Shown here: positions 1 through 38,618 of the stretch, piece by piece | How positions within the stretch are numbered: position 1 is the stretch's first letter | Layout: each line of letters begins with the position of its first letter | The notes under the pieces: model-generated | Seen by the model: the letters and a program-made list of their open reading frames with translations, nothing else | The model's database searches: none | What the model was told of the DNA's origin: nothing | Program-made: the position numbers and the translations under genes | UHGV virus genome: UHGV-0392077 | Origin: a virus | DNA length: 38,618 nucleotides | Reading direction: 5' to 3' (one strand)

Positions 1-194
1 TGCTGGAGAATCCTGAACTGCTGGCGCAGGACGAATACGCGGCTCGTAGCGCGGCGTGGTTCTTCTCCAGCAAAGGTTGCATGAAGTATACCGACGATAT
101 TGCACGTGTAACTCTGATTATCAATGGTGGCCGGAACGGCATTAATGACCGGCGCGCGCGATACATCACTGCCAGTAAGGTGCTGACGGTATGA
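1..194 (+). CDS. endolysin, C-terminal part (GH19/chitinase-like lysozyme); N-terminal part is at 38183..38618
   Basis: Open frame from base 3 to TGA at 192-194 (LENPELLAQDEYAARSAAWFFSSKGCMKYTDDIARVTLIINGGRNGINDRRARYITASKVLTV*). Base 38618 plus bases 1-2 form an in-frame CTG codon, joining it to the ORF that starts at 38183. Confidence 0.8.
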   Translation, partial: LENPELLAQDEYAARSAAWFFSSKGCMKYTDDIARVTLIINGGRNGINDRRARYITASKVLTV

Positions 195-673
195 TCCTGA
201 CATTCGTAAAAGCATATTGGAAACAGTTGATTATCGTGTTGATGCTTGCTGTTCTGGTCATATCAGGAGTTGTTGCCTGGAATATACACGGCAGTCGTCA
301 GTACGACGCTGGGTATGCGCAGGCGAAGGAAGACCGCAAAGCTGAAGATGAGAGAGTTCGTCAGCACTACGAACAGGAGAAAGCGACCAATGAACGTGAA
401 GCTCAGCAGAGGATCGACCAGGCGCGCAATGATGCTCTTGATGCTGCCGCTCGCGCTGGCCGGTTGCAGCAACAACTCTTTGCCATCCGTGAGCAGCTCA
501 GGCAGTATAACGCCATTGTCGGCGCTGGGACGTCAGCCGCAGACACCGGAGTTTTGCTTGCCGACGTGCTCAGCAAATCTCTCGAGAGAAACAGACAACT
601 GGCAGAGTATGCTGACCGGGCAGCCGAAGCCGGAAGAGTCTGCGAAAAACAGTACGACACCCTGACCAGATAG
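191..673 (+). CDS. Rz: Rz-like i-spanin (inner-membrane spanin)
   Basis: ATG 191 overlaps the endolysin stop (ATGA). N-terminal TM helix (LIIVLMLAVLVISGVVAW) followed by a charged, coiled-coil-like periplasmic domain, with an embedded +1-frame lipoprotein gene: the classic Rz/Rz1 arrangement. Confidence 0.8.
   Translation: MILTFVKAYWKQLIIVLMLAVLVISGVVAWNIHGSRQYDAGYAQAKEDRKAEDERVRQHYEQEKATNEREAQQRIDQARNDALDAAARAGRLQQQLFAIREQLRQYNAIVGAGTSAADTGVLLADVLSKSLERNRQLAEYADRAAEAGRVCEKQYDTLTR
429..665 (+). CDS. Rz1: Rz1-like o-spanin (outer-membrane lipoprotein), embedded in the +1 frame of Rz
   Basis: ATG at 429 in the frame of ORF 246..665. Signal peptide MMLLMLPLALAGC with lipobox LAG|C, then a Pro/Ser-rich mature part. 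Only the distal part of the long ORF is taken as the gene. Confidence 0.7.
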   Translation: MMLLMLPLALAGCSNNSLPSVSSSGSITPLSALGRQPQTPEFCLPTCSANLSRETDNWQSMLTGQPKPEESAKNSTTP

Positions 674-846
674 CATGGCATTTTTCATGGTACTGATTTC
701 CGGTGACGGTATATAAAACGGTACGAGAAAAATTTATCTTTGGAAAAATGTTATCACTCAATTGGTTATGTTATCCGTAAATAATTGAGTGGGAATGATT
801 AACAGCTAACTCATAGCAAGTCATTCCTATTCAGATACTAACTCAA

Positions 847-878
847 CCCTCTGTTTTTACAGAGGGTTTTTGTTTTTA
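847..878 (+). terminator. rho-independent terminator ending the late/lysis operon
   Basis: Stem CCCTCTG (847-853), loop TTTTTA, stem CAGAGGG (860-866), then T-run TTTTTGTTTTT. Confidence 0.6.
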
Positions 879-933
879 TGTATTCATTTCTATTCACTCT
901 ACACCATATTTTTCGGCGGTACAGGTGACGGTA

Positions 934-948
934 TTACCTTAAAGGTAT
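934..948. promoter_or_regulatory. operator-like palindrome TTACC-ttaaa-GGTAT (imperfect copy)
   Basis: Matches the dispersed TTACC-N5-GGTAA motif; lies 43 bp upstream of the int start. Confidence 0.4.
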
Positions 949-990
949 ACTCTCATACCGTCATGAAAATGGTTTCTATACGGGTGAATT

Positions 991-2241
991 GTGCTTACCG
1001 ATACAAAATTAAAAAACCTCAAGCCGCAGGACAAACTGTACAAGGTCTCCGATCGTGACGGGCTGTATGTAGCTGTGCTTACGTCAGGCACGGTCTCGTT
1101 TCGCTACGACTACCGTATCAACGGTCGCCGCGAAACGCTGGTAATCGGGCAGTATGGGCGTGACGGTATCAGCCTGGCAGAAGCGCGAGAAGAACTGATT
1201 GCTGCAAAGAAGCTGCTTAAAGCAGGCCAGTCACCGGCTGCGGCTAAACGTGACGGTATCAAAAAGATTCGTGGTGCCGAGACGTTTGCGGTACATACCG
1301 ACAGTTATATGAAACACGTCATCCTGGCTGACAGTACCCGCGCAATGAAACAGGCGGTGATCGACCGTGACATACTTCCGGTTCTTGGCAATAAAATGAT
1401 GGCTGAAATTACCACATCGATGGTTCGTGATTTGTGTGACCGGATTGTCGAACGCGGTGGCCGGGCAACAGCAGTGCAGGCCAGGGAGATCATCAGTAGC
1501 GTATACCGTCACGCCAATGACCGTGGTCATGGTTTGTTTAATCCTGCGGCTGACATTAAACCTTCGTCTATCGCCATATTTAAACCACGAGAGCGAACAC
1601 TGACACCAGAAGAAATTGGCCTGTTCTTCCGCACGCTGGATGCCATTGGTGCTATGGGCACTATGAAAATGGCTTTAAAACTGGTGCTTATCACTATGGT
1701 TCGTAAGGGCGAATTCACCAATGCAACGTGGGATGAAATAGATTTTAAAAAATGGACATGGACAATTCCTTCAGACCGCATGAAAGGAAGCCGGGCGCAC
1801 GTTATTTACCTGCCTAAACAGGCACAGGATATATTGGTCGGGTTGCAGATGTGCGCTGGTGGAAGTGAATATCTGGTTCCTGGTCGTTACAACTTCCGGA
1901 AGCCATTATCTAATGCCGCGCTGAACTCTCTGATCGACAGAACGGTGAAAATAATAAATGAAGATGGTGAGCATATTCAGGACTTCACCGTACACGATAT
2001 GCGCCGTACAGCCAGTACGTTGTTGCATGAGGCTGGTTATCCTTCAGACTGGATTGAAAAGGCTCTGGCACATGAGCAGAAAGGTGTGCGCGCCGTATAT
2101 AACAAAGCGGAATACGCCAGACAGCGCGCCTACATGTTGCAGCAGTGGGCCGATATGATTGATTCCTGGATTAACGGGGAGCATACGGATCTGATTCCGT
2201 TCTCCCCGTCGAAGTTTGAGAAGTGGATGGCGGGGGAATAA
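991..2241 (+). CDS. int: tyrosine integrase (P4-type, N-terminal arm-binding domain)
   Basis: 416 aa from GTG 991. N-terminus LYKVSDRDGLYVAV...VSFRYDYRINGRRETLVIGQYG resembles the P4-type integrase N-terminal domain; C-terminus carries the catalytic signature HDMRRTASTLLHEAGY...VRAVYNKAEY (H-x-x-R ... Y). Confidence 0.9.
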   Translation: MLTDTKLKNLKPQDKLYKVSDRDGLYVAVLTSGTVSFRYDYRINGRRETLVIGQYGRDGISLAEAREELIAAKKLLKAGQSPAAAKRDGIKKIRGAETFAVHTDSYMKHVILADSTRAMKQAVIDRDILPVLGNKMMAEITTSMVRDLCDRIVERGGRATAVQAREIISSVYRHANDRGHGLFNPAADIKPSSIAIFKPRERTLTPEEIGLFFRTLDAIGAMGTMKMALKLVLITMVRKGEFTNATWDEIDFKKWTWTIPSDRMKGSRAHVIYLPKQAQDILVGLQMCAGGSEYLVPGRYNFRKPLSNAALNSLIDRTVKIINEDGEHIQDFTVHDMRRTASTLLHEAGYPSDWIEKALAHEQKGVRAVYNKAEYARQRAYMLQQWADMIDSWINGEHTDLIPFSPSKFEKWMAGE

Positions 2242-2244
2242 CGT

Positions 2245-2439
2245 TTAATTATTCTGCTGATTTTCTTCCATCTCGGCTTCTGCTGCCAGTGATTCAATTT
2301 TGTCTGCGAATATTGCTGACAGCGTTGCAAATTCAGCATCAGTGACAGCGGGAATCGGAACAAACCTGATCCCGCTGTGTGCAAGCATGTTTGCAGTTTC
2401 AAGGCATTTCCTTAAATCTGCTGGTGATGCCCTGTTCAT
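2245..2439 (-). CDS. hypothetical small protein (64 aa)
   Basis: ATG at 2439 overlaps the stop of the upstream methyltransferase gene (ATGA overlap), suggesting translational coupling; convergent with int with a 3-nt gap. No recognisable motif. Confidence 0.4.
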   Translation of the reverse strand: MNRASPADLRKCLETANMLAHSGIRFVPIPAVTDAEFATLSAIFADKIESLAAEAEMEENQQNN

Positions 2440-3086
2440 GCTGCACGCTCCCGCCCCTGGTTGTCTGTTGGTGACAGCGGAGCATTGCTGAATGCATTTG
2501 TTAATCCGCCAATATCCAACGCGTATCCGGGGTGTAGTTGCACTGCCGGGTCTTCGCACTGATTACCCCAAACATCGAAGCCATGAGACGACTGGCGGGC
2601 GAACAGTTCAATGCGAGAAACATCGCCTAACAATTGCACAAGTTTTTCACGAACGACATCTGGTTTTCTTGAATGCTCAAGCCGCGGTGCCGTAAATGAC
2701 TGAACGATCCCTGCATTAATGCGCGGAGGTAGTTTTCCCTTTACTGCAAACAGGCAATCTTCACTATTGGCGCGAGTCATGTGACCCATACCCATAACCA
2801 GTTTATCTGGTTGTCGACTACCACATTTTATCCACGTGAATCCCTTCATGGTCATCAGACGGAACCCCCAGGCTTCAACAACTTTTAGTGCTTCGAGTGG
2901 TTGTGTTGGCACCCACCACATGGCCAACAGACAGTTTTCATCGGCCAAATCCCACACAGGAAGGCGGCAGATGTCCAGCACACTCATAACCGGATATTTA
3001 AAACCGGCACCGCGATTACCATCTGCGGCTTTGTCCCGGTATACCCAGGGTGGATCTGCATAGATTAGTGTGTATTTCTTAGTCAT
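2436..3086 (-). CDS. MT-A70 family DNA N6-adenine methyltransferase
   Basis: Contains YADPPWVY (the DPPW catalytic motif of MT-A70-type adenine methyltransferases). ATG at 3086 preferred over GTG at 3098. Confidence 0.8.
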   Translation of the reverse strand: MTKKYTLIYADPPWVYRDKAADGNRGAGFKYPVMSVLDICRLPVWDLADENCLLAMWWVPTQPLEALKVVEAWGFRLMTMKGFTWIKCGSRQPDKLVMGMGHMTRANSEDCLFAVKGKLPPRINAGIVQSFTAPRLEHSRKPDVVREKLVQLLGDVSRIELFARQSSHGFDVWGNQCEDPAVQLHPGYALDIGGLTNAFSNAPLSPTDNQGRERAA

Positions 3087-3378
3087 AAACCACCCCACAA
3101 CATCCTATGCCGCTATAGTCGCCACGGCGAAGGCCGTTACCTTTTGTGATACATTGGTCCCTGCGAACCGCGATCCTCGCACGCTCAACATCACCAGAAG
3201 CAACATCCATACACTGAAGCCAAAGGTGAGCGGCAATGCGGAACTGCCCTTTTTTCTCTCTTTCAATCGCGCGTTTTTCGATCTCTATCGCCGCAGGAGT
3301 AACGGCGACAATCTTTGACGGACTGCGCATTGAAACCTTGTTCATGTGATATTTTTCAAGTCGGCTTAACTTTTTCAC
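3079..3378 (-). CDS. hypothetical protein
   Basis: ORF with GTG start at 3378 (SD-like GAGGG upstream) or ATG at 3345; its stop overlaps the methyltransferase start. No recognisable motif. Confidence 0.45.
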   Translation of the reverse strand: MKKLSRLEKYHMNKVSMRSPSKIVAVTPAAIEIEKRAIEREKKGQFRIAAHLWLQCMDVASGDVERARIAVRRDQCITKGNGLRRGDYSGIGCCGVVYD

Positions 3379-3487
3379 TTAATCCAACCCTCTCTGAAAA
3401 TTAATGCCAGCAGATAAAGCCATGCTGAAACAGAGGCCAGGAATAAGTACCATCCTGACCATTTGCTCCAGTGCCTTAGCAGCACAC

Positions 3488-3736
3488 TCATGCAGCGTTG
3501 CTCACAGGACGATATACACGTTGCTGAACAGGAGGCTTTTTACCCTGGAACTCTGCCGGGCTTGCTGCCTGACGTTCATCAAGCCAACGCTCAACTTCAT
3601 CACGGTTCCATGCGCAGCGTTTGTCAGTGATATACCAGCGTTTAGGAAATTCCCCTGCGCGCTCCATGCGGTCGATAGTGCTCCATGACAGTGGCACCAC
3701 CGCCAGGAGTTCCTTCTTACCTAATGCACCTTTCAT
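3488..3736 (-). CDS. AlpA-family excisionase / transcriptional regulator
   Basis: 82 aa; LSWSTIDRMERAGEFPKRWYI...RCAWNRDEVERWL resembles AlpA/Xis-type winged-HTH proteins that partner P4-type integrases. SD GAGG 7 nt upstream of ATG 3736. Confidence 0.7.
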   Translation of the reverse strand: MKGALGKKELLAVVPLSWSTIDRMERAGEFPKRWYITDKRCAWNRDEVERWLDERQAASPAEFQGKKPPVQQRVYRPVSNAA

Positions 3737-3785
3737 AAATACCTCTCTTGGTTGCAGTGCGGCGCGCGTGGCGCCGCGGTGGTGG

Positions 3786-4703
3786 TTACATAGATGTTTC
3801 GTTTAATTCTTCCCGACGAACGCTGTAAACGTCGGTGGCTTTTGCCAGCAGTTCGTCATCATCTGAAAGTTTTTGTGCAATGTATTTGTAAGCTTTATCC
3901 AGTTCGGAGACAGTGCTGTAATTCATCGCTGCGCTGGTAAAGGCCATCAGCATTTCTTCTGGATCACGGCTATCCGCTTTACGCGTTTGCTCATCAGGCT
4001 TTTTCACTTGTTTAGCGTTGATCAGACTGTTCATGCTGGATGCTGTGCCGTGCTTTGCCTGACTTCTTGGAGTTACGTCACGTTCAATAATGTCAGGTGA
4101 GTCGATATATTTACCTTCCATTTCCTCAGCTGTGGCTTGTTGACCAATCTCCGGCCATGCTTTACGTAATGCCTGTGCCTCTGCGCATTTTGCCAACTGC
4201 GCATAAGGGCGCTTTTTCCACATGGCATTTGGTGCCGATGTGTCACGCCCCCCAGTTGCATAGTTCTCAATCCAGTATTCTTTGGCGCTAAACTCTACGA
4301 TTTCCCCGCTTGCCATTCGCTTGCTGACGGTGTACTTACACCACTGAGGGAAGGTAACCTCCACGCCTGAAAGCGTTTGTGTTACATCTGGACCGAACTC
4401 AGGTTCATTAGCGCCTGCGTAATCGCCGGAACGGTAGGCCTGAATGCGATAAAGTCCAATGCCAGGCATGACCACGTCGCGCCATTCATTCTTTCCACTC
4501 TTCGAGTCTTTAACACTCATTGGTACCAGGTGTACCGGCTTAAGAAGAGGATCGAGTTGACGCGCACGGCAGTAATCGACTGCCATCATTACCGATTCAT
4601 CTTTTGCCCCAGGGTAAATACTGTTTTTCAGAGCGCTCCATGTAACTTCATCGATTCCCCGAATAGCCAACACATCATTGGTGATTGCAATTTCGTTGCT
4701 CAT
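3786..4703 (-). CDS. recT: RecT/Redbeta-family single-strand annealing protein
   Basis: AMWKKRPYAQLAKCAEAQALRKAWPE fits the W..M..K.A...A.R.A.P pattern of the RecT family. ATG 4703 overlaps the stop of the upstream exonuclease gene (ATGA); the ORF track start at 4730 is probably an N-terminal over-extension. Confidence 0.7.
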   Translation of the reverse strand: MSNEIAITNDVLAIRGIDEVTWSALKNSIYPGAKDESVMMAVDYCRARQLDPLLKPVHLVPMSVKDSKSGKNEWRDVVMPGIGLYRIQAYRSGDYAGANEPEFGPDVTQTLSGVEVTFPQWCKYTVSKRMASGEIVEFSAKEYWIENYATGGRDTSAPNAMWKKRPYAQLAKCAEAQALRKAWPEIGQQATAEEMEGKYIDSPDIIERDVTPRSQAKHGTASSMNSLINAKQVKKPDEQTRKADSRDPEEMLMAFTSAAMNYSTVSELDKAYKYIAQKLSDDDELLAKATDVYSVRREELNETSM

Positions 4704-5521
4704 ACGTACATATCCTGTTTGCGTGCCCACTCAGGGCGTTTAATAATTTCCACGCCGCCCCATTCATCGCTGATGCGGCATTCGTGATAGGTATTCAGAT
4801 CCCGGCGGAACAGAGCGTGCCCGGCATCGACATCCGGCGCATCCAGCTCGAACACGCGTACTGGATACCGACCACAATCAATGCTTTCGCTCACGGCAAG
4901 AAAGAAAAAACCATGCGGCTGACCAGTAACCCTCATTGCGCCTTCGCGGTACATTGCGTCCTGCACGTGGTAGCGGAATTCCTCGATGTGGCGTGCAAAA
5001 CGGTCCATATCTGCAACCTTTTTCACGTCGACGATCACGTTGTGCTCGTTCAGCCATTTGTCTGGACGAATGCGGCACAACTCACCAGTATCTTCATCGT
5101 TCCAGTACATTGATGCTTCGCAGTAACCAGGTGCTTCCAGCATCCAGCGTGCCGCCGGGTGAGCCATTGCGCTATCACGCATCAGCTCCAGTTTCCGCCA
5201 CTGCTCGGCATCAAGTACCGTAATCCCCATATCCGCCACATCACGAAGAAATGCCTCTTCGTCAGCTTTACCTTGTTTCGTCCGACGTTCGAATTTCGGT
5301 GAAACAATGAAGCGTTTGTCGAACTCTCCAGGCTCCAGAAGCAGACAGTGCAATGCGGTTCCCATATCCAGTGCAGACTTTTTCTCTTCGTCTTCTGGTG
5401 CTGCCTGAACCCATTTAAGAAGCGCCGGATTCTTGGCAACCATGTCCAGTTGCGATTTACTCACGCCGTCACCGGCGTGGTAGTCTTCGTTGCTGATGTC
5501 GAAATAAATTCCCGCTTTCAT
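4700..5521 (-). CDS. RecE-like 5'-3' exonuclease (PD-(D/E)xK superfamily), partner of the annealase
   Basis: 273 aa; N-terminus GIYFDISNEDYHAGDGVSKSQL resembles RecE/exonuclease VIII-type domains; sits directly upstream of and is translationally coupled to the RecT-like gene. Confidence 0.6.
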   Translation of the reverse strand: MKAGIYFDISNEDYHAGDGVSKSQLDMVAKNPALLKWVQAAPEDEEKKSALDMGTALHCLLLEPGEFDKRFIVSPKFERRTKQGKADEEAFLRDVADMGITVLDAEQWRKLELMRDSAMAHPAARWMLEAPGYCEASMYWNDEDTGELCRIRPDKWLNEHNVIVDVKKVADMDRFARHIEEFRYHVQDAMYREGAMRVTGQPHGFFFLAVSESIDCGRYPVRVFELDAPDVDAGHALFRRDLNTYHECRISDEWGGVEIIKRPEWARKQDMYV

Positions 5522-5817
5522 GCCGCGTCCCTCTGCCCATCAATCTGATCAGCCAGATCCCAGCGGGCGATAATTGCCATTGCCTCGCGACGGTAGGCAT
5601 CCATCAGTTCTTCGAACTCAGGGCTGTCTTTAGCAGCCTCCAGTACTTCCTGACGAACGCCTTTGCCTGTTACAACGTCGAAAGTTGAGGACAGTTGATG
5701 AAGTCGGATGCTCTCAATCAGTTCAACTTGTCGGTCATATAGCTGTTCTGACAGGCGGTAGTCCTTGTCGAATGCCAGCATGATTTTTTGAAGATTTTTC
5801 TGCTGATTAACGTTCAT
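5518..5817 (-). CDS. hypothetical protein (99 aa), in the Gam-like position upstream of the exonuclease
   Basis: ATG at 5817 preceded by GGGAGGG; stop overlaps the exonuclease start. No recognisable motif. Confidence 0.5.
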   Translation of the reverse strand: MNVNQQKNLQKIMLAFDKDYRLSEQLYDRQVELIESIRLHQLSSTFDVVTGKGVRQEVLEAAKDSPEFEELMDAYRREAMAIIARWDLADQIDGQRDAA

Positions 5818-5819
5818 TA

Positions 5820-5972
5820 TCAGCCCTCCCATATCTCGTTATCGTTGGCTACATCGCGAGCTTCTTTGCTGACGAAAGCCCACTTAATGCCTTCCTGTAA
5901 GGTGCGGAACTTCCAGCTCATGAATCCGCATGCAGTAACGCAGTACCAACCGTTGATGATTTTCCACTGCAT
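5820..5972 (-). CDS. small hypothetical protein (50 aa), first ORF of the leftward operon
   Basis: Hand-translated: MQWKIINGWYCVTACGFMSWKFRTLQEGIKWAFVSKEARDVANDNEIWEG*. GAGGT 9 nt upstream of ATG 5972. Below the ORF-track size cut-off. Confidence 0.3.
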   Translation of the reverse strand: MQWKIINGWYCVTACGFMSWKFRTLQEGIKWAFVSKEARDVANDNEIWEG

Positions 5973-5991
5973 AACTTGTTACCTCGGTCTG

Positions 5992-6006
5992 TTACCGTTG
6001 AGGTAA
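5992..6006. promoter_or_regulatory. operator-like palindrome TTACC-gttga-GGTAA
   Basis: Perfect half-sites; between the leftward promoter candidate and the first leftward ORF. Confidence 0.5.
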
Positions 6007-6034
6007 TGATTATGCGTATCTGGTTTGATGTCAA
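6007..6034 (-). promoter_or_regulatory. candidate leftward early promoter (PL-like)
   Basis: Minus strand reads TTGACA (6034..6029) followed by CATAAT-like -10 (6014..6009); spacer is only about 14-16 nt, so exact hexamers are uncertain. Flanked by two operator palindromes. Confidence 0.35.
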
Positions 6035-6053
6035 TAGATATGAGTTAAAAAAA

Positions 6054-6068
6054 TTACCCATAAGGTAA
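6054..6068. promoter_or_regulatory. operator-like palindrome ATTACC-cataa-GGTAAT
   Basis: Perfect 17-bp palindrome (6053-6069). Confidence 0.5.
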
Positions 6069-6079
6069 TCGCATAGGCA

Positions 6080-6105
6080 ATAAAAAAGCCGCCATGAGGC
6101 GGCTT
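6080..6105 (-). terminator. rho-independent terminator of the repressor gene
   Basis: Minus strand: AGCCGCC-TCAT-GGCGGCT followed by TTTTTTATT. Confidence 0.6.
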
Positions 6106-6125
6106 ACTTACTGAAAAATATGATT

Positions 6126-6710
6126 TTATTGTTTGCTTTTTTCGTTCTGGTTGATGACAAATTCAATGTAACTTTCGATCTTTGCCTTCTCTGTTTCAGG
6201 TAACAATGCGTAGCGCGAGCGATCATAGTTGATAGTCGCAGGGTCGTGCGGGTGAATCAGTAATTCATAGCCGTGACGCCCGAATGCGGATGCAACATTC
6301 TCCAGGGTGGAAATGGAAACGCTGACTTCATTGTTTAACAGGCGGCTGATTGTCACCTGGGCGACGCCGGATGCGCGGTGAAGTTTTCCCTGTGTTGAAA
6401 GGTCGCGGCTTTCGCTCATCCAGCGTTCCAGGTTGTGAGCCGCCAGCTGACCAATGTCGCTTGGGCCGACAGGCTGAAACCCCTCCTGAGAAAGCGAGCG
6501 ATCGATATCAAGCCAGTTACGGGGTTTATTGGCGGCAGCTTCAATTTTTCGCGCAACCTGGTCGCCGATAACCTTCTTGCCAAGAGCCCAGCGGTTTACC
6601 AGATTTGCCTGAGTTCCAAGTTTTTCTGCCATCCGCGTCTGAACACCATTGAATTCACGGTCGATCAAGTCGTTGAGATTTTGCCTGCGGACGTCCTGGA
6701 TACTTTTCAT
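6126..6710 (-). CDS. phage repressor (CI-like), two HTH-like segments, no S24 peptidase domain
   Basis: 194 aa; HTH-like segments GVQTRMAEKLGTQANLVNRWALGKK and GVAQVTISRLLNNE; no Ser/Lys autoprotease signature. Divergent from the Cro-like gene across an operator cluster. Confidence 0.65.
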   Translation of the reverse strand: MKSIQDVRRQNLNDLIDREFNGVQTRMAEKLGTQANLVNRWALGKKVIGDQVARKIEAAANKPRNWLDIDRSLSQEGFQPVGPSDIGQLAAHNLERWMSESRDLSTQGKLHRASGVAQVTISRLLNNEVSVSISTLENVASAFGRHGYELLIHPHDPATINYDRSRYALLPETEKAKIESYIEFVINQNEKSKQ

Positions 6711-6765
6711 TTTCTGGAAAATCGCCTCATATATGAATCAGTAGATGATTCAATTTAAAGCAATA

Positions 6766-6780
6766 TTACCCAACAGGTAA
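6766..6780. promoter_or_regulatory. operator-like palindrome TTACC-caaca-GGTAA (site 1 of the divergent-promoter cluster)
   Basis: Perfect half-sites in the repressor/cro intergenic region. Confidence 0.55.
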
Positions 6781-6782
6781 AT

Positions 6783-6797
6783 GCACCTCATAGGTAA
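6783..6797. promoter_or_regulatory. operator-like variant GCACC-tcata-GGTAA (site 2)
   Basis: Right half-site perfect, left half degenerate; a near-identical GCACC-tcaaa-GGTAA occurs at 7151-7165. Confidence 0.4.
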
Positions 6798-6803
6798 CTA
6801 TCC

Positions 6804-6835
6804 TTGATTTTTGTTACCTTATGGGTGAATATTTA
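6804..6835 (+). promoter_or_regulatory. candidate rightward early promoter (PR-like)
   Basis: TTGATT at 6804-6809, then an A/T-rich -10 candidate around 6828-6835; operator site 3 lies in the spacer. Confidence 0.35.
6814..6828. promoter_or_regulatory. operator-like palindrome TTACC-ttatg-GGTGA (site 3)
   Basis: Same TTACCTTAnnGGTGAAT variant as the site at 9115-9129. Confidence 0.5.
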
Positions 6836-6864
6836 TTATCTGAAATAAATATCAGGCAATAGCT

Positions 6865-7095
6865 ATGAGCGATAACGGACATTTCGATTTCAAAAAGCAC
6901 TGGCTTGCACTTACTCCGGATGAGCGTGAAGCCTTCGCACAGGAAGCCGGAACGACGAGTCACTATATCCAGACTCACTTAACAGGTAAGCGCAAAATGC
7001 CAGGTAAAGTATTGATGAATGGGCTTTTTAAAGCCTGTAAAACAAGACAATGGCTGCGCTCAAAAGCAGAACTGGCATACTTCTTCTACTCATGA
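6865..7095 (+). CDS. Cro-like HTH DNA-binding protein (putative)
   Basis: 76 aa, first gene of the rightward operon, divergent from the repressor; segment EREAFAQEAGTTSHYIQTHLTGKR is HTH-like. Confidence 0.5.
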   Translation: MSDNGHFDFKKHWLALTPDEREAFAQEAGTTSHYIQTHLTGKRKMPGKVLMNGLFKACKTRQWLRSKAELAYFFYS

Positions 7096-7116
7096 TATCC
7101 AGCTACAACCCTCTGT

Positions 7117-7142
7117 AGACCGCCACCTGGCGGTCTTTTCAT
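7117..7142 (+). terminator. rho-independent terminator after the Cro-like gene (tR1-like)
   Basis: AGACCGCC-ACCT-GGCGGTCT followed by TTTTC. Confidence 0.5.
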
Positions 7143-7150
7143 ATCTATTC

Positions 7151-7165
7151 GCACCTCAAAGGTAA
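7151..7165. promoter_or_regulatory. operator-like variant GCACC-tcaaa-GGTAA
   Basis: Near-identical to the variant at 6783-6797; immediately downstream of the terminator. Confidence 0.35.
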
Positions 7166-7243
7166 TAAAAAACCAAATCTGGTTGATCAAATTTTCCAAT
7201 TGTGCAAAATATCCAATATCAATAACAAAAAGGGGCGGAAAAA

Positions 7244-7456
7244 TTGAAGATAGTAACCAGAATGGAGGCCGCAAAAGCCGGGTTAAATCGCTATTTCACA
7301 GGAAAGCGGTGCCGTCACGGCCATCTCTCTGAAAGGTATGTTCTGAACGGAACATGTGTTGAATGTGCAATGAATAGCGCCAACCGCCATCGTAATGAAT
7401 TTGCTTGTGCACTAAAGAGTGCAAGAGGGGAAACCTATGGCAAGCAGCTGGATTAA
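7244..7456 (+). CDS. small Cys/His-rich (zinc-ribbon-like) protein
   Basis: 70 aa from TTG 7244 (AGGGG upstream); contains C-x-H-G-H ... C-x-E-C. Confidence 0.4.
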   Translation: MKIVTRMEAAKAGLNRYFTGKRCRHGHLSERYVLNGTCVECAMNSANRHRNEFACALKSARGETYGKQLD

Positions 7457-8267
7457 GGTTGAAGTTATCACTCCTGATAAACCTGAAATTTTTCAGATAG
7501 CAGAAATTCTGGGTATTGATCCAGATGCTGTTCTTGGAAAGCTGGTTCGTATATGGGCATGGGCTGACCAGCAAACAATAGACGGTAACGCTGGCAGCGT
7601 TACAAAAGGAGTACTTGATAGACTCGCTTTTATTACAGGATTTGCTGACGCCCTCATTAGCGTCGGATGGCTTGCTTATCATGACGGCAAACTAATTCTT
7701 CCAAACTTTGAGCGACACAATGGAGAATCATCGAAAAAACGTGCACTTACGAATAGAAGAGTGGCAGAGCATCGAAAACGAGTAACGCAAAAAGTAACGC
7801 CAACAGCGTTACAAAAGGAGTTACCAGAGGAAGAGGAAGAGGAAGATATATATAAAACCCCACACATAGCGCACGTGCGCGAGGGTGCTCCGACCAGTGA
7901 AGCGAACGGTATGCCGTTGCAGGTGGCTGAACCTGAATTTCTGGATGGCCTGAGTGAACCCATCGGGAAATTTCCGATGACCGATGGCTGGCATCCGTCG
8001 CCGGATTTTCGACGGCGTGCTGCGCTGTGGGGAACGGCCCTGCCGGAACCGGAATTTACACCTGCTGAACTTGCTGCATTCCGGGATTACTGGATGGCTG
8101 AGGGCAAAGTGTTCACGCAGGTTCAGTGGGAACAAAAATTCGCCAGGCACGTAAATCATATCAGGGGAAAATCAAAAAACGCCGGGAAAAGCGATGAGCT
8201 TGACTGGAATAACACTGACTGGATAGAAGGGGTGTGGGATGAAATCAACTCCAGAACTTCTCAATGA
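7437..8267 (+). CDS. replication initiation protein with DnaT-like C-terminal domain
   Basis: C-terminus GKFPMTDGWHPSPDFRRRAALWGTALPEPEFTPAELAAFRDYWMAEGKVFTQVQWEQKFARHV closely parallels the E. coli DnaT C-terminus as I recall it. ATG 7437 with SD-like AGAGGGG. Iteron-like repeats lie inside the gene. Confidence 0.7.
   Translation: MASSWIKVEVITPDKPEIFQIAEILGIDPDAVLGKLVRIWAWADQQTIDGNAGSVTKGVLDRLAFITGFADALISVGWLAYHDGKLILPNFERHNGESSKKRALTNRRVAEHRKRVTQKVTPTALQKELPEEEEEEDIYKTPHIAHVREGAPTSEANGMPLQVAEPEFLDGLSEPIGKFPMTDGWHPSPDFRRRAALWGTALPEPEFTPAELAAFRDYWMAEGKVFTQVQWEQKFARHVNHIRGKSKNAGKSDELDWNNTDWIEGVWDEINSRTSQ
7585..7860. repeat. iteron-like repeats plus AT-rich tract: candidate replication origin inside the initiator gene
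   Basis: GTAACGCT/AGCGTTAC inverted pair at 7585-7603; AGTAACGC at 7781 and 7793; 17-bp direct repeat AGCGTTACAAAAGGAGT at 7596-7612 and 7805-7821, read in different codon phases; then GAGGAAGAGGAAGAGGAAGA and TATATATAAAA (7845-7857). Confidence 0.35.
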
Positions 8268-9015
8268 GTACGATCGCTTACGTGAGCATGGTGTTGCTGT
8301 GCATGAAGAGCGGCGTGACAGCAATGGCAAAAAGGAGCAGGTCGCTAGAATTTTCAATGAACTATTTGTCCAGTTACAGGCTGCATTTCCTGCAAGCGTT
8401 TCGACCATAAGGGAGCAGAACAAACTTAATGAATTCCGTAAGCAATGGATGCTTGCGTTTCTGGAGAATGGGATCACTACAATGGAACAGGTTAACGCTG
8501 GTATGCGCTACGCCCGCGCCAGTGAATCTCCGTTCTGGCCGTCGCCAGGGCAATTTATCAAGTGGTGTAAAGACAGCAAGATGGTTCTTGGCGTCACCAT
8601 TGACGATGTGATGGCGGAGTTTCACCGGTACAGCAAGGAAAAAAGTTTATATCCTGGTGGTCCCGAAAGATTCCCGTGGCGGCATCCGGTTATGTACTGG
8701 GTCGTATGTGATACCCGCCGTGCAATGTATCAGCGCCAGCTTAGCGAGATTGAGGTTGAGAAACACGCGCGCAGGCTGCTCGATGATTGGGCGAAAAAGG
8801 TGGCTTCCGGGCAGCAGATACCAGATCCGGTGATCAGCATACAGGCAAAGCCAGAACCCATGAGTACGCCTCCGGACACAGGGAGAGACGTTTACCACCC
8901 GCCAGGGCGAAGTTTCGGGTGCATGCCTAACGCCGCCACCACGGGGGGAATAACACCGGCGCAGTGGCTGATGGAGGAATACAGGCGGGGAAAGGCGGCA
9001 GGATTTATCAAGTAA
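8239..9015 (+). CDS. lambda P-like replication protein (DnaB helicase loader)
   Basis: Segment QVARIFNELFVQLQAAFPASVSTIREQNKLNEFRKQWMLAFLENGITTMEQVNAGMRYARASESPFWPSPGQFIKWC is near-collinear with phage lambda P as recalled (…FPASLANRDQNEVNEIRRQWVLAFRENGITTMEQVNAGMRVARRQNRPFLPSPGQFVAWC…). Confidence 0.8.
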   Translation: MKSTPELLNEYDRLREHGVAVHEERRDSNGKKEQVARIFNELFVQLQAAFPASVSTIREQNKLNEFRKQWMLAFLENGITTMEQVNAGMRYARASESPFWPSPGQFIKWCKDSKMVLGVTIDDVMAEFHRYSKEKSLYPGGPERFPWRHPVMYWVVCDTRRAMYQRQLSEIEVEKHARRLLDDWAKKVASGQQIPDPVISIQAKPEPMSTPPDTGRDVYHPPGRSFGCMPNAATTGGITPAQWLMEEYRRGKAAGFIK

Positions 9016-9052
9016 TACCAGCGCGATAGCGCATTTTTTTACGTCTCAACAA

Positions 9053-9067
9053 TTACCTATCAGGTAA
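9053..9067. promoter_or_regulatory. operator-like palindrome ATTACC-tatca-GGTAAT
   Basis: Perfect 17-bp palindrome in the 117-bp gap after the P-like gene. Confidence 0.5.
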
Positions 9068-9114
9068 TAAAATATTCTAAACTCTATTGATTTCGTGTCT
9101 TATGTGGTTTTTAA

Positions 9115-9129
9115 TTACCTTAGAGGTGA
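9115..9129. promoter_or_regulatory. operator-like palindrome TTACC-ttaga-GGTGA
   Basis: Overlaps the SD region 4 nt upstream of ATG 9133. Confidence 0.45.
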
Positions 9130-9132
9130 ATC

Positions 9133-9477
9133 ATGAGAAAACAGATACAGGCTCTTGGTCGACTCAAAACAGGCCAGATGAACAAAACAGAATCTGCGTA
9201 TTGCCAGCACCTTGAGCTGCGTAAACGTGCAGGGGAAATCGCCTGGTATCGATTCGAGGGTATCAAGCTGCGGTTAGCTGACAACACGTTCTATACGCCA
9301 GATTTCGCAGTGATGCTCGCCACCGGAGAGATGGAACTGCACGAAGTGAAAGGTTTCTGGACCGATGACGCCAGGGTGAAAACCAAAGTCGCCGCAGATC
9401 AGTATCCGTTCCGAATCATCGGGGTAACGGTTAAACCAAAGAAAGCAGGTGGTGGCTGGAACATCGAAGAGTTCTGA
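9133..9477 (+). CDS. hypothetical protein, DUF1064-like (possible nuclease)
   Basis: 114 aa; the family assignment is from memory of the overall pattern (YTPDFAV ... HEVKG) and is unverified. Confidence 0.45.
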   Translation: MRKQIQALGRLKTGQMNKTESAYCQHLELRKRAGEIAWYRFEGIKLRLADNTFYTPDFAVMLATGEMELHEVKGFWTDDARVKTKVAADQYPFRIIGVTVKPKKAGGGWNIEEF

Positions 9478-9538
9478 ATCGACGATCTTTTTAGTTATCA
9501 ATGTAATCAATAAGTTATGTGGATAAGCGAGGGTAAAG

Positions 9539-10060
9539 ATGGAAAGTAATATCAAAGGGTTAGTTGCCGCCGGGCATGAGATGGCTTCGGAACTGAAAGC
9601 AGAATGTGGTGCCGTTGATATGCGTAGTGTGGCAAAGCTGCTCAGCGATTTTGCAACGCAACTGGAAGTGCAACTGGTGCGTGCTAATGCGCTGGCTGCG
9701 GAGAATGCGGGGCTGAAGTCGAACCTGATTTGCTGGGGCGGCGAAGATTCAGGGGCTGTCAGAAGTCCGCTTGATTACGCCCGTGCAGCCGGGCTGGAAT
9801 CTGGAGAGGAGTTTGAGATGCAAGTGGCAGCCAGAATGCCGAACCTGACTTATCGCGTTGTGTCGAATTCCCGATTCAGAACAACAATAGAACTGGTTGA
9901 CGGATCATTGCCGGAAACCCCAGCCACCAATGCTTTTCTGGCTGAAGTACGGGCGCAGGGGGTTGAGATGATGCGCGAACACCCATCAATCAAACTTTGC
10001 TCTTTGACGCACATATGTGACGAGTTCGCCGCCCAGCTTCGCAAAGGAGGCAACCAGTGA
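9539..10060 (+). CDS. hypothetical protein
   Basis: 173 aa ORF with an SD-like GAGGG upstream; no recognisable motif. Confidence 0.45.
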   Translation: MESNIKGLVAAGHEMASELKAECGAVDMRSVAKLLSDFATQLEVQLVRANALAAENAGLKSNLICWGGEDSGAVRSPLDYARAAGLESGEEFEMQVAARMPNLTYRVVSNSRFRTTIELVDGSLPETPATNAFLAEVRAQGVEMMREHPSIKLCSLTHICDEFAAQLRKGGNQ

Positions 10061-10683
10061 GCAAGATTGACTATCAGGCACTGCGTGAAAAGGCAGAGAA
10101 AGCAACGTGTGGGGTGTGGTCGCTCGAATATGGAGAGAGCCGATTTGATTGTGATGATGCGCTAATTCATCGTGACGTTGTTGGATATCTTCCCATTTGC
10201 AGAATTGAAGGAGCGCATCCAGAAAGCGGTTTCGATGAAGATTTCCAAATGGAACAGCAGGCCAATGCTGAATTCATCGCCGCAGTCAATCCAGCTACCG
10301 TCTTGGCGCTGCTGGATGAACGGGGAATCCCAAAACAAGCTATTGCAGAACTGGAGAAAAGCGAAGAGCAACTCATTAACGAGCGTGACCATGCTGAGTC
10401 TGCTTTAGATGATATGTACTTTGCAGCAACCGGTAACAGGCCGGAGTGGAGCAACTGGTTCGGCTTTTCAGATGCTGTCGATGCCGTGGTTGACAGAATT
10501 GCTGATTTAGAAGCTCAACAGCCATCGCCAGTAGTACCGGAAGGACTGGTTAAAGCAGTGCGCTTCTATGAACAGGTTAAGCGTGAAAATCCGCCAGTCG
10601 AAACCGGAGCATGGAAAGACGCTGTTGACTGGGTGCTCAAAGAGGCTTGCCAGGTTGTAAACACTGGCATCAAAGGAGAGTGA
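10057..10683 (+). CDS. Ead/Ea22-like protein (putative)
   Basis: GTG 10057 overlaps the upstream stop (GTGA) and follows AAAGGAGG. N-terminus IDYQALREKAEKATCGVW and acidic coiled-coil-like middle resemble Ead/Ea22-family prophage proteins. Confidence 0.45.
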   Translation: MSKIDYQALREKAEKATCGVWSLEYGESRFDCDDALIHRDVVGYLPICRIEGAHPESGFDEDFQMEQQANAEFIAAVNPATVLALLDERGIPKQAIAELEKSEEQLINERDHAESALDDMYFAATGNRPEWSNWFGFSDAVDAVVDRIADLEAQQPSPVVPEGLVKAVRFYEQVKRENPPVETGAWKDAVDWVLKEACQVVNTGIKGE

Positions 10684-10684
10684 T

Positions 10685-11200
10685 ATGGCGTTAACACACC
10701 GCGAACTCTGTCAGATTGCGTACAAGTTCCTTAAGCGCAACGGTTTCAAGGTTTGTTTTCATGACCGCTTTATAGCTGTAACCAGTACCGGAGAACAGCC
10801 AGATGCTATGGGATTCAGAAATTCAGCATCATGCCTGATAGAGGCGAAGTGTTCTCGTGCTGACTTGTTAGCAGATAGAAAAAAGCGTTTTCGTAAAAAT
10901 CCGTCTCTTGGAATGGGCGACTGGCGATTCTTTATTAGTGAGCCGGGAATTATTTCAATTGAGGATTTACCACCTGGCTGGGGATTACTTCACGTTGTTA
11001 ACGGAAGAGTACGGAAAGTACATGGGTGGCCCAAGGGTAATTGCTGTTGGGGTAATCCTGACGATAAGCCATTTACTGGGAATAAGCAGGTTGAATGCGA
11101 TTACATGTTATCTGCATTAAGGCGCATGGAGTTGAGAGGGCACCTTAATGAAATATATGACGGTGTAATTGTTAATAAGAAAGAAGGAAACGCGGCATGA
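10685..11200 (+). CDS. hypothetical protein with PD-(D/E)xK-like motif
   Basis: 171 aa; D...IEAK arrangement (DAMGF...CLIEAKCS) suggestive of a restriction-endonuclease-like fold; unverified. Confidence 0.4.
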   Translation: MALTHRELCQIAYKFLKRNGFKVCFHDRFIAVTSTGEQPDAMGFRNSASCLIEAKCSRADLLADRKKRFRKNPSLGMGDWRFFISEPGIISIEDLPPGWGLLHVVNGRVRKVHGWPKGNCCWGNPDDKPFTGNKQVECDYMLSALRRMELRGHLNEIYDGVIVNKKEGNAA

Positions 11201-12081
11201 TCACTATTACCAATAGCAAACTAACAGACGAATACGTTTCAAATGCAACGTTGATTCGGCTCATTCTGTGGGCTGACCAGCACAATAGCCATTATGTTGT
11301 AGCGGCTCTGCGCGAGCTACAGGAGCGCCGCAAGGCTGATAGTGTGCCTGTAGAAGTCAACGACGACATGGCTTACGCATTCCATCACGCACTGTCAGAT
11401 TCATCGCTAGGCGCTGATGAAGTAGAGGAAATTAAGGCCGGTTTGCGTGCTGCCTTTGCCAATGTCACCGTCCAGCCGGTGCTGATAGTGCCGGATGAAA
11501 TCGAGCCAGACGATAGCAATACGTTTGATTATGTTGATGGCTGGAACGCCTGCCGCGCCGCCATGCTTCAGGCTGGAAACTTTCGGGAAAATAAGGATTC
11601 GCCAACCAATAATTTTCGGGAAATCTCGGAAACGTCAACCAACTATCCGGTAATTCCTAGTGAGGTGTTGTCCGCAATCCAGAAGGTTGCCAAGATTCGT
11701 GCCGATTTCGATGATTTTGACGGTGACAGGCGAGGTATCGGTGATTGTCTGGATGAGGCTGAGCAAGAGCTTATCGTTACCATTAACAAATATGCCAGTC
11801 AGTTGGCAGCAGAACCTATAGCGCCTAATGACGTTCGAGAGCAGACAGCCATTCCGCAAGTTCCGGTAACTCCGGATAGTTGGATAAGCTGTAGTGAGCG
11901 AATGCCAGATGATGGTCAGCACGTAATTATTTTATGTGATGGCGCATTCGTTCTTTATGCGCAATATCGAGACGGTGAGTTTTTTGATGTTGTCCGCAAT
12001 GGTGAGGAGTTCTTCGAAACGCAGAGCCGCAATGTAACCCACTGGATGCCGCTACCAGAACCGCCGCAGGAGGTGAAGTGA
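11197..12081 (+). CDS. Ead/Ea22-like protein with DUF551-like C-terminus (putative)
   Basis: 294 aa; C-terminus WISCSERMPDDGQHVIIL...YAQYRDGEFF...THWMPLPEPP resembles the DUF551 module common in prophage early regions. Confidence 0.45.
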   Translation: MITITNSKLTDEYVSNATLIRLILWADQHNSHYVVAALRELQERRKADSVPVEVNDDMAYAFHHALSDSSLGADEVEEIKAGLRAAFANVTVQPVLIVPDEIEPDDSNTFDYVDGWNACRAAMLQAGNFRENKDSPTNNFREISETSTNYPVIPSEVLSAIQKVAKIRADFDDFDGDRRGIGDCLDEAEQELIVTINKYASQLAAEPIAPNDVREQTAIPQVPVTPDSWISCSERMPDDGQHVIILCDGAFVLYAQYRDGEFFDVVRNGEEFFETQSRNVTHWMPLPEPPQEVK

Positions 12082-12365
12082 TGGACTCCTTCGCGAAATA
12101 TACGATTATTGACTGGATAGCCTTCCTTCAGGTTTTGCTCATCTGGTTTTATATGGCTTACAGGAGTGGACAGTGGATTGTCAGTGTAGCCTGTAGCAAG
12201 GGATGGCGTTGGTGGAACCGAAAGAATAAAAAAGCACTGGCATTGGATTCGTTTTACGAAGCATTCAATCTTAACAGCCTTCAGCCTGGTTCTGTCATTG
12301 TAGTCACCACTCAAAGCGGCATGACGATACAAATTCACAAGCCAAAGGAGGAAGGTCGTGGCTAA
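12081..12365 (+). CDS. hypothetical membrane protein
   Basis: ATG 12081, 7 nt after AGGAGG; N-terminal hydrophobic helix (IIDWIAFLQVLLIWFYMAY). Confidence 0.45.
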   Translation: MDSFAKYTIIDWIAFLQVLLIWFYMAYRSGQWIVSVACSKGWRWWNRKNKKALALDSFYEAFNLNSLQPGSVIVVTTQSGMTIQIHKPKEEGRG

Positions 12366-12639
12366 CCTGCAACTTGCCGTTAAAGGTGAATACTTCGATG
12401 CCATGATTCGCGGGGAGAAAACGGAAGAGTATCGCCTGTGTAATGACTACTGGAATAAGCGAATTATGTTACGGGTGTATGACCGTCTGATTATCACAAA
12501 GGGATATCCGAAGCGCGACGATTCCAGTCGCAGAATTGATGTTCCGTATGGCGGATATGAAATAAAGACAATCACACATCCCCACTTCGGCGATAAACCG
12601 GTAAAGGTGTTCGCGATAAAGGTAAATATTGATGGCTAA
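12358..12639 (+). CDS. ASCH/DUF3850-like small protein (putative)
   Basis: GTG 12358 after AAGGAGGAAGG; VKGEYFDAMIRGEKTEEYRLCND pattern resembles ASCH-type domains. Confidence 0.4.
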   Translation: MANLQLAVKGEYFDAMIRGEKTEEYRLCNDYWNKRIMLRVYDRLIITKGYPKRDDSSRRIDVPYGGYEIKTITHPHFGDKPVKVFAIKVNIDG

Positions 12640-12970
12640 ATCAGCAGCAGAGCGCAAAGCCGCTCAGAGAGCCAGACAAGCTGCATCTGGTGTGCGTAAG
12701 CTGGAGATTGTGCTTGATGCTCAGGAAATTGAAATGCTGGAGCGTAACTGTGCCACGCGTCGCCCCGGGCATGCGCCTTACGAATTTGGTGAGTATATAG
12801 CGTTACTGATCCGCCAGGATGATGCACGCGTGCGCGGGCGTATAAAATCGATCAGCAGAAAACGTTGCGGTAAGTGCGGCGAGAGAGTTCCAGTTAATTC
12901 ATGCCCGTGTAATGGTGACTCGCAATGCTGGGTGACTAAAGGCTGGCATGAAACGAAATTAATAGTGTGA
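12632..12970 (+). CDS. hypothetical DNA-binding-like protein with C-terminal Cys cluster; candidate late regulator
   Basis: Basic N-terminus AKSAAERKAAQRARQAASGVRKLEIVLDAQEIEMLE and C-terminal C-G-K-C ... C-P-C-N-G; last gene before the late-operon junction. Function inferred from position only. Confidence 0.4.
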   Translation: MAKSAAERKAAQRARQAASGVRKLEIVLDAQEIEMLERNCATRRPGHAPYEFGEYIALLIRQDDARVRGRIKSISRKRCGKCGERVPVNSCPCNGDSQCWVTKGWHETKLIV

Positions 12971-12978
12971 CATGTCAC
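12967..12978. repeat. perfect 12-bp palindrome GTGACATGTCAC (copy 1 of 3)
   Basis: Exact string; contains the TGA stop of the upstream gene; followed by GAAGGTGTTAT. Confidence 0.9.
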
Positions 12979-12987
12979 GAAGGTGTT

Positions 12988-13200
12988 ATGCCAAAAATAC
13001 GCTACGACCTTGAAGATATGAGAGATAACTCAGCAAATTTTCCGAAAGAGGTTAAATTTCTCATGCATAAGTATGGTTGCGCCAGGAGGGATATAGTTAT
13101 CGACAGTCAGCACCCTTGCGGCGAGGATGTAATTTTCATTCGCGGTAAATGGGAAGGGTATCTTGACGAGAGTTTTTACGATGAATTTGATGGACTTTGA
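12988..13200 (+). CDS. hypothetical small protein (70 aa)
   Basis: ATG 12988 with AAGGTG upstream; could alternatively be part of a late-operon leader. Confidence 0.35.
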   Translation: MPKIRYDLEDMRDNSANFPKEVKFLMHKYGCARRDIVIDSQHPCGEDVIFIRGKWEGYLDESFYDEFDGL

Positions 13201-13205
13201 ATACT

Positions 13206-13231
13206 GCCGCCAACTATGGCGGCTTTATTTT
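13206..13231 (+). terminator. rho-independent terminator immediately upstream of the terminase genes
   Basis: GCCGCC-AACTAT-GGCGGC followed by TTTATTTT. Confidence 0.6.
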
Positions 13232-13242
13232 GCATGGTACTA

Positions 13243-13257
13243 TTACCACAACGGTAA
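13243..13257. promoter_or_regulatory. operator-like palindrome TTACC-acaac-GGTAA (plus imperfect TTACC-acggt-GGTTA at 13261-13275)
   Basis: Between the terminator and the terminase small-subunit start. Confidence 0.5.
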
Positions 13258-13274
13258 CAATTACCACGGTGGTT

Positions 13275-13871
13275 ATGATGCCTGCTGAACCTAAAACCTA
13301 TAAACGCAAATCAACGCAATTTAAGCCGCTCACAGCAATGCAGGAGGCTTATTGCCAGTCATACATCAAAACGCCTGAAAACCAGACTCAGGCAGCGATT
13401 AACGCAGGATTCTCCCCAAATACAGCGGCAGTTAAAGCCAGTGTCATGATGCGCGATGAACGCATTCAAAAACGGATTGCCGAGCTGATGGAAGAGCGCA
13501 ACAAACGAATGCGCGTCAGTGCCGATTACGTTCTCATGCGCCTGGTGGAGATCGACCAGATGGACGTGATTGATATCCTCAACGACGATGGGAGCCTTAA
13601 GCCAATCCGCGAGTGGCCGAAAATCTGGCGCACTACGCTTAGTGGCTTTGATCTGTCATCGACCATCATGAACATGAACGAGGATTCGATAGAGACAATC
13701 CTCAAAAAAATTAAATGGCCTGACAAGGTGAAGAACCTCGAACTGATTGGTAAGCACGTCGACGTCAACGCATTCAAAGAACGCCTGGATGTTAATGTGA
13801 ATGTGACAATTGCTGATCGCATAGCGGCAGCCAGGAAGCGACTCAAAGAACGTCAGGATGGTAATCAGTGA
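13275..13871 (+). CDS. terS: terminase small subunit
   Basis: LTAMQEAYCQSYIKTPENQTQAAINAGFSPNTAAVKASVMMRDERIQKRIAELMEER matches the HTH-containing small-terminase pattern (Terminase_2/P27-like, as recalled). Start moved to ATG 13275 because the ORF-track N-terminus translates the terminator and operator. Confidence 0.7.
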   Translation: MMPAEPKTYKRKSTQFKPLTAMQEAYCQSYIKTPENQTQAAINAGFSPNTAAVKASVMMRDERIQKRIAELMEERNKRMRVSADYVLMRLVEIDQMDVIDILNDDGSLKPIREWPKIWRTTLSGFDLSSTIMNMNEDSIETILKKIKWPDKVKNLELIGKHVDVNAFKERLDVNVNVTIADRIAAARKRLKERQDGNQ

Positions 13872-15343
13872 CAGATACAGCGTTATCTCCTGAAGAGCAG
13901 TTGATCGAGGATATTGCAGGGTTCACTCACGATCCGCTTGGCTATGCCCTCTATGCGTTCCCGTGGGGGGAAGAGGGGACTGAACTGGCACATGCCACCG
14001 GCCCACGTCAGTGGCAGGCTGATGCGTTCCGAGAGATACGTGATCACCTGCAGAATCCAGAGACGCGCTATCAGCCGCTTATGCTGGCACGCGCTTCTGG
14101 TCACGGTATTGGTAAATCCGCATTCATCTCAATGCTGATCAACTGGGGCATGTCCACTTGCGAGGATTGTAAGGTCGTGGTGACCGCCAACACCGACAAC
14201 CAGCTACGAACGAAGACCTGGCCGGAAATTATCAAGTGGTCAAACCTTGCTATCACGAAAGACTGGTTTACCTGTACCGCTACCGCGATGTACAGCAATG
14301 ACCCTGGGCACGACAAGCGGTGGCGAGCTGACGCAATCCCCTGGTCTGAGCACAACACTGAGGCATTCGCCGGACTACACAACGAGCGCAAACGCATCAT
14401 CGTGGTATTCGATGAAGCGTCGAATATTGCCGATCTTGTGTGGGAGGTAGCAGAGGGTGCGTTGACGGACGAAGACACCGAAATCATCTGGGTGGCGTTC
14501 GGGAACCCGACGCGTAACACCGGGCGTTTCCGTGAATGTTTCCGCAAGTACAAACACCGCTGGAAGTGTGCGCAGATTGACAGCCGGACGGTGGAAGGCA
14601 CTAACAAACAGCAGTTGCAGAAATGGGTTGATGACTACGGGGAAGACAGCGACTTCGTTAAAATCCGTGTGCGCGGCATATTCCCGGATGCATCTGAATT
14701 GCAGTTTATCCCTACCGGTCTTACTGATGAGGCAATGAAACGGGTGGTAACCGCTGCGCAGGTTGCACATGCTCCGGTGATAATCGGCGTTGACCCGGCA
14801 TACTCCGGTGTTGATGACGCGGTGATATACCTGCGGCAGGGGCTGCACAGTAAGGTGCTGTGGACTGGTAACAAGACCACCGACGATCTGATTATGGCGA
14901 AGCGCATCGCTGACTTTGAAGACCAGTATCAGGCTGACGCGGTATTCATCGACTTCGGTTACGGAACCGGTTTGAAGTCAATCGGTGATGGCTGGGGACG
15001 TACATGGCAACTTGTTCCGTTCGGTGGCGCGTCTACTGACCCGCAGATGCTCAACAAGCGTGGGGAGATGTTCAACTCATGTAAGACATGGCTGAGGCTG
15101 GGCGGCATGCTGGATGACCAGGAAACTGCAGACGACCTGTCGGCGGCAGAGTACAAAGTTCGAGTGGACGGTAAAATCGTTATCGAACCGAAGGAAGATA
15201 TCAAAGAGCGACTTGGGCGTTCACCTGGTAAAGGCGATGCGCTACTGCTGACGTTTGCGTTCCCTGTGTCAAAGCGTCTGCTAATTCCCGGGCAGCAGAA
15301 CCAGCAAGGCAAGGCCATCACAGATTACGATCCCTATGCTTAA
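13868..15343 (+). CDS. terL: terminase large subunit
   Basis: 491 aa; GTG 13868 overlaps the terS stop (GTGA). Walker-A-like ASGHGIGKSA and VVFDEASNI (Walker-B-like); size and position typical. Confidence 0.8.
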   Translation: MTDTALSPEEQLIEDIAGFTHDPLGYALYAFPWGEEGTELAHATGPRQWQADAFREIRDHLQNPETRYQPLMLARASGHGIGKSAFISMLINWGMSTCEDCKVVVTANTDNQLRTKTWPEIIKWSNLAITKDWFTCTATAMYSNDPGHDKRWRADAIPWSEHNTEAFAGLHNERKRIIVVFDEASNIADLVWEVAEGALTDEDTEIIWVAFGNPTRNTGRFRECFRKYKHRWKCAQIDSRTVEGTNKQQLQKWVDDYGEDSDFVKIRVRGIFPDASELQFIPTGLTDEAMKRVVTAAQVAHAPVIIGVDPAYSGVDDAVIYLRQGLHSKVLWTGNKTTDDLIMAKRIADFEDQYQADAVFIDFGYGTGLKSIGDGWGRTWQLVPFGGASTDPQMLNKRGEMFNSCKTWLRLGGMLDDQETADDLSAAEYKVRVDGKIVIEPKEDIKERLGRSPGKGDALLLTFAFPVSKRLLIPGQQNQQGKAITDYDPYA

Positions 15344-15370
15344 TCCGTTGGAGGGGATAATGCTGCTGAT

Positions 15371-15420
15371 ATCCTCTGATGAGGATAAAACAAAGCCAGC
15401 TCATCGGCTGGCTGTTTGTG
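15371..15420. terminator. bidirectional terminator region between terL (+) and the minus-strand moron gene
   Basis: Two adjacent hairpins (ATCCTC-TGAT-GAGGAT; AGCCAGC-TCATCG-GCTGGCT) with T-rich runs on both strands. Confidence 0.45.
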
Positions 15421-15429
15421 ACATGTCAC
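15418..15429. repeat. perfect 12-bp palindrome GTGACATGTCAC (copy 2 of 3)
   Basis: Exact string, followed by GGTGTTATT; abuts the terminator hairpin and lies 5 nt beyond the stop of gene 15434..15808. Confidence 0.9.
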
Positions 15430-15433
15430 GGTG

Positions 15434-15808
15434 TTATTGCTCGCTTAACTTCTGCTTCAGCAAGTAACCTTCAAGTATCCAGATTTTGTTTACAGCATTC
15501 TGCCGGGCAATCTTCCGACCAATTTCCGCATCAAAGTTTTCCGGGCTTGCACAGGCGCTCTCTCCGGTGACGGTGAAGCCATTCTTCAGTACCAATACGC
15601 AGAAAGTGAGAAGGTGCAGAGCATCAGGGGTGGCTTCAACATAAGGCTCCGGATTATAAATAAGGTCATCTTCTTTAGCCTGGTGGTCACCCTGCGCAGC
15701 AGTGAAAAAATGCTCACTGCAAATGAGGCCTTCAATTTTCTCAGGTGTTACACGCGGTGCCGTTTTGCCTTTCTCAACGATTTCTTTTTCGATTTGCTGG
15801 TCGTTCAT
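15434..15808 (-). CDS. hypothetical protein (124 aa), moron gene antisense to the late operon
   Basis: ATG 15808 preceded by AAGGTGAG; transcribed opposite to the flanking terminase and portal genes and bracketed by hairpins. No confidently recognised motif. Confidence 0.55.
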   Translation of the reverse strand: MNDQQIEKEIVEKGKTAPRVTPEKIEGLICSEHFFTAAQGDHQAKEDDLIYNPEPYVEATPDALHLLTFCVLVLKNGFTVTGESACASPENFDAEIGRKIARQNAVNKIWILEGYLLKQKLSEQ

Positions 15809-15819
15809 AATCTCACCTT

Positions 15820-15843
15820 AAAAAAATGCCCGGCGAACCGGGC
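15820..15843 (-). terminator. hairpin plus T-run immediately upstream of the moron gene (possible attenuator)
   Basis: Minus strand GCCCGG-TTCG-CCGGGC followed by ATTTTTTT, only about 12 nt before the gene's ATG. Confidence 0.35.
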
Positions 15844-15919
15844 GAACTGGAAGCAATGAGTTATGCCTTCCGTGGCTGTACTGGTTTACAGCATGAAGTC
15901 ATCGCAATGGCGTCCTGCT

Positions 15920-15963
15920 GTAAAAAGGGCGGTGATAGTCCTTCAAGGGAAACCATCACCGCC
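15920..15963 (-). terminator. candidate terminator downstream of the tRNA
   Basis: 9-bp stem GGCGGTGAT/ATCACCGCC with an 18-nt loop, followed on the minus strand by CTTTTTA. The loop is large, so confidence is low. Confidence 0.3.
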
Positions 15964-16006
15964 AAGCACCTGGAACTTCTGGCATCACGGTCCTTAGGCG
16001 TGATTC

Positions 16007-16083
16007 TGGCGTGGCATGCAGGATTCGAACCTGCGACCAACCGCTTAGAAGGCGGTTGCTCTGTCCAGCTGAGCTAATGCCAC
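16007..16083 (-). tRNA. tRNA-Arg(UCU): tRNA-Arg (anticodon UCU), argU-like, CCA encoded
   Basis: Minus strand folds by hand into a cloverleaf: acceptor GTGGCAT/ATGCCAC, D-arm GCTC...GAGC, anticodon stem ACCGC/GCGGT with loop CTTCTAA (anticodon TCT), T-arm GCAGG-TTCGAAT-CCTGC, discriminator G plus CCA. Resembles E. coli argU as recalled. Confidence 0.8.
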
Positions 16084-16405
16084 AACGCTGAGAGCACTTA
16101 GCCTGTTAAGGCACCACACTTTGTCGCGGCTCCATAAATGCTCTCATCGTTGTACCCTCGTCTCTTCCGAGGTGTCACACCGAATCGCCGGGATGGTGAA
16201 TCCCCGTGCGCGGAATAAAACCGCTCGACTTGCACATTCCGGCTACCTGGTTCGTTTGCCCGAGCAAGGGAGGGTGCCCCTTAAACGTATCCAGACCGCT
16301 ATCGGCGCATGTGCCATACGCCGTACTGCTCAAAATAAAAGCTCACTCCACCTGTTCAATTTAACGACAAGCCAGTCAGGTTAGTAACCGGAATGAACTC
16401 TTTGG

Positions 16406-16420
16406 TTACCTGAAAGGTAA
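16406..16420. promoter_or_regulatory. operator-like palindrome TTACC-tgaaa-GGTAA
   Basis: In the non-coding region upstream of the portal operon; the flanking GGTAATAATTTG is repeated again at about 16478. Confidence 0.5.
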
Positions 16421-16510
16421 TAATTTGTGCGTTAAATGTCAACTATCTAAAATAAATAAATCATATGTGGTTAAATTGGTAATAATTTGATTGCGTACGG
16501 AGTCATTGAT

Positions 16511-16717
16511 ATGTGCATGGGTAGCTCACCATCAGTGCCTGCAACACCAGAAGTTCAGGCAGCACCACAGGAGCAGGATGCCGCCGTTGTTGATGCCCGC
16601 GATGAAGAAACTCGTCGCCGTCGCGCTGCTGCTGGTCGTAGTTCTACGCTGCTTACCGGTTCTCAGGGCGACACATCAACCGCTAATACCAGCGGTAAAA
16701 CGCTGCTTGGTCAGTAA
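16511..16717 (+). CDS. small hypothetical protein (68 aa), Ala/Gln/Thr-rich
   Basis: ATG 16511 preceded by CGGAGTCATTGA, the same 12-mer that precedes the portal ATG; low-complexity sequence, so coding status is uncertain. Confidence 0.3.
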   Translation: MCMGSSPSVPATPEVQAAPQEQDAAVVDARDEETRRRRAAAGRSSTLLTGSQGDTSTANTSGKTLLGQ

Positions 16718-16731
16718 CCGGAGTCATTGAA

Positions 16732-18411
16732 ATGGCGGAAACAACTAAAGAGCGATTGAACAAACAGTTCGCACAACTTGAAAGCGAGCGTCAGTCGTTC
16801 GAGCCGCACTGGCGCGAGTTGAGTGATTACATCAACCCACGTGGTTCCCGCTTTCTGACTTCTGAGGTCAACCGTAACGATCGACGCAATACACGCATTA
16901 TTGATTCGACCGGGACTATGGCGGCGCGCACTCTCGCCAGCGGCATGATGTCAGGCATCACAAGCCCCGCGCGTCCGTGGTTTCGCCTGGCTACGCCAGA
17001 TCCTGAAATGATGGATTATGGCCCTGTTAAGTTGTGGCTTGAGGCGGTGCAGAACCGCATGAACGATATGTTCAATAAGTCGAATCTCTATCAGTCGCTG
17101 CCGCAGTTATACGGAAGCCTCGGCACATACAGCACTGGTGCAATGGCGGTACTGGAGGATGACGATGACATCATTCGCACAATGCCATTCCCGATAGGCA
17201 GTTACTACCTGGCTAACTCACCTCGTGGCAGTGTGGACACCTGTTTTCGCAAGTTCTCTATGACTGTTCGTCAGCTTGTTCAGGAGTTCGGGCTAAATAA
17301 CGTCAGCGAATCCGTAAAAAGCATGTGGGAAAGCGGCACCTACGAGAAGTGGATTGAAGTGATGCATTCGGTTTACCCGAACATTGACCGCGATACATCG
17401 AAGCTGGATAGCAAGAACAAGCCATTCAAATCGGTTTATTACGAGGTTGGTGGCGATAACGACAAGTTGTTGCGTGAGTCCGGATTCGATGAGTTTCCAA
17501 TTATGGCTCCGCGCTGGGAAGTTAACGGCGAAGATGTTTATGGATCATCATGCCCGGGTATGCTGGCGCTTGGACCTGTTAAGGCATTGCAGCTTCTCCA
17601 GAAGCGCAAGTCGCAGTTGATTGATAAAGCCACCAATCCGCCGATGGTTGCTCCGACTTCCCTCAAGAATCAGCGCGCCTCCCTTCTTCCTGGCGACATC
17701 ACGTATATCGATCAGATTACTGGTCAGGATGGCTTCAGGCCTGCTTATCTGGTTAACCCCAGTACAGCAGATTTGGTGGCAGACATTCAGGACACTCGTC
17801 AAATCATTAACAGCGCCTACTTTGTCGATCTGTTCATGATGTTGCAGAACATCAATACCCGCTCGATGCCTGTTGAAGCAGTGATCGAAATGAAAGAAGA
17901 AAAACTTCTGATGTTGGGGCCGGTTCTGGAGCGTCTGAACGACGAATGTCTTAATCCTCTCATTGACCGCGCTTTCTCGATGATGGTGCGTAAAAACATG
18001 CTGCCGCCACCGCCTGACGCGATGGAAGGTATGCCCCTGAAGGTCGAATACATTTCCGTCATGGCTCAGGCGCAGAAGTCTATCGGCCTGTCCAGTCTGG
18101 CGTCTACGGTCAACTTCATTGGTCAACTTGCGCAAGCGAAACCAGAAGCTCTCGACAAACTCAACGTTGATCAGGCGATCGATGCATTCGCTGATATGTC
18201 CGGAGTGTCTCCAACCGTCATTGTTCCGCAGGAACAGGTTGAGCAGGCTCGCCAGCAACGGGCACAGCAACAACAGCAGCAACAAATGATGGCGATGGGG
18301 ATGGCGGCGGCACAGGGTGCCAAGACGCTAAGCGAAGCTAAAACTTCGGATCCGAGTGTTTTGTCAGCTATGGCGAATGCAGTTAGTGGTCAGGGTGGGC
18401 AATCACAATGA
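16732..18411 (+). CDS. portal protein
   Basis: 559 aa directly downstream of the terminase module; N-terminus ...FEPHWRELSDYINPRGSRF...PARPWFRL; the C-terminus is Gln/Ala-rich. Size and position typical of podovirus portal proteins. Confidence 0.8.
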   Translation: MAETTKERLNKQFAQLESERQSFEPHWRELSDYINPRGSRFLTSEVNRNDRRNTRIIDSTGTMAARTLASGMMSGITSPARPWFRLATPDPEMMDYGPVKLWLEAVQNRMNDMFNKSNLYQSLPQLYGSLGTYSTGAMAVLEDDDDIIRTMPFPIGSYYLANSPRGSVDTCFRKFSMTVRQLVQEFGLNNVSESVKSMWESGTYEKWIEVMHSVYPNIDRDTSKLDSKNKPFKSVYYEVGGDNDKLLRESGFDEFPIMAPRWEVNGEDVYGSSCPGMLALGPVKALQLLQKRKSQLIDKATNPPMVAPTSLKNQRASLLPGDITYIDQITGQDGFRPAYLVNPSTADLVADIQDTRQIINSAYFVDLFMMLQNINTRSMPVEAVIEMKEEKLLMLGPVLERLNDECLNPLIDRAFSMMVRKNMLPPPPDAMEGMPLKVEYISVMAQAQKSIGLSSLASTVNFIGQLAQAKPEALDKLNVDQAIDAFADMSGVSPTVIVPQEQVEQARQQRAQQQQQQQMMAMGMAAAQGAKTLSEAKTSDPSVLSAMANAVSGQGGQSQ

Positions 18412-18704
18412 CAGATTACGAAGACGATCAACTGAAAGAAGAAAACGCCCGTAAGCAACGTGACATGGCGCAGCGTGAAATTGATGACATTCGCTTTGTC
18501 ATGAGCAGTGAACAGGGGCGTCGCGTTGTCTGGTCGGTGCTGGAGAAAGGCCGTGTGTTTTCCGCTATCTCACCGATGGACGCTATGGCAATGGCATTTA
18601 ATGAGGGGCAACGCAATCTGGCGCTGGAACTGTTTCAGCGCGTTATGGCGCATTGCCCTGAACAGTATTTGAAGATGGCCAAAGAGGCCAGTGAACAGGA
18701 GTGA
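18408..18704 (+). CDS. hypothetical head-assembly protein
   Basis: ATG 18408 overlaps the portal stop (ATGA); 98 aa, charged. Confidence 0.45.
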   Translation: MTDYEDDQLKEENARKQRDMAQREIDDIRFVMSSEQGRRVVWSVLEKGRVFSAISPMDAMAMAFNEGQRNLALELFQRVMAHCPEQYLKMAKEASEQE

Positions 18705-18706
18705 TC

Positions 18707-19402
18707 ATGAATTTATTTGAGCGTTTGCTGTATCGCCGTCTTTGCAATGAGCAACCAGTCGATGGTGGAACAGCTCCGGCTGCGTCAGAACCGTCAGCGC
18801 CTGCAGGTGATAACCCTGCTCCAGTTGGTGATCCATCACAACAGGAAGGTGATAAGCCACAACCTGTTGCTGATGGCGATAAACCTGCTGATGACAAAAA
18901 GCCTGAAAACGATAAGCAGGATGAAAAAAAGGACGGCGATAAACCAGAGGGTGCGCCTGAGAAGTACGAGTTTCAGGCTGCCGAAGGCGTAGAGCTGGAT
19001 ACAGAAGCGTTGAAGGAATTCGAGCCGGTGGCGCGAGAACTTAACCTGACCAACGAGCAAGCGCAAAAGTTGGTTGATGCTTATCCGAAGATTCTGGCAG
19101 GTGTTCAGCAGCGCCAGGCAGAAGCCTGGCAGAAAACAACCGAGCAGTGGGCTGCGGATGTAAAAGCTGACAAAGAAATCGGTGGCGACAAGTTGATTTC
19201 TAACCTTAGCACCGCACAGCGTGCGCTTGACCAGTTCGGAACACCTGAACTCAAAGAATATCTGAACACCACCGGGATGGGTAATCACCCTGATCTGGTC
19301 AAAACGTTCGTGAAAATCGGAAAGGCGATGTCTGAAGATGGCATGGTCACCGGTGATAATGAAGGCCAGCGTAGTGCGGCCGAAGTGCTCTATGGCAAAT
19401 AA
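18707..19402 (+). CDS. scaffolding protein (putative)
   Basis: ATG 18707, 6 nt after AGGAG; highly acidic, Pro/Asp/Lys-rich low-complexity N-terminus and helical C-terminus; sits between portal and capsid genes. Confidence 0.55.
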   Translation: MNLFERLLYRRLCNEQPVDGGTAPAASEPSAPAGDNPAPVGDPSQQEGDKPQPVADGDKPADDKKPENDKQDEKKDGDKPEGAPEKYEFQAAEGVELDTEALKEFEPVARELNLTNEQAQKLVDAYPKILAGVQQRQAEAWQKTTEQWAADVKADKEIGGDKLISNLSTAQRALDQFGTPELKEYLNTTGMGNHPDLVKTFVKIGKAMSEDGMVTGDNEGQRSAAEVLYGK

Positions 19403-19416
19403 GAGAGGAAATGACA

Positions 19417-20403
19417 ATGGCTGTTAAAGGCTTAACTGCGCTAACGCTGGCTGACTGGGGTAAGCGCGTCGATCCAAACGGGAAAGTCGATAAGATTATC
19501 GAGCTTCTCGGTCAAACTAACCCGATCCTTCAGGATATGCCTTTTGTCGAAGGGAACCTTCCTACCGGACACCGAACCACCATTCGTTCTGGTTTACCTT
19601 CAGCTACCTGGCGTTTGCTGAACTATGGCGTACAGCCAAGCAAATCAACCACAGTGCAGGTAACCGATTCCGTTGGCATGCTGGAAACCTATGCTGAAGT
19701 AGATAAGTCACTGGCTGATCTGAACGGTAATACCGCCGAATTCCGCCTGTCTGAAGACCGCGCATTTATTGAAGCGATGAATCAGCAGATGGCGCAGACG
19801 CTGTTTTATGGTGATTCCAGCGTTAACCCTCAGCAGTTTATGGGACTGTCCTCCCGCTATTCCAGCCTGTCTGCGGGTAATGCTCAGAACATCATTGATG
19901 CTGGTGGCACGGGTACAGATAACACCTCAATCTGGTTAGTGGTGTGGGGCGAAAACACCGTGCATGGCATCTTCCCGAAAGGGCAGAAGGCTGGCATCCA
20001 GATGGAAGATAAAGGCCAGGTGACACTGGAAGATGCTAATGGCGGCAAGTACGAAGGCTATCGCACCCATTACAAATGGGATAACGGACTTGCTCTGCGT
20101 GACTGGCGTTATGTTGTTCGCATTGCAAACATCCATGTCAGCAATCTTTCAGAACCTTCCTCTGCCGCAAATATTGCGAAGTTGATGGTTAAAGCACTGC
20201 ATCGCATTCCAAACCGTGGCATGGGCCGCCCGGTGTTCTACATGAACCGCACTGTAGGCCAGGCTCTTGATCTGCAGTCTCTGGAGAAAACATCTCTGGC
20301 GATTAGCGTAAAAGAGACTGAAGGCGAGTGGTGGACGTCATTCCGTGGTGTACCAATCCGTGAAACTGATGCGCTTCTGGAAACAGAAGCCCGCGTGGTG
20401 TAA
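19417..20403 (+). CDS. major capsid protein
   Basis: About 328 aa following the scaffold gene; ATG 19417 has better SD spacing than ATG 19411. The call rests on position and size. Confidence 0.65.
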   Translation: MAVKGLTALTLADWGKRVDPNGKVDKIIELLGQTNPILQDMPFVEGNLPTGHRTTIRSGLPSATWRLLNYGVQPSKSTTVQVTDSVGMLETYAEVDKSLADLNGNTAEFRLSEDRAFIEAMNQQMAQTLFYGDSSVNPQQFMGLSSRYSSLSAGNAQNIIDAGGTGTDNTSIWLVVWGENTVHGIFPKGQKAGIQMEDKGQVTLEDANGGKYEGYRTHYKWDNGLALRDWRYVVRIANIHVSNLSEPSSAANIAKLMVKALHRIPNRGMGRPVFYMNRTVGQALDLQSLEKTSLAISVKETEGEWWTSFRGVPIRETDALLETEARVV

Positions 20404-20454
20404 CGCCTGTTATTAACCTGTGGGTCGTAACAGACCCACTAATGGAGAAAGAAG

Positions 20455-20892
20455 ATGATCACCGACAAACTGTTGATGTTCTCCGAAGCACAGGCGGTAA
20501 CTGATACCGCGGCTTCTACTGACGTAATCGATCTCGGTCCAATTGATGGGATCCGTCGCGATATCGGCGTGGGTTATCCGCTTGAGTTTTGGGCGCTGGT
20601 TAACGAAGCCGCCACGGCAAGTGGTGAGGCAACTGTAAACATCCAGTTGCAGACGAGTGAGAATAACAGCTCATGGTCCACTATTTATGATAGTGGCGCA
20701 CTGGCAAAGGCCACCCTGACAGCAGGTAAGCGAGTTGTTTCTGCAAAGGTGCCAGCCGGTGTTCAGCGATATCTGCGTGTTAACTACTCCGTCGCAACTG
20801 GCCCACTAACGGCTGGCAAATTCACTGCTGGTATCAATCTTGATGTTGATGCCAATACGCCGTATCCGATCCGCTCAAAAGTAACTGGTTAA
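20455..20892 (+). CDS. virion structural protein (possible capsid decoration protein)
   Basis: 145 aa, immediately after the capsid gene with GGAGAAAG upstream. Confidence 0.45.
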   Translation: MITDKLLMFSEAQAVTDTAASTDVIDLGPIDGIRRDIGVGYPLEFWALVNEAATASGEATVNIQLQTSENNSSWSTIYDSGALAKATLTAGKRVVSAKVPAGVQRYLRVNYSVATGPLTAGKFTAGINLDVDANTPYPIRSKVTG

Positions 20893-20902
20893 GGTGATAT
20901 TG

Positions 20903-21238
20903 ATGTCAGGTGAGAAACCAAGATACCGCGTTCTGCGCCTCTCTCATATCCATAACACTCTGTGGCCGGAGGGGGCAGAAATCGAATACGAAGGTGAGCC
21001 TGGTAGCGCACTGGAACCTGTTAACGATGCAGCCAGACAGGCAAAAGCAAAAGTTGCAGGAAAGGTGTCAATGGCAGCAACCAGCACCAAAATCATCAAC
21101 GATGTGTCAGATGATGGTGAACTGGATAAGCTCCGTGAAGAGTACGAATTGCTCTTTAACGAGAAGCCACACCATAACGCCAAAGCCGAAACGCTCCGCG
21201 AGAAGATCGCAGATAAGCGTAAAGAACTGGGCGTGTAA
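20903..21238 (+). CDS. hypothetical virion protein
   Basis: ATG 20903 with AAGG 8 nt upstream; followed by a terminator. Confidence 0.45.
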   Translation: MSGEKPRYRVLRLSHIHNTLWPEGAEIEYEGEPGSALEPVNDAARQAKAKVAGKVSMAATSTKIINDVSDDGELDKLREEYELLFNEKPHHNAKAETLREKIADKRKELGV

Positions 21239-21255
21239 GCCTCGCGAATCAGACA

Positions 21256-21277
21256 AGGGGCTTCGGCCCCTTTATTG
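21256..21277 (+). terminator. rho-independent terminator (likely partial) within the structural operon
   Basis: AGGGGC-TTCG-GCCCCT followed by TTATT. Confidence 0.5.
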
Positions 21278-21288
21278 CAGGAGTGTAT

Positions 21289-21612
21289 ATGGAACTCGTA
21301 AACCTCAAAACCGGCACTGACAGCTACCAGGATGAGAGCGGAGAAACCAGAACTCGCGATGAATACCCGTGGGGGCTGTGCATCACTCTTAATAACGACA
21401 CATTGAATAAGCTGAAGGCGCAACCTCAGGGCGTCGGAACAGAAGTGATGATAACTGCAAAGGCTGTTATTCGAGGCCTGTCTGCCAGAGAAACTGACGA
21501 TGGTGTTAATCGCAGCGCCGATCTGCAGATCACTGATATGGCAATCGCTCCTGTTTCCGGTGATGTAGAAAAATCAGCGGCTGAAACCCTGTACGGCAAT
21601 GGGGGTGAGTAA
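21289..21612 (+). CDS. hypothetical virion protein
   Basis: ATG 21289, 5 nt after AGGAG. Confidence 0.45.
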   Translation: MELVNLKTGTDSYQDESGETRTRDEYPWGLCITLNNDTLNKLKAQPQGVGTEVMITAKAVIRGLSARETDDGVNRSADLQITDMAIAPVSGDVEKSAAETLYGNGGE

Positions 21613-22217
21613 TGGCCTCTGTAGTAGAGATCTGCAATCGTGCGCTGTCCAATATTGGCAATAGCCGCAGCATTAACAGCCTGACGGAAGCCAGCAAGGA
21701 AGCGGGGGAATGTTCGCTGCACTTTGAGGCCTGCCGTGATGCTGTGCTTTCTGATTTTGACTGGAACTTTGCTACCAAACGCGTGGCGCTTGCAGATACG
21801 AGCAATCCACCGCCTGACTGGGAATATGCGTACCAGTACCCGTCCGATTGTCTGCGCATTACTGAAATTATGCTTCCTGGTGTACGCAATCCAACAGCAG
21901 CAATGCGCGTTCAGTACGAAGTTGGTGCAGACACCGACGGAACAGGAAAGTTGATCTACACAGACCAGCCGCAGGCATGGCTCAAGTATGTCTCTCGCGT
22001 TTCAGATGTGAACATGTTTGATGCCATTTTTATGGAGGCGTTGGCCTGGCGTCTTGCGGCAGCTATTAACATGGCGCTGACTGGGAATGCAGACCTCGGT
22101 ACGTTTGCCCTCAATATGTACAATCGCGTGATTCTTAGTGCTGGCTCGCATAGCCAGAATGAATCACAGGAACCACAGCCACCGGTTGACGAGTTTACCA
22201 TTGCGAGGTTGTCCTGA
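21612..22217 (+). CDS. tail structural protein (putative adaptor/tubular protein)
   Basis: 201 aa; ATG overlaps the upstream stop; precedes the 823-aa tail protein. Confidence 0.45.
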   Translation: MASVVEICNRALSNIGNSRSINSLTEASKEAGECSLHFEACRDAVLSDFDWNFATKRVALADTSNPPPDWEYAYQYPSDCLRITEIMLPGVRNPTAAMRVQYEVGADTDGTGKLIYTDQPQAWLKYVSRVSDVNMFDAIFMEALAWRLAAAINMALTGNADLGTFALNMYNRVILSAGSHSQNESQEPQPPVDEFTIARLS

Positions 22218-24688
22218 TGGCTATCAGTTGGATCCAGCCCAGCTTTGCCGGTGGTGAGATTGGACCGTCGTTGTACGGTCGTATCGACATGGCGAAGTAC
22301 CAGGTGGCATTGCGCAAGTGCGATAACTTTATCGTGCGGCAGTATGGCGGTGTTGAGAATCGACCGGGTACGCGTTTTGTCGGTGCTGCCAAATACCCAA
22401 ATCGGAAATGCCGCCTGATCCCGTTCCAGTTCTCGACGGTTCAGACCTATGCTCTGGAGTTCGGACACCAGTACATGCGCGTTATCAAAGATGGTGCGTT
22501 GGTGCTGAACAGCAGCAATGTTATTTATGAAATTGCCACACCATATACTGAAGCCGATCTGTTCCAAATTAAATTCACGCAAAGCGCCGACGTGCTTACG
22601 CTGGTTCACCCGGCATACCCGCCGAAAGAGTTGCGTCGCTATGCGCATGACAACTGGCAACTGATTGATGTGGTAACGAAGAACGGGCCATTTGAAGATA
22701 TCAATATTGACGAGTCAGTGACGGTTTATGCCAGCGCCAGCACCGGGACAATTACGTTAACGGCAAGCGCCTCTATTTTTGGCGCGGAGCAGGTAGGCAA
22801 ATTGTTCTATCTGGAACAGCCTGCAGTGGATTCTGTGCCGGTATGGGAAACCAGTAAGAGTACGTCGATTGGCGATATTCGCCGTGCAGACAGTAACTAC
22901 TATCGCGCCGTTACAGCAGGCAAAACAGGCACTTTGCGCCCTTCGCATACAGAAGGCACATCATGGGATGGCTGGGGCGGATCCGGTGATGATGATACTG
23001 GCATTGAGTGGGAGTATCTGCACAGTGGTTTTGGCATTGCCCGTATAACTGCTGTAAATGGCACTACTGCAACTGCTGAGGTGATTTCCTATATCCCTTC
23101 GCAGGTCGTTGGCGAGGATAATGCCAGCTATAAATGGGCTAAATATGCCTGGAACAGTGTTAATGGTTATCCTGGCACTGTTGTTTATTATCAACAACGT
23201 CTTTACTTCGCCGCATCGACTGCGTTCCCTCAGACTATCTGGGCCAGCCGTACTGGGGATTATAAGGATTTTGGCAAAAGCAATCCTACGCAGGATGACG
23301 ACAGAATTATCTACACCTATGCCGGGCGTCAGGTTAATGAGATCCGCCACCTGATTGATGTTGGTTCGCTGGTGGCGCTGACTTCCGGAGGTGAGTACGT
23401 CATCACCGGCGACCAGAACAAAGTGTTAACCCCATCATCATTTGCATTCAGCTCTCAGGGATCAAATGGCTCAAGCAACGTCCCACCAATTGCCGTAGCG
23501 AATATTGCTCTGTTCGTCCAGGAGAAAGGCAGTGTTGTCCGTGATCTGGCCTACTCATTCGATGTTGACGGCTATCAGGGGAACGACCTGACCATCCTTG
23601 CCAATCATCTTTTTCAGAAGCACAGCATTGTTGACTGGTGCTTCTCTATTGTCCCTTACTCCAGCGCCTTCTGCATTCGTGATGACGGTAAATTACTGGT
23701 GATGACCTATTTGCGTGATCAGCAGGTTTTTGCATGGGCACCACAATCCAGTACCGGAAAATATGAAAGCACATGCAGTATCAGCGAAGGCAATGAAGAT
23801 GCGGTGTATTTCGTCGTTAACCGAACCGTTAACGGGCAAACAGTGAGATACATCGAGCGGCTGTCCAGCCGTTTATTTACCAGCGATGAAGATGCTTTCT
23901 TTGTTGATTCTGGCCTTAGCTATGATGGAAGAAATACGTCTGACAGAACGATGACCATCACTGGTGGTTCTGGTGAATGGGATTACCGTGCGGAATATAC
24001 AATCAGTGTTTCTGGTGGTGCGTACTTCACCAGTAGTGATGTCGGCGCGCAACTACAGTTCCCTTATACCGGAACTGATCCTGATACTGGCGATGAAGTG
24101 TCAAAAGAATTACGTTGCGACATTATTTCTGTAACCAGCAATACCGCTGTAGTGGTTCGTGCTAACAGGAACGTACCGCCATCCCTCAGGAATGCGGCCA
24201 CCACGAACTGGCAGATGGCGCGCCGGACATTTGGAGGCCTGTCTCATCTTGAAGGCCAGACCGTAAACATTCTCTCTGATGCGAACGTGGAACCACAGAA
24301 AGTAGTTTCCGGAGGTGCCGTCACGCTGGAATCTCCGGGGGCTGTAGTGCACATCGGCCTGCCAATAACTGCTGAATTCGAAACACTGGATATCAACATT
24401 AACGGACAGGAAACGCTGCTGGACAAAAAACAGGTGATCCCCTCCGTTACTCTGGTTGTGAATGCCAGTCGCGGCATCTGGGCGACTACGCCCGGCGGTA
24501 AATGGTACGAATATCCACAGCGTGAATTCGAGTTCTACGATGATCCTGTTGATGATGCTACCGGAAAAGTAGAAGTGAAACTGGACAGTAACTGGGGCAA
24601 AAACGGACGTGTAAGAATCCGTCAGCTTGACCCGTTGCCGCTGTCTGTTCTTGCCGTTATTCCTCGCCTTACTGTTGGGGGGTTCTGA
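22217..24688 (+). CDS. large tail structural protein (823 aa)
   Basis: Long ORF, translationally coupled to its upstream neighbour; the call is from position and size in a podovirus-type tail module. Confidence 0.5.
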   Translation: MAISWIQPSFAGGEIGPSLYGRIDMAKYQVALRKCDNFIVRQYGGVENRPGTRFVGAAKYPNRKCRLIPFQFSTVQTYALEFGHQYMRVIKDGALVLNSSNVIYEIATPYTEADLFQIKFTQSADVLTLVHPAYPPKELRRYAHDNWQLIDVVTKNGPFEDINIDESVTVYASASTGTITLTASASIFGAEQVGKLFYLEQPAVDSVPVWETSKSTSIGDIRRADSNYYRAVTAGKTGTLRPSHTEGTSWDGWGGSGDDDTGIEWEYLHSGFGIARITAVNGTTATAEVISYIPSQVVGEDNASYKWAKYAWNSVNGYPGTVVYYQQRLYFAASTAFPQTIWASRTGDYKDFGKSNPTQDDDRIIYTYAGRQVNEIRHLIDVGSLVALTSGGEYVITGDQNKVLTPSSFAFSSQGSNGSSNVPPIAVANIALFVQEKGSVVRDLAYSFDVDGYQGNDLTILANHLFQKHSIVDWCFSIVPYSSAFCIRDDGKLLVMTYLRDQQVFAWAPQSSTGKYESTCSISEGNEDAVYFVVNRTVNGQTVRYIERLSSRLFTSDEDAFFVDSGLSYDGRNTSDRTMTITGGSGEWDYRAEYTISVSGGAYFTSSDVGAQLQFPYTGTDPDTGDEVSKELRCDIISVTSNTAVVVRANRNVPPSLRNAATTNWQMARRTFGGLSHLEGQTVNILSDANVEPQKVVSGGAVTLESPGAVVHIGLPITAEFETLDININGQETLLDKKQVIPSVTLVVNASRGIWATTPGGKWYEYPQREFEFYDDPVDDATGKVEVKLDSNWGKNGRVRIRQLDPLPLSVLAVIPRLTVGGF

Positions 24689-25152
24689 TGATCGATGTTC
24701 GAATTATTCCCGCTACCGAAGAGCATCTTCAGATGATTTTGCCGGATGTTCGTCAGGCTGATATTGACGAACTGTATGCGGTATCGCTGATGACTACCGA
24801 AGATGCGCTGCGTGTTGGTCTGCGCACTGCGACTATGGCCTGGTCAGGGTTTGCGAACAGAGAACTGGTAACCATGTTTGGTGTATCACCGGCGTCAATG
24901 ATTGGTGGAAATGGTACGCCCTGGCTGGTCGGAACCAGCCATATTGAAAAATATCAGAAGACATTTCTTCGCCACTGCCGCCCTGTATTGCAGCAGATGC
25001 TGGCAGTTTATCCGCGCCTGGAAAACTACGTCGACGAGCGAAACCATGTTGCCAAAGCATGGCTGCACTGGCTTGGATTCAGGCTTGAAGAAGCCGCGCC
25101 TTATGGCGCTCTTGGTCTTAATTTCCACAGATTTCACATGGAGAGAAAATAA
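24688..25152 (+). CDS. hypothetical virion protein
   Basis: 154 aa, start overlaps the upstream stop. Confidence 0.4.
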   Translation: MIDVRIIPATEEHLQMILPDVRQADIDELYAVSLMTTEDALRVGLRTATMAWSGFANRELVTMFGVSPASMIGGNGTPWLVGTSHIEKYQKTFLRHCRPVLQQMLAVYPRLENYVDERNHVAKAWLHWLGFRLEEAAPYGALGLNFHRFHMERK

Positions 25153-25691
25153 TGTGTAACCCAGCCATCGCTTTGGTTGCCGTCACAGTGGCATCCACAG
25201 CCGCGTCAATGTACAGCCAGAGCAAGCAGGCAAAATACCAGTCAGCCATAGCTGATCGGAATGCTGAAATTGCTGAAGCTCAGGCACAGGATTCAATCAA
25301 TCGTGGGAATATTGAAGCGGATCAGCGTCGTCGTGAAATGCGTCAACGCTCAGGCACTGCGGCGGCCACTATGGGGGCTACCGGTGCGGAATTAAGTAGC
25401 GGAACAGCTCTTGACGTTTTTGCGGATAATGCTCAGTTCGGCACTCTTGATGCGTTAACGACAGTGAATAATGCTCAGCGTGAGGCATATGGGTATCAGG
25501 TTCAGGGAATGAATGCTCAGGCACAGGGGGCTGCTGCTCAGTCGGCTGCTAAATCATCGATGACCAGCACTTTGTTAACGGCACCACTAAAAGCATACGG
25601 TGCATACCAGATGGGCGGCGGAACGTGGAGCCCGTTCTCTCAGAAAGCTGCGCCGATTTCTGCTGCTGTTGGCACTCCAACAGGTCGATAA
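25152..25691 (+). CDS. hypothetical virion/internal protein (Ala/Gln-rich)
   Basis: 179 aa, start overlaps the upstream stop (ATGA). Confidence 0.4.
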   Translation: MCNPAIALVAVTVASTAASMYSQSKQAKYQSAIADRNAEIAEAQAQDSINRGNIEADQRRREMRQRSGTAAATMGATGAELSSGTALDVFADNAQFGTLDALTTVNNAQREAYGYQVQGMNAQAQGAAAQSAAKSSMTSTLLTAPLKAYGAYQMGGGTWSPFSQKAAPISAAVGTPTGR

Positions 25692-25703
25692 GGGGATAAT
25701 AAG

Positions 25704-28217
25704 ATGCCAGTTGTACCAACAACATCGGGCCGCCAGGTTCAAAGCAGAGGGATTTCGACGCAGGGATTCTCATCGTTTCAGACACCAAATGTCGGTGATG
25801 TACTTGGCGATGTTGCAGAGCAATATGCAGGTATTATTGCGCAGGCAAAACAGCGTGCGAATGTTGCTATGGCTCAGGATGCTTCTCTTAGCTTAAGCCA
25901 GATAAGCAGCGATCTGCTGAATAACCCTGAAACAGGTTTGCTTAACCTGAAAGGGAAAAATGCTATTGGAAAAGGTCAGGAGTATACGCAGCAGTTTGAT
26001 GCCCAGGTCGAGCAACTGGCTATGTCGCTGCCGGATGAACAGGCCCGTAATGCTTTCATGCAGCAGGCACAGCAGCAGCGCATTCAGTTCACTACGCAGG
26101 CCGGGCGGCACGAGATAGGGCAAATTAATGCCTACGAAGAAGGTCAGTTTCAGGCGACGCTGCTGAATAATGGTAAAAATGCCGCAGCATTGTATGGCGA
26201 CAATGCCGCATACGTATTGGCTAATAAGCAAACTTTCCAGCAAATTGAGGATTACGGCATTGCGCATGGCTGGAGCGACGAGCAAATCCAGGCCAAGAAA
26301 ATCGAGTTTAAAGAGAAGGTTGCTGATGCCGCATTGTCCCAGTGGTCGGCAAACAATGCGACCGCATTCATCCAAAGTAATGGCGAGTTAAGTGATACTG
26401 CTGCTGGAGCTCGCCGTGCTGTAGCAGATAGTGACTCTTCCGAGCGTGCCCGTGGCATACGCAACAATAACCCAGGAAATCTCGAATACAGCAAAACTAA
26501 TCCGTGGGTAGGCCAGACCGGTGATGATGGTCGATTTGCTAAATTCGAAACACCTGAACACGGGATTCGTGCATTAGGGCGAAACCTGATGTCGTATCAG
26601 AGGCAGGGTATTGATACCGTCAGCGAGATAATTAATCGCTGGGCACCGCCTACTGATAAAAATGATACTATGTCGTATATCAAAGCAGTGTGCGAACAAC
26701 TTGGCGTTTCTGCTGATGATCCTCTCGATGCATCTAATCCTGATACCCTGAAGGCGCTTTGTGCAGCCATTATCCATCATGAGAACGGTAACCAGCCATA
26801 CAGTGATCAGCAGTTAACTGCTGGTGTCAGTGCAGCACTTGGTTTATCAACAATTCCAACCAACACCAAACGCTATACCGGTAATGCAGCATTCGATGCG
26901 GCATCTCCTGAGGCGCAGGCAAGTTTTATGCGACAGGCGGATCAACTGCGTCGGCAGCAGCAGGCTGAATATAAAACGATGATTGACAGCCAGGTTCGCG
27001 ATGCGACGGCTGCGTATATGCGTGGCGTTGAATTTCCTAACCCACCTGGTGAGGATGATTTTATTGCAGCTTATGGAGTCAGAGAAGGAAACCTGCGATA
27101 TACCGAGTTTAAGAATACGCAGATCGCCGGACAGTATATAGGCTCTTTCCGCAACATGCCGACAAGCAGCATTACAGCATATGTTGAGCAATTACGCCCG
27201 GATACTGGTGATACAGGGGAGGGGTATGCGGCACGCGCAGATCTTTATGACAACGTTGTTTCGGCTGCAAATCAGGTGATAAAGCAGCGGCAGTCGGATC
27301 CTGTGCAGTTCTCTCTTGCCTCCGGACTGGCAAAGCCTATCGACATGAGCAATAAGGATAACTTTGGACAGAGCGTTGCCTTGCGTGCCGCTCAGGTCAG
27401 TGACCTTGCTAAGTCATATGGCACTCCACTGACGTTCTTTTCCAAAGACGAGGCCAATCAGATCGGTGTTTTCTTTCGTGATGCTCCAGTTTCCCAACAG
27501 GCAGCATATCTCGATACCATCAGGCAGAGTACTGGTGGTGGGCAGGTGTATATGTCAGCACTACAGCAGATCAGTGCCAACGCGCCATCTGCTGCCGTTG
27601 CCGGGATACTGATGGATAAGCCTGGTGGTATTTTGGCAGAAAAAAACTGGTTTAATCCGGATGTTTCCGTGTCTCCTGAAACCGCTGCGCAGACAATTCT
27701 TGCTGGCGCGGCGGCTCGTAAAGGTACTGATGATGCGAAAGGTATTCCGATGCCTAAAGATGCTGATCTTCGCCTTGAGTTTTCTGACATGGTGAAGGAT
27801 GCATTTGCTGGTGACGCTCAGGGAGCATCAATGGCATACGAGATCGCAAAGGATTATTACGCTGGTGTGATGGCGAAAAAAGGCGTGGTATCAGGCGAAA
27901 TTGACAATGATGTCTGGAAACAGGCTGTTAACGTAGCTACAGGTGGCGTGCATGACTATAACGGAATGGGGAATGTCCTTTTGCCGTGGGGAATGTCTGC
28001 AGAGCAATTCGATAAGCAGGTTAATCAGGCTTGGAATGAACAAGTTGTCGGCACCGGGATAAAAACACCGCCTGGTCAGTATGGTTTGCAAAGTTACGGC
28101 GATAGTCAGTACCTGGTGAAACTTGGTACTGGTTATCTGCTGAAAGATGATGGTTCTCCTGTTGTTCTTGATCTGACACAGAAGCGTCAGAGATTCTCCG
28201 GAGATATTCCGCAATGA
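25704..28217 (+). CDS. internal virion / ejection protein (837 aa) with an internal globular insert
   Basis: Largely Ala/Gln-rich with a distinct segment (about 26450-26800) RARGIRNNNPGNLEYS...HHENGNQPY. Role inferred from position. Confidence 0.5.
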   Translation: MPVVPTTSGRQVQSRGISTQGFSSFQTPNVGDVLGDVAEQYAGIIAQAKQRANVAMAQDASLSLSQISSDLLNNPETGLLNLKGKNAIGKGQEYTQQFDAQVEQLAMSLPDEQARNAFMQQAQQQRIQFTTQAGRHEIGQINAYEEGQFQATLLNNGKNAAALYGDNAAYVLANKQTFQQIEDYGIAHGWSDEQIQAKKIEFKEKVADAALSQWSANNATAFIQSNGELSDTAAGARRAVADSDSSERARGIRNNNPGNLEYSKTNPWVGQTGDDGRFAKFETPEHGIRALGRNLMSYQRQGIDTVSEIINRWAPPTDKNDTMSYIKAVCEQLGVSADDPLDASNPDTLKALCAAIIHHENGNQPYSDQQLTAGVSAALGLSTIPTNTKRYTGNAAFDAASPEAQASFMRQADQLRRQQQAEYKTMIDSQVRDATAAYMRGVEFPNPPGEDDFIAAYGVREGNLRYTEFKNTQIAGQYIGSFRNMPTSSITAYVEQLRPDTGDTGEGYAARADLYDNVVSAANQVIKQRQSDPVQFSLASGLAKPIDMSNKDNFGQSVALRAAQVSDLAKSYGTPLTFFSKDEANQIGVFFRDAPVSQQAAYLDTIRQSTGGGQVYMSALQQISANAPSAAVAGILMDKPGGILAEKNWFNPDVSVSPETAAQTILAGAAARKGTDDAKGIPMPKDADLRLEFSDMVKDAFAGDAQGASMAYEIAKDYYAGVMAKKGVVSGEIDNDVWKQAVNVATGGVHDYNGMGNVLLPWGMSAEQFDKQVNQAWNEQVVGTGIKTPPGQYGLQSYGDSQYLVKLGTGYLLKDDGSPVVLDLTQKRQRFSGDIPQ

Positions 28218-30016
28218 GTTACTTTGGCCTTAATCCAGTAAACCAGAATCAGCAACTTGACGAAGCAGCATCAAATCCAGCGGGCTTTAACAGCGATGTT
28301 GGTTTTTTCGACAATGCTGCAGGAGCGGCATTGTCTGGTTTGTACTCCGGGCTGGTGGCAAAGCCAGATCAGTTGCTATGGGCAGGGATGGATAAAATCG
28401 TATCCCCGATTGCTCAGTTTGTTAACGAAAACACCTCGTTCAATGACACTTCAGTTTCATACATTGCTGAGCAGAGAAAACTAGCAGAGCAGCAGGTTAA
28501 GCAGCTGACGCCTGATGCCGCGACAACCGGAACCGCCGGGCAGGTTCTTTATGGGTTGTTCGATATGGGCGGGCAGGCTGTTGTCGGTACAACGCTCGGT
28601 GGTCCTGTCGGAGGTGCAGCGGCGGTAACTTCGCTACAGGGTTTTTCTGAGTTTGAACGGCTGACAGCACAGGGTGTTGATTTCAGGACGGCGCAGGAAG
28701 CGGGATTAGTGCAGGGCATTACTGCTGGTGCCGGAACACTGATCCCTATGAGCCTCGGGTTACGTGCTGGTGGTGCGCTGGCGGAAGGTGTGGCGGCTCA
28801 GCTTGCGCGGACGGGTGAGAGTTCAGTGCGACGCGCCGCAGCAACAGCAGTACGTGCAATGCCAGATATTGCCTATGCCGCAGGTACAAATATTGCGTTC
28901 GGTATGGCACAGCGTGGGCTTACTGCAAAAACGCTTCGTGATGGTGGCTATAGCGAAATGGCTAACCAGTATGATGTGTTGGATCGACAGGCAATTGCTA
29001 TTGATGCTGTTCTTGGGGTGGCGTTTGGTGGTGTCGGCAGATTTATTAACTCTCGCGGCGAGTCTACAAACGCACCAAATTTTTCACCAGTTGATATCGA
29101 TGCTGCACTGGCGGCGAATGCCGCTCATCATGCTGAAATTGATATTGCGCCCGGCGTGCCGATCAACGTGCTTTCGCGCAATTCTCACATTCAGGCTCTG
29201 CGAAAAGCTATGTCTGATGTTAGCCAGGGGAGACCTGTAGACGTTGCCAGCATTGTTGAGTCTGCATCTTTCAGTGAAATTCCTGGGCGCAAGAGTCTGC
29301 TGTCTCAGGCAGTTAATGAGGCTCTGTCATCTGTAGATGATGGAGTAACGGCGCGCGCTATAGAAAATCGGTTGCTTGAAGAACAGGCCGCGCAGCTTTT
29401 GCCGCGTGGAGATAGACAGGTTTACCAGTCTGAAATCGCTAATAGCCAACGAATTATTGAAAATCTCACTGAACAGCGTGCACAAATTCTTGCAGAAGAG
29501 CCAACCGGTAGCGGTAAAGCTTTGTCTCGTACTCGATCAGATAAACAGGCCAGACTTCGCGATATTGACCAACGAATCCGGCAGGCACAAGAACGCCTGG
29601 AATTTTCTCGTAACGCGTTGGCACCGCATGAGCCTGGCGGTCAGTTTTTTGAAGCTCGAGCAGAACTGGCTCGGAGACAGCAGGCAGAAAGTGAACTTAA
29701 TGCTCAGGCTGTTTCATTCTATAAAACAGCAGAGGTCAGGACGCCAGGCGAAGTGGCTCCTTTTGAGCCTGATAAAATATTGCAACAGGCAGAACAAAAA
29801 ATGATGGCGGATCAGGCAGGAGATATTGATCTGCGCATAGCTGAAGACTCGCTGCTTGAATCACCTGACATGATAATCACCGTGCTGGATGATGATGGTA
29901 ATCCACAATCGCGCAGCGCGCGTGAAGTACTGGATGAAGCGAACAGGGAAAGTGAGCAGGCAATACAGGATTCCAGCCTGTTTGATGTCGCTGTGGCGTG
30001 TTTCTTGAGAGGTTAA
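28214..30016 (+). CDS. internal virion / ejection protein (600 aa)
   Basis: ATG overlaps the upstream stop; Gly/Ala-rich N-terminal half with hydrophobic stretches. Confidence 0.5.
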   Translation: MSYFGLNPVNQNQQLDEAASNPAGFNSDVGFFDNAAGAALSGLYSGLVAKPDQLLWAGMDKIVSPIAQFVNENTSFNDTSVSYIAEQRKLAEQQVKQLTPDAATTGTAGQVLYGLFDMGGQAVVGTTLGGPVGGAAAVTSLQGFSEFERLTAQGVDFRTAQEAGLVQGITAGAGTLIPMSLGLRAGGALAEGVAAQLARTGESSVRRAAATAVRAMPDIAYAAGTNIAFGMAQRGLTAKTLRDGGYSEMANQYDVLDRQAIAIDAVLGVAFGGVGRFINSRGESTNAPNFSPVDIDAALAANAAHHAEIDIAPGVPINVLSRNSHIQALRKAMSDVSQGRPVDVASIVESASFSEIPGRKSLLSQAVNEALSSVDDGVTARAIENRLLEEQAAQLLPRGDRQVYQSEIANSQRIIENLTEQRAQILAEEPTGSGKALSRTRSDKQARLRDIDQRIRQAQERLEFSRNALAPHEPGGQFFEARAELARRQQAESELNAQAVSFYKTAEVRTPGEVAPFEPDKILQQAEQKMMADQAGDIDLRIAEDSLLESPDMIITVLDDDGNPQSRSAREVLDEANRESEQAIQDSSLFDVAVACFLRG

Positions 30017-30021
30017 ATTAA

Positions 30022-32496
30022 ATGAGACAGGAATGTATACAAGCGGTCCAGCAGGCGGCGCAGCGCACGTTAACGGCGCGAGAAATACAGAACATTGAAG
30101 ACCGCATTTATCGAAATATGCGCTCCATTGCTCGTGATGACCCGATGTCGTGGAGACAACTTTCCGAATCAGAGCGGCTATATCGTGCAGCACAATTGGC
30201 ATCTGAAGAATTACAGCGAGAAGCGGCATTAAAGAAACGTCGTGTGGCCCTCACTATAGCCGCACGTCAGAGATTGGATAAATTTATCAATAGCTATCAA
30301 GGGGCTGATGGGAAACTTGGCGCTCTTAACCGTACTATTGCTTTTAATGCAGACGGTAAATCGAATTTCCTCTCTGTTGAGTCCAGAACAAAAGCCACTC
30401 GTGATTATGCATTGAGTCAATTGCAAGAGGCATTTGAAGCAGTTGATCCTCGCTTTTTTGGCCTGTTTGAAGATGAAGCTGGCGTGCGTGACTTGGTATA
30501 TGAAATGCGAGGGCAAAATACTGGCAATGCTAAAGCAAGAAAAGGTGCTAAGGCGTGGAGAGAAGTGACAGATCTACTGCGCCGCCGGTTTAATGATGCT
30601 GGTGGGGACATTGGCTATCTCGAAAACTGGGGGATCCCTCAACATCATTCTATGGAAAAGGTTGGGGCGGTATCAAAGGATAAGTGGGTTAGCGATGTTA
30701 TAGGTAAGCTGGATCGCAAATATTATATCCGAGCCGATGGACAACTGATGAACGATGCCGAGTTGTCTGCATTTCTTGGAGAGGCTTATAACACGATCGC
30801 TACTGGTGGGCTGAATAAGCTTACTGATACCGGAATGCGAATTTCCGGCGCACGTGCTAACCGTGGTAATGCATCACGACAGATACATTTCAAAGATGCA
30901 GATTCCTATCTGCAATATCAGCAACTTTATGGCGATCGCTCTCTATGGGAAATCATGGTCGGTCACCTGGAAGGTATCAGTAAAGATATTGCACTGGTGG
31001 AAACATATGGCCCAAACCCCGATCATGTTTTCCGCTCCCTTCTTGATCAGGTTAAGGCAGAAACGGCAACAGCTAACCCGAGTAAAACCGGTAAAGTCGA
31101 GCGGCTGGCGAACAACACAGAGAATCTGTACAACTTTATTTCCGGAAAGACACAGCCTGTAGCGAATCCGCACATCGCGCGATGGTCTGACAATATCCGC
31201 AACTGGCTGGTTGCCAGCAGACTCGGATCCGCGTTGCTGTCATCGTTCTCTGATCTTGGAACCATGTATCTGTCTGCGAAGGTTACCAACCTTCCAATGA
31301 ACCAGTTATTCCGCAACCAACTTGAAGCTATGGACCCAACGAACCGTACAGAACTTGCGCGGGCGCGCCGCGCTGGTCTGGCGATGGAATCTCTACTTGG
31401 CAGCGTTAACCGCTGGGCGATGGATAATATGGGGCCGTCAGTGTCTCGTTGGGCGGCGACGGCGGTAATGCGTGCCAGTGGGCTTACAGCATGGTCAGAT
31501 GCGCACAAGCGCGCCTATGGCGTAACCATGATGGGAAGCCTGGGAGAAGTAGTGTCACGGACACCAGACCTTCGTAGCCTCGATGATTCTGATTTTCGTA
31601 TCCTGAAAAGCAAAGGGATTACTGACACAGACTGGAGCGTATGGAAGCTGGCGCAACAGGAGGACTGGGGGAACGGTAATAATACGATGCTGACACCGGA
31701 AAGCATTATGCGTATCCCTGATTCAGCAGTTAAACATCTTGGTGAGCCTGAACGCGTGAAATTTGAGGCAATGCGTAAACTGCTCGGTGCCGTAACTGAA
31801 GAGGTTGATATGGCTGTTATTACACCGGGAGCACGTGAGCAACTGATAACCGGTTCTGGTATTCAGCGTGGAACATGGAAAGGTGAATTAACGAGAAGTG
31901 TTTTCCTGTTTAAATCGTTCCCTATCTCGGTGGTTATGCGTCACTGGTCACGCGCTATGGGTATGCCGTCTGCTGGTGGGCGTGCGGCATATATTGCGAC
32001 GTTTATTGCCAGTACGACCATTCTTGGCGCTTTGTCGCAGCAACTTAACGACCTTGCGTCTGGTCGTAATCCTCGCGAGATGACAGGAGAAGATGCTGCT
32101 AAATTTTGGCTTGGTGCTCTACTGAAAGGTGGTGGTCTTGGCCTTTACGGTGACTTTTTATTGTCAGATCACACTAGGTACGGAAGCGGCGCGCTGGCAT
32201 CGATGCTTGGCCCGGTAGCTGGTCTGGTTGATGACGTAGTGAAGATTGCTCAGGGCATACCGTTAAATGCTGTGGAAGGGAAGAGTGAGCAGACTGGTGG
32301 TGATCTGATTAAGCTGGGGAAAGGTCTGATGCCAGGTGCGAATCTCTGGTACTTGAAGGCGGCTCTCGATCACATGATCTTTAACCAGATGCAGGAGTAT
32401 TTTTCACCAGGCTATTTGCGTAAAATGGAGCAACGTTCGAAGAAAGAGTTTAACCAGACATACTGGTGGCGACCACAGGATGTCACTCCGCAATAA
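30022..32496 (+). CDS. internal virion / ejection protein (824 aa)
   Basis: Long ORF ending the contiguous plus-strand structural block; hydrophobic segments near residues 650-700. Confidence 0.5.
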   Translation: MRQECIQAVQQAAQRTLTAREIQNIEDRIYRNMRSIARDDPMSWRQLSESERLYRAAQLASEELQREAALKKRRVALTIAARQRLDKFINSYQGADGKLGALNRTIAFNADGKSNFLSVESRTKATRDYALSQLQEAFEAVDPRFFGLFEDEAGVRDLVYEMRGQNTGNAKARKGAKAWREVTDLLRRRFNDAGGDIGYLENWGIPQHHSMEKVGAVSKDKWVSDVIGKLDRKYYIRADGQLMNDAELSAFLGEAYNTIATGGLNKLTDTGMRISGARANRGNASRQIHFKDADSYLQYQQLYGDRSLWEIMVGHLEGISKDIALVETYGPNPDHVFRSLLDQVKAETATANPSKTGKVERLANNTENLYNFISGKTQPVANPHIARWSDNIRNWLVASRLGSALLSSFSDLGTMYLSAKVTNLPMNQLFRNQLEAMDPTNRTELARARRAGLAMESLLGSVNRWAMDNMGPSVSRWAATAVMRASGLTAWSDAHKRAYGVTMMGSLGEVVSRTPDLRSLDDSDFRILKSKGITDTDWSVWKLAQQEDWGNGNNTMLTPESIMRIPDSAVKHLGEPERVKFEAMRKLLGAVTEEVDMAVITPGAREQLITGSGIQRGTWKGELTRSVFLFKSFPISVVMRHWSRAMGMPSAGGRAAYIATFIASTTILGALSQQLNDLASGRNPREMTGEDAAKFWLGALLKGGGLGLYGDFLLSDHTRYGSGALASMLGPVAGLVDDVVKIAQGIPLNAVEGKSEQTGGDLIKLGKGLMPGANLWYLKAALDHMIFNQMQEYFSPGYLRKMEQRSKKEFNQTYWWRPQDVTPQ

Positions 32497-32504
32497 AAGG
32501 AGAT

Positions 32505-32630
32505 ATGATGGTTCAAATAACTTTTATTGTACTAATATGTGCAGCGTTTTTATGCTATTCATACATTTTGATAAAAATGGGTTTCAATTGGAACCTCTGT
32601 TGCGTGCAGCGGCATGGTTCGGCTTTGTAG
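32505..32630 (+). CDS. small hydrophobic peptide (about 40 aa), uncertain
   Basis: AAGGAG at 32497-32502 then ATGATG; hand translation MMVQITFIVLICAAFLCYSYILIKMGFNWNLCCVQRHGSAL*. An alternative frame (32480..32668) also encodes a TM segment. Confidence 0.3.
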   Translation: MMVQITFIVLICAAFLCYSYILIKMGFNWNLCCVQRHGSAL

Positions 32631-32715
32631 TATTCGGAATTGTATTGTTCGGAAGAATAATAAAATAACTAGTTAATTTGTGGATTGGTGCTGTTTTTCC
32701 ATGATAGGGGTAATT

Positions 32716-33096
32716 ATGAGAAAAGTATTTTTGATTTTTGGATTTATGCTTCTCGTTGGATGCCAGTCAGCTGCACAGTTTGAAAGAAATATGCTTACGT
32801 GGCGTGGGCAGAGTATAGACGCAATGGTTCAGCAGTGGGGGTATCCTCAGGGAGAGCTTACATCTCCAGATGGAAACAGAGTGTATGTTTACTCAAGCTC
32901 TGGTAGTTATAACGTACCACAAACCACAACGTATAATACTACGTCTAATCTAATTGGTAATACTATATATTCAAACACATATGCAACAACTGATGGCGGT
33001 TATACACTCCATTTCAGTTGCTCTGTTTACGTTGAGTTTGGTGCTGATAAGATTATTAAAAATGTTACATGGCGCGGTAATAATTGCGTTGCGTGA
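32716..33096 (+). CDS. lipoprotein (moron; possible superinfection-exclusion factor)
   Basis: Signal peptide MRKVFLIFGFMLLVGC with lipobox LVG|C; AGGGG 6 nt upstream of ATG 32716; conspicuously AT-rich compared with its flanks. Confidence 0.65.
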   Translation: MRKVFLIFGFMLLVGCQSAAQFERNMLTWRGQSIDAMVQQWGYPQGELTSPDGNRVYVYSSSGSYNVPQTTTYNTTSNLIGNTIYSNTYATTDGGYTLHFSCSVYVEFGADKIIKNVTWRGNNCVA

Positions 33097-33104
33097 CATG
33101 TCAC
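33093..33104. repeat. perfect 12-bp palindrome GTGACATGTCAC (copy 3 of 3)
   Basis: Exact string; contains the TGA stop of the lipoprotein gene and abuts the terminator hairpin. Confidence 0.9.
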
Positions 33105-33130
33105 AGGCCGCTTTCGCGGCCTTGTTTTTA
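33105..33130 (+). terminator. rho-independent terminator of the lipoprotein gene
   Basis: AGGCCGC-TTTC-GCGGCCT followed by TGTTTTT. Confidence 0.6.
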
Positions 33131-33169
33131 ACGAATGCCACCGCCGCCCGGGCGGGAATCCGCAGACAC

Positions 33170-33190
33170 AAAAAAGCCCGCGGCGCGGGC
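33170..33190 (-). terminator. terminator of the minus-strand antirepressor operon
   Basis: GC-rich hairpin GCCCG-CGGCG-CGGGC with TTTTT on the minus strand, directly after the stop at 33191. Confidence 0.5.
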
Positions 33191-33739
33191 TTACTTTTCT
33201 TCAGGTTTGTTGTCTTCAGATTTCTTCTTGATGCTTGGTTTTTGTCTAAGAACGAAAATACCAGCCACTGCAACAACTGTACCGATCACTGTGCCTGCTA
33301 GAACTTCATGACCTGTTAAACCTAATAATGTTGCACAAGCTACTGTAAAAATAGTTGCACTCAGGCCAAACCACTGCCCACGTTTATCTCTATTAATAGC
33401 CCCGTCAAGTGCCTTTTCCTCCATTTTCTGGCGGTGAGCAAACTCCTTCTCCGTCAGCTGGAAGATGCGTTCGGGGGCATCAGGTAAAATATCCTGATAC
33501 CCGCGAAGCAGATAAGGGGGAGGAAGCGGACCCTGAAACGCATGGTGAGCGACAACTATCTCCTGAATTTCAGGGCGATCAAGAACTCTTGTGAAGGCAT
33601 CTGGGTGTTGAATGATCTCGTTACTTAGCCCTTCCTCAACTTCCTCGAACTCAGTTTCTTCGTTATCACTTGGTTGCCCAATAGATTTTTGCATATTTGT
33701 CGAAGGACATTCCTTTAGCTTCTGGTTTTCCTCTTGCAT
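33191..33739 (-). CDS. hypothetical membrane protein (possible superinfection-exclusion protein)
   Basis: Acidic N-terminal region and two C-terminal TM helices (WFGLSATIFTVACATLLGL; VLAGTVIGTVVAVAGIFVL). The true start may be the internal ATG at 33694. Confidence 0.5.
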   Translation of the reverse strand: MQEENQKLKECPSTNMQKSIGQPSDNEETEFEEVEEGLSNEIIQHPDAFTRVLDRPEIQEIVVAHHAFQGPLPPPYLLRGYQDILPDAPERIFQLTEKEFAHRQKMEEKALDGAINRDKRGQWFGLSATIFTVACATLLGLTGHEVLAGTVIGTVVAVAGIFVLRQKPSIKKKSEDNKPEEK

Positions 33740-33992
33740 TTGAGTTTTTCCCTGTCACTATTGCCCATTTTCCGCCAGCAGGCGCTGCAATTTTTTTTCC
33801 GTTCTTTACTATATATTCAGCATAAACACGATTTTCTGACCGTCTGAGATCGTCTCCGACCATATTCATGTCTCTTGATATAACTTTGACGACAGAGTCT
33901 CGGTTTAAAGCCTTGGCATAGTTGGAGCCAGGAACGATACCCAAAGGGGTGCCAGACTCTATAGCCAGCTCCTTGACATATCTTCTGCTCAT
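33666..33992 (-). CDS. hypothetical protein (108 aa)
   Basis: ATG 33992 with GAGGT 5 nt upstream; overlaps the start of the downstream membrane-protein gene; operator site lies just upstream. Confidence 0.4.
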   Translation of the reverse strand: MSRRYVKELAIESGTPLGIVPGSNYAKALNRDSVVKVISRDMNMVGDDLRRSENRVYAEYIVKNGKKIAAPAGGKWAIVTGKNSNARGKPEAKGMSFDKYAKIYWATK

Positions 33993-34013
33993 ATGAACCT
34001 CAACCAATCGACT

Positions 34014-34028
34014 TTACCAATCGGGTAA
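34014..34028. promoter_or_regulatory. operator-like palindrome TTACC-aatcg-GGTAA
   Basis: Perfect half-sites between ant and the 108-aa gene. Confidence 0.5.
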
Positions 34029-34113
34029 TTTTAAACATGAGTATAATGCTTTTAACTGCAACGAGTGTAAACAATTATTGATAATTGTAGGCACATCCAT
34101 GTGCCGCCGCCCG

Positions 34114-34824
34114 TCAGAAGAACCCAGCCTTGTCGTTGATGTACTCCGCGTGTGTCTGGATATCACGCAGGCATTTGCTCACACCGACGATGTAGCAGAA
34201 CATGGTGGTCAGCTCCGCCGCCGCGCCCGATACGTCGTGCCCGTCTTCCTGTAACTGGTTCAGCAGATTCATCAGCAGTGAGTGCTCCGTCAGGCCGAGA
34301 ACACCAGACGGCGAATGAATCAGGCTACGGTAGCCGGGCTTCAGTGGGGCACTGTAGGTTTTGTTCTCTATCTTCATTGCCTGCATTACTGCTGACGCCG
34401 TGGCGTTGGCTACCTGGTCGGCAACCATCTTTATGCGTTCTTCCTGCGGTAGCGAGTTTTTAATGTAACTTCCGGTGCGGCGGATCTGAGGAAGAACCTC
34501 ACCTGTAACCCATTTGCGAAAGCGGTAGGGGATAGTGCCTGGTGTCACTGCGTCGCGGCAGCGGAGGATCAGTGTGTAGAGGCCTGACTCGGAGATGATG
34601 TTGATCTCTTTTACTCGGCTATCAAAAATTGCACGATGTTCATGCCCTATGTTGAACATAGACCTTTCATCATCATCCAGTTTTTCAAGTGCTTGGGTGA
34701 CGTTTTGGATACGCAGCGCACTACAAACGTCTTGGGCTACAAACCATGGTTGGCCATCGATAATGATGGAACGGATAGGGTTAACAGATTCAAATTTGAA
34801 GATGGCAGTTTGAGCATTAGCCAT
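34114..34824 (-). CDS. ant: antirepressor, Bro-N domain (Ant-like)
   Basis: N-terminus FKFESVNPIRSIIIDGQPWFVAQDVCSALRIQNVTQALEKLDDDE matches the Bro-N / P22 Ant-type domain. ATG 34824 with GGAG upstream. The C-terminal domain is paralogous to gene 35140..35397. Confidence 0.7.
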   Translation of the reverse strand: MANAQTAIFKFESVNPIRSIIIDGQPWFVAQDVCSALRIQNVTQALEKLDDDERSMFNIGHEHRAIFDSRVKEINIISESGLYTLILRCRDAVTPGTIPYRFRKWVTGEVLPQIRRTGSYIKNSLPQEERIKMVADQVANATASAVMQAMKIENKTYSAPLKPGYRSLIHSPSGVLGLTEHSLLMNLLNQLQEDGHDVSGAAAELTTMFCYIVGVSKCLRDIQTHAEYINDKAGFF

Positions 34825-34842
34825 GGTGGTTATCTCCACTTA

Positions 34843-34856
34843 GTGATTTTAATCAC
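34843..34856. promoter_or_regulatory. 14-bp palindrome GTGATTTTAATCAC upstream of ant (candidate operator)
   Basis: Perfect inverted repeat GTGATT/AATCAC, 19 bp upstream of the ant start codon; distinct from the TTACC-N5-GGTAA family. Confidence 0.4.
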
Positions 34857-34979
34857 CACCGCAACGCCAATTACTGGTGGTGAACTGGACAAGGTTGGCG
34901 TACCGGCCTAAGTGGTACCGGCGTCCTTTCGGACCCCTGCCCAGCCCACCATAATTCGGATATGGCTGTGCTTAACGCA

Positions 34980-35003
34980 TAAAAAAACCACGTCTGGCGT
35001 GGT
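34980..35003 (-). terminator. rho-independent terminator after the small LexA-boxed gene
   Basis: Minus strand ACCACG-CCAGA-CGTGGT followed by TTTTTTT. Confidence 0.6.
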
Positions 35004-35093
35004 ATGCGCCACTTAGTAACTCGGGACGCCAATCCCGGCACTGGATTTTGCCAGTACCCGATTACTATGGCACAAGAGGAGTGCGATGTAAAT

Positions 35094-35108
35094 TTACCGC
35101 AAAGGTAA
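35094..35108. promoter_or_regulatory. operator-like palindrome TTACC-gcaaa-GGTAA
   Basis: Between the stop of the small gene and its terminator. Confidence 0.5.
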
Positions 35109-35139
35109 ATATAAGCACTCCACTTGGTAATTGCAAACC

Positions 35140-35397
35140 TTATCTGGTTTGTTTTCGTAATTGTTCGGCACAATAGTCGAGATGTGTTTGCAGATCCTGC
35201 ATAGACATCTGTGAGCTGGTGACGTAGTTAATCAGTGCAGTCAGTTCGGCAAGTGGGCCATCGACATTAAATCCATCCTTATCGAGATCCCGGAGTAATT
35301 TCATCAAGTGCGATCCCTCCACTAGTGATCTGACGCCTCCCGGCGTGTGAATCCTTTCGGTAAATCCGTCTTCCAGTGGATAGTGATACTGCTGCAT
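35140..35397 (-). CDS. small protein (85 aa) paralogous to the Ant C-terminal domain; candidate SOS-inducible antirepressor
   Basis: Aligns by eye with the Ant C-terminus (IHTPGGVRSLVEGSHLMKLLRDLDKDGFNVDGPLAELT...DLQTHLDY versus IHSPSGVLGLTEHSLLMNLLNQLQEDGHDVSGAAAELT...DIQTHAEY). Start set at ATG 35397 because the ORF-track extension to 35520 translates the LexA box. Confidence 0.55.
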   Translation of the reverse strand: MQQYHYPLEDGFTERIHTPGGVRSLVEGSHLMKLLRDLDKDGFNVDGPLAELTALINYVTSSQMSMQDLQTHLDYCAEQLRKQTR

Positions 35398-35416
35398 CTT
35401 ATCTTCTCCATGCAAT

Positions 35417-35436
35417 AACTGTATATTTATACAGTA
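35417..35436. promoter_or_regulatory. LexA (SOS) box
   Basis: AACTGTATATTTATACAGTA is CTGT-N8-ACAG with an AT-rich core, close to the E. coli consensus TACTGTATATATATACAGTA; 22 nt upstream of the small gene's ATG. Confidence 0.7.
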
Positions 35437-35473
35437 GCAAATAATTTGTTTGCTATCCAGCACGTTTTGCAAA

Positions 35474-35488
35474 TTACCCGAAAGGTAA
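35474..35488. promoter_or_regulatory. operator-like palindrome ATTACC-cgaaa-GGTAAT
   Basis: Perfect 17-bp palindrome between the LexA-boxed promoter and the tailspike gene. Confidence 0.5.
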
Positions 35489-35592
35489 TATCTATTCGTA
35501 TTTACAGTCTTTCTATCCATATGTGGTTTTTCAGGTAATAGAATAACCAGATATGCGGCGCAACGGGTGCTGCGACTATCTGGAGATTTAAC

Positions 35593-37416
35593 ATGACGGT
35601 CTCAACCGAAGTTGACCACAACGAATACACAGGTAACGGTGTTACGACATCATTTCCGTATACCTTCCGCATTTTCAAAAAATCCGACTTAGTTGTTCAG
35701 GTGTCTGACCTTAACGGTAACGTAACAGTACTAGTACTGGATACCGGTTATACGGTAACCGGTGCGGGCACTTATAGTGGTGGTGCTGTGGTTCTTCCGT
35801 CGCCTCTTGCGGCTGGTTGGCGTATTACGATAGAGCGCGTGCTTAATGTTGTGCAGAAGACTGACCTTCGCAATCAAGGAAAATTTTTTCCAGAAGTTCA
35901 TGAGGATGCCTTTGACTACCTGACAATGTTGATTCAGAAGTGTTTTGGTTGGTTCCGACGTTCACTGATGAAGCCTTCGTTGCTTGCAAAATATTACGAT
36001 GCAAAACAAAACAGAATTTCTAATCTTGCAGATCCTGGCGTACCACAGGACGCTGTAAATAACCGGTCTATGCGCAACTATGTTGATGCTGCTATAGCTG
36101 GTGTTGTTGGTGGTTATGGATGGTTTATTCAGTATGGTTCTGGGGCTATTTACCGTACATTTCAGGACAAGATGCGTGAAGTTTTTAGTGTAAAAGATTT
36201 TGGCGCTAAGGGGGACGGAGTTACTGATGATACAGCTGCGATTCATACGGCATGTAGTGCATTAAACGATTATTTTTTGGCTGATGGTGTTCGTAGAACA
36301 TTAGTTTTTCCTGACGGTACATATCGCACATCAAGTACTGTTGTGTCTCATCCCAACATGTGCATCCATTGTATTGGTAATGTTATATTTCAGAATGCCA
36401 ATAAGGACGATAAATCATTTGCTGCCTTTGAGATACAAGGAGGTGCACATAAAACAGTATTGGGTGTGATAGATGCATATGGTGTCGGATTCATAGTTAG
36501 AGGTAATACTCATAATATAGAGTTTCAGACCATTAGTAATTGTATTGATGGGTTTGTTATTCGTGCAGATATTAATTGGACTCTTGGCACTAAAAATAGC
36601 TTAGATAATAAAATTACTGGTATCCAAATTGGTAAGTGCACCAACGGAATTGTATTTGAACAGAATGGAGATTCACTTATTCAGCAAGGTAATGAAGTGC
36701 GTGTTAACTTTGTGTCTGAAACAAATAATACTGTTCTGTTTAGAAACTACGATGGGTTTTCTCATACAAAACAATCTAACTGGGATTCTAATTTTATAGA
36801 GCTTATTGCATCAGACCCAACAAAATTACCTGGCTCCTCTATGGTAATGAATACTACAAATTATGGTGTGCCAAACCTTACATTTAATATCACAAACTGG
36901 TGCGGTGGTTGGATTGCAAACGCTGGAACCATATGTCTTATTAGGGGGGCATTTACAACATGTAGATTCATGTTTAACTTGGCTGCAGATGTTGGGGTTA
37001 ATGAGGTTGTTGATTCACGTGGAAAATCATCTTTTGGATCTTGTAAGGTAAGTCTTTGCAGGCAAGGAAACCTCGGAAGCGGCTCTTCTTTTTACACTGC
37101 TGTTACTCCAGGTGATATTTTTAATAATGGAATTGCAGTTAAAAATGATAAATTTAGGATTCGTGTAACCATTCCTGATTTAGCTGCAGGTCAAGTATAT
37201 GGCTCATCTTTCTGGCATGTTCTTGTACAACAATCAGGAACATCAAGGGTGCGACTCGAACAAGTAGCTGGTGCCGTACATTCCAGAAATGGAATTCTTA
37301 TCGAACTCACAGATGCTGGAACAGAATTAGTTGGGATGGTGCGCATATGGGTTAAAAATACAACCCAAGACACTATATCTGCAAGAAATATTGATTTTAT
37401 TGTTTCAGTATCTTAA
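35593..37416 (+). CDS. tailspike / receptor-binding protein with pectate-lyase-like beta-helix (putative depolymerase)
   Basis: GGAG 7 nt upstream of ATG. N-terminus EYTGNGVTTSFPYTF looks like a conserved particle-binding domain; middle carries FSVKDFGAKGDGVTDDTAAIHTA, the hallmark of the pectate-lyase-type right-handed beta-helix; the distal half is AT-rich. Confidence 0.75.
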   Translation: MTVSTEVDHNEYTGNGVTTSFPYTFRIFKKSDLVVQVSDLNGNVTVLVLDTGYTVTGAGTYSGGAVVLPSPLAAGWRITIERVLNVVQKTDLRNQGKFFPEVHEDAFDYLTMLIQKCFGWFRRSLMKPSLLAKYYDAKQNRISNLADPGVPQDAVNNRSMRNYVDAAIAGVVGGYGWFIQYGSGAIYRTFQDKMREVFSVKDFGAKGDGVTDDTAAIHTACSALNDYFLADGVRRTLVFPDGTYRTSSTVVSHPNMCIHCIGNVIFQNANKDDKSFAAFEIQGGAHKTVLGVIDAYGVGFIVRGNTHNIEFQTISNCIDGFVIRADINWTLGTKNSLDNKITGIQIGKCTNGIVFEQNGDSLIQQGNEVRVNFVSETNNTVLFRNYDGFSHTKQSNWDSNFIELIASDPTKLPGSSMVMNTTNYGVPNLTFNITNWCGGWIANAGTICLIRGAFTTCRFMFNLAADVGVNEVVDSRGKSSFGSCKVSLCRQGNLGSGSSFYTAVTPGDIFNNGIAVKNDKFRIRVTIPDLAAGQVYGSSFWHVLVQQSGTSRVRLEQVAGAVHSRNGILIELTDAGTELVGMVRIWVKNTTQDTISARNIDFIVSVS

Positions 37417-37481
37417 AGGGATGAATAAAAATATCTGATGTTACATTGATAATTAATTGGGAAAGATATAATGAATATTAA

Positions 37482-37898
37482 GTGGTGTTTTGTATGTCTG
37501 TAGGTATAACCAGCGAGTCTTTAAACCAATGGCTTAGCATGAGTTCTCTGGTGGCGGTGATAGTTGGAGTTCCTCCTGAGGTTGCTTTGGGGGCTTTGGC
37601 TGGGGCGGTAATTTTTGTTACCTCTGCGGTAGAGTATCCCATTCGTCGTCGTGTACTTTTGTCGATACTTAGCTTTCTCTGCGGACTTCTCTTTTACAAA
37701 CCAGCAGCATCAATTCTTATCGGCATAGCCAGCCTGATCCCTACCATCACGCAGGACTCTTTTGAAAAAGGGATTGTTTTCTCTGCTGGTGCATTCGTGT
37801 CAGCAATTGTTGCTGTGCGTATTGGTATATGGCTCTACCACCGTTCCGATAATCCACGCGAGTTAATTCCGGGGAGAAAAGACGATGGTAGCGCATGA
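37482..37898 (+). CDS. holin-like membrane protein (putative)
   Basis: Several TM helices and a charged C-terminal tail ([18 protein letters not shown]). Start ambiguous: GTG 37482 or ATG 37494. Confidence 0.45.
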   Translation: MVFCMSVGITSESLNQWLSMSSLVAVIVGVPPEVALGALAGAVIFVTSAVEYPIRRRVLLSILSFLCGLLFYKPAASILIGIASLIPTITQDSFEKGIVFSAGAFVSAIVAVRIGIWLYHRSDNPRELIPGRKDDGSA

Positions 37899-38193
37899 GT
37901 TTTTTTTGCTTATAACCAATGCATTTATTTGTACTGGCATAGCAATTCGCGTTGTCACATTCCGACGTAACGGATCTCAACATCGAAGATGGGGTGGTTG
38001 GCTTGCTTATTTCCTGATTGTTGCAGCGGCCAGTATTCCGGTTCGTGTCGCCTATGCAATCTGGTTCCGCACGCCAATGGCTGTGGATTTATCTGAGGTC
38101 ATTATTAATGCTGTCATGCTTGCTGCGGTTATTAAAACGCGCGGTAACGTCGTTCAAATTTTCAAAGTATCGAGGTCTAAACATGGAGATTAA
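37885..38193 (+). CDS. holin/antiholin-like membrane protein (putative)
   Basis: 102 aa with TM helices and a basic C-terminus; overlaps the endolysin start by 11 nt. Confidence 0.45.
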
Positions 38194-38618
38194 GCAATTC
38201 CAGCGAGCTGCTGGTATCAGCGATGCGCTGGCCGCACGCTGGTTCTCGCATATAACTTCTGCGATGAATGAGTTTGGTATCAGAAAACCCGAAGATCAGG
38301 CAATGTTTATTGCTCAGGTCGGGCATGAGTCTGGGGGCTTCACCAGGTTGCAGGAGAATTTCAACTACAGCGTCACAGGGCTGGCTAACTTTGTTCGGGC
38401 AGGACGTCTCACTCAGGGACAGGCCAACGCATTGGGGAGACGCGCAGGCGAACCACCATTGCCACTTGAGCGCCAGCGAGCGATTGCCAATCTGGTGTAC
38501 AGCAAACGCATGGGGAACAATGCCCCCGGAGATGGCTGGAATTACCGAGGTCGCGGACTTATCCAGATTACCGGTTTGAATAACTATCGTGACTGCGGAA
38601 ACGGTCTGAAAGTTGACC
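38183..38618 (+). CDS. endolysin, N-terminal part (GH19/chitinase-like lysozyme); continues at 1..194
   Basis: ATG 38183 with GAGG 6 nt upstream; [13 protein letters not shown]...[22 protein letters not shown]...[13 protein letters not shown] matches GH19-type phage endolysins. No stop before the window end, so it is absent from the ORF track; it is in frame with 3..194. Confidence 0.8.

What the first reader, a model, noticed from the sequence alone, without database searches (positions are those of the whole stretch)
9133..12970. nin-like accessory region with Ead/Ea22-like, DUF551-like, nuclease-like and ASCH-like small genes
Nine tightly packed, often overlapping small genes follow the replication module and are preceded by two operator sites. 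Several carry motifs of poorly characterised prophage families. Regions like this commonly hold anti-defence, host-takeover or toxin-like functions, and none of these genes has an assignable role from sequence alone.
Basis: inference. Interest (0 to 1): 0.4.

Follow-up and report, generated by a model that had tools for sequence, protein, structure and literature searches.

The report
Repressor-controlled accessory operon of a prophage
This is the variable early accessory operon of a phiV10/epsilon15-type E. coli prophage, ordinary in kind, but its last conserved gene always ends at a 12-bp palindrome in very different phages, which points to an undescribed DNA-binding protein and its target site.

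Summary
The window is a Uetakevirus (phiV10/epsilon15-like) prophage beside guaA. The + strand ORFs are tightly packed or overlapping and follow the DnaT-like and P-like replication genes. There are eight inside 9133-12970; a ninth (12988-13200) belongs to the same unit. The two upstream operator sites are real.

The region looks like its own repressor-controlled operon. It has a weak hairpin after P, a promoter with the same geometry as PL between two TTACC-N5-GGTAA operators, nine genes and a strong terminator.

Roles that can be assigned:
- ORF1 is a DUF1064/T7-endonuclease-I-like nuclease; epsilon15 has a RuvC resolvase in that slot.
- ORF4 is an MmcB-like PD-(D/E)XK fold.
- ORF6 is a small membrane protein.
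- ORF7 is ASCH-like.
- ORF8 is a ribbon-helix-helix plus zinc-ribbon protein.

The middle is a hypervariable set of Ea22-type modular genes, with 59 gene orders in 63 relatives. No gene matches a defence catalogue.

New here: GTGAC-N2-GTCAC overlaps or follows the stop codon of ORF8 homologues in about eight phage lineages. It recurs at two other operon ends in this prophage. Its half-sites equal those of matS. Binding and function are inferred, not shown.

The parts
9021..9040 (+). Weak hairpin (GCGC stem) plus a run of seven U directly after the P-like gene; putative terminator
   Evidence: Fold (-8.7 kcal/mol, z -2.5). The equivalent position is annotated as a putative rho-independent terminator in phiV10. 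It was not picked up by the terminator scan.
9053..9067 (.). Operator site 1, TTACCTATCAGGTAA
   Evidence: It lies 19 nt upstream of the -35 element, the same as the distal OL site.
9087..9115 (+). Promoter-like element TTGATT-17-TTTAAT (inferred)
   Evidence: A gap-free alignment with the reverse complement of the PL region and with epsilon15 shows a conserved CTATTGA at the same distance between two operators. This stretch is invariant in the relatives shown.
9115..9129 (.). Operator site 2, TTACCTTAGAGGTGA; overlaps the -10 end and the ribosome-binding site of ORF1
   Evidence: It is 62 bp from site 1, the same spacing as the OL pair (5992 and 6054) and the epsilon15 pair (35907 and 35969).
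9133..9477 (+). ORF1, 114 aa: DUF1064, a T7-endonuclease-I-like PD-(D/E)XK nuclease; probable junction-resolving enzyme
   Evidence: Pfam DUF1064, 31 bits against a cut-off of 24.7. phrog_190 'Holliday junction resolvase', E 7e-43. The motif P56-D57...E71-V-K73 aligns with T7 endonuclease I. Present in 62 of 63 relatives. Replaced by a RuvC resolvase in epsilon15.
9539..10060 (+). ORF2, 173 aa: Eae-like modular protein
   Evidence: phrog_492, E 5e-50; its modules are shared with phrog_250 and phrog_368. An Ea-type gene always occupies this slot, at only 37-100% identity.
10057..10683 (+). ORF3, 208 aa: Ead/Ea22 N-terminal module plus a swappable C-terminal module
   Evidence: PF13935, E 1.3e-19, residues 2-118. 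The C-terminus matches phrog_26213 and phrog_660. The C-terminal modules also occur in Stx, P2-like and lytic phages.
10685..11200 (+). ORF4, 171 aa: MmcB-like PD-(D/E)XK nuclease fold
11197..12081 (+). ORF5, 294 aa: EaA-like N-terminal and middle modules fused to a C-terminal DUF551
   Evidence: PF04448, E 1.4e-21, residues 228-291. phrog_12449, phrog_14306 and phrog_60. PGAP reads it as two partial genes. It is split by a frameshift in L005.
12081..12365 (+). ORF6, 94 aa: DUF4752, a small basic protein with one N-terminal hydrophobic helix
   Evidence: PF15944, E 2.8e-36. Kyte-Doolittle 1.78 over residues 8-26. Present in 8 of 63 relatives.
12358..12639 (+). ORF7, 93 aa: ASCH-like
   Evidence: Pfam ASCH, E 0.024, below the cut-off. 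The GxKxxExR signature is present. phrog_625, E 2e-49. Present in 30 of 63 relatives; NinX takes the slot in others.
12632..12970 (+). ORF8, 112 aa: conserved ribbon-helix-helix plus Cys-rich zinc-ribbon protein (epsilon15 gp49 / N15 gp46 family)
12967..12978 (.). Palindrome GTGACATGTCAC overlapping the ORF8 stop codon; candidate ORF8 binding site
   Evidence: Three exact copies in the window. Syntenic copies in epsilon15. Linked to ORF8 homologues in about eight lineages.
12988..13200 (+). ORF9, 70 aa: acidic small protein (phrog_1541); the optional last gene of the unit
   Evidence: Present in 21 of 63 relatives. Alternative sequences begin directly at the palindrome.
13206..13231 (+). Strong intrinsic terminator that ends the unit
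   Evidence: fold -16.2 kcal/mol, z -5.0. Conserved in relatives and in epsilon15.
13243..13275 (.). Two more operator sites (13243-13257, 13261-13275) directly before the probable true start of the small terminase subunit (13275/13278)
   Evidence: present in 63 of 63 relatives. epsilon15 annotates a repressor site at 12-27, before TerS at 47.
15418..15429 (.). Second copy of GTGACATGTCAC, next to the hairpin after the large terminase subunit gene
   Evidence: The left flank is conserved; the right flank falls into at least 6 unrelated classes.
33093..33104 (.). Third copy of GTGACATGTCAC; overlaps the stop codon of the last gene of the structural operon and sits just before a terminator
   Evidence: The syntenic epsilon15 copy at 19517 precedes the annotated terminator at 19531-19556.

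Best explanation
The region is the second early-right transcription unit of a phiV10/epsilon15-type (Uetakevirus) prophage. Its proposed layout is as follows.

1. After the P-like replication gene comes a weak hairpin.
2. Then comes a promoter with the same layout as PL: operator, 19 nt, -35, 17 nt, -10, with the -10 overlapping a second operator.
3. In the lysogen the prophage repressor would keep the unit off by binding the two TTACC-N5-GGTAA sites. After induction the unit is transcribed as far as the strong terminator at 13206-13231.

Its genes fall into three classes.

(a) A conserved first gene, a DUF1064/T7-endonuclease-I-like nuclease. It most likely resolves branched replication and recombination intermediates before packaging.

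(b) A hypervariable middle made of swappable cassettes. It holds Ea22-type proteins, in which a conserved N-terminal or coiled-coil module carries interchangeable C-terminal modules. It also holds an MmcB-like nuclease, a small membrane protein (DUF4752) and an ASCH-like protein. These are dispensable accessory genes whose targets are unknown.

(c) A conserved last gene, ORF8. It is a ribbon-helix-helix dimer-type DNA-binding protein with a C-terminal zinc ribbon. I propose that it binds GTGAC-N2-GTCAC. One copy overlaps its own stop codon. Two more copies lie at the ends of the terminase and structural operons. From there it would act on transcription across operon boundaries, either by termination or read-through, or by insulation.

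Shown by sequence and comparison: the anatomy, the motif statistics, the conservation and the folds. Inferred: promoter activity, repressor binding, nuclease activities, ORF8 binding and its effect.
For: Identity and context. The stretch 9000-13300 is 100% identical to two E. coli chromosomes and is mosaic against phiV10-like phages.

Operators. 15 sites against 0.67 expected. Exactly two sites before the unit and two after it in 63 of 63 relatives, none inside, and half-sites conserved while N5 varies. The same motif is annotated as repressor sites in epsilon15 at syntenic places.

Promoter. The P-ORF1 intergenic region aligns without gaps to the reverse complement of the PL region and to epsilon15, with both operators and CTATTGA in register.

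Terminators..

ORF1.; PD-(D/E)XK prediction for DUF1064 in PMC1189080; non-orthologous replacement by RuvC in epsilon15.

Hypervariability. 54 ORF families, 59 gene orders in 63 loci, region length 2.5-5.1 kb, and 170 Ea-type proteins falling into 95 clusters. Module shuffling shows in the PHROG matches and in fusions of the ORF4 domain to Ead/Ea22 N-termini. This fits the published mosaic Ea22 architecture (PMC10834534).

ORF4..

ORF8..

Palindrome.
- Three exact copies in the window, against about 0.002 expected for an exact 12-mer.
- Three syntenic copies in epsilon15 and three in ZF40.
- In N15/phiKO2-like loci, 51 of 51 have a site at the stop codon; counting the two Vibrio loci as well, there are 56 sites in 423 kb against 0.4 expected.
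- It also occurs in a P2-like Yersinia phage and in several Vibrio phage types.
- The central dinucleotide varies while the half-sites stay invariant.
Against: - No experimental or transcriptomic data were available. Promoter use, repressor binding and the transcript ends are all inferred.
- The hairpin after P is weak, so read-through from PR cannot be excluded.
- The DNA-facing ribbon residues of the ORF8 family vary between lineages although the half-sites do not. It is therefore unclear which element reads GTGAC.
- The loci were chosen because they contain an ORF8 homologue, so the linkage rests on position and on the low background, not on an independent sample.
- One distant homologue (Aeromonas phage 32) has only a 1-mismatch site, upstream of the gene.
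- In ZF40 two of the three sites lie inside early genes, not at operon ends. The operon-boundary role may therefore be specific to Uetakevirus.
- No function could be assigned to ORF2, ORF3, ORF5, ORF6, ORF7 or ORF9.
Confidence: 0.62

Rival explanations
1. The region is mainly an anti-defence, host-takeover or toxin island. On this view the variable middle genes inhibit host defence systems or reprogramme the host early after induction.
For: - Extreme cassette turnover between conserved anchors.
- Early, repressor-controlled expression.
- Modules are shared with the lambda and Stx exo-xis region, whose genes affect the lysis-lysogeny decision (PMC10834534 and PMC7093339).
- It contains a small membrane protein and nuclease folds.
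Against: - No ORF matches PADLOC at E 0.1. That library holds defence systems, not anti-defence proteins.
- No PHROG host-takeover assignment survives checking.
- Near-identical prophages carry frameshifts in ORF3 or ORF5, so these genes are dispensable at least in the prophage state.
- There is no direct evidence for any target.
- This reading is not exclusive of the best explanation.
Confidence: 0.3
2. The palindrome GTGAC-N2-GTCAC is not the binding site of ORF8. It would instead be a recombination or module-boundary sequence, an RNA element, or the site of a host factor that only happens to lie next to the gene.
For: - At sites 1 and 2 the left flank is conserved and the right flank breaks into unrelated sequence classes exactly at the palindrome.
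- All three sites border variable moron regions.
- In the P2-like phage the gene and site lie after gene A. From my own knowledge, that position is a known cargo hotspot in P2-like phages.
- The half-sites equal those of host matS (PMC6907758).
Against: - ORF8 is the only gene I identified as shared by these podo-, myo- and siphovirus lineages, going by their annotation tables; the gene sets were not compared directly.
- The site overlaps its stop codon in most lineages.
- The RNA hairpin would have only 4 base pairs.
- No 13-bp matS-type site exists in the three genomes checked, and MatP needs an N3 spacer.
- 12 bp is too short for homologous recombination, and no cognate recombinase is evident.
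Confidence: 0.25
3. The region has no promoter of its own. It would be read through from PR as in lambda nin, and the two operator sites would act only as repressor roadblocks or as cooperative looping partners for OR and OL.
For: - The hairpin after P is weak and was not found by the terminator scan.
- Both promoter candidates score only 9 of 12.
- Operator pairs with 62-bp spacing could serve looping.
Against: - The intergenic region aligns without gaps to the PL promoter region, with both operators and the CTATTGA -35 element in register. The same holds in epsilon15.
- The stretch is invariant among the otherwise diverging relatives shown.
Confidence: 0.2
4. The region is decaying junk. PGAP marks four pieces as pseudogenes, so on this view the ORFs are remnants without function.
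For: - PGAP flags 9932-10060, 10685-10863, 11197-11646 and 11863-12081 as partial or frameshifted.
- Frameshift variants exist in L004 and L005.
Against: - In this window all nine ORFs are intact. They have Shine-Dalgarno sequences and coupled start and stop codons.
- ORF4 is full-length against 37 homologues, with all catalytic residues present.
- ORF2 and ORF5 match PHROG profiles end to end.
- The PGAP flags are better explained by mosaic module fusion than by disruption.
Confidence: 0.05

Closest known systems
Early-right accessory region of Salmonella phage epsilon15 (gp43-gp49) and E. coli phage phiV10 (gp45-gp55)
   Same: - The same position, between the replication genes and the small terminase subunit.
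- The same repressor motif in front of the region and behind it.
- The same terminator, and the same last gene (gp49/gp55 = ORF8).
- Eae-like, Ead/Ea22 and DUF551 genes in the middle.
- ASCH and DUF1064 genes in phiV10.

   Different: - The middle cargo differs. ORF4 and DUF4752 have no tblastn match in the phiV10 region and neither name appears in the epsilon15 annotation.
- epsilon15 has a RuvC-type resolvase in place of DUF1064.
- Neither record annotates the second operator, the promoter or the GTGACATGTCAC sites.
nin region of lambdoid phages (between P and Q)
   Same: - Located directly after the P-like gene, with a terminator at its start.
- Holds a junction-resolving nuclease, analogous to NinG/Rap or RusA.
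- Relatives carry NinX (PF10765) and a weakly NinG-like HNH gene.
   Different: - There is no Q gene at the end of the region and no N-type antitermination is evident.
- It appears to have its own repressor-controlled promoter.
- Most of the genes are ea-type, not nin-type.
exo-xis region of lambda and Stx phages (ea22, orf73 and others) and the ea genes of P22
   Same: - Ead/Ea22 N-terminal and coiled-coil modules carry interchangeable C-terminal domains, DUF551 among them.
- Strong mosaicism and early expression.
- Function unknown apart from pro-lysogenic effects of Ea22.
(PMC10834534, PMC7093339)
   Different: There the genes lie in the leftward PL operon, between exo and xis. Here they lie in a rightward unit after the replication genes.
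MatP/matS of E. coli (organiser of the Ter macrodomain)
   Same: - matS is GTGACRNYGTCAC, with half-sites identical to the phage palindrome.
- MatP is a ribbon-helix-helix protein whose RHH is preceded by a basic helix and followed by a long helix. The ORF8 model has the same order of elements.
- The phage hosts listed for the family (Escherichia, Salmonella, Klebsiella, Yersinia, Pectobacterium, Vibrio, Aeromonas) belong, as far as I know, to bacterial groups that have MatP.
   Different: - The spacer is N2 (12 bp), not N3 (13 bp).
- ORF8 lacks the N-terminal four-helix bundle and has a zinc ribbon instead of the C-terminal tetramerisation coil.
- There is no detectable sequence homology (hhalign probability 0.4%; no Pfam MatP hit).
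DksA/TraR-type zinc-finger proteins (F TraR, lambda Orf73, YbiI)
   Same: The C-terminal CxxCG..LP...C motif of the ORF8 family gives weak profile matches to TraR and YbiI (E 0.024-0.034). TraR homologues are common small early proteins of temperate phages (PMC9239242).
   Different: - No support from fold comparison.
- There is no free N-terminal acidic helix that could reach the RNA polymerase active site.
- The cysteine spacing differs from CxxC-x17-CxxC.

Membership tests
epsilon15-type repressor operators (ATTACC-N5-GGTAAT) | Sequence motif identical to the sites annotated as repressor binding sites in epsilon15, and located at promoters | tested here: met
epsilon15-type repressor operators (ATTACC-N5-GGTAAT) | Bound by the prophage repressor | not testable with these tools
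   Needs a gel shift, footprint or ChIP experiment.
lambda nin region | Lies between replication gene P and the late antiterminator Q, and is transcribed from PR through terminators by N antitermination | tested here: not met
   There is a P-like gene upstream. No Q-like gene follows; the next genes are the terminase genes. A PL-like promoter with operators precedes the region.
lambda nin region | Contains nin-type genes (ninB, ninG/rap, ninX, rusA and others) | tested here: inconclusive
   There are none in this window by Pfam. ORF1 is a functional analogue. NinX and a weakly NinG-like HNH gene occur in relatives.
Ead/Ea22 (PF13935) | Pfam match above the gathering score | tested here: met
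   ORF3 scores 71.6 bits against a cut-off of 27.
Ead/Ea22 (PF13935) | Conserved N-terminal or coiled-coil part with an interchangeable C-terminal domain | tested here: met
   Separate PHROG matches for residues 1-118 and 120-208. C-terminal modules are found in other contexts. The architecture is described in PMC10834534.
DUF551 (PF04448) | Pfam match above the gathering score | tested here: met
   ORF5 residues 228-291 score 77.5 bits against a cut-off of 22.
DUF1064 / T7 endonuclease I-like PD-(D/E)XK nucleases | Pfam match above the gathering score, plus the catalytic D...ExK motif | tested here: met
   31 bits against a cut-off of 24.7. P56-D57...E71-V-K73 aligns to the PDF...ETK motif of T7 endonuclease I.
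DUF1064 / T7 endonuclease I-like PD-(D/E)XK nucleases | Cleaves Holliday junctions or branched DNA | not testable with these tools
   There is only the PHROG label and the positional replacement by RuvC in epsilon15.
MmcB-like PD-(D/E)XK (PDB 3dnx type) | Restriction-endonuclease-like fold with a conserved D, ExK active site | tested here: met
MmcB-like PD-(D/E)XK (PDB 3dnx type) | Significant sequence-profile match | tested here: not met
   No Pfam hit at E 0.1. The profile against PDB gives 3dnx at only E 0.12.
ASCH domain (PF04266) | Pfam match above the gathering score | tested here: not met
   ORF7 scores 15.7 bits against a cut-off of 21.2, E 0.024.
ASCH domain (PF04266) | N-terminal GxKxxExR signature | tested here: met
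   G19-E-K21-T-E-E24-Y-R26, read from the translation. PGAP names the identical protein ASCH domain-containing.
Ribbon-helix-helix DNA-binding proteins | A beta strand followed by two helices, forming a dimeric ribbon | tested here: inconclusive
MatP/matS | Tripartite MatP fold (four-helix bundle, RHH, C-terminal coil) and detectable sequence homology | tested here: not met
   ORF8 is 112 aa with a single N-terminal helix and a zinc ribbon. hhalign is not significant. There is no Pfam MatP hit.
MatP/matS | 13-bp site GTGACRNYGTCAC | tested here: not met
   The phage sites are 12 bp (N2). No N3 site exists in the window, epsilon15 or ZF40.
DksA/TraR zinc-finger family | C4 zinc finger plus an N-terminal helix with acidic tip residues that enters the RNA polymerase secondary channel | tested here: inconclusive
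   Weak profile matches, E 0.024-0.034. No fold support. No free acidic N-terminus.
Known anti-phage defence systems (PADLOC-DB 2.0) | A match to any model | tested here: not met
   No hit at E 0.1 for any of the nine ORFs.

The most novel reading that the evidence does not exclude
The ORF8 family (epsilon15 gp49, phiV10 gp55, N15 gp46, ZF40 gp22) would be a widespread, uncharacterised phage counterpart of MatP. It would be a ribbon-helix-helix protein that recognises a matS-like palindrome, GTGAC-N2-GTCAC. One copy is always built into the end of its own gene, and one or two more lie 2.2-2.7 kb or further away. By binding, and perhaps bridging, these sites it would partition the phage genome into transcriptional or structural domains at the exact borders where variable modules are exchanged. 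It might also interfere with the host MatP/MukBEF system.
Probability: 0.15. Interest if true: 0.75.

Novelty: new member of a known kind. Interest (0 to 1): 0.4.

Why it matters
The region itself is a further example of a known type: the mosaic early accessory operon of phiV10/epsilon15-like prophages, which are common in E. coli. Parts of the query matched 3518 of 5426 complete genomes. Three results add value.

1. It gives a clean map of the conserved anchors and the exchangeable slots of this hotspot. That tells experimenters where to look for accessory functions.
2. It gives evidence that the operon has its own promoter with the same design as PL, under direct repressor control. This is part of a pattern of dispersed operators over the whole prophage.
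3. It gives a precise, cheap-to-test prediction. A small protein family with no curated domain model (no Pfam or NCBIfam match; its PHROG carries only a generic 'transcriptional regulator' label) is found in podo-, myo- and siphoviruses of enterobacteria and vibrios. It should bind GTGAC-N2-GTCAC, a site with the half-sites of the chromosomal matS. If that holds, it opens the question of how these phages mark operon and module boundaries.

Tried and rejected
- RecBCD-inhibitor lead for ORF3 (phrog_4790, E 1.8e-7). A tblastn search with the C-terminal 128 residues found only Ea22, DUF551 and hypothetical proteins. Rejected.
- Homology of ORF8 to MatP. hhalign of the family profile against E. 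coli MatP was not significant. I keep this as an analogy, not as family membership.
- Single-sequence PDB searches for ORF4, ORF7 and ORF8 gave nothing useful.
- PADLOC and NCBIfam gave nothing.
- Rfam found no RNA family inside 9000-13300.
- The repeat search inside the region found only the operator pair and short chance repeats.
- The palindrome as an RNA hairpin: the stem would have only 4 bp.
- Searches that failed or found nothing:
  - the afdb50 library was not available;
  - P0313 had no relatives in viral contigs;
  - the epsilon15 genome paper could not be fetched under the id I guessed;
  - no paper in the library contains the palindrome in a phage context.
- The third homologous-protein search was deliberately not used. 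Neither an ASCH profile nor a MatP profile would have been decisive.

Full report
**What the window is.** Positions 9000-13300 are 100% identical to the chromosomes of two human E. coli isolates. They are mosaic (28-61% covered at 94-97% identity) against phiV10-like phages. The PGAP annotation of the identical chromosome shows the following order: guaA, an integrase, a leftward early operon (bet and a PD-(D/E)XK exonuclease), a repressor (window 6126-6710, minus strand), a cro-like gene, a DnaT-like gene, replication protein P (8239-9015), the region in question, the small and large terminase subunits, the head and tail genes, an antirepressor region, the tailspike and the lysis genes. So the window is a Uetakevirus (phiV10/epsilon15-type) prophage integrated at guaA. 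This matches the published attachment site of this group (PMC9782041).

**Checking the observation.** The + strand carries eight ORFs inside 9133-12970. A ninth (12988-13200) lies between the stated end and a strong terminator. Junctions overlap by 1-8 nt or leave gaps of 1-17 nt, apart from one 61-nt gap.

The domain calls in the title are correct:
- Ead/Ea22 (ORF3), DUF551 (C-terminus of ORF5), DUF1064 nuclease (ORF1) and DUF4752 (ORF6) all score above the Pfam cut-offs.
- ASCH (ORF7) scores below the cut-off (E 0.024) but carries the GxKxxExR signature, and PGAP names it ASCH.

The two operator sites are real. TTACC-N5-GGTAA occurs 15 times in the window with at most 1 mismatch, against 0.67 expected. 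The matches include the sites flanking the repressor gene. In 63 related prophages from IMG/VR there are exactly two sites after P and two before the small terminase gene, and none in the 220 kb in between. The half-sites are kept while the central five bases drift. The epsilon15 GenBank record annotates ATTACC-N5-GGTAAT as repressor binding sites at syntenic places. One lies between its replication gene and the first gene of the equivalent region.

**A transcription unit of its own.** The P-ORF1 intergenic region aligns without gaps to the reverse complement of the PL region of the same prophage, and also to epsilon15. The shared layout is operator, 19 nt, CTATTGA (-35), 17 nt, a -10-like hexamer, and a second operator overlapping the end of the -10. 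Both operator pairs are 62 bp apart.

Before this element is a weak hairpin with a run of seven U, which phiV10 annotates as a putative terminator. After ORF9 comes a strong terminator (-16.2 kcal/mol). It is followed by two more operators that abut the probable true start of the small terminase gene.

I therefore read 9087-13231 as a separate, directly repressor-controlled early operon. This differs from the lambda nin region, which is read from PR by antitermination. Promoter activity and repressor binding are inferred, not shown.

**Conserved anchors and variable cargo.** Among 63 relatives that contain the complete stretch from P to the small terminase gene:
- ORF1 is present in 62, at mostly 96-100% identity (74-76% in two loci).
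- ORF8 is present in 63, at 96% identity or more.
- An Ea-type gene always follows ORF1, but at only 37-100% identity.
- ASCH occurs in 30, ORF9 in 21, ORF4 in 8 and DUF4752 in 8.

There are 54 ORF families and 59 different gene orders. Region lengths run from 2.5 to 5.1 kb. The 170 Ea-type proteins fall into 95 clusters at 70% identity. Alternative cargo includes NinX, HNH endonucleases and DUF7739.

PHROG matches show module shuffling. The N-terminus of ORF2, ORF3 and ORF5 occur fused in other phages. The ORF4 domain is found fused to Ead/Ea22 N-termini. This is the mosaic Ea22 architecture described for lambda and Stx phages: an N-terminal part, a coiled coil and an interchangeable C-terminal domain, with function unknown beyond a pro-lysogenic effect (PMC10834534, PMC7093339).

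Two near-identical prophages carry a frameshift in ORF3 or in ORF5. PGAP flags pieces of ORF2, ORF4 and ORF5 as partial or frameshifted. In this window, however, the ORFs are intact and full-length against their families. I therefore attribute the flags to mosaicism.

**Genes with an assignable role.**
- ORF1 belongs to DUF1064, predicted long ago to be a PD-(D/E)XK nuclease related to T7 endonuclease I (PMC1189080). Its P56-D57...E71-V-K73 motif aligns with the catalytic motif of T7 endonuclease I. Its PHROG is labelled Holliday junction resolvase. epsilon15 has a RuvC-type resolvase in the same slot, which is a non-orthologous replacement and supports the role.
- ORF6 (DUF4752) has one N-terminal hydrophobic helix.
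- No ORF matches PADLOC. The one PHROG takeover hint (RecBCD inhibitor, ORF3) did not hold.
- ORF2, ORF3, ORF5, ORF7 and ORF9 remain without a function.

The stop codon of ORF8 lies inside a perfect palindrome, GTGACATGTCAC. This 12-mer occurs exactly three times in the window:
- at 12967;
- at 15418, next to the hairpin after the large terminase gene;
- at 33093, overlapping the stop codon of the last structural-operon gene and just before a terminator.

About 0.002 exact copies are expected by chance. epsilon15 has exactly three copies at the same three places. None of them is annotated.

The association holds in unrelated phages that carry an ORF8 homologue:
- ZF40, a myovirus (67% identity): TGTGACATGTCACA starts 2 nt after the stop, plus two further exact copies.
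- N15/phiKO2-like linear plasmid prophages (34-36% identity): GTGACTGGTCAC or a close variant overlaps the stop codon in 51 of 51 loci.
- Across these 51 loci and the two Vibrio loci there are 56 sites in 423 kb, against 0.4 expected.
- A P2-like Yersinia phage (41% identity): GTGACGCGTCAC overlaps the stop.
- Several Vibrio phage types: the site is at the stop, or 138-238 nt downstream with a second copy about 2.5-2.7 kb further on, in one case 30 nt before the small terminase gene.
- The one exception is a 29%-identical Aeromonas phage protein, which has only a 1-mismatch site upstream of the gene.

The central two bases vary (AT, TG, GG, GC, CC, AC, AG), but the half-sites never do. ORF8 is the only gene I identified as shared by these lineages, judging from their annotation tables rather than from a direct comparison. 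The simplest reading is therefore that ORF8 binds this site. I found no paper containing the sequence in a phage context.

**What the site might do.** In the Uetakevirus genomes all three copies sit at the ends of rightward operons, next to terminators. At sites 1 and 2 the left flank is conserved, while the right flank breaks into unrelated classes exactly at the palindrome. So the sites also mark the borders of exchangeable modules. In ZF40, however, two copies lie inside early genes, so an operon-end role may not be general.

The half-sites equal those of matS, the MatP site GTGACRNYGTCAC (PMC6907758). The ORF8 model shares with MatP the order basic helix, ribbon, helix, long helix. Three points count against membership: the spacer is one base shorter, ORF8 lacks the four-helix bundle and C-terminal coil of MatP, and sequence homology is not detectable. 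I treat this as an analogy and a lead, not as membership.

A caveat is that the DNA-facing ribbon positions of the family vary between lineages while the half-sites do not. The element that reads the bases is therefore unknown.

**Verdict.** The region is accessory and sits in the nin position. By content, however, it is an ea/exo-xis-type cassette array inside a separately repressed operon. At least three genes have assignable biochemical roles. An anti-defence role is neither supported nor excluded.

As a whole this is a new member of a known kind. The undescribed pairing of the ORF8 family with GTGAC-N2-GTCAC is the one element that deserves experimental follow-up.

Noticed in passing
window 934-948, 5992-6068, 6766-6828, 7151, 9053-9129, 13243-13275, 16406-16420, 34014-34028, 35094-35108, 35474-35488, 35706-35720, 37618-37632: The repressor operator motif TTACC-N5-GGTAA is spread over the whole prophage. 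It occurs in front of int, the portal operon, the antirepressor region and the tailspike, and inside a holin gene. This is a dispersed layout of the kind I recall for the P1 C1 repressor, rather than only OL and OR. Some of these sites are annotated in epsilon15.
   Followed up: partly
window 34873-34956 (-) and 34981-35057 (-): Rfam finds a C4 antisense RNA (66 bits) and an isrK Hfq-binding RNA (63.5 bits). They lie directly upstream of the Bro-N antirepressor gene (34114-34824, minus strand) and downstream of an operator at 35094. The layout resembles, as I recall it, the immI region of P1/P7.
   Followed up: no
window 13197-13278: The PGAP start of the small terminase gene (TTG at 13197) would place a strong terminator and two operator sites inside the coding sequence. 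By comparison with epsilon15, the true start is probably ATG at 13275 or 13278 (MMPAEP).
   Followed up: partly
window 12967/15418; L084 39612/2142; L141 5125/7622; L087 4205/6920; L143 4501/7026; L140 4517/7069: In several unrelated phages, pairs of GTGAC-N2-GTCAC sites lie 2.2-2.7 kb apart, although they bracket different genes (terminase genes, the immunity region, lysis genes). This is a post hoc observation and is unexplained.
   Followed up: partly
window 15418-16510: Between the large terminase gene and the portal operon lies a variable minus-strand insert. It holds a Gp49-family gene (15434-15808) and a tRNA-Arg with anticodon TCT (16007-16083). Relatives carry at least six unrelated sequences here, starting exactly at the palindrome.
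   Followed up: partly
L004 and L005 (IMG/VR relatives identical over most of the region): Frameshift variants occur here. ORF3 is split into 117 + 89 aa in L004, and ORF5 into 152 + 138 aa in L005. This suggests relaxed selection on these accessory genes in the prophage state.
   Followed up: no
window 11955-12404 (-): A 149-aa antisense ORF overlaps ORF5 and ORF6. It has no supporting evidence and runs against the GC skew of the region, so it is probably spurious.
   Followed up: no
L085 (ZF40), L086 (phiKO2), L142 (Yersinia P2-like phage): In other phages the ORF8 homologue is typically the last gene of an early operon. In ZF40 and phiKO2 it follows one or more DNA methyltransferase genes, and in the P2-like phage it follows replication gene A. 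ZF40 and phiKO2 also encode a Q-like antiterminator, so ORF8 is not simply a replacement for Q.
   Followed up: partly

What the first reader, a model, noticed from the sequence alone, without database searches (positions are those of the whole stretch)
12632..13274. Late-operon junction: terminator directly upstream of terminase, preceded by a palindrome and a candidate regulator
A strong intrinsic terminator (13206-13231) lies between the early/nin-like genes and terS, followed by an operator-like site. About 230 bp upstream is the 12-bp palindrome, then a short ORF. This resembles lambda PR'-qut-tR', where late genes depend on antitermination. The 113-aa protein just upstream has a basic N-terminus and a Cys4 cluster and could be the late regulator, although no Q-like similarity is visible.
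Basis: inference. Interest (0 to 1): 0.5.

Follow-up and report, generated by a model that had tools for sequence, protein, structure and literature searches.

The report
Early-to-late junction of epsilon15-like phage
This is the boundary between early and packaging genes of an epsilon15-like temperate phage: a terminator followed by a repressor-controlled promoter, not a lambda-style antitermination switch, and the small gene before it encodes an uncharacterised DNA-binding protein that travels with its own 12-bp binding site.

Summary
The window is a nearly complete epsilon15-like (Uetakevirus) genome.

The "operator-like site" is two tandem 17-bp ATTACC-N5-GGTAAT operators. They belong to the family that flanks the repressor gene and that the epsilon15 GenBank record annotates as repressor sites. 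The first overlaps a conserved extended -10-like TGnTAnTAT. Two relatives keep the promoter and operator but have no terminator. terS is therefore most likely transcribed from its own repressor-controlled promoter, and the terminator only ends the early operon. The lambda PR'-qut-tR' reading is not supported.

The new result concerns the 112-aa protein. It is predicted to be a ribbon-helix-helix fold plus a Cys cluster, with no Pfam family. The palindrome GTGAC-N2-GTCAC co-occurs with its homologues in epsilon15-, ZF40-, N15-, P2-, Mu- and AH07-type phages, usually on the gene's stop codon. There are 20 sites in nine genomes against 0.33 expected, and none with other spacers. Four of those phages have their own Q, so the family is not simply a Q substitute.

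In epsilon15-like phages all three copies sit just upstream of operon-end terminators. What the protein does there is unknown. I weakly favour a roadblock or insulator role.

The parts
12632..12970 (+). Last gene of the early-right operon. It encodes a 112-aa protein with a basic N-terminal helix, a ribbon-helix-helix core and a C-terminal Cys cluster. It corresponds to epsilon15 gp49, N15 gp46 and phrog_536. Its start overlaps the stop of the upstream gene (ATGGCTAA).
12967..12978 (.). Palindrome site 1, GTGACATGTCAC. It contains the TGA stop of the gene above and is the inferred cognate DNA site of that protein.
   Evidence: One search finds 3 exact copies in the window against 0.07 expected. 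Searches show the same arms and the same 2-bp spacer at the 3' end of homologous genes in at least 6 phage lineages. One search counts 20 sites against 0.33 expected. One search is the reverse test.
12988..13200 (+). Optional cargo ORF of 70 aa (phrog_1541, function unknown), inserted between the palindrome and the terminator.
   Evidence: Searches identify it. In one search it is present in 25 of 80 close relatives. The short form keeps only the ATG and the last 7 codons. Klebsiella and Enterobacter relatives carry a LexA-box promoter and a UmuD-like gene at this spot instead.
13206..13231 (+). Intrinsic terminator that ends the early-right operon.
   Evidence: describe the hairpin. The homologous hairpin is annotated in the epsilon15 record. 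It is absent in Kp4865-1 and BUCT554.
13235..13243 (+). TGgTACTAT, an extended -10-like element and candidate terS promoter. The predicted start is near 13250, leaving a leader of about 25 nt with the Shine-Dalgarno sequence GGTGG.
   Evidence: This is read directly from the sequence. In the alignment of 8 Uetakevirus junctions, TG, TA and T/AT are invariant while the sequence further upstream diverges completely. The simple sigma-70 scan did not call it because it has no -35.
13242..13258 (.). Operator O1, ATTACCacaacGGTAAc. It is the proposed site of the prophage repressor and overlaps the -10 and the predicted start.
   Evidence: defines the motif. One search shows the epsilon15 'repressor' protein_bind feature at the homologous place. 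In one search the motif matches all 7 annotated epsilon15 repressor sites with 0 mismatches. In one search the arms are invariant and the spacer varies.
13260..13276 (.). Operator O2, ATTACCacggtGGTtAT. It is a weaker second operator that covers the ribosome-binding site and start of terS.
   Evidence: One search finds it. It is less conserved than O1.
13275..13871 (+). terS, the small terminase subunit (Terminase_2). The start is the ATG at 13275 or 13278.
15385..15429 (-). Palindrome site 2 (15418-15429) followed on the minus strand, 4 nt later, by an intrinsic terminator (stem 15413..15394 plus a T-run). It ends the minus-strand tRNA-Arg / gp49_66-family gene unit, which converges on terL.
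   Evidence: The same arrangement is found in epsilon15 and SPN1S.
33093..33131 (+). Palindrome site 3 (33093-33104), which contains the TGA stop of the last structural-operon ORF. One nt later comes the terminator GGCCGCtttcGCGGCC followed by TTGTTTTT.
   Evidence: The same arrangement is found in epsilon15 (where the terminator is annotated) and SPN1S. The same palindrome-terminator module follows a different last gene in L220.

Best explanation
The region is the boundary between the early-right operon and the packaging/late genes of an epsilon15-like temperate phage. It is built from separable modules.

1. The last early gene encodes a dimeric ribbon-helix-helix protein with a Cys cluster. 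Its cognate site is the 12-bp palindrome GTGAC-N2-GTCAC on its own stop codon. The pairing is shown by co-occurrence; binding itself is inferred.
2. Optional cargo (here a 70-aa ORF) and then an intrinsic terminator end early transcription. The structure is shown; its function is inferred.
3. Directly after the terminator lies the promoter of the terS-terL unit. It is an extended -10 element, TGnTAnTAT, overlapped by operator O1 and followed by O2. Both operators belong to the family that flanks the repressor gene. The packaging genes are therefore switched on mainly by loss of the prophage repressor at their own promoter, as at the other operator-bearing operon starts. They are not switched on by Q-like read-through of this terminator. 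This step is inferred.
4. The RHH protein binds three sites, each at an operon end just before a terminator. Most likely it acts as a repressor-type roadblock or insulator. This would feed back on its own transcript, whose stop codon lies in the site, as reported for LacI at O3 (from my own knowledge, not checked here). It would also reinforce operon boundaries against read-through and convergent transcription. This last step is a weak inference.
For: Identity of the element: the junction region (12300-13900) is 97-98% identical to several Uetakevirus phages, including PAS61, O157 typing phages 9/10, TL-2011b and phiV10. The epsilon15 record annotates the same order of gp49, terminator, repressor site and terS.

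Operators:
- The window has 14 motif matches against 1.09 expected, including sites on both sides of the repressor gene.
- The motif matches all 7 epsilon15 'repressor' features exactly, plus 3 further sites between rep and the next gene.

Promoter:
- GC.TG.TA.TATTACC-N5-GGTAA is invariant in 8 junctions.
- Two of these (Kp4865-1, BUCT554) lack the terminator altogether.

No Q/N: no antiterminator family was found among the window ORFs scanned.

Protein-site pairing:
- GTGAC-N2-GTCAC occurs 20 times in nine homologue-bearing genomes against 0.33 expected.
- The same arms with spacers of 1, 3 or 4 bp never occur, and phage lambda has none.
- The site lies on or next to the stop codon of the homologue in the window, epsilon15, SPN1S, ZF40, N15, phiKO2 and AH07. 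The same holds in 50 of 54 P2-like loci and in L156. In Mu-like loci it lies inside the 3' coding end.
- In one sub-lineage the stop codon has moved but the site is kept 9 nt downstream.
- In the reverse test, 20 of 80 loci found through the site alone carry the gene within the fetched segment, and 13 of those have it on the stop codon.

Terminator adjacency in Uetakeviruses: in the window sites 2 and 3 lie 4 and 0 nt from a terminator by the scan. Epsilon15 (sites 1 and 3) and SPN1S (sites 2 and 3) also each have two sites within 25 nt by the scan. The background chance of lying within 45 nt is about 0.03 per site.
Against: - There are no transcript, footprint or binding data. The SPC32H and epsilon15 papers could not be read, so 'repressor operator' rests on a GenBank prediction plus motif statistics.
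- The candidate promoter has no -35, only 4 of 6 matches in the -10 hexamer, and was not called by the consensus scan. It may need an activator.
- A roadblock placed right before an efficient terminator looks redundant.
- Outside the Uetakeviruses and Omnitron, the sites are not next to terminators and several lie inside genes.
- Several of the genomes counted are related to each other, so the Poisson P value overstates independence.
- The protein is present in every Uetakevirus examined, which hints at a more important role than a redundant insulator.
Confidence: 0.55

Rival explanations
1. Site-directed antitermination. The RHH/Cys protein bound at the palindrome contacts RNA polymerase as it passes and makes it read through the adjacent terminator. 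Early transcription would then run into terS-terL, and structural-operon transcription into the tailspike and lysis genes. The protein being the last early gene would provide the delay.
For: - In Uetakeviruses each palindrome lies 0-41 nt upstream of a terminator in the direction of transcription.
- The two plus-strand pairs sit exactly at the two breaks between plus-strand lytic operons.
- No Q/N homologue is present in the window.
- The gene is present in every Uetakevirus examined.
- A family profile gives a marginal match (E = 0.025) to the TraR/YbiI DksA-type zinc finger, a fold that binds RNA polymerase.
Against: - As far as I know, no RHH protein acts as an antiterminator.
- The palindrome-to-terminator distance varies between 22, 41 and 227 nt at site 1.
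- Two relatives have no terminator at this junction but keep the palindrome and the promoter/operator.
- Read-through at the minus-strand pair would give antisense terL RNA.
- The same gene-plus-site module occurs in phages that have their own Q, and there the sites are not near terminators.
- The fourth Cys of the TraR motif is not aligned, and Pfam zf-dskA_traR is not hit.
Confidence: 0.15
2. Architectural or boundary element. The protein would work like MatP at matS, or like a centromere- or relaxosome-type RHH protein. It would mark or bridge a few specific sites to organise phage DNA or to define module boundaries where cargo genes are exchanged, without acting mainly on transcription.
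For: - The site shares both 5-bp arms of matS, GTGAC[AG]N[TC]GTCAC (matS consensus from PMC3603311).
- There are few sites per genome (1-3), some of them inside genes.
- The sites border variable cargo. Site 1 is followed by a 70-aa ORF, a UmuD-like gene or nothing. Different last genes end on the same palindrome-terminator module at site 3.
- Tandem sites lie 33 bp apart in a Yersinia P2-like phage.
Against: - The protein has no four-helix bundle and no coiled coil.
- The spacer is 2 bp rather than 3, and no true matS occurs in any of the nine genomes.
- No partner ATPase or recombinase is consistently nearby.
Confidence: 0.12
3. Transcription activator. The protein bound at the palindrome would activate a nearby promoter, either the terS promoter here or the LexA-box promoter directly downstream in the Klebsiella/Enterobacter relatives. 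It would act as a late or auxiliary activator.
For: - The candidate terS promoter lacks a -35 and could need help.
- In BUCT554, Kp4865-1 and ST512phi13.3 the palindrome ends 6 nt before a TTGACT -35 hexamer.
- PHROGs and RefSeq label the family 'transcriptional regulator'.
Against: - The distance from the palindrome to the terS -10 is about 62, 80 or 270 bp in different relatives, with a terminator in between.
- Sites 2 and 3 are 1 kb and 2.4 kb from the next plus-strand promoter region.
- Many sites in other lineages lie inside coding sequence.
Confidence: 0.08
4. The palindrome is not bound by this protein. It would instead be a host-factor site, a -35-like GTGACA element or a coding or structural by-product, and it would merely hitch-hike with the gene's 3' end.
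For: - GTGACA resembles TTGACA, and in epsilon15 and SPN1S a TAAATT lies 17 nt downstream.
- In frame, the site encodes V-T-x-H. It coincides with the first CxxC motif of a Q-like protein in L232.
- 60 of 80 site-bearing loci show no family gene within the fetched segment.
Against: - The -10 partner is not conserved in the E. coli relatives.
- The site is kept when the stop codon moves or when the ORF runs through it.
- The spacing is strictly 2 bp, and spacers of 1, 3 or 4 bp are absent.
- Co-occurrence holds down to about 30% protein identity across unrelated phage types.
- The fetched segments are only part of each contig, so a missing gene in a segment is weak evidence.
Confidence: 0.05

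Closest known systems
Annotated gp49-terminator-repressor site-terS junction of Salmonella phage epsilon15 (GenBank AY150271.2)
   Same: The gene order is the same. The terminator is homologous. The ATTACC-N5-GGTAAT site, annotated there as 'repressor', lies at the same place. The terS is homologous.
   Different: The window has a 70-aa cargo ORF between the gene and the terminator. The epsilon15 record does not annotate the GTGACATGTCAC palindromes, the second operator or a promoter, and it calls gp49 hypothetical.
Lambda PR'-qut-tR' with the Q antiterminator
   Same: A terminator stands in front of the late genes, a small regulator gene lies just upstream, and there is a DNA site for a protein near the terminator.
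   Different: - The protein here is not Q-like; it is predicted to be RHH.
- No promoter lies between the site and the terminator.
- The spacing between site and terminator is variable.
- An operator-controlled promoter-like element lies after the terminator.
- The family coexists with Q in ZF40, N15, phiKO2 and AH07.
MatP-matS (E. coli Ter macrodomain organiser)
   Different: - The spacer is 2 bp, not 3.
- The phage protein has no N-terminal four-helix bundle and no C-terminal coiled coil, and it has a Cys cluster instead.
- There is no significant sequence similarity.
- It is phage-encoded, and one site is tied to the gene's own stop codon.
RHH repressors such as Arc/Mnt of P22, CopG and antitoxins, and roadblock autoregulation such as LacI at O3 at the 3' end of lacI (the latter from my own knowledge)
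   Same: Each is a small dimeric RHH protein that recognises a short palindrome. A binding site at the 3' end of the regulator's own gene could truncate its transcript.
   Different: Classical RHH repressors bind at promoters. Here no site overlaps a recognisable promoter. The C-terminal Cys module is extra. The roadblock itself is untested.
DksA/TraR C4-type zinc-finger proteins (secondary-channel RNA polymerase binders)
   Same: A long helix is followed by CxxCGxxxP...C. The family profile hits TraR and YbiI at E = 0.025 over about 60 residues.

Membership tests
Lambda-type Q antitermination module (PR'-qut-tR') | A Q-family antiterminator protein | tested here: not met
   There is no Q, Pfam, NCBIfam or PHROG antiterminator hit for the 112-aa protein or for any other scanned ORF of the window. 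The predicted fold is RHH.
Lambda-type Q antitermination module (PR'-qut-tR') | A constitutive late promoter whose Q-binding element overlaps it, upstream of the terminator | tested here: not met
   No promoter-like site is called between 12900 and 13206. The palindrome-to-terminator spacing is 22, 41 or 227 nt in relatives.
Lambda-type Q antitermination module (PR'-qut-tR') | Late genes have no promoter of their own downstream of the terminator | tested here: not met
   The conserved TGnTAnTAT plus repressor operators lie between the terminator and terS. They persist where the terminator is absent. Promoter activity itself was not measured.
Intrinsic (rho-independent) terminator | A G+C-rich hairpin followed by a U-run | tested here: met
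   The hairpin has a 7-bp stem with 6 G-C pairs, a 4-nt loop and a TTTATTTT tail. Predicted energy is -16.2 kcal/mol with z = -3.5.
Epsilon15-type prophage repressor operators | A 17-bp inverted repeat, ATTACC-N5-GGTAAT, that also flanks the repressor gene | tested here: met
   The window has 14 sites against 1.09 expected, including 5991, 6053 and 6765 around rep (6126..6710). The motif matches the epsilon15 annotated sites exactly.
Epsilon15-type prophage repressor operators | Binding by the repressor protein | not testable with these tools
   This needs EMSA or footprinting. The primary SPC32H and epsilon15 papers are not held in the library.
Extended -10 sigma-70 promoter | A TGnTATAAT-like element with a transcription start 6-8 nt downstream | tested here: inconclusive
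   TGgTACTAT has TG plus 4 of 6 matches in the hexamer. TG, TA and the final AT are invariant in 8 of 8 junctions. There are no transcription-start data.
Ribbon-helix-helix (Arc/MetJ/CopG) DNA-binding superfamily | A strand-helix-helix core | tested here: met
Ribbon-helix-helix (Arc/MetJ/CopG) DNA-binding superfamily | A homodimer that binds a palindromic or repeated DNA site | tested here: inconclusive
   A cognate palindrome is inferred from co-occurrence. Dimerisation and binding were not testable.
MatP/matS | A 13-bp site, GTGAC[AG]N[TC]GTCAC | tested here: not met
   The spacer is always 2 bp. The nine genomes contain no site with a 3-bp spacer. The matS consensus is from PMC3603311.
MatP/matS | [quoted passage not shown] | tested here: not met
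   The model has neither domain.
DksA/TraR C4 zinc finger | The CxxC-(17-21)-CxxC motif and a significant profile match | tested here: not met
   Only C79xxC82 and C99 align, and the fourth Cys is absent. The match is E = 0.025 against PDB sequences. No PF01258 hit was found among 58 members.

The most novel reading that the evidence does not exclude
The RHH/Cys protein and its GTGAC-N2-GTCAC sites form a previously undescribed, DNA-site-directed control of transcription at operon ends, that is, protein-gated terminators or roadblocks. In epsilon15-like phages, which lack Q and N, this system rather than a classical antiterminator would set the timing of the early-to-late transition. The module has spread as a gene-plus-site cassette through P2-, Mu-, N15-, lambda- and epsilon15-type temperate phages.
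Probability: 0.18. Interest if true: 0.75.

Novelty: new variant of a known kind. Interest (0 to 1): 0.5.

Why it matters
Epsilon15-like phages include O157 typing phages, serotype-converting Salmonella phages and phages used as biosensor or therapy chassis. They have no recognisable Q or N, and how they time late genes is not established.

The analysis suggests a simple architecture: many operon starts, including terS, carry the prophage repressor's operator. That makes the late switch directly testable.

It also defines an uncharacterised protein family of about 150 clusters at 50% identity, with no Pfam family. For this family there is now a confident predicted fold and an exact predicted DNA site, so it can be taken straight to EMSA, ChIP or reporter assays. 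The site has the same arms as the host matS but a spacer one base shorter, and in one genus it is always paired with terminators. Either fact could point to an unusual way of controlling transcription boundaries.

Tried and rejected
- Sequence searches with the 112-aa protein alone. Pfam, NCBIfam and PDB sequence searches gave nothing usable.
- Structure searches. Foldseek against PDB and BFVD gave only one marginal RHH match (5ytp, E 1.2) and a fragment of the same family, which added little. The afdb50 library was unavailable.
- MatP homology. hhalign was not significant.
- RNA explanations. There is no Rfam family at the junction. As RNA, the palindrome forms only a 4-bp hairpin and does not compete with the terminator stems. 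I therefore rejected an RNA antiterminator of the RAT or nut type.
- Palindrome as a promoter -35. The -10 partner is not conserved.
- CRP, FNR or LexA site. Rejected on half-site spacing, read from the sequence using my own knowledge of those consensus sites.
- Primary literature. The SPC32H Rep/Ant papers and the epsilon15 genome paper are not held. A full-text search for GTGACATGTCAC found no paper. The ZX5 paper gives only repressor and antirepressor overexpression data, with nothing on this gene.
- Sites inside Q-like genes as evidence for regulation of Q. I discounted these because the site encodes V-T-C-H of a conserved CxxC motif.
Full report
**What the window is.** The junction region (12300-13900) is 97-98% identical to the same region of Uetakevirus (epsilon15-like) temperate podophages: PAS61, O157 typing phages 9/10, TL-2011b, ZX5 and phiV10. 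The ORF map runs from Rz spanin, integrase and the early-left operon to the repressor (6126..6710, minus strand). It continues through cro-like, replication and nin-like genes to terS, terL, portal and structural genes, then the Ant island, tailspike and holin. The window is therefore almost a whole phage genome in a permuted order. None of the ORFs scanned belongs to a Q or N antiterminator family.

**Check of the observation.** Every element is present.
- The gene 12632..12970 encodes 112 aa from its ATG. Its start overlaps the stop of the upstream gene.
- GTGACATGTCAC lies at 12967-12978 and contains the gene's TGA. The window holds three exact copies against 0.07 expected.
- The ORF 12988..13200 belongs to phrog_1541.
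- The terminator has a 7-bp stem with 6 G-C pairs and a TTTATTTT tail (13206-13231). Its predicted energy is -16.2 kcal/mol with z = -3.5.
- The "operator-like site" is two adjacent 17-bp inverted repeats at 13242 and 13260.

The epsilon15 GenBank record already annotates the homologous terminator, and a "repressor" binding site between it and terS. That part of the finding is known at the level of annotation.

**The operators and the likely terS promoter.** ATTACC-N5-GGTAAT, with up to 2 mismatches, occurs 14 times in the window against 1.09 expected. Sites lie on both sides of the repressor gene (5991, 6053, 6765). Others lie before several plus-strand units: 9052/9114 before the resolvase, 13242/13260 before terS, 16405 before the portal operon and 35473 before the tailspike. 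In epsilon15 the same pattern hits all seven annotated "repressor" sites with zero mismatches, plus three more between rep and the next gene.

I aligned eight Uetakevirus junctions. The block GC.TG.TA.TATTACC-N5-GGTAA is invariant, while the operator spacer and everything further upstream vary. TGnTAnTAT fits an extended -10 promoter. The first operator overlaps it, and the predicted start near 13250 leaves a leader carrying the Shine-Dalgarno sequence GGTGG.

Two relatives, Kp4865-1 and BUCT554, have no terminator here at all. They carry a LexA-box promoter and a UmuD-like gene directly upstream, yet they keep this block. The conserved core of the junction is therefore promoter plus operator, not terminator plus upstream factor. 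Transcript data are still needed to settle it.

**The protein.** Pfam, NCBIfam and PDB sequence searches with the single protein find nothing. PHROGs places it in phrog_536, "transcriptional regulator". The family is small: 153 representatives in a library clustered at 50% identity.

An alignment of 58 diverse members shows invariant C79 and C82. C99, R8, R13, E54, L59 and P87 are nearly invariant. AlphaFold2 gives a confident model with pLDDT 93. It has a basic helix at 5-19, an extended segment at about 21-28, helices at 30-42 and 52-74, and then the Cys cluster.

**The palindrome is the protein's partner.** This is the main new result. Exact GTGACATGTCAC occurs three times each in the window, epsilon15 and SPN1S. 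It also occurs three times in the unrelated Pectobacterium myophage ZF40, whose gp22 is 67% identical to the protein. It occurs once, plus one near copy 33 bp away, in a P2-like Yersinia phage. N15 and phiKO2 (34-36% identity) carry GTGAC-TG-GTCAC, and AH07 carries GTGAC-AG-GTCAC and GTGAC-AT-GTCAC.

Across nine homologue-bearing genomes there are 20 sites against 0.33 expected from base composition. The same arms with spacers of 1, 3 or 4 bp never occur, and phage lambda has none.

One copy lies on or next to the stop codon of the homologous gene in many lineages:
- the window, epsilon15, SPN1S, N15 and phiKO2 (on the stop codon);
- ZF40 (3 nt after the stop);
- AH07, where the gene sits in the early-left operon next to xis and int;
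- 50 of 54 P2-like prophage loci (GTGAC-GC-GTCAC);
- locus L156.

In Mu-like loci the site lies inside the 3' coding end and reads V-T-G-H. In one P2-like sub-lineage the stop codon has moved, but the site is kept 9 nt downstream. The DNA site is therefore what is conserved, not the C-terminal residues.

In the reverse direction, I fetched 80 IMG/VR loci only because they contain TGTGACATGTCACA. Twenty encode a family member within the few kb fetched, and 13 of those have the site on the stop codon.

The arms are invariant while the central dinucleotide varies: AT, TG, GC, AG, CG or AC. This would fit the invariant arginines R8 and R13 reading the arms, but that is inference. No paper in the library contains the 12-mer.

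**Why not a Q substitute.** ZF40, N15, phiKO2 and AH07 each encode their own Q-like antiterminator in addition to this gene-plus-site module. The module sits after gpA in P2-like phages, before gemA-mor in a Mu-like prophage, and before xis-int in AH07 and Chlobot. The distance from palindrome to terminator at this junction is 22 nt in epsilon15. Among close relatives it is 41 nt in 47 of 80 and 227 nt in 25 of 80. The long form comes from the cargo ORF. The short form is an in-frame internal deletion that leaves MHDEFDGF. No promoter-like site lies between the palindrome and the terminator.

**What remains striking.** In Uetakeviruses all three palindromes lie just upstream, in the direction of transcription, of an intrinsic terminator at an operon end.
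- Site 1 follows the protein's own gene.
- Site 2 lies on the minus strand after the tRNA-Arg/gp49_66-family unit that converges on terL. The terminator follows 4 nt later.
- Site 3 follows the structural operon. The terminator follows 1 nt later, and the last ORF's TGA is again inside the palindrome.

The background chance of a terminator within 45 nt is about 0.03 per position. The same palindrome-terminator module follows different last genes in different relatives. Outside this genus and Omnitron the adjacency is absent, and sites often lie within genes. ZF40-like phages have two sites flanking the cI-cro-cII region.

**Mechanism.** RHH proteins are overwhelmingly repressors or architectural proteins. 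Sites inside or at the ends of transcription units, and not at promoters, fit control of elongating polymerase better than control of initiation.

I therefore favour, weakly, a roadblock or insulator role. It would feed back on the protein's own transcript and reinforce operon ends, including against convergent transcription at sites 2 and 3. The antitermination reading is kept as the main rival. It explains the two plus-strand pairs neatly and fits the absence of Q, but it fails on the minus-strand pair, on the terminator-less relatives and on the family's coexistence with Q.

**Limits.**
- There are no experimental data.
- The primary papers on the SPC32H repressor and the epsilon15 genome could not be read.
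- Several of the genomes counted are related to each other.
- The promoter is inferred from conservation only.
- Sites inside Q-like genes may be a coding coincidence, since they encode V-T-C-H of a CxxC motif.

Noticed in passing
window 16007-16083 (-): A tRNA-Arg (anticodon tct) gene lies in the small minus-strand island between terL and the portal operon, upstream of the gp49_66-family gene 15434..15808.
   Followed up: partly
window 3079-3378 (-): A PerC-family 'transcriptional activator' (phrog_868; Pfam PerC, E = 6e-7) lies in the early-left operon. It is another candidate regulator of late or host genes in a phage that has no Q.
   Followed up: no
window 9101, 16464, 35520 (+): TATGTGGTT occurs three times against 0.29 expected. 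Each copy lies about 50-60 nt downstream of a repressor operator and about 20-70 nt upstream of the first gene of a plus-strand unit (resolvase, portal operon, tailspike). Each is followed by a second operator-like half-site. At terS the equivalent sequence is ACGGTGGTT, inside O2. Its role is unexplained.
   Followed up: partly
L147 1779-1870; L148 and L149 at the same place (BUCT554, Kp4865-1, ST512-KPC3phi13.3): In the Klebsiella and Enterobacter relatives, the slot after the palindrome holds a strong sigma-70-like promoter overlapped by a LexA box (TTGACT ... TATACTGTttaaatgtACAGTA). This drives a UmuD-like gene or another small gene, so an SOS-controlled unit sits directly upstream of terS.
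   Followed up: partly
window 12988-13200 (+): The 70-aa cargo ORF (phrog_1541, function unknown) is present in 25 of 80 close relatives. The common short allele is an in-frame internal deletion that keeps the ATG and the last 7 codons.
   Followed up: yes
L093 6500-6540 (P2-like prophage): In the P2-like lineage, the gene and palindrome are followed by a second partial site about 35 nt downstream. A LexA box (TACTGTATATAAACACAGTA) then precedes a small gene, in a position reminiscent of the phage 186 tum antirepressor. The comparison with 186 comes from my own knowledge.
   Followed up: no
L007 5125 and 7622 (ZF40); L201, L222, L225: In ZF40-like phages, two GTGACATGTCAC sites flank the cI-cro-cII immunity region, about 2.1-2.5 kb apart. 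One lies in the early-left operon and one at the 3' end of the cII-like gene.
   Followed up: partly
window 34114-34839 (-) and 33191-33739 (-): A Bro-N/Ant-type antirepressor gene and a membrane-protein moron form a minus-strand island between the structural operon and the tailspike gene. Repressor operators lie at 34013 and 35473.
   Followed up: no
L232 6897-6908; L092 34430 (AH07 gene 52): A GTGAC-N2-GTCAC site lies inside Q-like antiterminator genes in two lineages. In L232 it encodes V-T-C-H at the first CxxC motif, so it may be a coding coincidence rather than a regulatory site.
   Followed up: partly

What the first reader, a model, noticed from the sequence alone, without database searches (positions are those of the whole stretch)
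12967..33104. Perfect 12-bp palindrome GTGACATGTCAC repeated three times at gene ends beside terminators and morons
The exact 12-mer occurs at 12967, 15418 and 33093; chance expectation for even one copy is far below one. Copies 1 and 3 embed the TGA stop codon of the upstream gene at the same position (gTGAcatgtcac). Copies 2 and 3 directly abut intrinsic-terminator hairpins. Copies 1 and 2 share an extended flank (GTGACATGTCAC-G...GGTGTTAT). All three sit at borders of accessory insertions: the small gene before terminase, the moron with the tRNA, and the lipoprotein moron. It could be a regulator binding site tied to termination or antitermination, a recombination hot-spot that delimits moron cassettes, or a nuclease or methylation target.
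Basis: seen in the sequence. Interest (0 to 1): 0.65.

Follow-up and report, generated by a model that had tools for sequence, protein, structure and literature searches.

The report
Palindromic operator of a phage regulator
A 12-base palindrome found three times in this epsilon15-like prophage is most likely the DNA docking site of a small, uncharacterised phage protein encoded right beside one copy. The conserved sites also mark the exact points where accessory genes are swapped between related phages.

Summary
GTGACATGTCAC occurs exactly at 12967, 15418 and 33093, against 0 expected. Two copies contain a TGA stop codon, and two lie 1-4 nt from terminator hairpins.

The window is an epsilon15/phiV10-type (Uetakevirus) prophage. 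Salmonella phage epsilon15, about 80% identical in DNA, has the same three copies at the same three places. In relatives chosen without reference to the motif, it is intact in 72/76 (site A), 48/68 (site B) and 71/78 (site C).

Homology between relatives breaks within about 10 nt of the sites. Different cassettes follow them, so they do mark moron borders.

The new point concerns site A. It overlaps the stop codon of a 112-aa gene (12632-12970, epsilon15 gp49 / N15 gp46 family). Its AlphaFold model (pLDDT 89.5) has a ribbon-helix-helix DNA-binding fold plus a zinc ribbon. Homologues only 27-45% identical, in N15-like, P2-like, lambdoid, Vibrio and Aeromonas phages, are also accompanied by GTGAC-N2-GTCAC, usually at the gene's 3' end (37/40 loci against 0.45 sites expected).

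I conclude that the palindrome is this protein's operator (about 0.65). Its effect is unknown; it probably controls read-through at the ends of transcription units. The half-sites equal those of matS, but the spacer is 1 bp shorter and no MatP sequence homology was detected. I found no published description.

The parts
12967..12978 (.). Site A: GTGACATGTCAC overlapping the TGA stop (12968-12970) of the regulator gene
   Evidence: Exact in 72 of 76 relatives chosen by the regulator gene. Syntenic copy in epsilon15 at 39612.
15418..15429 (.). Site B: GTGACATGTCAC between the hairpin after terL and the stop codon of the reverse-strand cargo gene
   Evidence: epsilon15 copy at 2142. Of 68 usable relatives, 48 have it exact just after terL, 9 have a single-base variant, 3 have an exact copy displaced further downstream, and 8 lack it.
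33093..33104 (.). Site C: GTGACATGTCAC overlapping the TGA stop (33094-33096) of the lipoprotein cargo gene and abutting a terminator
   Evidence: epsilon15 copy at 19517. Exact in 71 and single-base variant in 7 of 78 untruncated relatives chosen by the upstream gene.
12632..12970 (+). Gene for a 112-aa ribbon-helix-helix plus zinc-ribbon protein (epsilon15 gp49 / N15 gp46 family, phrog_536), the proposed binder of the palindrome
12988..13200 (+). Cassette at site A: 70-aa gene (phrog_1541), present in about a quarter of relatives and reduced to an 8-codon remnant in most
13206..13223 (+). Intrinsic terminator ending the early-right/regulator unit, upstream of terS
   Evidence: Equivalent stem-loop annotated in epsilon15 at 39646-39672.
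15394..15413 (-). Hairpin 4 nt from site B. It acts as a terminator (U-run) for the minus-strand cargo gene. Stem changes are compensatory among relatives (GCCAGC/GCTGGC versus GCCCGC/GCGGGC).
15434..15808 (-). Cassette at site B: reverse-strand cargo gene (Pfam Phage_gp49_66), replaced by at least eight other genes in relatives. Each ends a few nt from the site, most at TAA-CRCC.
32680..33096 (+). Cassette at site C: lipoprotein gene (probable start 32716, lipobox LLVGC; phrog_3716), present in only about 10% of relatives
33105..33122 (+). Intrinsic terminator abutting site C. Together, site and hairpin form a roughly 35-bp island that is conserved while both flanks vary.

Best explanation
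The palindrome (consensus YGTGAC-N2-GTCACR) is the cognate DNA-binding site of the small ribbon-helix-helix plus zinc-ribbon protein encoded at 12632-12970. A dimer of that protein would place its two-stranded beta-ribbon in the major groove across the dyad.

Gene and site form a tightly linked module, with site A overlapping the gene's own stop codon. Two further sites lie at the 3' ends of the next two rightward transcription units (terS-terL, and gp3 through to the tail genes). Each is 1-5 nt from a terminator hairpin, on the side from which the terminated transcript arrives.

The most likely job is to control what RNA polymerase does at these unit boundaries, either read-through or insulation. 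Which of the two cannot be decided here.

The site-plus-hairpin islands are kept invariant while everything around them drifts. These phages also carry RecE/RecT-type recombinases. The islands therefore serve, as a by-product, as the short homologies at which accessory-gene cassettes are exchanged.

Shown: the sites, their conservation, the breakpoints, the gene-site co-occurrence and the RHH fold. Inferred: binding itself, the transcriptional effect and the recombination mechanism.
For: **1. Selection on the site.**
- epsilon15 keeps the exact 12-mer at all three syntenic positions although its flanks are only about 80% identical.
- In unbiased samples of relatives, site A is exact in 72/76, site C in 71/78 and site B in 48/68.
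- The next 20 nt fall into many unrelated classes.

**2. Gene-site linkage across unrelated phages.**
- N15: gp46 is 34% identical, and CGTGACTGGTCACG occurs 3 times against 0.00 expected. One copy overlaps the gp46 stop.
- Klebsiella KpLi5 shows the same arrangement.
- Vibrio K303 has three sites, two of them within 3 kb of the homologue.
- Aeromonas 59.1 has one site at the homologue.
- Yersinia P2-like phage has a cluster of sites.
- In a lambdoid early-left operon (L106), the homologue is followed by the site.
- Subfamilies P0213 and P0175: 37 of 40 loci carry a site, against 0.45 sites expected in 467 kb.
- Subfamily P0177: the site lies inside the last codons of the gene.
- The site is read in different frames: as a TGA stop in some subfamilies and as Val-Thr-Gly-His in another. 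Conservation is therefore at the DNA level.

**3. The protein fold.**
- The AlphaFold2 model has pLDDT 89.5.
- A few family members give sub-threshold Pfam RHH_1, RHH_5 and RepB-RCR_reg hits.

**4. Position.**
- The terminators are at 13206-13223, 15413-15394 (minus strand) and 33105-33122.
- Each following late unit starts with an ATTACC-N5-GGTAAT operator.

**5. Breakpoints** pile up within 10 nt of sites A and B.
Against: - There is no direct binding evidence. Everything rests on comparison and structure prediction.
- Sites B and C are dispensable. B is absent in 8 of 68 relatives, and single-base variants occur in 9 (B) and 7 (C) relatives.
- The sites have no consistent relation to promoters. 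Some lie inside coding DNA, namely N15 repA and the P0177-type gene end. This fits a transcription role poorly.
- In SPN1S-type relatives no terminator follows site A.
- Site B precedes a terminator only on the minus strand.
- The palindrome also occurs, sometimes in several copies, in viral contigs where no homologue was seen in the few kb fetched.
Confidence: 0.65

Rival explanations
1. The protein binds the sites but has nothing to do with transcription. It would be a MatP-like or centromere-like organiser that bridges or compacts a few dispersed sites on the phage chromosome, for replication, packaging or segregation. The sites would sit next to terminators only because that is the only non-coding DNA available.
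For: - The half-sites are identical to matS, GTGACRNYGTCAC (PMC6907758).
- Each genome has few, widely spaced sites that are individually dispensable.
- Some sites lie inside coding DNA.
- Sites A and B bracket the terminase operon. In P2-like phages the sites lie near a cos-like sequence.
Against: - The spacer is 2 bp, not 3.
- hhalign against MatP gives probability 0.1%.
- The model has no four-helix bundle.
- epsilon15-like phages have no ParA-type partner.
- The 1-5 nt abutment to hairpins recurs in independent lineages. That is tighter than use of spare non-coding DNA alone would predict.
Confidence: 0.15
2. The 12-mer is only a conserved linker at module junctions. It would be a short homology or microhomology where recombination joins cassettes, with no protein reading it.
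For: Breakpoints coincide with the sites. Many different cargos abut them. The phages encode RecE/RecT-like recombinases (epsilon15 annotation).
Against: - A passive linker would not stay perfectly palindromic and identical across E. coli, Salmonella, Klebsiella and Enterobacter phages whose flanks are 80% identical.
- It would not reappear, with a different central dinucleotide, beside distant homologues of one gene in N15-like, P2-like, Vibrio and Aeromonas phages.
- Many breakpoints lie elsewhere, for example at the terL stop.
Confidence: 0.08
3. A host DNA-binding protein conserved in gamma-proteobacteria (MatP itself, or something like SlmA or CRP) binds the sites. Linkage to the phage gene would be incidental.
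For: The half-sites resemble matS. From memory, they also resemble the SlmA site GTGAGTACTCAC and the CRP half-site TGTGA. The sites occur in phages of several host genera.
Against: - The spacing differs from matS (2 versus 3 bp) and from CRP (N6).
- Four of the 12 positions differ from the SlmA site.
- The strong gene-site co-occurrence (37/40 loci, and overlap with the gene's 3' end in four subfamilies) is not expected for a host factor.
Confidence: 0.06
4. The element acts in RNA. It would be a small 3'-UTR hairpin next to the terminator that affects termination, mRNA stability or translation of the next gene.
For: It lies between a stop codon and a terminator at B and C. At A, and in N15 and K303, it lies 9-19 nt upstream of the next start codon.
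Against: - The hairpin is worth only -1.2 kcal/mol and is no better than shuffled sequence.
- There is no Rfam match.
- Strict conservation of all 10 half-site bases, with a free central dinucleotide, is the signature of a dimeric DNA-binding protein rather than a stem-loop.
- Some sites lie in regions not obviously transcribed as UTRs.
Confidence: 0.04
5. The palindrome is the target of a phage or host nuclease or methyltransferase.
For: It is a palindrome containing CATG, ACATGT and GTSAC. epsilon15-type phages encode two methyltransferases.
Against: - Known restriction-modification sites are 4-8 bp and would occur many times. Only the full 12-mer is enriched here.
- The central dinucleotide varies between phage groups while the outer half-sites do not.
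- No nuclease domain is present in the linked protein.
Confidence: 0.02

Closest known systems
MatP / matS of E. coli (Ter macrodomain organiser)
   Different: - The spacer is 2 bp, not 3.
- No sequence homology was detected (hhalign probability 0.1%).
- The phage protein lacks the N-terminal four-helix bundle and carries a C-terminal zinc ribbon instead.
- The sites are on a phage genome at gene ends, not in the host terminus region.
Phage and plasmid ribbon-helix-helix repressors and their operators (P22 Arc and Mnt, CopG, RHH antitoxins such as MazE, TacA and ParD)
   Same: Predicted fold, small size and a short symmetric operator. The gene lies next to its own site, and expression is phage-borne.
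   Different: Those operators overlap promoters upstream of the regulated genes. Here the site overlaps the 3' end or stop codon of the regulator's own gene and abuts terminators. The protein also has an extra zinc ribbon. No Pfam RHH model reaches threshold.
Lambda Q / qut / tR' late antitermination module (from my own knowledge)
   Same: The regulator is the last gene of the early-right operon. It is followed at once by its DNA site, then an intrinsic terminator, then the packaging and structural genes. The protein has a zinc-binding region.
   Different: - No sigma-70 promoter or pause element was found at site A in the window.
- The protein has no similarity to Q families.
- N15 has its own Q as well as the homologue.
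- Site copies exist far from any late promoter.
Conserved boundary or linker sequences at module junctions of mosaic phages, and promoter-stem-loop cassettes (PeSL) of T4-type phages (from my own knowledge)
   Same: Short conserved regulatory sequences (here the site plus a terminator hairpin) flank interchangeable accessory genes and coincide with homology breakpoints.
   Different: The conserved core here is a perfect protein-type palindrome tied to one regulator family across unrelated phage groups. It is not merely a promoter or terminator.
TraR / DksA-type zinc-finger RNA polymerase-binding factors (F TraR, YbiI)
   Same: These are the best PDB sequence-profile hits for the C-terminal helix, zinc ribbon and helix (query 48-107, E 0.02). 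The shared motif is CxxCG-x2-(L/I)P...G...C.

Membership tests
matS / MatP system | 13-bp site GTGACRNYGTCAC (3-bp spacer) | tested here: not met
   All sites in the window, epsilon15, N15, K303 and the other phages examined have a 2-bp spacer. The window, epsilon15 and N15 have no GTGAC-N(0-4)-GTCAC with any other spacer. K303 has one 3-bp-spacer sequence, GTGACACCGTCAC at 19491, which does not fit the matS consensus. Consensus taken from PMC6907758.
matS / MatP system | Binding protein homologous to MatP (four-helix bundle + RHH + coiled coil) | tested here: inconclusive
Ribbon-helix-helix DNA-binding proteins | Beta-strand, helix, helix core that dimerises to form a two-stranded ribbon | tested here: met
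Ribbon-helix-helix DNA-binding proteins | Match to a curated RHH sequence family (Pfam RHH_1, RHH_5 and the like) | tested here: not met
   Only sub-threshold hits in single members: RHH_5 at 0.027, RHH_1 at 0.071 and RepB-RCR_reg at 0.028. No hit for the window protein.
Protein-operator pair (this protein binds this site) | Physical, sequence-specific binding | not testable with these tools
   Only co-occurrence is available: 37/40 loci against 0.45 sites expected, and overlap with the gene's 3' end in four subfamilies.
Intrinsic (rho-independent) terminator | Stable GC-rich hairpin followed by a U-run | tested here: not met
   The 12-mer alone folds at -1.2 kcal/mol with z = 0. The true terminators are the separate adjacent hairpins.
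Q-type late antitermination module | Late promoter carrying the Q-binding element and a promoter-proximal pause, followed by a terminator | tested here: inconclusive
   A terminator is present (13206-13223), but no plus-strand sigma-70-like promoter was found in 12500-17000. In some relatives a promoter follows the site, but it carries a LexA box and drives a cassette gene.
epsilon15-type immunity repressor operator | ATTACC-N5-GGTAAT | tested here: not met
   This is a different sequence. That motif occurs 14 times in the window at other positions and is annotated separately in epsilon15.
N15 SopB centromere sites (IR1-4) | GTGCGACC-N2-GGTCGCAC | tested here: not met
   The oligonucleotide sequences in PMC7205306 differ from the N15 sites, which are CGTGACTGGTCACG.
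TraR/DksA C4 zinc-finger family | Significant match to the family and its CxxC...CxxC signature | tested here: inconclusive
   Profile A3 against PDB gave TraR at E 0.02 and YbiI at E 0.023. The spacing of the second cysteine pair differs. There is no Pfam zf-dskA_traR hit.
CRP-binding site | TGTGA-N6-TCACA | tested here: not met
   The sequence is TGTGA-CATG-TCAC(R), so the spacing is 4 rather than 6. The CRP consensus is from my own knowledge.

The most novel reading that the evidence does not exclude
The gp49/N15-gp46 proteins would be an undescribed class of phage factor. A MatP-like ribbon-helix-helix reader of matS-like palindromes would be fused to a TraR-like zinc ribbon. The phage would park this factor on its own DNA at the ends of transcription units. 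From there it would hand itself to, or block, the arriving RNA polymerase. It would thereby decide whether early and moron transcripts stop or run on into the late genes. On this reading it is a DNA-tethered regulator of elongation and termination, not a promoter-bound repressor. Its invariant sites would act as the swap points for moron cassettes.
Probability: 0.15. Interest if true: 0.8.

Novelty: new variant of a known kind. Interest (0 to 1): 0.58.

Why it matters
- It assigns a probable DNA target and fold to a family of phage proteins annotated only as "hypothetical" or "transcriptional regulator". The family comprises 209 clusters at 50% identity and is spread over podo-, sipho- and myoviruses of enterobacteria, Vibrio and Aeromonas.
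- It gives Uetakevirus genomes three previously unannotated cis elements at the boundaries of their transcription units.
- It gives a concrete, testable explanation for why moron cassettes in these phages begin and end exactly where they do.
- The identity of the half-sites with matS makes two experiments cheap. One asks whether a phage RHH protein and MatP share a recognition mode. The other asks whether either cross-binds the other's sites.
- If the protein acts on elongating polymerase at terminators, it would be a new way of wiring late gene expression in phages that lack a recognisable Q.

Tried and rejected
**Literature.** Full-text searches for GTGACATGTCAC, GTGACTGGTCAC and GTGACCAGTCAC found nothing relevant. 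The epsilon15 genome paper is not held. The ZX5 paper says nothing about the site.

**MatP homology.** hhalign gave probability 0.1%. Homology was rejected at the sequence level and kept only as a resemblance in fold and site.

**N15 SopB centromeres.** They have a different sequence.

**RNA element.** The hairpin is weak and there is no Rfam family.

**Structure.**
- The first AlphaFold run, with a shallow alignment, gave pLDDT 61, and its Foldseek search was meaningless.
- A deeper 45-sequence alignment fixed this.

**Functional asymmetry of the 14-mer** (T...G always pointing at the cargo or away from the hairpin). Rejected: epsilon15 site C is T...A, L098 has the opposite orientation relative to the hairpin, and class B has +1 G, A or T.

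**Shared flank GGTGTTAT as part of the element.** Rejected, because it is not conserved in relatives.

**Site A as part of a late promoter.** GTGACA could serve as a -35 in epsilon15 only. There is no such promoter in the window, and the strong promoter in some relatives is a LexA-controlled cassette promoter.

**Searches that failed.** A degenerate search with the whole distant alignment failed because no stretch was conserved enough. Subfamily P0204 is not in IMG/VR.

**Not run.** I skipped a genome-contig scan with the 14-mer.

Full report
**1. The observation**

GTGACATGTCAC occurs exactly three times, at 12967, 15418 and 33093. None of 100 dinucleotide-preserving shuffles had a single match. 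Allowing two mismatches adds only one chance-level hit, at 18460. It is the only palindromic 12-mer repeated in the window.

- The TGA at 12968-12970 ends ORF 12629..12970, and the TGA at 33094-33096 ends ORF 32680..33096. In both cases the stop is nt 2-4 of the palindrome.
- Copy 2 lies 4 nt after hairpin 15394-15413. That hairpin has a U-run only on the minus strand, so it terminates the reverse-strand gene 15808..15434.
- Copy 3 abuts plus-strand terminator 33105-33122.
- The flank shared by copies 1 and 2 (GGTGTTAT) is real but is not conserved in relatives. In copy 1 it is the ribosome-binding site plus ATG of gene 12988..13200. In copy 2 it contains the reverse-strand TAA stop.

**2. What the window is**

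It is an epsilon15/phiV10/TL-2011b-type prophage (genus Uetakevirus). It is about 97% identical to E. coli members and about 80% identical to Salmonella phage epsilon15.

The gene order around the sites is as follows.
- Last genes of the early-right operon, ending with a 112-aa gene at 12632-12970.
- Site A.
- A 70-aa cassette gene, then terminator 13206-13223.
- terS and terL, then a hairpin.
- Site B.
- A reverse-strand cargo gene (Pfam Phage_gp49_66), then a reverse tRNA-Arg.
- gp3, portal, head and tail genes.
- A lipoprotein cargo gene (lipobox LLVGC).
- Site C, then terminator 33105-33122.
- Reverse-strand membrane-protein and ant-type genes, then the tailspike.

These assignments rest.

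**3. Conservation**

epsilon15 has exactly three copies, at the three homologous places. They are 39612 (stop of gp49), 2142 (after the terL hairpin) and 19517 (stop of gp18, 2 nt before an annotated terminator). Nothing is annotated on them.

I then sampled relatives without reference to the motif.

| Site | How relatives were chosen | Usable loci | Exact | Single-base variant | Other |
|---|---|---|---|---|---|
| A | by the 112-aa gene | 76 | 72 | 1 | 3 have the gene's 3' end replaced |
| B | same set | 68 | 48 just after terL | 9 | 3 have an exact copy displaced downstream by an insertion; 8 lack it |
| C | by the upstream tail gene | 78 | 71 | 7 | none lack it |

In the alignment of class B, the hairpin stems change by compensatory pairs (GCCAGC/GCTGGC versus GCCCGC/GCGGGC), the loop and linker vary, and the 12-mer stays fixed. 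Sites B and C are therefore individually dispensable but clearly under purifying selection. Site A is almost never lost.

**4. Module borders**

In every class the sequence on one side of the site is conserved and the other side falls into many unrelated classes.
- At A there are at least six kinds of sequence. They include the 70-aa gene, its 8-codon deletion remnant, and a LexA-box-controlled gene.
- At B there are at least nine different reverse-strand genes. Each ends within a few nt of the site, most at TAA-CRCC.
- At C there are several genes on the left and two kinds of sequence to the right of the hairpin. This leaves a roughly 35-bp island of site plus hairpin.

I ran BLAST of the window against the 78 regulator-centred loci.

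| Position in window | Event | Number of loci |
|---|---|---|
| 12980-12989 | homology stops | 43 |
| 13180-13189 | homology resumes | 42 |
| 15430-15439 | homology stops | 22 |
| 15340-15349 (terL stop) | homology stops | 7 |
| 15800-15829 | homology resumes | 34 |

The site is a preferred junction but not the only one.

**5. The linked gene**

The 112-aa product matches PHROG 536, labelled "transcriptional regulator" (2e-54). This is epsilon15 gp49, annotated as similar to N15 gp46. It has no Pfam, NCBIfam or PDB sequence match.

The family is small. It has 209 clusters at 50% identity among 1.84 billion representatives.

Wherever I looked at distant members, a GTGAC-N2-GTCAC site was present.

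| Phage or group | Identity to window protein | Sites found |
|---|---|---|
| N15 | 34% | CGTGACTGGTCACG three times (0.00 expected), one overlapping the gp46 stop |
| Klebsiella KpLi5 | 36% | Same arrangement as N15 |
| Vibrio K303 | 30% | Three sites; two end exactly 19 nt before a start codon, one of them terS |
| Aeromonas 59.1 | 29% | GTGACCGGTCAC at the homologue |
| Yersinia P2-like phage and the P0175 subfamily | 36-41% | Cluster GTGACATGGCAC / GTGACATGTCAC / GTGAC about 0.5 kb (3.4 kb in the Yersinia phage) downstream in non-coding DNA |
| Lambdoid contigs (L106 type) | about 87% | Homologue in the bet/exo early-left operon, followed by the site |
| P0213 subfamily | 33% | Site over or just after the stop codon |
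| P0177 subfamily | 43% | Site inside the last codons, read as Val-Thr-Gly-His |

In the two subfamilies sampled blind, 37 of 40 loci carry a site, against 0.45 sites expected in 467 kb. The site is read in different frames in different subfamilies, so what is conserved is the DNA, not a peptide. Within a genome the copies share their central dinucleotide: AT here, TG in N15, mostly AC in K303.

**6. The protein fold**

A shallow alignment gave a useless model with pLDDT 61. A 45-sequence alignment spanning the family gave pLDDT 89.5 and pTM 0.66. The model has these elements:
- a helix at 5-19;
- an extended segment at 20-29;
- a helix at 30-42;
- a long helix at 52-74;
- a four-cysteine ribbon at 75-99;
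- a helix at 100-108.

RHH proteins bind as dimers to short symmetric sites. This fits a palindrome with two invariant 5-bp arms and a free 2-bp centre.

The C-terminal helix, zinc ribbon and helix give a marginal profile match to TraR and YbiI, which are zinc-finger factors that bind RNA polymerase (E 0.02). I treat this as a lead only.

**7. How it most likely works**

I commit to the palindrome being the operator of this protein, with probability about 0.65. Binding itself is inferred, not shown.

The three sites lie at the 3' ends of three consecutive rightward units: early-right, terS-terL, and gp3 through to the tail genes. Each following unit begins with an ATTACC-N5-GGTAAT operator of the immunity-repressor type. 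That motif has 14 copies in the window against 1.1 expected, and it is annotated in epsilon15.

For the transcript that each adjacent terminator stops, the site always comes just before the hairpin. The most economical reading is that the bound protein controls polymerase fate at unit boundaries. Two directions are possible.
- **Blocking or insulation.** RHH proteins are nearly all repressors.
- **Promoting read-through.** Three things favour this. The gene sits where lambda Q sits. No plus-strand sigma-70 promoter was found between 12500 and 17000. The protein carries an extra domain.

I cannot choose between these, and I give the transcriptional role as a whole about 0.4. A non-transcriptional, MatP-like organising role is the main alternative, at about 0.15. 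It fits the dispensability of single sites and the presence of sites inside coding DNA.

Cassette exchange is best seen as a by-product. The invariant site-plus-hairpin islands are the only stretches of identity between otherwise different neighbours, and these phages carry RecE/RecT-type recombinases.

**8. Comparison with known systems**

- **matS (GTGACRNYGTCAC; PMC6907758).** The half-sites are the same but the spacer is 3 bp. hhalign finds no MatP homology (probability 0.1%).
- **N15 SopB centromeres.** These are GTGCGACC-N2-GGTCGCAC, which is a different sequence.
- **Immunity operator.** This is a different motif.
- **RNA element.** The 12-mer is not an RNA structure of any strength (-1.2 kcal/mol) and matches no Rfam family.
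- **Literature.** No paper in the library contains the sequence.

**9. Verdict**

The element is an undescribed operator-regulator module with an unusual placement, at gene 3' ends and beside terminators rather than at promoters. I therefore rate it as a new variant of a known kind, of moderate interest. The more novel readings are testable with simple binding and Term-seq experiments.

Noticed in passing
window 933, 5991, 6053, 6765, 9052, 9114, 13242, 13260, 16405, 34013, 35093, 35473 (and two weaker): ATTACC-N5-GGTAAT inverted repeats occur 14 times against 1.1 expected. This is the motif annotated as the repressor operator in epsilon15. Copies precede terS, the gp3/portal unit and the tailspike gene, which suggests the immunity repressor acts directly on each late unit.
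   Followed up: partly
window 34873-34956 (-) and 34981-35057 (-): Rfam matches above gathering score to C4 antisense RNA and to isrK RNA, side by side in the ant-type region. This looks like a P1/N15-like antisense-RNA immunity (immI) module.
   Followed up: no
window 16007-16083 (-), 15963-15928 (-), 15843-15828 (-): A reverse-strand tRNA-Arg(TCT) is followed by two minus-strand terminators. The second ends only 20 nt before the start codon of the cargo gene, so it is unclear how that gene is transcribed.
   Followed up: no
window 13197-13275: The phiV10-type terS annotation starts at TTG 13197 and would read through terminator hairpin 13206-13223 and two operator repeats. The epsilon15-type start (ATG at 13275) is more plausible.
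   Followed up: partly
L026 11650-12045 (also L041, L066, L077, L090, L104): In Salmonella/Klebsiella-type relatives the cassette after site A has a near-consensus promoter, TTGACT-N17-TATACT. It is overlapped by a perfect LexA box, TACTGTTTAAATATACAGTA. An SOS-controlled gene therefore sits directly beside the palindrome, with no terminator before terS.
   Followed up: partly
L291 6600-7020; L124 (Yersinia phage vB_YenM_42.18) 11675-11745: In P2-like phages the sites form a cluster: GTGACATGGCAC, 20 nt, GTGACATGTCAC, 24 nt, GTGAC. The cluster lies in non-coding DNA between the early-operon terminator and the portal gene, about 240 nt from a GC-rich cos-like sequence.
   Followed up: partly
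L125 (N15) 28550, 33237, 39269: N15 has three identical 14-mers, CGTGACTGGTCACG. One lies 24 nt upstream of a minus-strand TTGACG-N17-TAGAGT promoter-like site in the leader of the antirepressor locus. One lies inside repA. One overlaps the gp46 stop codon.
   Followed up: partly
L013, L014, L080, L038; L045; L043, L050, L058, L070, L079, L084 and others: The same 14-mer occurs in unrelated environmental viral contigs. In some it fills the spacer between TTGACA and TATAAT, like an operator. In one there are two tandem copies 23 bp apart. In others it lies inside arrays of GTGACA repeats. No regulator homologue was seen in the few kb fetched.
   Followed up: no
L113, L115, L119: A different, unidentified phage lineage shows the same layout: reverse gene stop (TAG), palindrome, 14 nt, then a bidirectional terminator.
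   Followed up: no
L018, L037, L044, L049, L054, L055, L103: In another lineage the 12-mer overlaps the start of a gene (ATG CGT GAC ATG TCA CAG..., MRDMSQ...). L054 also encodes a 58%-identical regulator homologue 10 kb away and a second site, GTGACCTGTCAC.
   Followed up: no

What the first reader, a model, noticed from the sequence alone, without database searches (positions are those of the whole stretch)
15344..16510. Antisense moron between terminase and portal carrying tRNA-Arg(UCU) and a long GC-rich non-coding stretch
The late operon is interrupted by about 1.1 kb read on the opposite strand: a 124-aa gene bracketed by hairpins on both sides, an argU-like tRNA-Arg(UCU), and roughly 300 bp (16084-16400) of GC-rich sequence with no convincing ORF, ending in an operator-like palindrome. 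A phage-borne tRNA for the rare AGA codon may support late-gene translation. The unknown gene is placed to be expressed from the prophage independently of late genes, the usual signature of lysogenic-conversion or defence cargo. The GC-rich stretch could hold the tRNA promoter or an ncRNA.
Basis: partly seen in the sequence, partly recalled or inferred. Interest (0 to 1): 0.6.

Follow-up and report, generated by a model that had tools for sequence, protein, structure and literature searches.

The report
Unannotated structured leader RNA in phages
The "GC-rich non-coding stretch" is a conserved, pseudoknotted RNA found in about a third of complete E. coli genomes and in phage P1 but in no RNA database; it heads a repressor-controlled early unit that also carries a tRNA-Arg and an anti-CBASS sponge gene, and it probably lets RNA polymerase read through the terminators that follow it.

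Summary
The interpretation needs revising.

- **Phage and timing.** The window is an epsilon15/phiV10-like phage (Uetakevirus). The leftward unit starts at a promoter whose -10 lies inside one of nine perfect copies of the phage operator, so it looks like a repressed early unit, not a prophage-expressed moron.
- **The 124-aa protein.** It belongs to PF13876, the Acb4 anti-CBASS sponge family. That is counter-defence, not defence or lysogenic conversion.
- **The GC-rich stretch.** Positions 16323->16156 (-) form a roughly 168-nt structured RNA: five helices, one pseudoknot and strong covariation. It has no Rfam match and is unannotated in RefSeq. It recurs in lambdoid phages just after pL, in P1 between trnI and ban, and in Klebsiella, Salmonella and Enterobacter phages.
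- **Likely role.** In most Uetakevirus-type and lambdoid copies an intrinsic terminator follows before the first ORF. The lambdoid carrier examined (mEp460) has no N-like gene.

My best reading, at about 0.4, is a new class of cis-acting antitermination leader RNA that works like HK022 put but is unrelated to it.

The parts
16414..16442 (-). Leftward sigma70-type promoter: -35 TTGACA (16442-16437), 17-nt spacer, -10 TACCTT (16419-16414)
   Evidence: Read from the sequence. The same geometry, TTGAC(A/C/T)-N17-TACC(T/C)T, is kept in diverged Uetakevirus-type relatives (L004, L007, L008, L020). The generic scan did not call it because the -10 matches only 3 of 6 positions. No transcription start has been mapped.
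16406..16420 (.). Repressor operator TTACCTGAAAGGTAA, overlapping the -10
   Evidence: It is one of 9 perfect TTACC-N5-GGTAA copies. With up to 2 mismatches there are 43 hits against 10.5 expected. Other copies flank the HTH gene 6126-6710 and the Bro-N gene 34114-34839.
16324..16405 (-). 5' leader segment ahead of the core RNA, partly conserved among Uetakevirus-type relatives (GUCGUUAAAU...GGUGGAGUG motif)
   Evidence: Alignments.
16156..16323 (-). Core structured RNA ('module A'): hairpin H1, P2 with a variable apex carrying CCUUG, the invariant GUAGCCGGAAUGUGCAAG, variable P3, P4 whose loop CACC pairs with a downstream GGUG (pseudoknot), and a P5 hairpin with a GAAGAGA loop
   Evidence: The covariance model scores 141.8 bits, E 1e-43, and finds a single copy in the window. 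Over 29 pairs, 92.3% of cells are paired against 81.9% in shuffles (0/500), and 16 pairs change on both sides; partners slid by 1-3 columns give 31-48%. The top mutual-information pairs are all Watson-Crick consistent. There is no Rfam match.
16084..16153 (-). Long hairpin H (ACAACGAUGAGAGCA...UGCUCUCAGCGUUG) with a variable tip, ending at the tRNA 5' end
   Evidence: The stem shows compensatory variants across loci, for example GAGAGCA/UGCUCUC, AAGAGCA/UGCUCUU and GAGCGCA/UGCGCUC (alignments).
16007..16083 (-). tRNA-Arg(UCU), 77 nt, with CCA encoded
   Evidence: ARAGORN; Rfam 71.7 bits. It is 62/77 identical to E. coli argU, whose sequence I recalled from memory. The same slot holds this tRNA in 29 of 52 Uetakevirus-type loci.
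15984..16004 (-). Small conserved hairpin AUCACGCCUAAGGACCGUGAU between the tRNA and the first terminator
   Evidence: It recurs in Uetakevirus-type and other leaders. Its function is unknown.
15920..15963 (-). Terminator T1 (GGCGGUGAUGG...CUAUCACCGCC followed by CUUUUUACA)
   Evidence: A homologous GGCGG...CCGCCCUUUUUAC module lies about 280 nt after the 18-mer in 42 of 45 Uetakevirus-type and 42 of 45 lambdoid loci, before the first ORF.
15821..15843 (-). Terminator T2 (GCCCGGUUCGCCGGGC followed by AUUUUUUU), which ends about 5 nt before the Shine-Dalgarno sequence and about 12 nt before the ATG of the cargo gene
   Evidence: It is conserved in front of different cargo genes in L007, L008 and L018.
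15434..15808 (-). 124-aa Acb4-family (PF13876) protein, a predicted cyclic-dinucleotide sponge (anti-CBASS)
   Evidence: Pfam PF13876, E 1.1e-33, 115.9 bits. PDB 9e4w Acb4, E 0.0045. PF13876 is the Acb4 family (PMC11722364).
15394..15413 (-). Terminator T3, which ends the leftward unit and faces the end of the terminase large-subunit gene
   Evidence: phiV10 has a terminator annotated here on the other strand.

Best explanation
The 1.1-kb insert is an early, repressor-controlled counter-defence cassette read leftward. Its order is promoter/operator, a roughly 320-nt structured leader (5' segment, core RNA 16323->16156, hairpin H), tRNA-Arg(UCU), terminators T1 and T2, an Acb4-family anti-CBASS sponge gene, and terminator T3.

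The GC-rich stretch is the core of a conserved, pseudoknotted leader RNA family. Outside P1, where it sits inside the ban operon, it is usually the first thing transcribed from repressor-controlled early (pL-like) promoters in several unrelated temperate-phage lineages.

Most likely it acts in cis on the transcribing RNA polymerase, directly or with a conserved host factor. That would carry transcription through the intrinsic terminators and the roughly 600 nt of untranslated RNA that separate the promoter from the first ORF. Functionally this would resemble HK022 put, but the sequence and fold are unrelated.

- **Shown:** the RNA structure, its strand, its distribution, the promoter/operator/terminator layout, and the identity of the tRNA and the protein family.
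- **Inferred:** early timing, and antitermination as the activity.
For: **Structure.**
- 29 pairs in 6 helices; 92.3% of cells paired against 81.9% in shuffles (0/500).
- 16 pairs change on both sides (114 cells), including one pair of the pseudoknot helix (C-G to A-U).
- Slid controls give 31-48% paired.
- An unbiased mutual-information scan recovers the same pairs.
- The many G-U pairs fit only the minus strand.

**Non-coding.**

**Spread.**
- blastn finds it in 92 phage records.
- It is present in 1843 of 5426 complete E. coli genomes.
- An 18-mer scan plus the covariance model add Kosakonia, Citrobacter, Klebsiella, Erwinia and other hosts.

**Position, from 153 loci.**
- Just after the cI or HTH repressor gene, its terminator and a strong operator-flanked promoter: lambdoid 47, HTH type 17.
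- The Uetakevirus slot: 52.
- P1, between trnI and ban: 17.

**Terminators between the element and the first ORF.**
- 42 of 45 lambdoid and 42 of 45 Uetakevirus-type loci have one.
- In the window, T1 and T2 precede the sponge gene, and the generic scan found no promoter-like site anywhere in 15300-16560.

**No N-type partner.**
- mEp460 has no annotated N.
- Its first pL ORF is acidic and has no arginine-rich motif.

**Early timing.** The operator overlaps the -10.
Against: - No transcript, 5' end or read-through has been measured, so the function is inferred from layout alone.
- There is only one copy per phage and none after pR, whereas HK022 has both putL and putR.
- In the Uetakevirus slot, processive antitermination would also weaken T3 and send antisense RNA into the terminase genes.
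- P1 has no terminator directly after the element and no nearby promoter.
- Only about half of the 'HTH' and 'other' loci show a terminator with my crude detector.
- epsilon15 carries a truncated copy (33.5 bits), so the element is dispensable there.
- Flanking tRNAs, or a tRNA-like module, would equally suit release of a free, trans-acting RNA.
Confidence: 0.4

Rival explanations
1. The element is a stable, trans-acting early RNA that is cut out of the leader. RNase P would cut at the 5' end of the tRNA or of the tRNA-like module downstream, and tRNA 3' processing would free it upstream in P1. It would then bind a conserved host protein or defence component, acting as a sponge, decoy or host-takeover RNA.
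For: - The element is flanked by a tRNA directly downstream in 29 of 52 Uetakevirus-type loci. A tRNA lies about 15 nt upstream in 13 of the 17 P1-like loci, and in 5 further loci I could not class.
- Where the tRNA is missing, the slot holds a module that folds as a cloverleaf-like four-way junction with a 9-bp closing stem.
- Long single-stranded stretches are nearly invariant across phages with different repressors and hosts, which suggests a conserved host partner.
- The neighbouring cargo is counter-defence: Acb4 family here, Tad2-like in a Klebsiella phage.
- Distribution is patchy, with a truncated copy in epsilon15.
- P5-like GGAAAGAC hairpins occur 6-8 times on the sense strand and 0 times on the antisense strand in some leaders, as in protein-sponge RNAs.
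Against: - No discrete RNA species has been shown.
- The orientation and position just after early promoters and before terminators are what a cis element needs, but a free RNA does not.
- In some loci an ORF follows directly, with no processing signal (L098).
Confidence: 0.25
2. The element is a regulated attenuator, either a riboswitch-like aptamer or the binding site of a host or phage protein. It would decide whether transcription stops at T1 in response to a signal.
For: - The core is compact and pseudoknotted, with conserved junction nucleotides like an aptamer.
- A terminator lies downstream in most loci.
- The P2 apex motif CCUUG (43-50 of 63 unique sequences) is complementary to the invariant GCAAG and resembles the YCCCUUGA loops of T1. 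This hints at a link between the element and the terminator.
Against: - The terminator lies 120-280 nt away, with a tRNA or other modules in between. It does not overlap the aptamer as in known transcriptional riboswitches.
- The downstream genes share no common function: a sponge gene, ban, DUF2303 and unknowns.
- No ligand suggests itself.
Confidence: 0.15
3. One reading: a moron expressed from the prophage, whose GC-rich stretch holds only the tRNA promoter or decayed tRNA copies, with the tRNA serving late-gene AGA codons.
For: - The unit has its own promoter and terminators and is antisense to the late genes.
- AGA is used at 5.2 per 1000 codons in late genes and 8.2 per 1000 in early genes. 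That is above the roughly 2 per 1000 I recall for E. coli.
Against: - The operator overlaps the -10.
- The promoter lies upstream of the stretch, not inside it.
- There are no tRNA-like matches in 16084-16400.
- The stretch is a covarying structure that is also present in phages without any tRNA nearby: 45 of 47 lambdoid loci have none.
- The protein belongs to a counter-defence family.
- Head genes and the sponge gene contain no AGA.
Confidence: 0.05
4. The stretch encodes a small protein, or it is a DNA-level site such as an origin or a recombination site.
For: - Some records annotate ORFs over it: mEp460_036/037 and a Tyrion ORF.
- A few short ORFs exist in the window.
Against: - No frame is conserved, and indels are not in multiples of 3.
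- Variation is compensatory within helices and uses G-U pairs that work only on one strand.
Confidence: 0.02

Closest known systems
HK022 put RNAs (putL, putR)
   Same: Both are cis-encoded RNAs just downstream of an early phage promoter and upstream of terminators, in a lambdoid phage that lacks N. put acts without phage proteins by binding RNA polymerase (PMC9378689).
   Different: - put is about 70 nt with two stem-loops, whereas this core is about 168 nt with five helices and a pseudoknot.
- There is no sequence similarity. The model finds nothing in the 7-kb HK022 stretch I fetched (record 24000-31000; the put sites are not annotated in that record, so I could not confirm they lie inside it). 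The only blast word match lies in what reads as coding sequence.
- There is one copy per phage, not two.
- No activity has been shown.
Lambda-type N/nut antitermination
   Same: The position in the pL leader is the same. The P5 hairpin loop GAAGAGA recalls the boxB loop GAAGA of lambda nutL, which I quote from memory.
   Different: - mEp460 has no N-like arginine-rich protein.
- There is no single-stranded boxA.
- The first terminator precedes the first ORF.
- The conserved RNA is far larger than a nut site.
C4 RNA of P1/P7 and CI RNA of P4 (leader-derived regulatory RNAs matured by RNase P; my own knowledge)
   Same: These are also phage regulatory RNAs carved out of the leader of a repressor-controlled operon. 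A true C4 RNA is present elsewhere in this window (34873-34956).
   Different: - There is no similarity to the C4/isrK clan models.
- Those RNAs are about 70-80 nt antisense immunity factors with phage-specific targets.
- This element is nearly invariant across phages with different repressors and operators (heteroimmune phages).
Acb4 anti-CBASS sponges (PF13876)
   Same: The 124-aa protein matches the family model over its full length (115.9 bits) and matches the solved SPO1 Acb4 core.
   Different: It has a roughly 50-aa N-terminal extension relative to SPO1 Acb4. Ligand binding and oligomeric state are untested.
Phage-borne tRNAs, E. coli argU
   Same: It is a canonical tRNA-Arg(UCU) and shows A20, C35 and U36 on reading the sequence. 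The same tRNA is already annotated in related phage records.
   Different: The acceptor and anticodon stems differ from argU by compensatory changes. Here it is embedded in a structured early leader rather than a tRNA array.

Membership tests
tRNA-Arg(UCU) | Cloverleaf that scores with tRNA covariance and heuristic models | tested here: met
   ARAGORN; Rfam RF00005, 71.7 bits against a gathering score of 29.
tRNA-Arg(UCU) | Anticodon UCU, with the arginine identity elements A20 and C35 | tested here: met
   Anticodon tct at position 35. The D-loop reads ...GGAC... with A20, and C35/U36 are present, read from the sequence. The identity rules come from my own knowledge.
Acb4 sponge family (PF13876) | Match to the Pfam model above its gathering score | tested here: met
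   115.9 bits against 27, E 1.1e-33, profile positions 1-82 of 82.
Acb4 sponge family (PF13876) | Sequence similarity to a solved Acb4 structure | tested here: met
   9e4w chain A, E 0.0045, over the conserved core, residues 56-108. The match is weak.
Acb4 sponge family (PF13876) | Tetramer that binds 3'3'-cGAMP or related signals | not testable with these tools
   Needs biochemistry. All eight homologues tested in PMC11722364 bound 3'3'-cGAMP.
HK022 put RNA | About 70 nt with two stem-loops and put sequence similarity | tested here: not met
   The core is 168 nt with five helices and a pseudoknot. The model finds no match in the 7-kb HK022 stretch searched (record 24000-31000), where the put sites are not annotated. 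Only a chance 13-14-nt word match was seen.
HK022 put RNA | Lies downstream of an early promoter and upstream of terminators | tested here: met
HK022 put RNA | Factor-independent antitermination through the beta' zinc-binding domain | not testable with these tools
   Needs transcription assays and rpoC mutants.
Lambda N/nut system | N-like protein with an arginine-rich motif encoded in the same operon | tested here: not met
   The first pL ORF of mEp460 is acidic and has no such motif. No N is annotated in the genome. There are no Pfam or NCBIfam hits.
Lambda N/nut system | boxA plus a boxB hairpin with a 5-nt GNRA-like loop | tested here: inconclusive
   P5 has a 7-nt GAAGAGA loop. The boxA-like UGCUCUC lies inside a covarying helix and is not single-stranded.
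Any Rfam 15 family | Covariance-model match | tested here: not met
   Nothing overlaps 16084-16400 at gathering scores. At E<=10 only chance-level matches to eukaryotic families (E>=4) touch its 5' end, and none touches the core 16156-16323. The mEp460 leader also gives nothing.
Transcriptional riboswitch | Aptamer whose 3' part overlaps a terminator or antiterminator | tested here: not met
   The first terminator lies more than 120 nt downstream, with hairpin H and a tRNA in between.
Moron / lysogenic-conversion cassette | Own promoter and terminator | tested here: met
Moron / lysogenic-conversion cassette | Expressed from the repressed prophage | tested here: inconclusive
   The operator overlaps the -10, which argues against it. 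No expression data exist.

The most novel reading that the evidence does not exclude
The RNA is more than a cis antiterminator. It would be a new class of early phage RNA that is released by tRNA-processing enzymes and captures a conserved host factor, such as RNA polymerase, a global RNA-binding protein like CsrA, or a defence component. Alternatively, it would sense an infection signal to switch on counter-defence genes.
Probability: 0.2. Interest if true: 0.85.

Novelty: new variant of a known kind. Interest (0 to 1): 0.7.

Why it matters
E. coli prophages and phage P1 are among the most studied DNA anywhere. Even so, a covarying, pseudoknotted RNA of about 170 nt sits unannotated in about a third of complete E. 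coli genomes. It lies at the very start of early phage operons, and several records annotate probable spurious ORFs over it.

If it is a second, structurally unrelated class of polymerase-modifying RNA, it would show that RNA-only antitermination is not a peculiarity of HK022. It would also explain how N-less (SfV-like) lambdoid phages express their left operon, and it would supply a compact new part for controlling transcription.

The cassette also marks a swappable early slot for counter-defence genes, holding Acb4-like or Tad2-like genes and a tRNA. That slot could be mined for new anti-defence genes.

Tried and rejected
- **Rfam.** Searches at gathering scores and at E<=10, on the window and on the mEp460 leader, gave no family.
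- **Degraded tRNAs in 16084-16400.** None found.
- **Coding potential.** Rejected.
- **Homology to HK022 put.** I found no similarity. The only 13-14-nt identity falls in what reads as coding sequence, and the model finds nothing in the stretch searched, where put is not annotated.
- **RNAalifold's long-range pairing of GCACAU with AUGUGC.** Both sides are invariant. It competes with hairpin H1, which has direct covariation (G-C to A-U at columns 5-17). I kept H1 and left the other pairing open as a possible tertiary contact.
- **18-mer hits outside the family.** The hits in Bacteroides, Dysgonamonadaceae and Oscillospiraceae MAGs and in Azonexus are not homologous outside the 18-mer and were dropped.
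- **mEp460_035 as an N analogue.** Rejected: it is acidic and has no arginine-rich motif.
- **Homology between the 124-aa protein and the Tad2-like protein in the same slot of a Klebsiella phage.** None detected.
- **Literature.** I searched for the sequence strings, for put-like elements, for P1 ban transcripts, for Uetakevirus tRNA-Arg and for Stx2c phage antitermination. None of these found a description of the element. One 2026 preprint on ncRNA mining could not be opened.
- **First terminator detector.** With loops limited to 8 nt or fewer it missed the lambdoid T1, so I redid the scan allowing long loops.
Full report
**What is there.** The window is an epsilon15/phiV10-like temperate podophage (Uetakevirus). 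The query region is 95-98% identical to phiV10, the O157 typing phages 9 and 10, and TL-2011b, and the 357-nt stretch 16084-16440 is 100% identical to an E. coli O4:H5 chromosome. The terminase small subunit gene is at 13197-13871. The gene at 13868-15343 is taken as the large subunit from the phiV10 and epsilon15 annotation; it has no Pfam match. A gp3-like ORF (16511-16717) and the portal gene (16732-18411) are also on the plus strand.
- a tRNA-Arg(UCU) at 16007-16083;
- a 124-aa ORF at 15434-15808;
- terminator-like hairpins at 15963->15928, 15843->15828 and 15413->15394;
- a palindrome at 16406-16420.

No other tRNA-like signal exists in the region.

**The unit looks early, not prophage-expressed.** TTACC-N5-GGTAA occurs nine times perfectly in the window; with up to 2 mismatches there are 43 matches against 10.5 expected. 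Copies flank a Cro/C1-type HTH gene (6126-6710) on both sides and surround the Bro-N antirepressor gene, so this is the phage operator. The copy at 16406-16420 overlaps the -10 of the leftward promoter: TTGACA 16442-16437, 17-nt spacer, TACCTT 16419-16414. That promoter geometry is conserved in diverged relatives. Repression in lysogens and early firing are therefore the simplest expectation. This step is inferred.

**The cargo is counter-defence.** The 124-aa protein matches PF13876 at 115.9 bits. That family was shown to be the Acb4 family of cyclic-dinucleotide sponges that block CBASS (PMC11722364), and the solved Acb4 structure 9e4w is the only PDB hit. In a Klebsiella phage the same slot holds a Tad2-like (PF11195) protein. 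Other relatives carry unrelated small ORFs there.

**The tRNA.** It is canonical, encodes its own CCA, and is 62/77 identical to argU as I recall that sequence. AGA makes up 9% of Arg codons in late genes and 12% in early genes, is concentrated in tail and early genes, and is absent from the head genes. Codon supply is plausible but modest. A role as a spare for tRNA-targeting defences is equally open.

**The GC-rich stretch is a conserved structured RNA.** A blastn search with 16084-16440 found more than the close relatives:
- about 82% identity over 240 nt in lambdoid phages (cdtI, mEp460, Stx2c and Stx2a phages);
- about 81% over 165 nt in P1, P7, D6, SJ46 and RCS47;
- 71-73% in Salmonella, Klebsiella and Enterobacter Uetakeviruses and in a phage listed under Stenotrophomonas.

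It is present in 1843 of 5426 complete E. coli genomes, with almost nothing annotated under the listed matches. Four hits in other phyla were not homologous.

From 103 unique cores I took 41 representatives that are less than 94% identical to each other (alignment A2).
- An unbiased mutual-information scan put Watson-Crick-consistent pairs at the top.
- For my structure of 29 pairs, 92.3% of cells are paired against 81.9% in shuffles (0/500). Sixteen pairs change on both sides (114 cells), and sliding the partners drops pairing to 31-48%.
- The structure comprises H1, the P2 outer and inner helices, P4, P5, and a pseudoknot between the P4 loop CACC and a downstream GGUG. One pair of the pseudoknot helix switches together to A-U.
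- G-U pairs are frequent, so the fold fits only the minus strand.
- The element is non-coding.
- A covariance model scores the window copy at 141.8 bits (E 1e-43) and finds no second copy. epsilon15 has a truncated remnant. mEp390, SopranoGao and 733R5 have full copies, and KpF5 has the 3' half.
- No Rfam 15 family matches.
- The literature searches I could run found no description.

A second helix, hairpin H (16153->16084), also covaries and ends exactly at the first base of the tRNA.

**Context.** I oriented 153 loci on the element.
- 52 sit in the Uetakevirus slot, and 29 of these have the tRNA directly downstream.
- 47 are in lambdoid phages. They lie on the same strand as the S24-type cI gene, after its terminator and after a strong operator-flanked pL-like promoter, and upstream of the left-operon genes.
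- 17 follow a different HTH repressor.
- 17 are P1-like: 13 of these have trnI about 15 nt upstream, and ban starts about 100 nt downstream.
- 20 are in other contexts.

The tRNA is thus optional. The constant feature outside P1 is the position as the first transcribed segment of a repressor-controlled early promoter.

A terminator-like module (GGCGG...CCGCCCUUUUUAC) lies about 280 nt downstream, before the first ORF, in 42 of 45 lambdoid and 42 of 45 Uetakevirus-type loci. In the window, T1 and the very strong T2 both precede the sponge gene, and T2 ends about 5 nt before its Shine-Dalgarno sequence. The promoter-to-ATG distance is about 600 nt of untranslated, G-rich RNA in both the window and mEp460. 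mEp460 has a Q-like late regulator but no N, and its first left-operon ORF is acidic with no arginine-rich motif.

**Mechanism.** The left operon of these lambdoid phages must be transcribed from pL through a terminator that precedes any protein it could encode. This is the problem that HK022 solves with put RNA (PMC9378689). I therefore rank a cis-acting effect on elongation or termination first, at about 0.4. The near-invariant single-stranded segments across phages with different repressors and operators (heteroimmune phages) point to a conserved host partner, with RNA polymerase as the obvious candidate.

Points against this reading:
- there is one copy per phage;
- the P1 context has no adjacent terminator;
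- read-through of T3 into the terminase genes would seem harmful;
- the epsilon15 copy is truncated.

The main rival, at about 0.25, is a processed trans-acting RNA. The element is bracketed by tRNAs, or by a module in mEp460 that folds like a cloverleaf. Some leaders carry 6-8 sense-strand copies of a P5-like GGAAAGAC hairpin motif and none on the antisense strand, as in protein-sponge RNAs. A regulated attenuator comes third, at about 0.15. The P2 apex motif CCUUG is complementary to the invariant GCAAG and resembles the T1 loops. However, the terminator does not overlap the core.

**Comparison and novelty.** The element may work like put, but it fails put membership on size, fold and sequence. 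It is not a nut site, because there is no N and no free boxA. It is also not a C4/CI-type RNA. The tRNA and the Acb4-family gene are ordinary new members of known families, and the tRNA is already annotated in sister phages. The leader RNA appears to be an undescribed family. Rfam and the searchable literature are the only checks I could make, so prior description elsewhere cannot be excluded.

Noticed in passing
window 34873-35057 (-) and 34114-34839 (-): A C4 antisense RNA (66 bits) and an IsrK-family RNA (63.5 bits) lie just upstream of a Bro-N antirepressor gene. Perfect operator copies sit at 34014, 35094 and 35474. This looks like a P1/P7 immI-like antirepressor control module in a Uetakevirus.
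   Followed up: partly
window 5992-7165 and 9053-9129: Clusters of the TTACC-N5-GGTAA operator lie on both sides of the HTH gene 6126-6710, the likely repressor, and again before 9133. A perfect copy also lies inside the terminase small-subunit gene at 13243.
   Followed up: partly
L002 (mEp460) 2369-2503 (-); also L004, L016, L029, L032, L086: A second conserved leader module, GUUGUGGUGA-AUGCGCAGGCUGAUGCGC...GCCGGAGAUCAGCACCGG-UCACCACAAC, folds as a cloverleaf-like four-way junction. It occupies the slot where the window has tRNA-Arg. In L016 it lies upstream of the element instead. It has no Rfam match.
   Followed up: partly
L010, L013, L070, L105, L125: about -130 to +1200 around the element: The 8-mer GGAAAGAC, usually as a CCGG-GAAAGA-CCGG hairpin, occurs 6-8 times on the RNA-sense strand and 0 times on the other strand. 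The P5 loop of the element (GGAAGAGAC) is a variant. This may be a repeated protein-binding site.
   Followed up: partly
window 16270-16285 and 15935-15950; L005 (epsilon15) 2455-2534: The P2 apex and the T1 terminator loop share a YCCCUUGA-type motif. epsilon15 appears to have lost the 3' two-thirds of the element, hairpin H, the tRNA and the 5' half of T1 through a deletion between these two repeats.
   Followed up: partly
L001 (phiV10) 2672-2923; L002 (mEp460) 2245-2388 and 2430-2798; L004 (Tyrion) 2350-2511: Public records annotate hypothetical ORFs over or antisense to the tRNA and the structured leader. phiV10 does not annotate the tRNA at all. These ORFs are probably spurious.
   Followed up: partly
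L008 (SPN1S) and L006 (Stx2a_1447), tip of hairpin H: The same roughly 95-nt insertion, with two T-arm-like GGUUCAAUUCC and GUUCGAUUC motifs, sits in the tip of hairpin H in both a Salmonella Uetakevirus and a lambdoid Stx phage. This shows that modules are exchanged between phage lineages.
   Followed up: no
L159 (Klebsiella phage SopranoGao) 765-922 (-): A full copy of the element (124 bits) lies in a 61-kb Lastavirus, between the lysis genes and the terminal gene. This context differs from the early-promoter position seen elsewhere.
   Followed up: no
window 13868-15343: The terminase large subunit (491 aa) has no Pfam match at E<=0.01. It is identified only through the annotation of relatives as PacB-like.
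   Followed up: no

What the first reader, a model, noticed from the sequence alone, without database searches (positions are those of the whole stretch)
26450..26800. Discrete globular insert in the 837-aa ejection protein (candidate enzymatic domain)
Within an otherwise Ala/Gln-rich protein there is a compositionally distinct segment of about 115 residues (RARGIRNNNPGNLEYS...FETPEHGIRALGRNL...HHENGNQPY) with conserved-looking Gly/Asn/His motifs. Podovirus ejection proteins often carry peptidoglycan-degrading domains, but I cannot match this segment to a specific hydrolase family from memory.
Basis: inference. Interest (0 to 1): 0.4.

Follow-up and report, generated by a model that had tools for sequence, protein, structure and literature searches.

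The report
Virion-borne cell-wall-cutting domain, known family
The flagged segment is a real, folded cell-wall-degrading enzyme domain of an already characterised phage family (Enc34 endolysin / PM2 P5 type), built into an internal virion protein of a phiV10/epsilon15-like phage, most likely to open the bacterial wall during DNA injection; this is an ordinary, expected feature.

Summary
Residues 248-366 (nt 26445-26801) of the 837-aa ORF 25704..28217(+) are compositionally distinct and form a folded domain, about residues 248-384.

The domain belongs to the Enc34-endolysin / M4Lys / PM2-P5 family (CDD PHA02564):
- phmmer against PDB 7Q47 gives E=4e-17, and a profile gives 2.4e-42.
- The proposed catalytic Trp/Tyr/Glu residues are conserved as W313, Y325 and E360.
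- Pfam and NCBIfam have no model for the family.

The same domain is the N-terminus of Kayfunavirus gp16, a T7-type ejectosome protein (PDB 9VVP, E=1.5e-37).

The host protein is the orthologue of epsilon15 gp15, which GenBank calls "putative lytic transglycosylase". It follows a T7-gp14-family gene. In phage TL-2011b the same scaffold carries an SLT domain in this slot.

The phage has its own GH19 endolysin, holin and spanins, so the domain is not the lysis enzyme. The best reading is a virion-associated murein glycosidase used at entry.

Novelty is low: the family, the role and the orthologue annotation are already public. Enzymatic activity, bond specificity and ejection of this protein remain untested.

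The parts
25704..28217 (+). 837-aa virion protein gene. It is the orthologue of epsilon15 gp15 and phiV10 p18.
   Evidence: ORF listed. It is 97-98% identical at nucleotide level to phiV10-like phages. Orthologue annotations read 'putative lytic transglycosylase' and 'similar to structural protein P5 from PM2'. It matches phrog_992 over its full length.
25704..26429 (+). N-terminal module, residues 1-242, Ala/Gln-rich. It is shared with Uetakevirus gp15 orthologues and with TL-2011b gp37.
   Evidence: tblastn finds it in 34 phage records and at 47% identity in TL-2011b. Alignment A2. There are no Pfam or PDB matches.
26445..26855 (+). Enc34/PHA02564-type muralytic domain, residues 248-384. This is the object of the finding.
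26451..26480 (+). RGIRNNNPGN motif, residues 250-259. It is the family signature at the start of the domain.
   Evidence: These columns are nearly invariant in the 35-sequence family alignment A1. Position taken.
26640..26642 (+). Trp313 codon (RWAPP), equivalent to Enc34 Trp79.
   Evidence: Alignment mapping. The residue's role is taken from PMC8943055. The column is nearly invariant in A1.
26676..26678 (+). Tyr325 codon, equivalent to Enc34 Tyr95.
   Evidence: Alignment mapping. The column is invariant in A1 (Y91 of the fragment).
26781..26783 (+). Glu360 codon (HHENG), equivalent to the proposed catalytic Glu131 of Enc34.
   Evidence: Alignment mapping. The column is nearly invariant in A1 (E126). 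It lies at the C-terminal end of the helix at fragment positions 112-127 of the model.
26856..28214 (+). Post-domain region and C-terminal module, residues 385-837. It evolves as a mosaic.
   Evidence: Residues 541-837 are 23% identical to epsilon15 gp15 but 90% identical to SPN1S. tblastn distribution. There are no PDB or Pfam matches.
25152..25691 (+). 179-aa T7-gp14-family internal virion protein gene, directly upstream.
   Evidence: Pfam PF24072 T7_gp14, 32.8 bits against a cut-off of 27, E=8.2e-8. phrog_418 'internal virion protein'.
24688..25152 (+). 154-aa internal virion protein gene, in the epsilon15 gp13 position.
   Evidence: phrog_308 'internal virion protein', E=1.4e-61.
28214..30016 (+). 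600-aa downstream virion-module gene, in the epsilon15 gp16 position. Function unknown.
   Evidence: phrog_1145. Synteny with epsilon15 and phiV10. No significant PDB match.
30022..32496 (+). 824-aa virion structural protein gene, in the epsilon15 gp17 position.
   Evidence: phrog_684 'virion structural protein'. No PDB match.
38183..38618 (+). 5' part of the phage's separate GH19 endolysin gene. It continues at window 1-194 once the window ends are joined. The holin gene at 37885-38193 precedes it.
   Evidence: The joined ends give an intact 209-aa ORF. Pfam Glyco_hydro_19 at 38.9 bits and holin PF05449 at 94.6 bits. The layout matches phiV10.

Best explanation
Residues about 248-384 of the 837-aa protein are a catalytically competent murein glycosidase domain of the Enc34-endolysin / M4Lys / PM2-P5 family (CDD PHA02564). 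This fold is an all-helical, permuted relative of the alpha-lobe of lysozyme-like GH73/GH23 enzymes. The domain is carried as one module of a mosaic internal virion protein: the epsilon15 gp15 orthologue, encoded right after a T7-gp14-type protein. The inferred mechanism has three steps. The protein is packaged in the virion. On infection it is expelled through the tail with the other internal proteins. The domain then cuts the glycan strands of the peptidoglycan locally in the periplasm, so that the trans-envelope DNA conduit can form. This is the job done by the N-terminal transglycosylase domain of T7 gp16. Cleavage most likely uses Glu360 as the general acid, with Trp313 and Tyr325 positioning the sugar. 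By analogy with Enc34 and M4Lys, the most likely chemistry is beta-N-acetylglucosaminidase. What is shown here: family membership, fold, conserved active-site residues, gene context, and a separate lysis endolysin. What is inferred: activity, bond specificity, packaging, ejection and timing.
For: Sequence:
- 9vvp_L E=1.5e-37 and 7q47_A E=4e-17.
- A family profile gives 2.6e-48 and 2.4e-42 against the same two chains.

Fold:
- The AF2 model has pLDDT 85.8.

Active site:
- W313, Y325 and E360 align with Enc34 W79, Y95 and E131.
- These columns are invariant or nearly invariant in 35 diverse homologues.

Enzymology of relatives:
- The Enc34 catalytic domain and M4Lys lacking its transmembrane domain degrade peptidoglycan (PMC8943055; PMC7143992).

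Role at entry:
- The upstream gene is T7_gp14 family, and the two upstream genes are PHROG 'internal virion protein' families.
- The same domain is the N-terminus of Kayfunavirus gp16 / PDB 9VVP Gp29. It sits where T7 gp16 has its transglycosylase domain (PMC8954989).
- TL-2011b gp37 shares the N-module but has an SLT domain (PF01464) in this slot.
- The domain is the best-conserved part of the protein among Uetakeviruses: 84-86% identity against 72-76% for the N-module.

Not the lysis enzyme:
- A GH19 endolysin, a holin and Rz lie elsewhere in the genome.
Against: - No experiment on this protein or on any Uetakevirus gp15 was found.
- The flanking modules show no detectable similarity to T7-type gp15 or gp16, so the 'ejection protein' label rests on gene order.
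- From memory, Guichard et al. 2013 place epsilon15 gp15 in the tail tube or hub rather than the internal core. That paper is not held in the library, and only the citing paper PMC12391199 was read. A review names gp17 as the core protein (PMC5850374).
- Bond specificity in this family is unsettled. Enc34 is predicted to be a glucosaminidase, M4Lys HPLC suggested glucosaminidase plus endopeptidase, and GenBank calls epsilon15 gp15 a lytic transglycosylase.
Confidence: 0.8

Rival explanations
1. The enzyme is the same, but it is delivered differently. The 837-aa protein is a fixed part of the tail hub or central tube (adsorption apparatus), not an ejected internal protein. The lysin domain would act from the tail tip, as in phi29 gp13 or T4 gp5.
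For: PMC12391199 cites Guichard et al. 2013 as assigning gp15 and gp17/16 to the tail 'packaging/injection device'. PMC5850374 names gp17, not gp15, as the epsilon15 core protein. No sequence similarity to T7 gp15 or gp16 was found outside the lysin domain.
Against: The gene follows a T7_gp14-family gene and lies after both tail-tube genes (phrog_394 and phrog_376), in the T7 internal-protein order. The same domain in Kayfunavirus sits on gp16. The deposited structure 9VVP holds four chains of it, which matches the four gp16 copies of the T7 internal core (PMC8954989).
Confidence: 0.2
2. The domain is a lytic transglycosylase (non-hydrolytic, forming 1,6-anhydro-MurNAc), as the epsilon15 GenBank note says, rather than a glucosaminidase or hydrolase.
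For: The GenBank annotation of epsilon15 gp15 cites an HHpred hit to SltB 4ANR. Enc34 shares a Glu/Trp/Tyr signature with GH23 enzymes such as phiKZ gp144 and MltC. The TL-2011b scaffold carries a true SLT domain in the same slot.
Confidence: 0.2
3. The domain is an auxiliary lysis enzyme, or it is catalytically inert and serves only to bind murein or as a structural 'wing' of the conduit.
For: Many family members are bona fide endolysins (chi-like phages, Enc34, Mu-like Pseudomonas phages). T7 gp16-N also has a structural role in the periplasmic tunnel (PMC8954989).
Against: The genome has a complete holin / GH19 endolysin / Rz cassette elsewhere. The domain sits inside an 837-aa structural-module protein with no signal or transmembrane segment. 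All three proposed catalytic residues and the RGIRNNNPGN motif are intact. The domain is under stronger conservation than its flanks.
Confidence: 0.07

Closest known systems
Hafnia phage Enc34 ORF39 endolysin catalytic domain (PDB 7Q47; CDD PHA02564) and Salmonella phage BSPM4 M4Lys
   Different: Those proteins are lysis-cassette endolysins of siphoviruses, with a C-terminal transmembrane domain. Here the domain is internal (residues 248-384) in an 837-aa virion-module protein of a podovirus that has its own GH19 endolysin.
Kayfunavirus (K1F-like, T7-type) gp16 / internal virion protein D (PDB 9VVP Gp29, 1295 aa)
   Same: Closest solved sequence relative of the domain: E=1.5e-37, and 54% identity over 130 residues to CLB_P1 gp16. 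In both cases the domain is on a large internal virion protein encoded after gp14.
   Different: There the domain is at the extreme N-terminus of a gp16-type protein. Here it is in the middle of a protein at the gp15 position. Nothing outside the domain is similar.
T7 gp16 N-terminal lytic transglycosylase domain (GH23/SLT; Moak and Molineux 2000, as cited in PMC8954989)
   Same: The inferred job is the same: an internal virion protein carrying a small murein-cleaving domain that is used when infection starts.
   Different: It belongs to a different sequence family: SLT/PF01464, with catalytic Glu37 on the first helix. The window domain gives no SLT match, and its core helices are in a permuted order (PMC8943055).
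Escherichia phage TL-2011b gp37 (905 aa)
   Same: Homologous N-terminal module (47% identity) and the same gene neighbourhood: tail proteins, then two internal virion proteins, then this gene.
   Different: It carries an SLT domain (PF01464, residues 263-342) where the window protein has the Enc34-type domain.
Corticovirus PM2 structural protein P5 and its Vinavirales homologues
   Same: Same family. The phiV10 orthologue was originally annotated by similarity to PM2 P5. P5 was modelled on 7Q47 with the same Trp/Tyr/Glu triad (PMC9502842).
   Different: P5 is a small stand-alone protein of a tailless, membrane-containing phage.
SP6 gp36 / K1E gp35 (gp15-like ejection proteins with lysozyme activity)
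   Same: They set the precedent for the murein-cleaving module sitting on the gp15-position protein instead of on gp16 (PMC8954989).
   Different: No sequence comparison was done here, so their lysin type was not checked.

Membership tests
Enc34 / M4Lys / PM2-P5 muralytic domain (CDD PHA02564) | Significant sequence similarity to characterised members | tested here: met
   phmmer against 7q47_A gives E=4e-17. The family profile A1 against 7q47_A gives E=2.4e-42. The family has 18,661 representatives at E<=1e-3.
Enc34 / M4Lys / PM2-P5 muralytic domain (CDD PHA02564) | Distinctive all-helical fold of the Enc34 catalytic domain | tested here: met
Enc34 / M4Lys / PM2-P5 muralytic domain (CDD PHA02564) | Conserved Trp79 / Tyr95 / Glu131 signature in the substrate groove | tested here: met
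   W313, Y325 and E360 align to these positions. The columns are invariant or nearly invariant in A1.
Enc34 / M4Lys / PM2-P5 muralytic domain (CDD PHA02564) | Peptidoglycan-degrading activity and its bond specificity | not testable with these tools
   Activity is shown only for Enc34 ORF39deltaC and M4LysdeltaTMD. Specificity in the family is itself only partly resolved.
SLT / GH23 lytic transglycosylase (GenBank label of epsilon15 gp15) | Match to the SLT domain model (PF01464) | tested here: not met
   Zero Pfam families at E<=1 for the window protein and for epsilon15 gp15. As a positive control, TL-2011b gp37 hits PF01464 at 30.2 bits.
SLT / GH23 lytic transglycosylase (GenBank label of epsilon15 gp15) | Close fold similarity to GH23 structures | tested here: not met
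T7-type ejection (internal virion) proteins gp14-gp15-gp16 | Encoded in the internal-protein block directly after a gp14 homologue and after the tail-tube genes | tested here: met
   PF24072 T7_gp14 on ORF 25152..25691. The tail proteins phrog_394 and phrog_376 and the internal virion proteins phrog_308 and phrog_418 lie upstream.
T7-type ejection (internal virion) proteins gp14-gp15-gp16 | Sequence homology of the scaffold to T7-type gp15 or gp16 | tested here: not met
   No PDB hit outside the lysin domain. BLASTP against CLB_P1 gp15 has a best E of 1.5. Against gp16, only the lysin domain aligns. Profile-profile and fold comparison of the flanks was not done.
T7-type ejection (internal virion) proteins gp14-gp15-gp16 | Packaged in the capsid and expelled into the cell envelope at infection | not testable with these tools
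   This needs virion proteomics and cryo-EM or cryo-ET. The held literature is inconsistent on epsilon15 gp15 versus gp17.
Lysis-cassette endolysin | Encoded with holin and spanins and acting at the end of infection | tested here: not met
   The holin (PF05449), GH19 endolysin (PF00182) and Rz form a separate cassette across the window ends. The 837-aa gene lies in the virion module.

The most novel reading that the evidence does not exclude
The most novel reading not excluded is that this virion-borne domain is neither a lytic transglycosylase (as annotated for epsilon15 gp15) nor a muramidase. It would instead be a GH73-like N-acetylglucosaminidase, possibly with the dual glucosaminidase/endopeptidase behaviour reported for M4Lys. 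In that case a very large family that Pfam and NCBIfam do not model (about 18,700 clusters at 50% identity) would be a chemically distinct class of entry lysin. The residue-242 junction of the scaffold would then be a swap site for lysin cassettes and for a ~100-aa accessory module of unknown function.
Probability: 0.15. Interest if true: 0.4.

Novelty: already known. Interest (0 to 1): 0.13.

Why it matters
It matters little as a discovery. The result mainly gives a precise and better-founded annotation for a protein that thousands of E. coli prophage records call 'hypothetical protein', 'head protein' or 'capsid and scaffold'.

Three points have practical use:
- The family has no Pfam or NCBIfam model despite about 18,700 cluster representatives, so automated pipelines miss it.
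- The GenBank label 'lytic transglycosylase' for epsilon15 gp15 is probably the wrong enzyme class.
- The slot in this scaffold holds interchangeable murein-cleaving modules (Enc34-type here, SLT in TL-2011b). This is a clean natural example of lysin cassette exchange in podovirus internal proteins, and a possible source of Gram-negative-active lysin domains.

Tried and rejected
- Pfam and NCBIfam scans of the protein and of the domain gave nothing. The only NCBIfam line (AphA, E=0.064, 12.8 bits against a cut-off of 195.8) is noise.
- PDB sequence searches with the whole protein and with the 4-sequence scaffold profile found nothing outside the domain.
- Pairwise BLASTP to a T7-type gp15 was negative.
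- A full-length homologue search returned only sequences at least 96% identical to the query. No useful alignment could be built for a full-length structure model, and I did not run one.
- Searches for experimental work on epsilon15/phiV10 gp15 muralytic activity found none. The key epsilon15 papers are not held in the library: Guichard 2013, Kropinski 2007 and Chang 2010.
- No paper for PDB 9VVP was found. I identified its source phage group by tblastn instead.
- The antisense ORFs inside the region (26574..26780 and 26252..26494, minus strand) have no PHROG match and are treated as spurious.
- The downstream 600-aa and 824-aa proteins have no meaningful PDB match. The PETase hits at E 0.05-0.8 are judged to be chance.
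- An endolysin role was rejected because a complete separate lysis cassette exists.
Full report
**What is at the coordinates**

The window is a 38,618-bp genome of a phiV10/epsilon15-like temperate podovirus (genus Uetakevirus). The flagged gene is 97-98% identical at nucleotide level to phiV10, phiv142-3 and related coliphages, and about 75% identical to Salmonella phages epsilon15 and PAT1.

The ORF 25704..28217(+) encodes 837 aa. The segment differs in composition from the rest of the protein:
- Ala+Gln is 12.6% in the segment against 23.1% elsewhere.
- Asn is 9.2% against 5.0%.
- His is 2.5% against 0.4%.
- Both cysteines of the protein lie in the segment.

The two antisense ORFs overlapping the region (26574..26780 and 26252..26494) have no family match and are taken as spurious.

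**What the segment is**

Pfam and NCBIfam give no hit. A sequence search of the PDB gives two hits, both confined to residues 249-398:
- 9vvp_L 'Gp29' (1295 aa), E=1.5e-37
- 7q47_A 'Endolysin', E=4.2e-17

7Q47 is the catalytic domain of the Hafnia phage Enc34 endolysin ORF39, the founding structure of the CDD family PHA02564. The purified domain lyses outer-membrane-permeabilised E. coli, P. aeruginosa and H. alvei. Its fold is all-helical and resembles a permuted alpha-lobe of GH73/GH23 lysozyme-like enzymes. Glu131, Trp79 and Tyr95 are proposed as the catalytic signature (PMC8943055). The related M4Lys domain also degrades purified peptidoglycan (PMC7143992).

A 35-sequence alignment of diverse homologues (A1) shows these features as invariant or nearly invariant: the RGIRNNNPGN start, a G(I)RA motif, RWAP, an N-x-x-x-x-Y stretch and an HENG motif. 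The A1 profile hits 7Q47 at E=2.4e-42.

An AlphaFold2 model of residues 235-400 built on this alignment has mean pLDDT 85.8. Confidence is high from about residue 248 to 384. Against the PDB:
- The only confident Foldseek match is 7Q47 (E=4e-11, TM 0.71-0.75).

Mapping the HMMER alignment shows that window residues W313, Y325 and E360 correspond to Enc34 W79, Y95 and E131. The deposited chain is offset by one residue. In the model, E360 lies at the end of the fifth helix, as Glu131 does in Enc34.

The family is very large. It has 18,661 representatives of 50%-identity clusters at E<=1e-3, and 12,847 at E<=1e-10. By my own count, about 63 of the best 150 are proteins of 500 aa or more, most of them with the domain starting around residue 240-360. 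In the phage collection, 816 of 50,697 records carry the domain. They include endolysins of chi-like, Seurat-like and Mu-like Pseudomonas phages, small P5-like proteins of PM2-like, tectivirus-like and tiny-genome phages, and internal virion proteins of T7-like phages. PM2 P5 has already been modelled on 7Q47 with the same triad (PMC9502842).

**Context, and why it is read as an entry enzyme**

The gene order is as follows:

| ORF | Size | Match |
|---|---|---|
| 21612..22217 | 201 aa | tail protein, phrog_394 / tail tubular |
| 22217..24688 | 823 aa | tail protein, phrog_376 |
| 24688..25152 | 154 aa | 'internal virion protein', phrog_308 |
| 25152..25691 | 179 aa | Pfam PF24072 T7_gp14, 32.8 bits against a cut-off of 27 |
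| 25704..28217 | 837 aa | the protein under study |
| 28214..30016 | 600 aa | phrog_1145, unknown function |
| 30022..32496 | 824 aa | 'virion structural protein', phrog_684 |

This order mirrors T7 genes 11-12-13-14-15-16. It puts the 837-aa protein at the gp15 position.

The orthologues are epsilon15 gp15, annotated in GenBank as 'putative lytic transglycosylase' from an HHpred hit, and phiV10 p18, annotated as 'similar to structural protein P5 from PM2'.

The best PDB relative, 9VVP Gp29, is at least 97.7% identical over the aligned N-terminal domain to gp16 proteins of Kayfunavirus (K1F-like, T7-type) phages. In CLB_P1, gp16 ('internal virion protein D') is 1295 aa, and only its residues 4-130 align with window residues 250-379, at 54% identity and E=1e-38. 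That is exactly where T7 gp16 carries the transglycosylase domain that helps genome entry through highly cross-linked murein (PMC8954989). The 9VVP entry contains four chains of Gp29, which matches the tetrameric gp16 of the T7 internal core.

The same review notes that in SP6 and K1E-type phages the lysin activity sits on the gp15-like protein. A recent preprint on a podovirus with an epsilon15/BPP-1-like capsid reports a T7-gp14-like gene followed by a protein with a transglycosylase fold.

The most direct evidence comes from Escherichia phage TL-2011b gp37. It shares the N-terminal 240-residue module (47% identity) and the same neighbours, but it has an SLT domain (PF01464, 30.2 bits) in the slot where the window protein has the Enc34-type domain. 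Two unrelated-by-sequence murein-cleaving modules in the same slot of the same scaffold argue that the slot's function is murein cleavage.

Among Uetakevirus orthologues the domain is the most conserved part of the protein. It is 84-86% identical, against 72-76% for the N-module and as low as 23% for the C-module.

**It is not the lysis enzyme**

Joining the two ends of the window restores an intact 209-aa GH19-type endolysin (PF00182). It is preceded by a holin (PF05449) and followed by Rz/Rz1, as in phiV10. The window is therefore a complete, circularly permuted genome with a full lysis cassette elsewhere.

**Mechanism proposed**

Shown here:
- Membership of a family with demonstrated muralytic members.
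- The predicted fold.
- Intact proposed catalytic residues.
- A virion-module location next to a gp14 homologue.
- A separate endolysin.

Inferred:
- The protein is packaged and released at infection.
- The small helical domain acts in the periplasm to cut glycan strands locally.
- Glu360 serves as the general acid, with Trp313 and Tyr325 positioning the substrate.
- The chemistry is probably glucosaminidase-type, as argued for Enc34.

**Rivals**

- The protein may be part of the tail hub or tube rather than ejected.
- The chemistry may be lytic-transglycosylase-type, as the GenBank label says. There is no SLT match and no close GH23 fold match, but this does not settle the chemistry.
- A lysis role or a catalytically inert role is unlikely, for the reasons given above.

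**Comparison with what is known, and novelty**

The domain meets every testable defining feature of the Enc34/PHA02564 family. It fails the tests for the SLT family. The scaffold meets the gene-order criterion for T7-type internal proteins but shows no detectable sequence homology to T7-type gp15 or gp16.

All the elements are already public: the family and its structure, its use on internal virion proteins of T7-like phages, and a lysin annotation for the epsilon15 orthologue. The finding is therefore correct but ordinary. What remains open is the activity and bond specificity of this protein, and whether it is truly ejected.

Noticed in passing
window 38183-38618 joined to 1-194 (and 37885-38193, 191-673): The two ends of the window join into one intact 209-aa GH19 endolysin ORF, flanked by a holin and Rz/Rz1. 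The window is therefore a complete, circularly permuted phage genome cut inside the endolysin gene.
   Followed up: yes
junction at residue 242 of the 837-aa ORF (window ~26429-26445); P0131; L003:3501-6311: Most E. coli prophage orthologues (935 aa, 98% identical) and Salmonella phage SPN1S (937 aa) carry an extra ~100-aa module (..[62 protein letters not shown]..) inserted exactly before the RGIRNNNPGN motif. The window lacks it. The module has no PDB hit and only a weak match to a PHROG of unknown function.
   Followed up: partly
L004:3501-6215 (Escherichia phage TL-2011b gp37): This protein has the same N-terminal scaffold and the same gene neighbourhood, but an SLT (PF01464) domain replaces the Enc34-type domain in the slot. 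It is a natural lysin-cassette swap.
   Followed up: yes
window 25704-25842 and the N-module 25704-26423: Megablast matches to phiV10-type phages begin only at query position 113-139. The N-module is 84.6% identical in protein sequence to phiV10, whereas the rest of the protein is about 98% identical. This suggests a recombination breakpoint near the 5' end of the gene.
   Followed up: partly
window 24688-25152 (154-aa ORF): PHROGs call this an 'internal virion protein', while the epsilon15 GenBank record annotates the orthologue (gp13) as a GNAT-family acetyltransferase from HHpred. The two labels were not reconciled.
   Followed up: no
literature: PMC8954989 Table 1: The review lists epsilon15 gp11 (229 aa), gp12 (499 aa) and gp13 (708 aa) as the T7 gp14-, gp15- and gp16-like proteins. 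These sizes do not match the epsilon15 record AY150271.2, where gp11 is 606 nt, gp12 2478 nt and gp13 465 nt. The table entry probably refers to a different, P22-like phage.
   Followed up: partly
P0241 (762 aa, from the representative search): One family representative matches the domain profile in four separate stretches, so multi-copy proteins of this lysin domain may exist.
   Followed up: no
window 28214-30016 (600-aa ORF): This protein has long Gly/Ala-rich hydrophobic stretches (residues ~100-230) and a coiled, charged C-terminal half. It has no PDB or Pfam match. It may be the membrane-inserting partner of the ejection module.
   Followed up: no

What the first reader, a model, noticed from the sequence alone, without database searches (positions are those of the whole stretch)
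32497..33130. AT-rich lipoprotein moron at the end of the ejection-protein block
The 32497-33096 segment is visibly more AT-rich than the flanking structural genes. It encodes a small hydrophobic peptide and a 126-aa lipoprotein (lipobox LVGC), ends with the 12-bp palindrome and has its own terminator. Phage lipoproteins in this position (for example T5 Llp or Cor-type proteins) block the receptor used by the phage, giving superinfection exclusion, so this is a candidate exclusion or host-modification gene acquired horizontally.
Basis: partly seen in the sequence, partly recalled or inferred. Interest (0 to 1): 0.6.

Follow-up and report, generated by a model that had tools for sequence, protein, structure and literature searches.

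The report
Prophage envelope lipoprotein cassette, function untested
A phiV10/epsilon15-like E. coli prophage carries, right after its DNA-ejection protein genes, a swappable AT-rich insert that encodes an intact outer-membrane lipoprotein of an uncharacterised but widespread family and a broken small membrane-protein gene; it may block superinfecting phages, but nothing computed here shows what it does.

Summary
Bases 32497-33096 have 37.7% GC, against 49.4% for the upstream gene. The 126-aa lipoprotein gene (32716-33096, lipobox LVGC) is real and under purifying selection. It ends in the palindrome GTGACATGTCAC, and a terminator follows.

Three corrections:
- The "small hydrophobic peptide" is the front half of a conserved ~54-aa two-helix membrane-protein gene. 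A 1-nt deletion broke it, and all 34 E. coli copies carry that deletion.
- The palindrome and terminator belong to the phage backbone, not to the insert. Relatives with different cargo have the same pair.
- The lipoprotein is not an Llp/Cor protein. Only the signal peptides align.

The lipoprotein has a BamE/BLIP-like fold. It belongs to a large family (3,646 clusters) that Pfam does not hold. The slot between the last ejection-protein gene and the palindrome carries different cargo in different relatives, and every cargo seen is sent to the cell envelope. The slot corresponds in position to sieA in P22. In epsilon15-like prophages of several genera the lipoprotein keeps this position. In distant relatives it lies between two ejection-protein genes.

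My best reading is exclusion of incoming phage at the envelope (confidence about 0.4). This is inferred from position and analogy only. It is a new member of a known kind, of moderate interest.

The parts
30022..32496 (+). Last of three large ejection/internal-virion protein genes (824 aa, homologue of phiV10 gp20). Its stop codon is the left border of the variable slot.
   Evidence: phrog_684 virion structural protein, E=0. A T7_gp14-like gene lies upstream at 25152-25691. phiV10 annotation.
32505..32630 (+). 41-aa ORF with one hydrophobic helix. Its first 20 codons (32505-32564) are the N-terminal half of a disrupted two-TM small membrane-protein gene. The rest is out-of-frame read-through.
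   Evidence: Intact homologues P0185 (54 aa) and P0186 (52 aa). Against the intact gene pN is 0.16 and synonymous sites are saturated.
32565..32569 (+). Frameshift site. One base is missing from the codon between Tyr (32562-32564) and Phe (32567-32569), at a T4 run. The window reads TAC-AT-TTT-GAT where the intact homologue reads TAT-GCC-TTC-GAT.
   Evidence: Sequences compared. The same sequence is in ZX5, APEC O1 and CU532-9. All 34 E. coli copies are at least 99% identical.
32567..32668 (+). C-terminal half of the disrupted two-TM gene, in the -1 frame (FDKNGFQLEPLLRAAAWFGFVVFGIVLFGRIIK). Gene callers list it as part of a 62-aa ORF, 32480-32668.
   Evidence: pN 0.19, pS 0.74 against the intact homologue.
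32716..33096 (+). Lipoprotein gene, 126 aa. Signal peptide 32716-32760; lipidated Cys16 codon 32761-32763; mature protein 111 aa, rich in Thr/Ser/Asn/Gly/Tyr. Cys102 and Cys124 are invariant.
   Evidence: phrog_3716 at E=5e-64. AF2 model with pLDDT 85.9. BamE/BLIP-like fold.
33093..33104 (.). 12-bp palindrome GTGACATGTCAC, the conserved right border of the slot. It supplies the lipoprotein's TGA stop codon.
   Evidence: Same site in phiV10, phiv142-3, Klebsiella and Salmonella prophages and Ecol_542.
33105..33130 (+). Intrinsic terminator of the late/ejection operon (stem GGCCGC-TTTC-GCGGCC, then a T tract). It is a backbone element.
   Evidence: The equivalent terminator is annotated in phiV10 at 19505-19522.

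Best explanation
The segment is replaceable cargo in a hypervariable slot of a phiV10/epsilon15-like (Uetakevirus) prophage. The slot lies between the stop codon of the last ejection-protein gene and a conserved palindrome plus terminator.

The cargo here has two parts. The first is a copy of a ~54-aa two-TM inner-membrane protein gene, inactivated by a frameshift. The second is an intact lipoprotein gene.

Shown: the lipobox, Gln at +2, the predicted fold, purifying selection and the synteny. Inferred from these: the protein is exported, lipidated at Cys16 and sorted to the outer membrane. There it would present a 111-aa domain in or near the periplasm, made of two helices packed on a long antiparallel sheet (BamE/BLIP-like), probably with a Cys102-Cys124 disulfide.

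Also inferred: the domain binds a conserved envelope component, or the ejection-protein conduit of an incoming phage. This would block a post-adsorption step, or a secondary receptor, for superinfecting phages. It would be an envelope-level exclusion function like P22 SieA or T5 Llp, carried out by an unrelated protein.

Operon structure says the gene is transcribed at least with the late genes. Expression in the lysogen is not established.
For: Slot and mobility: flanks are identical and cargo differs in phiV10, phiv142-3 and ZX5. Only 34 of 446 backbone-bearing E. coli genomes carry this cargo. The lipoprotein is 79% identical next to ejection proteins that are either 94% or 28% identical.

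All five cargo types seen are sent to the envelope: a 46-aa two-TM protein; a two-TM protein plus a 99-aa membrane protein; this cassette; a 186-aa protein with a signal peptide; the lipoprotein alone in Salmonella.

The gene is functional: pN 0.13-0.33 against pS 0.65-0.87, and dN/dS about 0.15 where it can be computed. Cys16, Cys102, Cys124 and the G-N-x-C motif are invariant.

Synteny with ejection genes holds across Escherichia, Salmonella, Klebsiella, Raoultella and a low-GC host, and in a Burkholderia phage. In high-GC relatives the gene sits between the gp16-like and gp17-like genes.

Positional analogy: P22 sieA lies between gene 16 and gene 9 and blocks the ejection-protein conduit (PMC10883804).
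Against: There are no expression or phenotype data. No sigma-70-like promoter stands out above background (4 found, 2.7 expected by chance). No terminator separates the cassette from the late operon, so expression in the lysogen is unproven.

The protein is not homologous to any known exclusion protein. PADLOC gives no hit.

Lipoprotein type is uncoupled from the type of both the ejection protein and the tailspike. This argues against a specific fit to either phage part.

At least 2 of the 34 cassette-bearing genomes show a second match to the backbone terminator. This is a weak hint that related prophages are not excluded.

The wider family occurs in many non-phage and other phage contexts, so its function may be general.
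Confidence: 0.4

Rival explanations
1. Host-benefit (lysogenic conversion) lipoprotein unrelated to phage exclusion. It would be an outer-membrane lipoprotein that changes envelope properties, for example serum or stress resistance, adhesion or OMP biogenesis, in the way Bor or TraT do.
For: The E. coli carriers listed include extraintestinal pathogens such as APEC O1, IAI39 and CE10 O7:K1. The BamE/OsmE-like fold is typical of envelope housekeeping and stress lipoproteins. The family is widespread outside phages, often in accessory regions. The gene is an autonomous unit in some phages.
Against: The strain bias may only reflect the host range of the prophage. The tight, repeated placement next to ejection genes, including between them, is hard to explain for a pure host-fitness gene. 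There is no similarity to Bor or TraT.
Confidence: 0.2
2. Late lytic-cycle helper. The gene would be co-expressed with the ejection proteins and act in the dying cell. It could mask a secondary receptor so that released virions are not lost on debris or on cells already infected (the second role described for T5 Llp), or it could modify the outer membrane before lysis.
For: No terminator lies between the 824-aa gene and the cassette. In L009, L010 and L040 the gene overlaps the stop codon of the upstream gene, and in Salmonella it starts 9 nt after the ejection-protein gene, which suggests late co-transcription.
Against: It is dispensable for the phage: phiV10 and phiv142-3 lack it. In L035 and Burkholderia vB_E332 it is uncoupled from the late operon. 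Spanins are encoded separately in the lysis cassette.
Confidence: 0.2
3. Essential infection or assembly factor of the ejection apparatus, not an accessory gene.
For: Conserved synteny with the ejection genes; embedded between them in L038-L040.
Against: It is absent from close, viable relatives (phiV10, phiv142-3, HEMP4) that have nearly identical ejection proteins. tblastn over 50,697 phage records finds it in only 4. A lipoprotein exported through Sec/Lol cannot be packed into a capsid assembled in the cytoplasm (established knowledge).
Confidence: 0.04
4. Decaying or non-functional insert, such as a chance ORF or a pseudogene remnant.
For: The neighbouring small gene is frameshifted in every E. 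coli copy. The E. coli copies are nearly clonal, at 99.4% identity or more.
Against: The lipoprotein ORF is intact in all copies. Synonymous sites are saturated against pN of 0.13-0.33 across genera, and the Cys and Gly-Asn motifs are invariant. The AF2 model is confident.
Confidence: 0.03

Closest known systems
P22 SieA (superinfection exclusion protein A of P22-like phages)
   Same: Same genomic position in a short-tailed temperate phage: between the last ejection-protein gene and the antirepressor/tailspike region. Like SieA it is an accessory gene, present in only some relatives and sent to the envelope. SieA blocks the ejection-protein conduit (PMC10883804).
   Different: SieA is a 3-4-TM inner-membrane protein with the motif FxRYPxEAxxFNK. 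The protein here is a soluble beta-rich domain on an outer-membrane lipid anchor. There is no sequence similarity, and a SieA-like function has not been tested. The small two-TM gene next to it is the closer analogue in topology, but it is frameshifted.
T5 Llp / Cor family (phrog_1119), outer-membrane lipoproteins that inactivate FhuA
   Same: A phage-encoded lipoprotein with a classical lipobox and no Asp at +2 (outer-membrane sorting), small, with conserved cysteines.
   Different: hhalign aligns only residues 1-19, the signal peptide. The PHROG family differs. The mature domain is 111 aa against 61. The fold is BamE/BLIP-like. The gene sits next to ejection genes, not next to the receptor-binding protein gene as llp sits next to oad in T5. 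The lipoprotein type does not vary with the tailspike type.
BamE / SmpA_OmlA, OsmE and BLIP-like lipoproteins
   Different: No Pfam SmpA_OmlA match, even at E of 1 or less, in 56 family members. Identity is about 10%. The sheet is much longer, with three extra long strands. The conserved disulfide and the GNxC C-terminus are specific to this family.
Moron (Hendrix/Juhala sense)
   Same: Present or absent among otherwise near-identical genomes, lower GC than the flanks, non-essential, followed by a terminator.
   Different: The terminator is the backbone operon terminator. No convincing promoter of its own was found in this window. In some relatives the gene is translationally coupled to the late operon.

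Membership tests
T5 Llp / Cor superinfection-exclusion lipoproteins (phrog_1119) | Sequence homology of the mature domain | tested here: not met
   hhalign of family alignment A1 against T5 Llp aligns only residues 1-19, the signal peptide. The PHROG scan puts the query in phrog_3716 only and T5 Llp in phrog_1119.
T5 Llp / Cor superinfection-exclusion lipoproteins (phrog_1119) | Lipoprotein signal peptide, lipobox and outer-membrane sorting signal | tested here: met
   MRK-VFLIFGFML-LVGC16, with Gln rather than Asp at +2. Cys16 is invariant in 32 close homologues and nearly invariant (at least 90%) in the 56-sequence set. This is a rule-based reading; no SignalP-type tool was available.
T5 Llp / Cor superinfection-exclusion lipoproteins (phrog_1119) | Binds and inactivates the phage's own outer-membrane receptor (FhuA) | not testable with these tools
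   Needs adsorption and binding assays. The secondary receptor of these phages is unknown.
T5 Llp / Cor superinfection-exclusion lipoproteins (phrog_1119) | Gene adjacent to the receptor-binding protein gene | tested here: not met
   The gene abuts the ejection-protein gene. The tailspike gene (35593-37416) is 2.5 kb away, beyond several reverse-strand genes. In T5, llp is next to oad.
Moron | Present in some and absent from other closely related genomes | tested here: met
   (34 of 446 genomes).
Moron | Base composition differs from the surrounding genome | tested here: met
   GC 0.377 against 0.489. GC3 0.315 against 0.42-0.58. The gene is lower in GC than its flanks in 10 of 11 lineages examined.
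Moron | Own promoter | tested here: inconclusive
   Only 9-of-12 consensus matches, no more than chance gives. Homologues in L035 and Burkholderia vB_E332 must have their own promoter because of their orientation.
Moron | Own terminator | tested here: not met
   The terminator at 33105-33130 and the palindrome are conserved in relatives with other cargo.
BamE / SmpA_OmlA (PF04355) | Match to the family profile | tested here: not met
   No Pfam hit for the query. None of 56 family members matches SmpA_OmlA at E of 1 or less. There are only weak DUF6491, DUF4309 and CAP_assoc_N hits.
BamE / SmpA_OmlA (PF04355) | Two-helix plus beta-sheet fold on a lipid anchor | tested here: met
P22 SieA | Gene located between the last ejection-protein gene and the tailspike gene | tested here: met
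   PMC10883804 section 13.
P22 SieA | Inner-membrane protein with 3-4 TM helices and the motif FxRYPxEAxxFNK | tested here: not met
   The lipoprotein has no TM helix after its signal peptide. The small ORF has two hydrophobic segments, no such motif, and is frameshifted.
o-spanin (Rz1-like) | Small outer-membrane lipoprotein gene embedded in, or next to, the i-spanin gene in the lysis cassette | tested here: not met
   The lysis genes start at 37482. phiV10 has separate Rz/Rz1 genes and lacks this lipoprotein.

The most novel reading that the evidence does not exclude
The lipoprotein is the outer-membrane or periplasmic counterpart of P22 SieA. On this reading a BamE/BLIP-like lipoprotein stops the trans-envelope ejection conduit of epsilon15-like podophages from forming or working. 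It could do so directly, or by occupying a conserved host partner such as the BAM complex. It would be the first outer-membrane lipoprotein known to exclude short-tailed phages at the DNA-delivery step, and the founding function for a family of 3,646 clusters with no Pfam model. Its repeated linkage to ejection genes, from hosts of 37% GC to hosts of 62% GC, would be the trace of that function.
Probability: 0.15. Interest if true: 0.65.

Novelty: new member of a known kind. Interest (0 to 1): 0.4.

Why it matters
If the lipoprotein excludes phages, it would give epsilon15/phiV10-like phages, which are common prophages of E. coli, Salmonella and Klebsiella, their first defined envelope-level exclusion gene. 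It would also assign a function to a large, unnamed lipoprotein family. A further gain is a defined variable slot with fixed borders in which to look for more envelope-acting phage genes. This bears on phage therapy host range, because lysogens may resist related therapeutic podophages. It also bears on how short-tailed phages build their DNA conduit. If the lipoprotein does not exclude phages, it remains one more hypothetical prophage lipoprotein.

Tried and rejected
- Pfam, NCBIfam and PADLOC scans of the lipoprotein and the small ORF found no family. Rfam found nothing of note in 32300-33400.
- The Foldseek afdb50 library was unavailable.
- A genome scan with the diverse alignment A3 failed because it had no conserved stretch. 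The scan was rerun with A1.
- Chromosomal neighbourhoods of distant family members showed no recurring partner gene, so they gave no functional lead.
- The LF82 "Gally" prophage transcriptome paper proved irrelevant: Gally is P22-like. The ZX5 genome paper does not discuss this gene.
- My first GC3 figure (0.433) and the first tblastn "lipo" query used a frame one base off. The correct gene start is 32716, and the figures were recomputed.
- Spanin role: rejected. The lysis cassette with Rz/Rz1 lies elsewhere, and phiV10 has spanins without this gene.
- Sequencing error as the cause of the frameshift: rejected. The same sequence is in 34 complete genomes, in phage ZX5 and in IMG/VR contigs.
- Programmed -1 slippage at the A5 run (32573-32577) could in principle restore the two-TM protein. 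I found no evidence for it and leave it as speculation.

Full report
**What the window is.** The window is almost a whole phiV10/epsilon15-like (Uetakevirus) prophage. The region 32497-33130 is 100% identical to a prophage of E. coli O4:H5 CU532-9 and 99.5% identical to phage vB_EcoP_ZX5 and to prophages of APEC O1, IAI39 and CE10. Upstream lie a T7 gp14-like gene (25152-25691) and three large genes of 837, 600 and 824 aa. The 824-aa protein (30022-32496) is phrog_684, "virion structural protein", the homologue of phiV10 gp20. Downstream, on the reverse strand, are a DUF2335 membrane-protein gene, a Bro-N antirepressor gene and small ORFs. The tailspike gene (35593-37416) and the lysis genes follow.

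**Checking the observation.** Bases 32497-33096 have GC 0.377. The window mean is 0.489 and the upstream gene 0.494. Only 1.8% of 600-bp windows are as low. In the correct frame the lipoprotein gene has GC3 0.315 and GC1 0.425, against 0.42-0.58 and 0.55-0.66 in structural genes. Both codon choice and amino-acid make-up contribute: 48% of the mature protein is Thr, Ser, Asn, Gly or Tyr. The gene runs from ATG 32716 to TGA 33094-33096. It encodes MRKVFLIFGFMLLVGC..., with lipobox LVGC16 and Gln at +2. Homologues all start at the equivalent Met, which supports ATG 32716 rather than the GTG at 32680. The palindrome GTGACATGTCAC occupies 33093-33104 and contains the stop codon. A 7-bp GC stem and a T tract follow at 33105-33130.

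**The small "peptide" is a broken gene.**
- The 41-aa ORF (32505-32630) has one hydrophobic helix. A second hydrophobic segment lies in the -1 frame, ending at 32668.
- A protein search with the two halves joined found intact 52-54-aa homologues, for example MSHIIFIVIISGAFLCYSYAFDKKGFSLEPQARAAAWFGFVVFGLVLLGRLVGN.
- These intact genes lie directly after the 824-aa gene in related phages.
- DNA comparison places a 1-nt deletion at 32565-32569. The window reads TAC-AT-TTT-GAT where the intact gene reads TAT-GCC-TTC-GAT.
- Each half, read in its own frame, shows saturated synonymous change with pN of only 0.16-0.19. The gene was therefore coding for most of its history.
- All 34 E. coli copies, phage ZX5 and the IMG/VR copies share the lesion. 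It is not a sequencing error.
- phiV10 and phiv142-3 have unrelated small two-TM genes at the same position.

**The terminator and palindrome are backbone.**
- phiV10, phiv142-3, the Klebsiella phage ST11-OXA245phi3.2, Salmonella prophages and E. coli Ecol_542 all carry the palindrome at the same place. In the E. coli relatives the same terminator follows it; the Klebsiella and Salmonella versions have a different hairpin there. Their cargo differs.
- About 446 of 5,426 complete E. coli genomes match the 43-bp palindrome-terminator stretch. Only 34 carry this cargo.
- The cargo types seen are: a 46-aa two-TM protein (phiV10); a two-TM protein plus a 99-aa polytopic membrane protein (phiv142-3); the frameshifted two-TM gene plus the lipoprotein (this window); a 186-aa protein with a cleavable signal peptide (Ecol_542, K_EC180); and the lipoprotein alone (Salmonella).
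- Every cargo is sent to the cell envelope. The slot is thus a hypervariable site with fixed borders.

**The lipoprotein itself.**
- It has no Pfam, NCBIfam or PADLOC match. It belongs to phrog_3716, function unknown.
- Close homologues (35-79% identity) occur in Klebsiella, Salmonella, Shigella, Enterobacter, Raoultella and Citrobacter. The Salmonella form was indexed in 930 blocks of the contig collection.
- A profile search of 1.84 billion cluster representatives found 3,646 clusters at E of 0.001 or less and 1,053 at 1e-10 or less. Most sampled members are lipoproteins of 110-150 aa with the pattern C-A-T...W.G...WGYP...P.GN.VYVY...C.T.FE...GN.C.
- Distant members occur in many Gram-negative phyla, in mixed and often accessory contexts with no recurring neighbour.
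- Across genera pN is 0.13-0.33 against pS of 0.65-0.87. Cys16, Cys102, Cys124 and Gly121-Asn122 are invariant or nearly so.
- AlphaFold2 gives a confident model (pLDDT 85.9): two helices and a long five- to six-stranded antiparallel sheet.
- Foldseek agrees weakly on BamE. Among viral models it finds SmpA/OmlA lipoproteins of Pseudomonas phages.
- A profile search of PDB sequences gives only 4h0a at E=1e-4. Family members give only sub-threshold DUF6491, DUF4309 and CAP_assoc_N hits in Pfam.
- It is a BamE/BLIP-like fold, but it is not a member of SmpA_OmlA.

**Not Llp/Cor.** T5 Llp was taken from the T5 record. It aligns with the family profile only over the signal peptide, and it belongs to phrog_1119, "Cor superinfection exclusion protein". 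This protein does not match that family. Size, fold and gene position also differ.

**Context across phages.**
- In epsilon15-like prophages of E. coli, Salmonella, Klebsiella, Raoultella, an unidentified enteric (L009) and a 37%-GC host (L035), the gene always lies between the last ejection-protein gene and the antirepressor/tailspike region.
- In L009 and L010 it follows, and overlaps, a ~100-aa two-TM protein gene.
- In three high-GC viral contigs (L038-L040; 30-39% identity) it lies between the gp16-like and gp17-like genes, abutting or overlapping the upstream gene.
- In Burkholderia phage vB_E332 it is in the same slot on the opposite strand. In L035 it sits behind the operon terminator and a convergent gene. 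In those two phages it must be an autonomous transcription unit.
- More distant relatives sit elsewhere in phage genomes.
- The gene is lower in GC than its flanks in 10 of 11 lineages examined, for example 0.32 against 0.37 and 0.54 against 0.62. Low GC is partly a property of the family, not only a mark of recent import.
- Horizontal movement is nevertheless clear. A 79%-identical lipoprotein sits next to ejection proteins that are 94% identical in one lineage and 28% in another.
- The identical E. coli lipoprotein is paired with an endosialidase tailspike in APEC O1 and a pectate-lyase-like tailspike in CU532-9. The Salmonella form is paired with two tailspike types.

**Mechanism.**
- Shown: an intact, conserved lipoprotein gene with an outer-membrane sorting signal, a protein-binding type of fold, a mobile slot, and linkage to the ejection genes.
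- Inferred: the protein acts in the periplasm or at the outer membrane, on a conserved host component or on the incoming ejection conduit, to exclude superinfecting phage.
- The strongest support is positional. P22 sieA occupies the equivalent place between gene 16 and gene 9, is likewise present in only some relatives, and blocks the gp16/gp20 conduit (PMC10883804).
- Against this: no promoter stands out. The gene is probably read through from the late operon. Its type is uncoupled from the ejection-protein and tailspike types. At least 2 of the 34 carrier genomes show a second backbone match.
- I give envelope-level exclusion about 0.4. A host-benefit lipoprotein and a late lytic-cycle helper get about 0.2 each. 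The other rivals are unlikely.

**Verdict.** It is wrong on family (not Llp/Cor), on the terminator and on the small peptide. This is a new member of a known kind, a prophage accessory envelope lipoprotein. It is of moderate interest because the family is large, unnamed and repeatedly tied to podophage ejection genes.

Noticed in passing
window 12967-12978, 15418-15429, 33093-33104: The exact 12-bp palindrome GTGACATGTCAC occurs three times; about 0.002 occurrences are expected by chance. All three lie at module ends. The first is at the stop codon of the phiV10 p55-like regulator gene, just before the terminase genes. The second is right after the terminator of the large terminase subunit gene. 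The third is at the end of the ejection operon. phiV10 has it at the two equivalent internal sites (2262 and 19493). It marks the right-hand joint of every cargo type in the slot, and its TGA often supplies the cargo's stop codon. It may be a protein-binding site or a recombination boundary. Its function is unknown.
   Followed up: partly
window 33191-33739 (-), terminator 33174-33192: A DUF2335 membrane-protein gene (phrog_3996, which PHROGs files under 'moron') converges on the cassette and has a bidirectional terminator. It is also variable. APEC O1 and K_EC180 have instead a 53-aa 'transmembrane anchored protein' and other ORFs. A second variable region therefore lies directly beyond the palindrome and terminator.
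   Followed up: partly
L080 944-1504 (E. coli Ecol_542) and L081 (K_EC180): In another set of E. coli Uetakevirus prophages the same slot holds a 186-aa protein with a cleavable signal peptide (WP_000643933.1). This is a further uncharacterised cargo sent to the envelope.
   Followed up: no
window 32573-32577: An A5 run lies just after the frameshift site. In principle Lys-tRNA could slip by -1 there (AAA to AAA) and restore the two-TM reading frame. No evidence was found for or against this.
   Followed up: no
window 35593-37416: The tailspike gene is as AT-rich as the cassette (GC 0.398, GC3 0.288). Only its N-terminal part is conserved among relatives, which carry endosialidase, GDSL-lipase or P22-tail type C-terminal parts. 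This is the usual modular exchange of tailspikes.
   Followed up: partly
L009 7705-8004 and L010 7675-8004: In two other genera a ~100-aa two-TM protein gene lies directly before the lipoprotein gene and overlaps it. The pairing of a small inner-membrane protein with this outer-membrane lipoprotein recurs with unrelated small proteins, which hints that the two act together.
   Followed up: no
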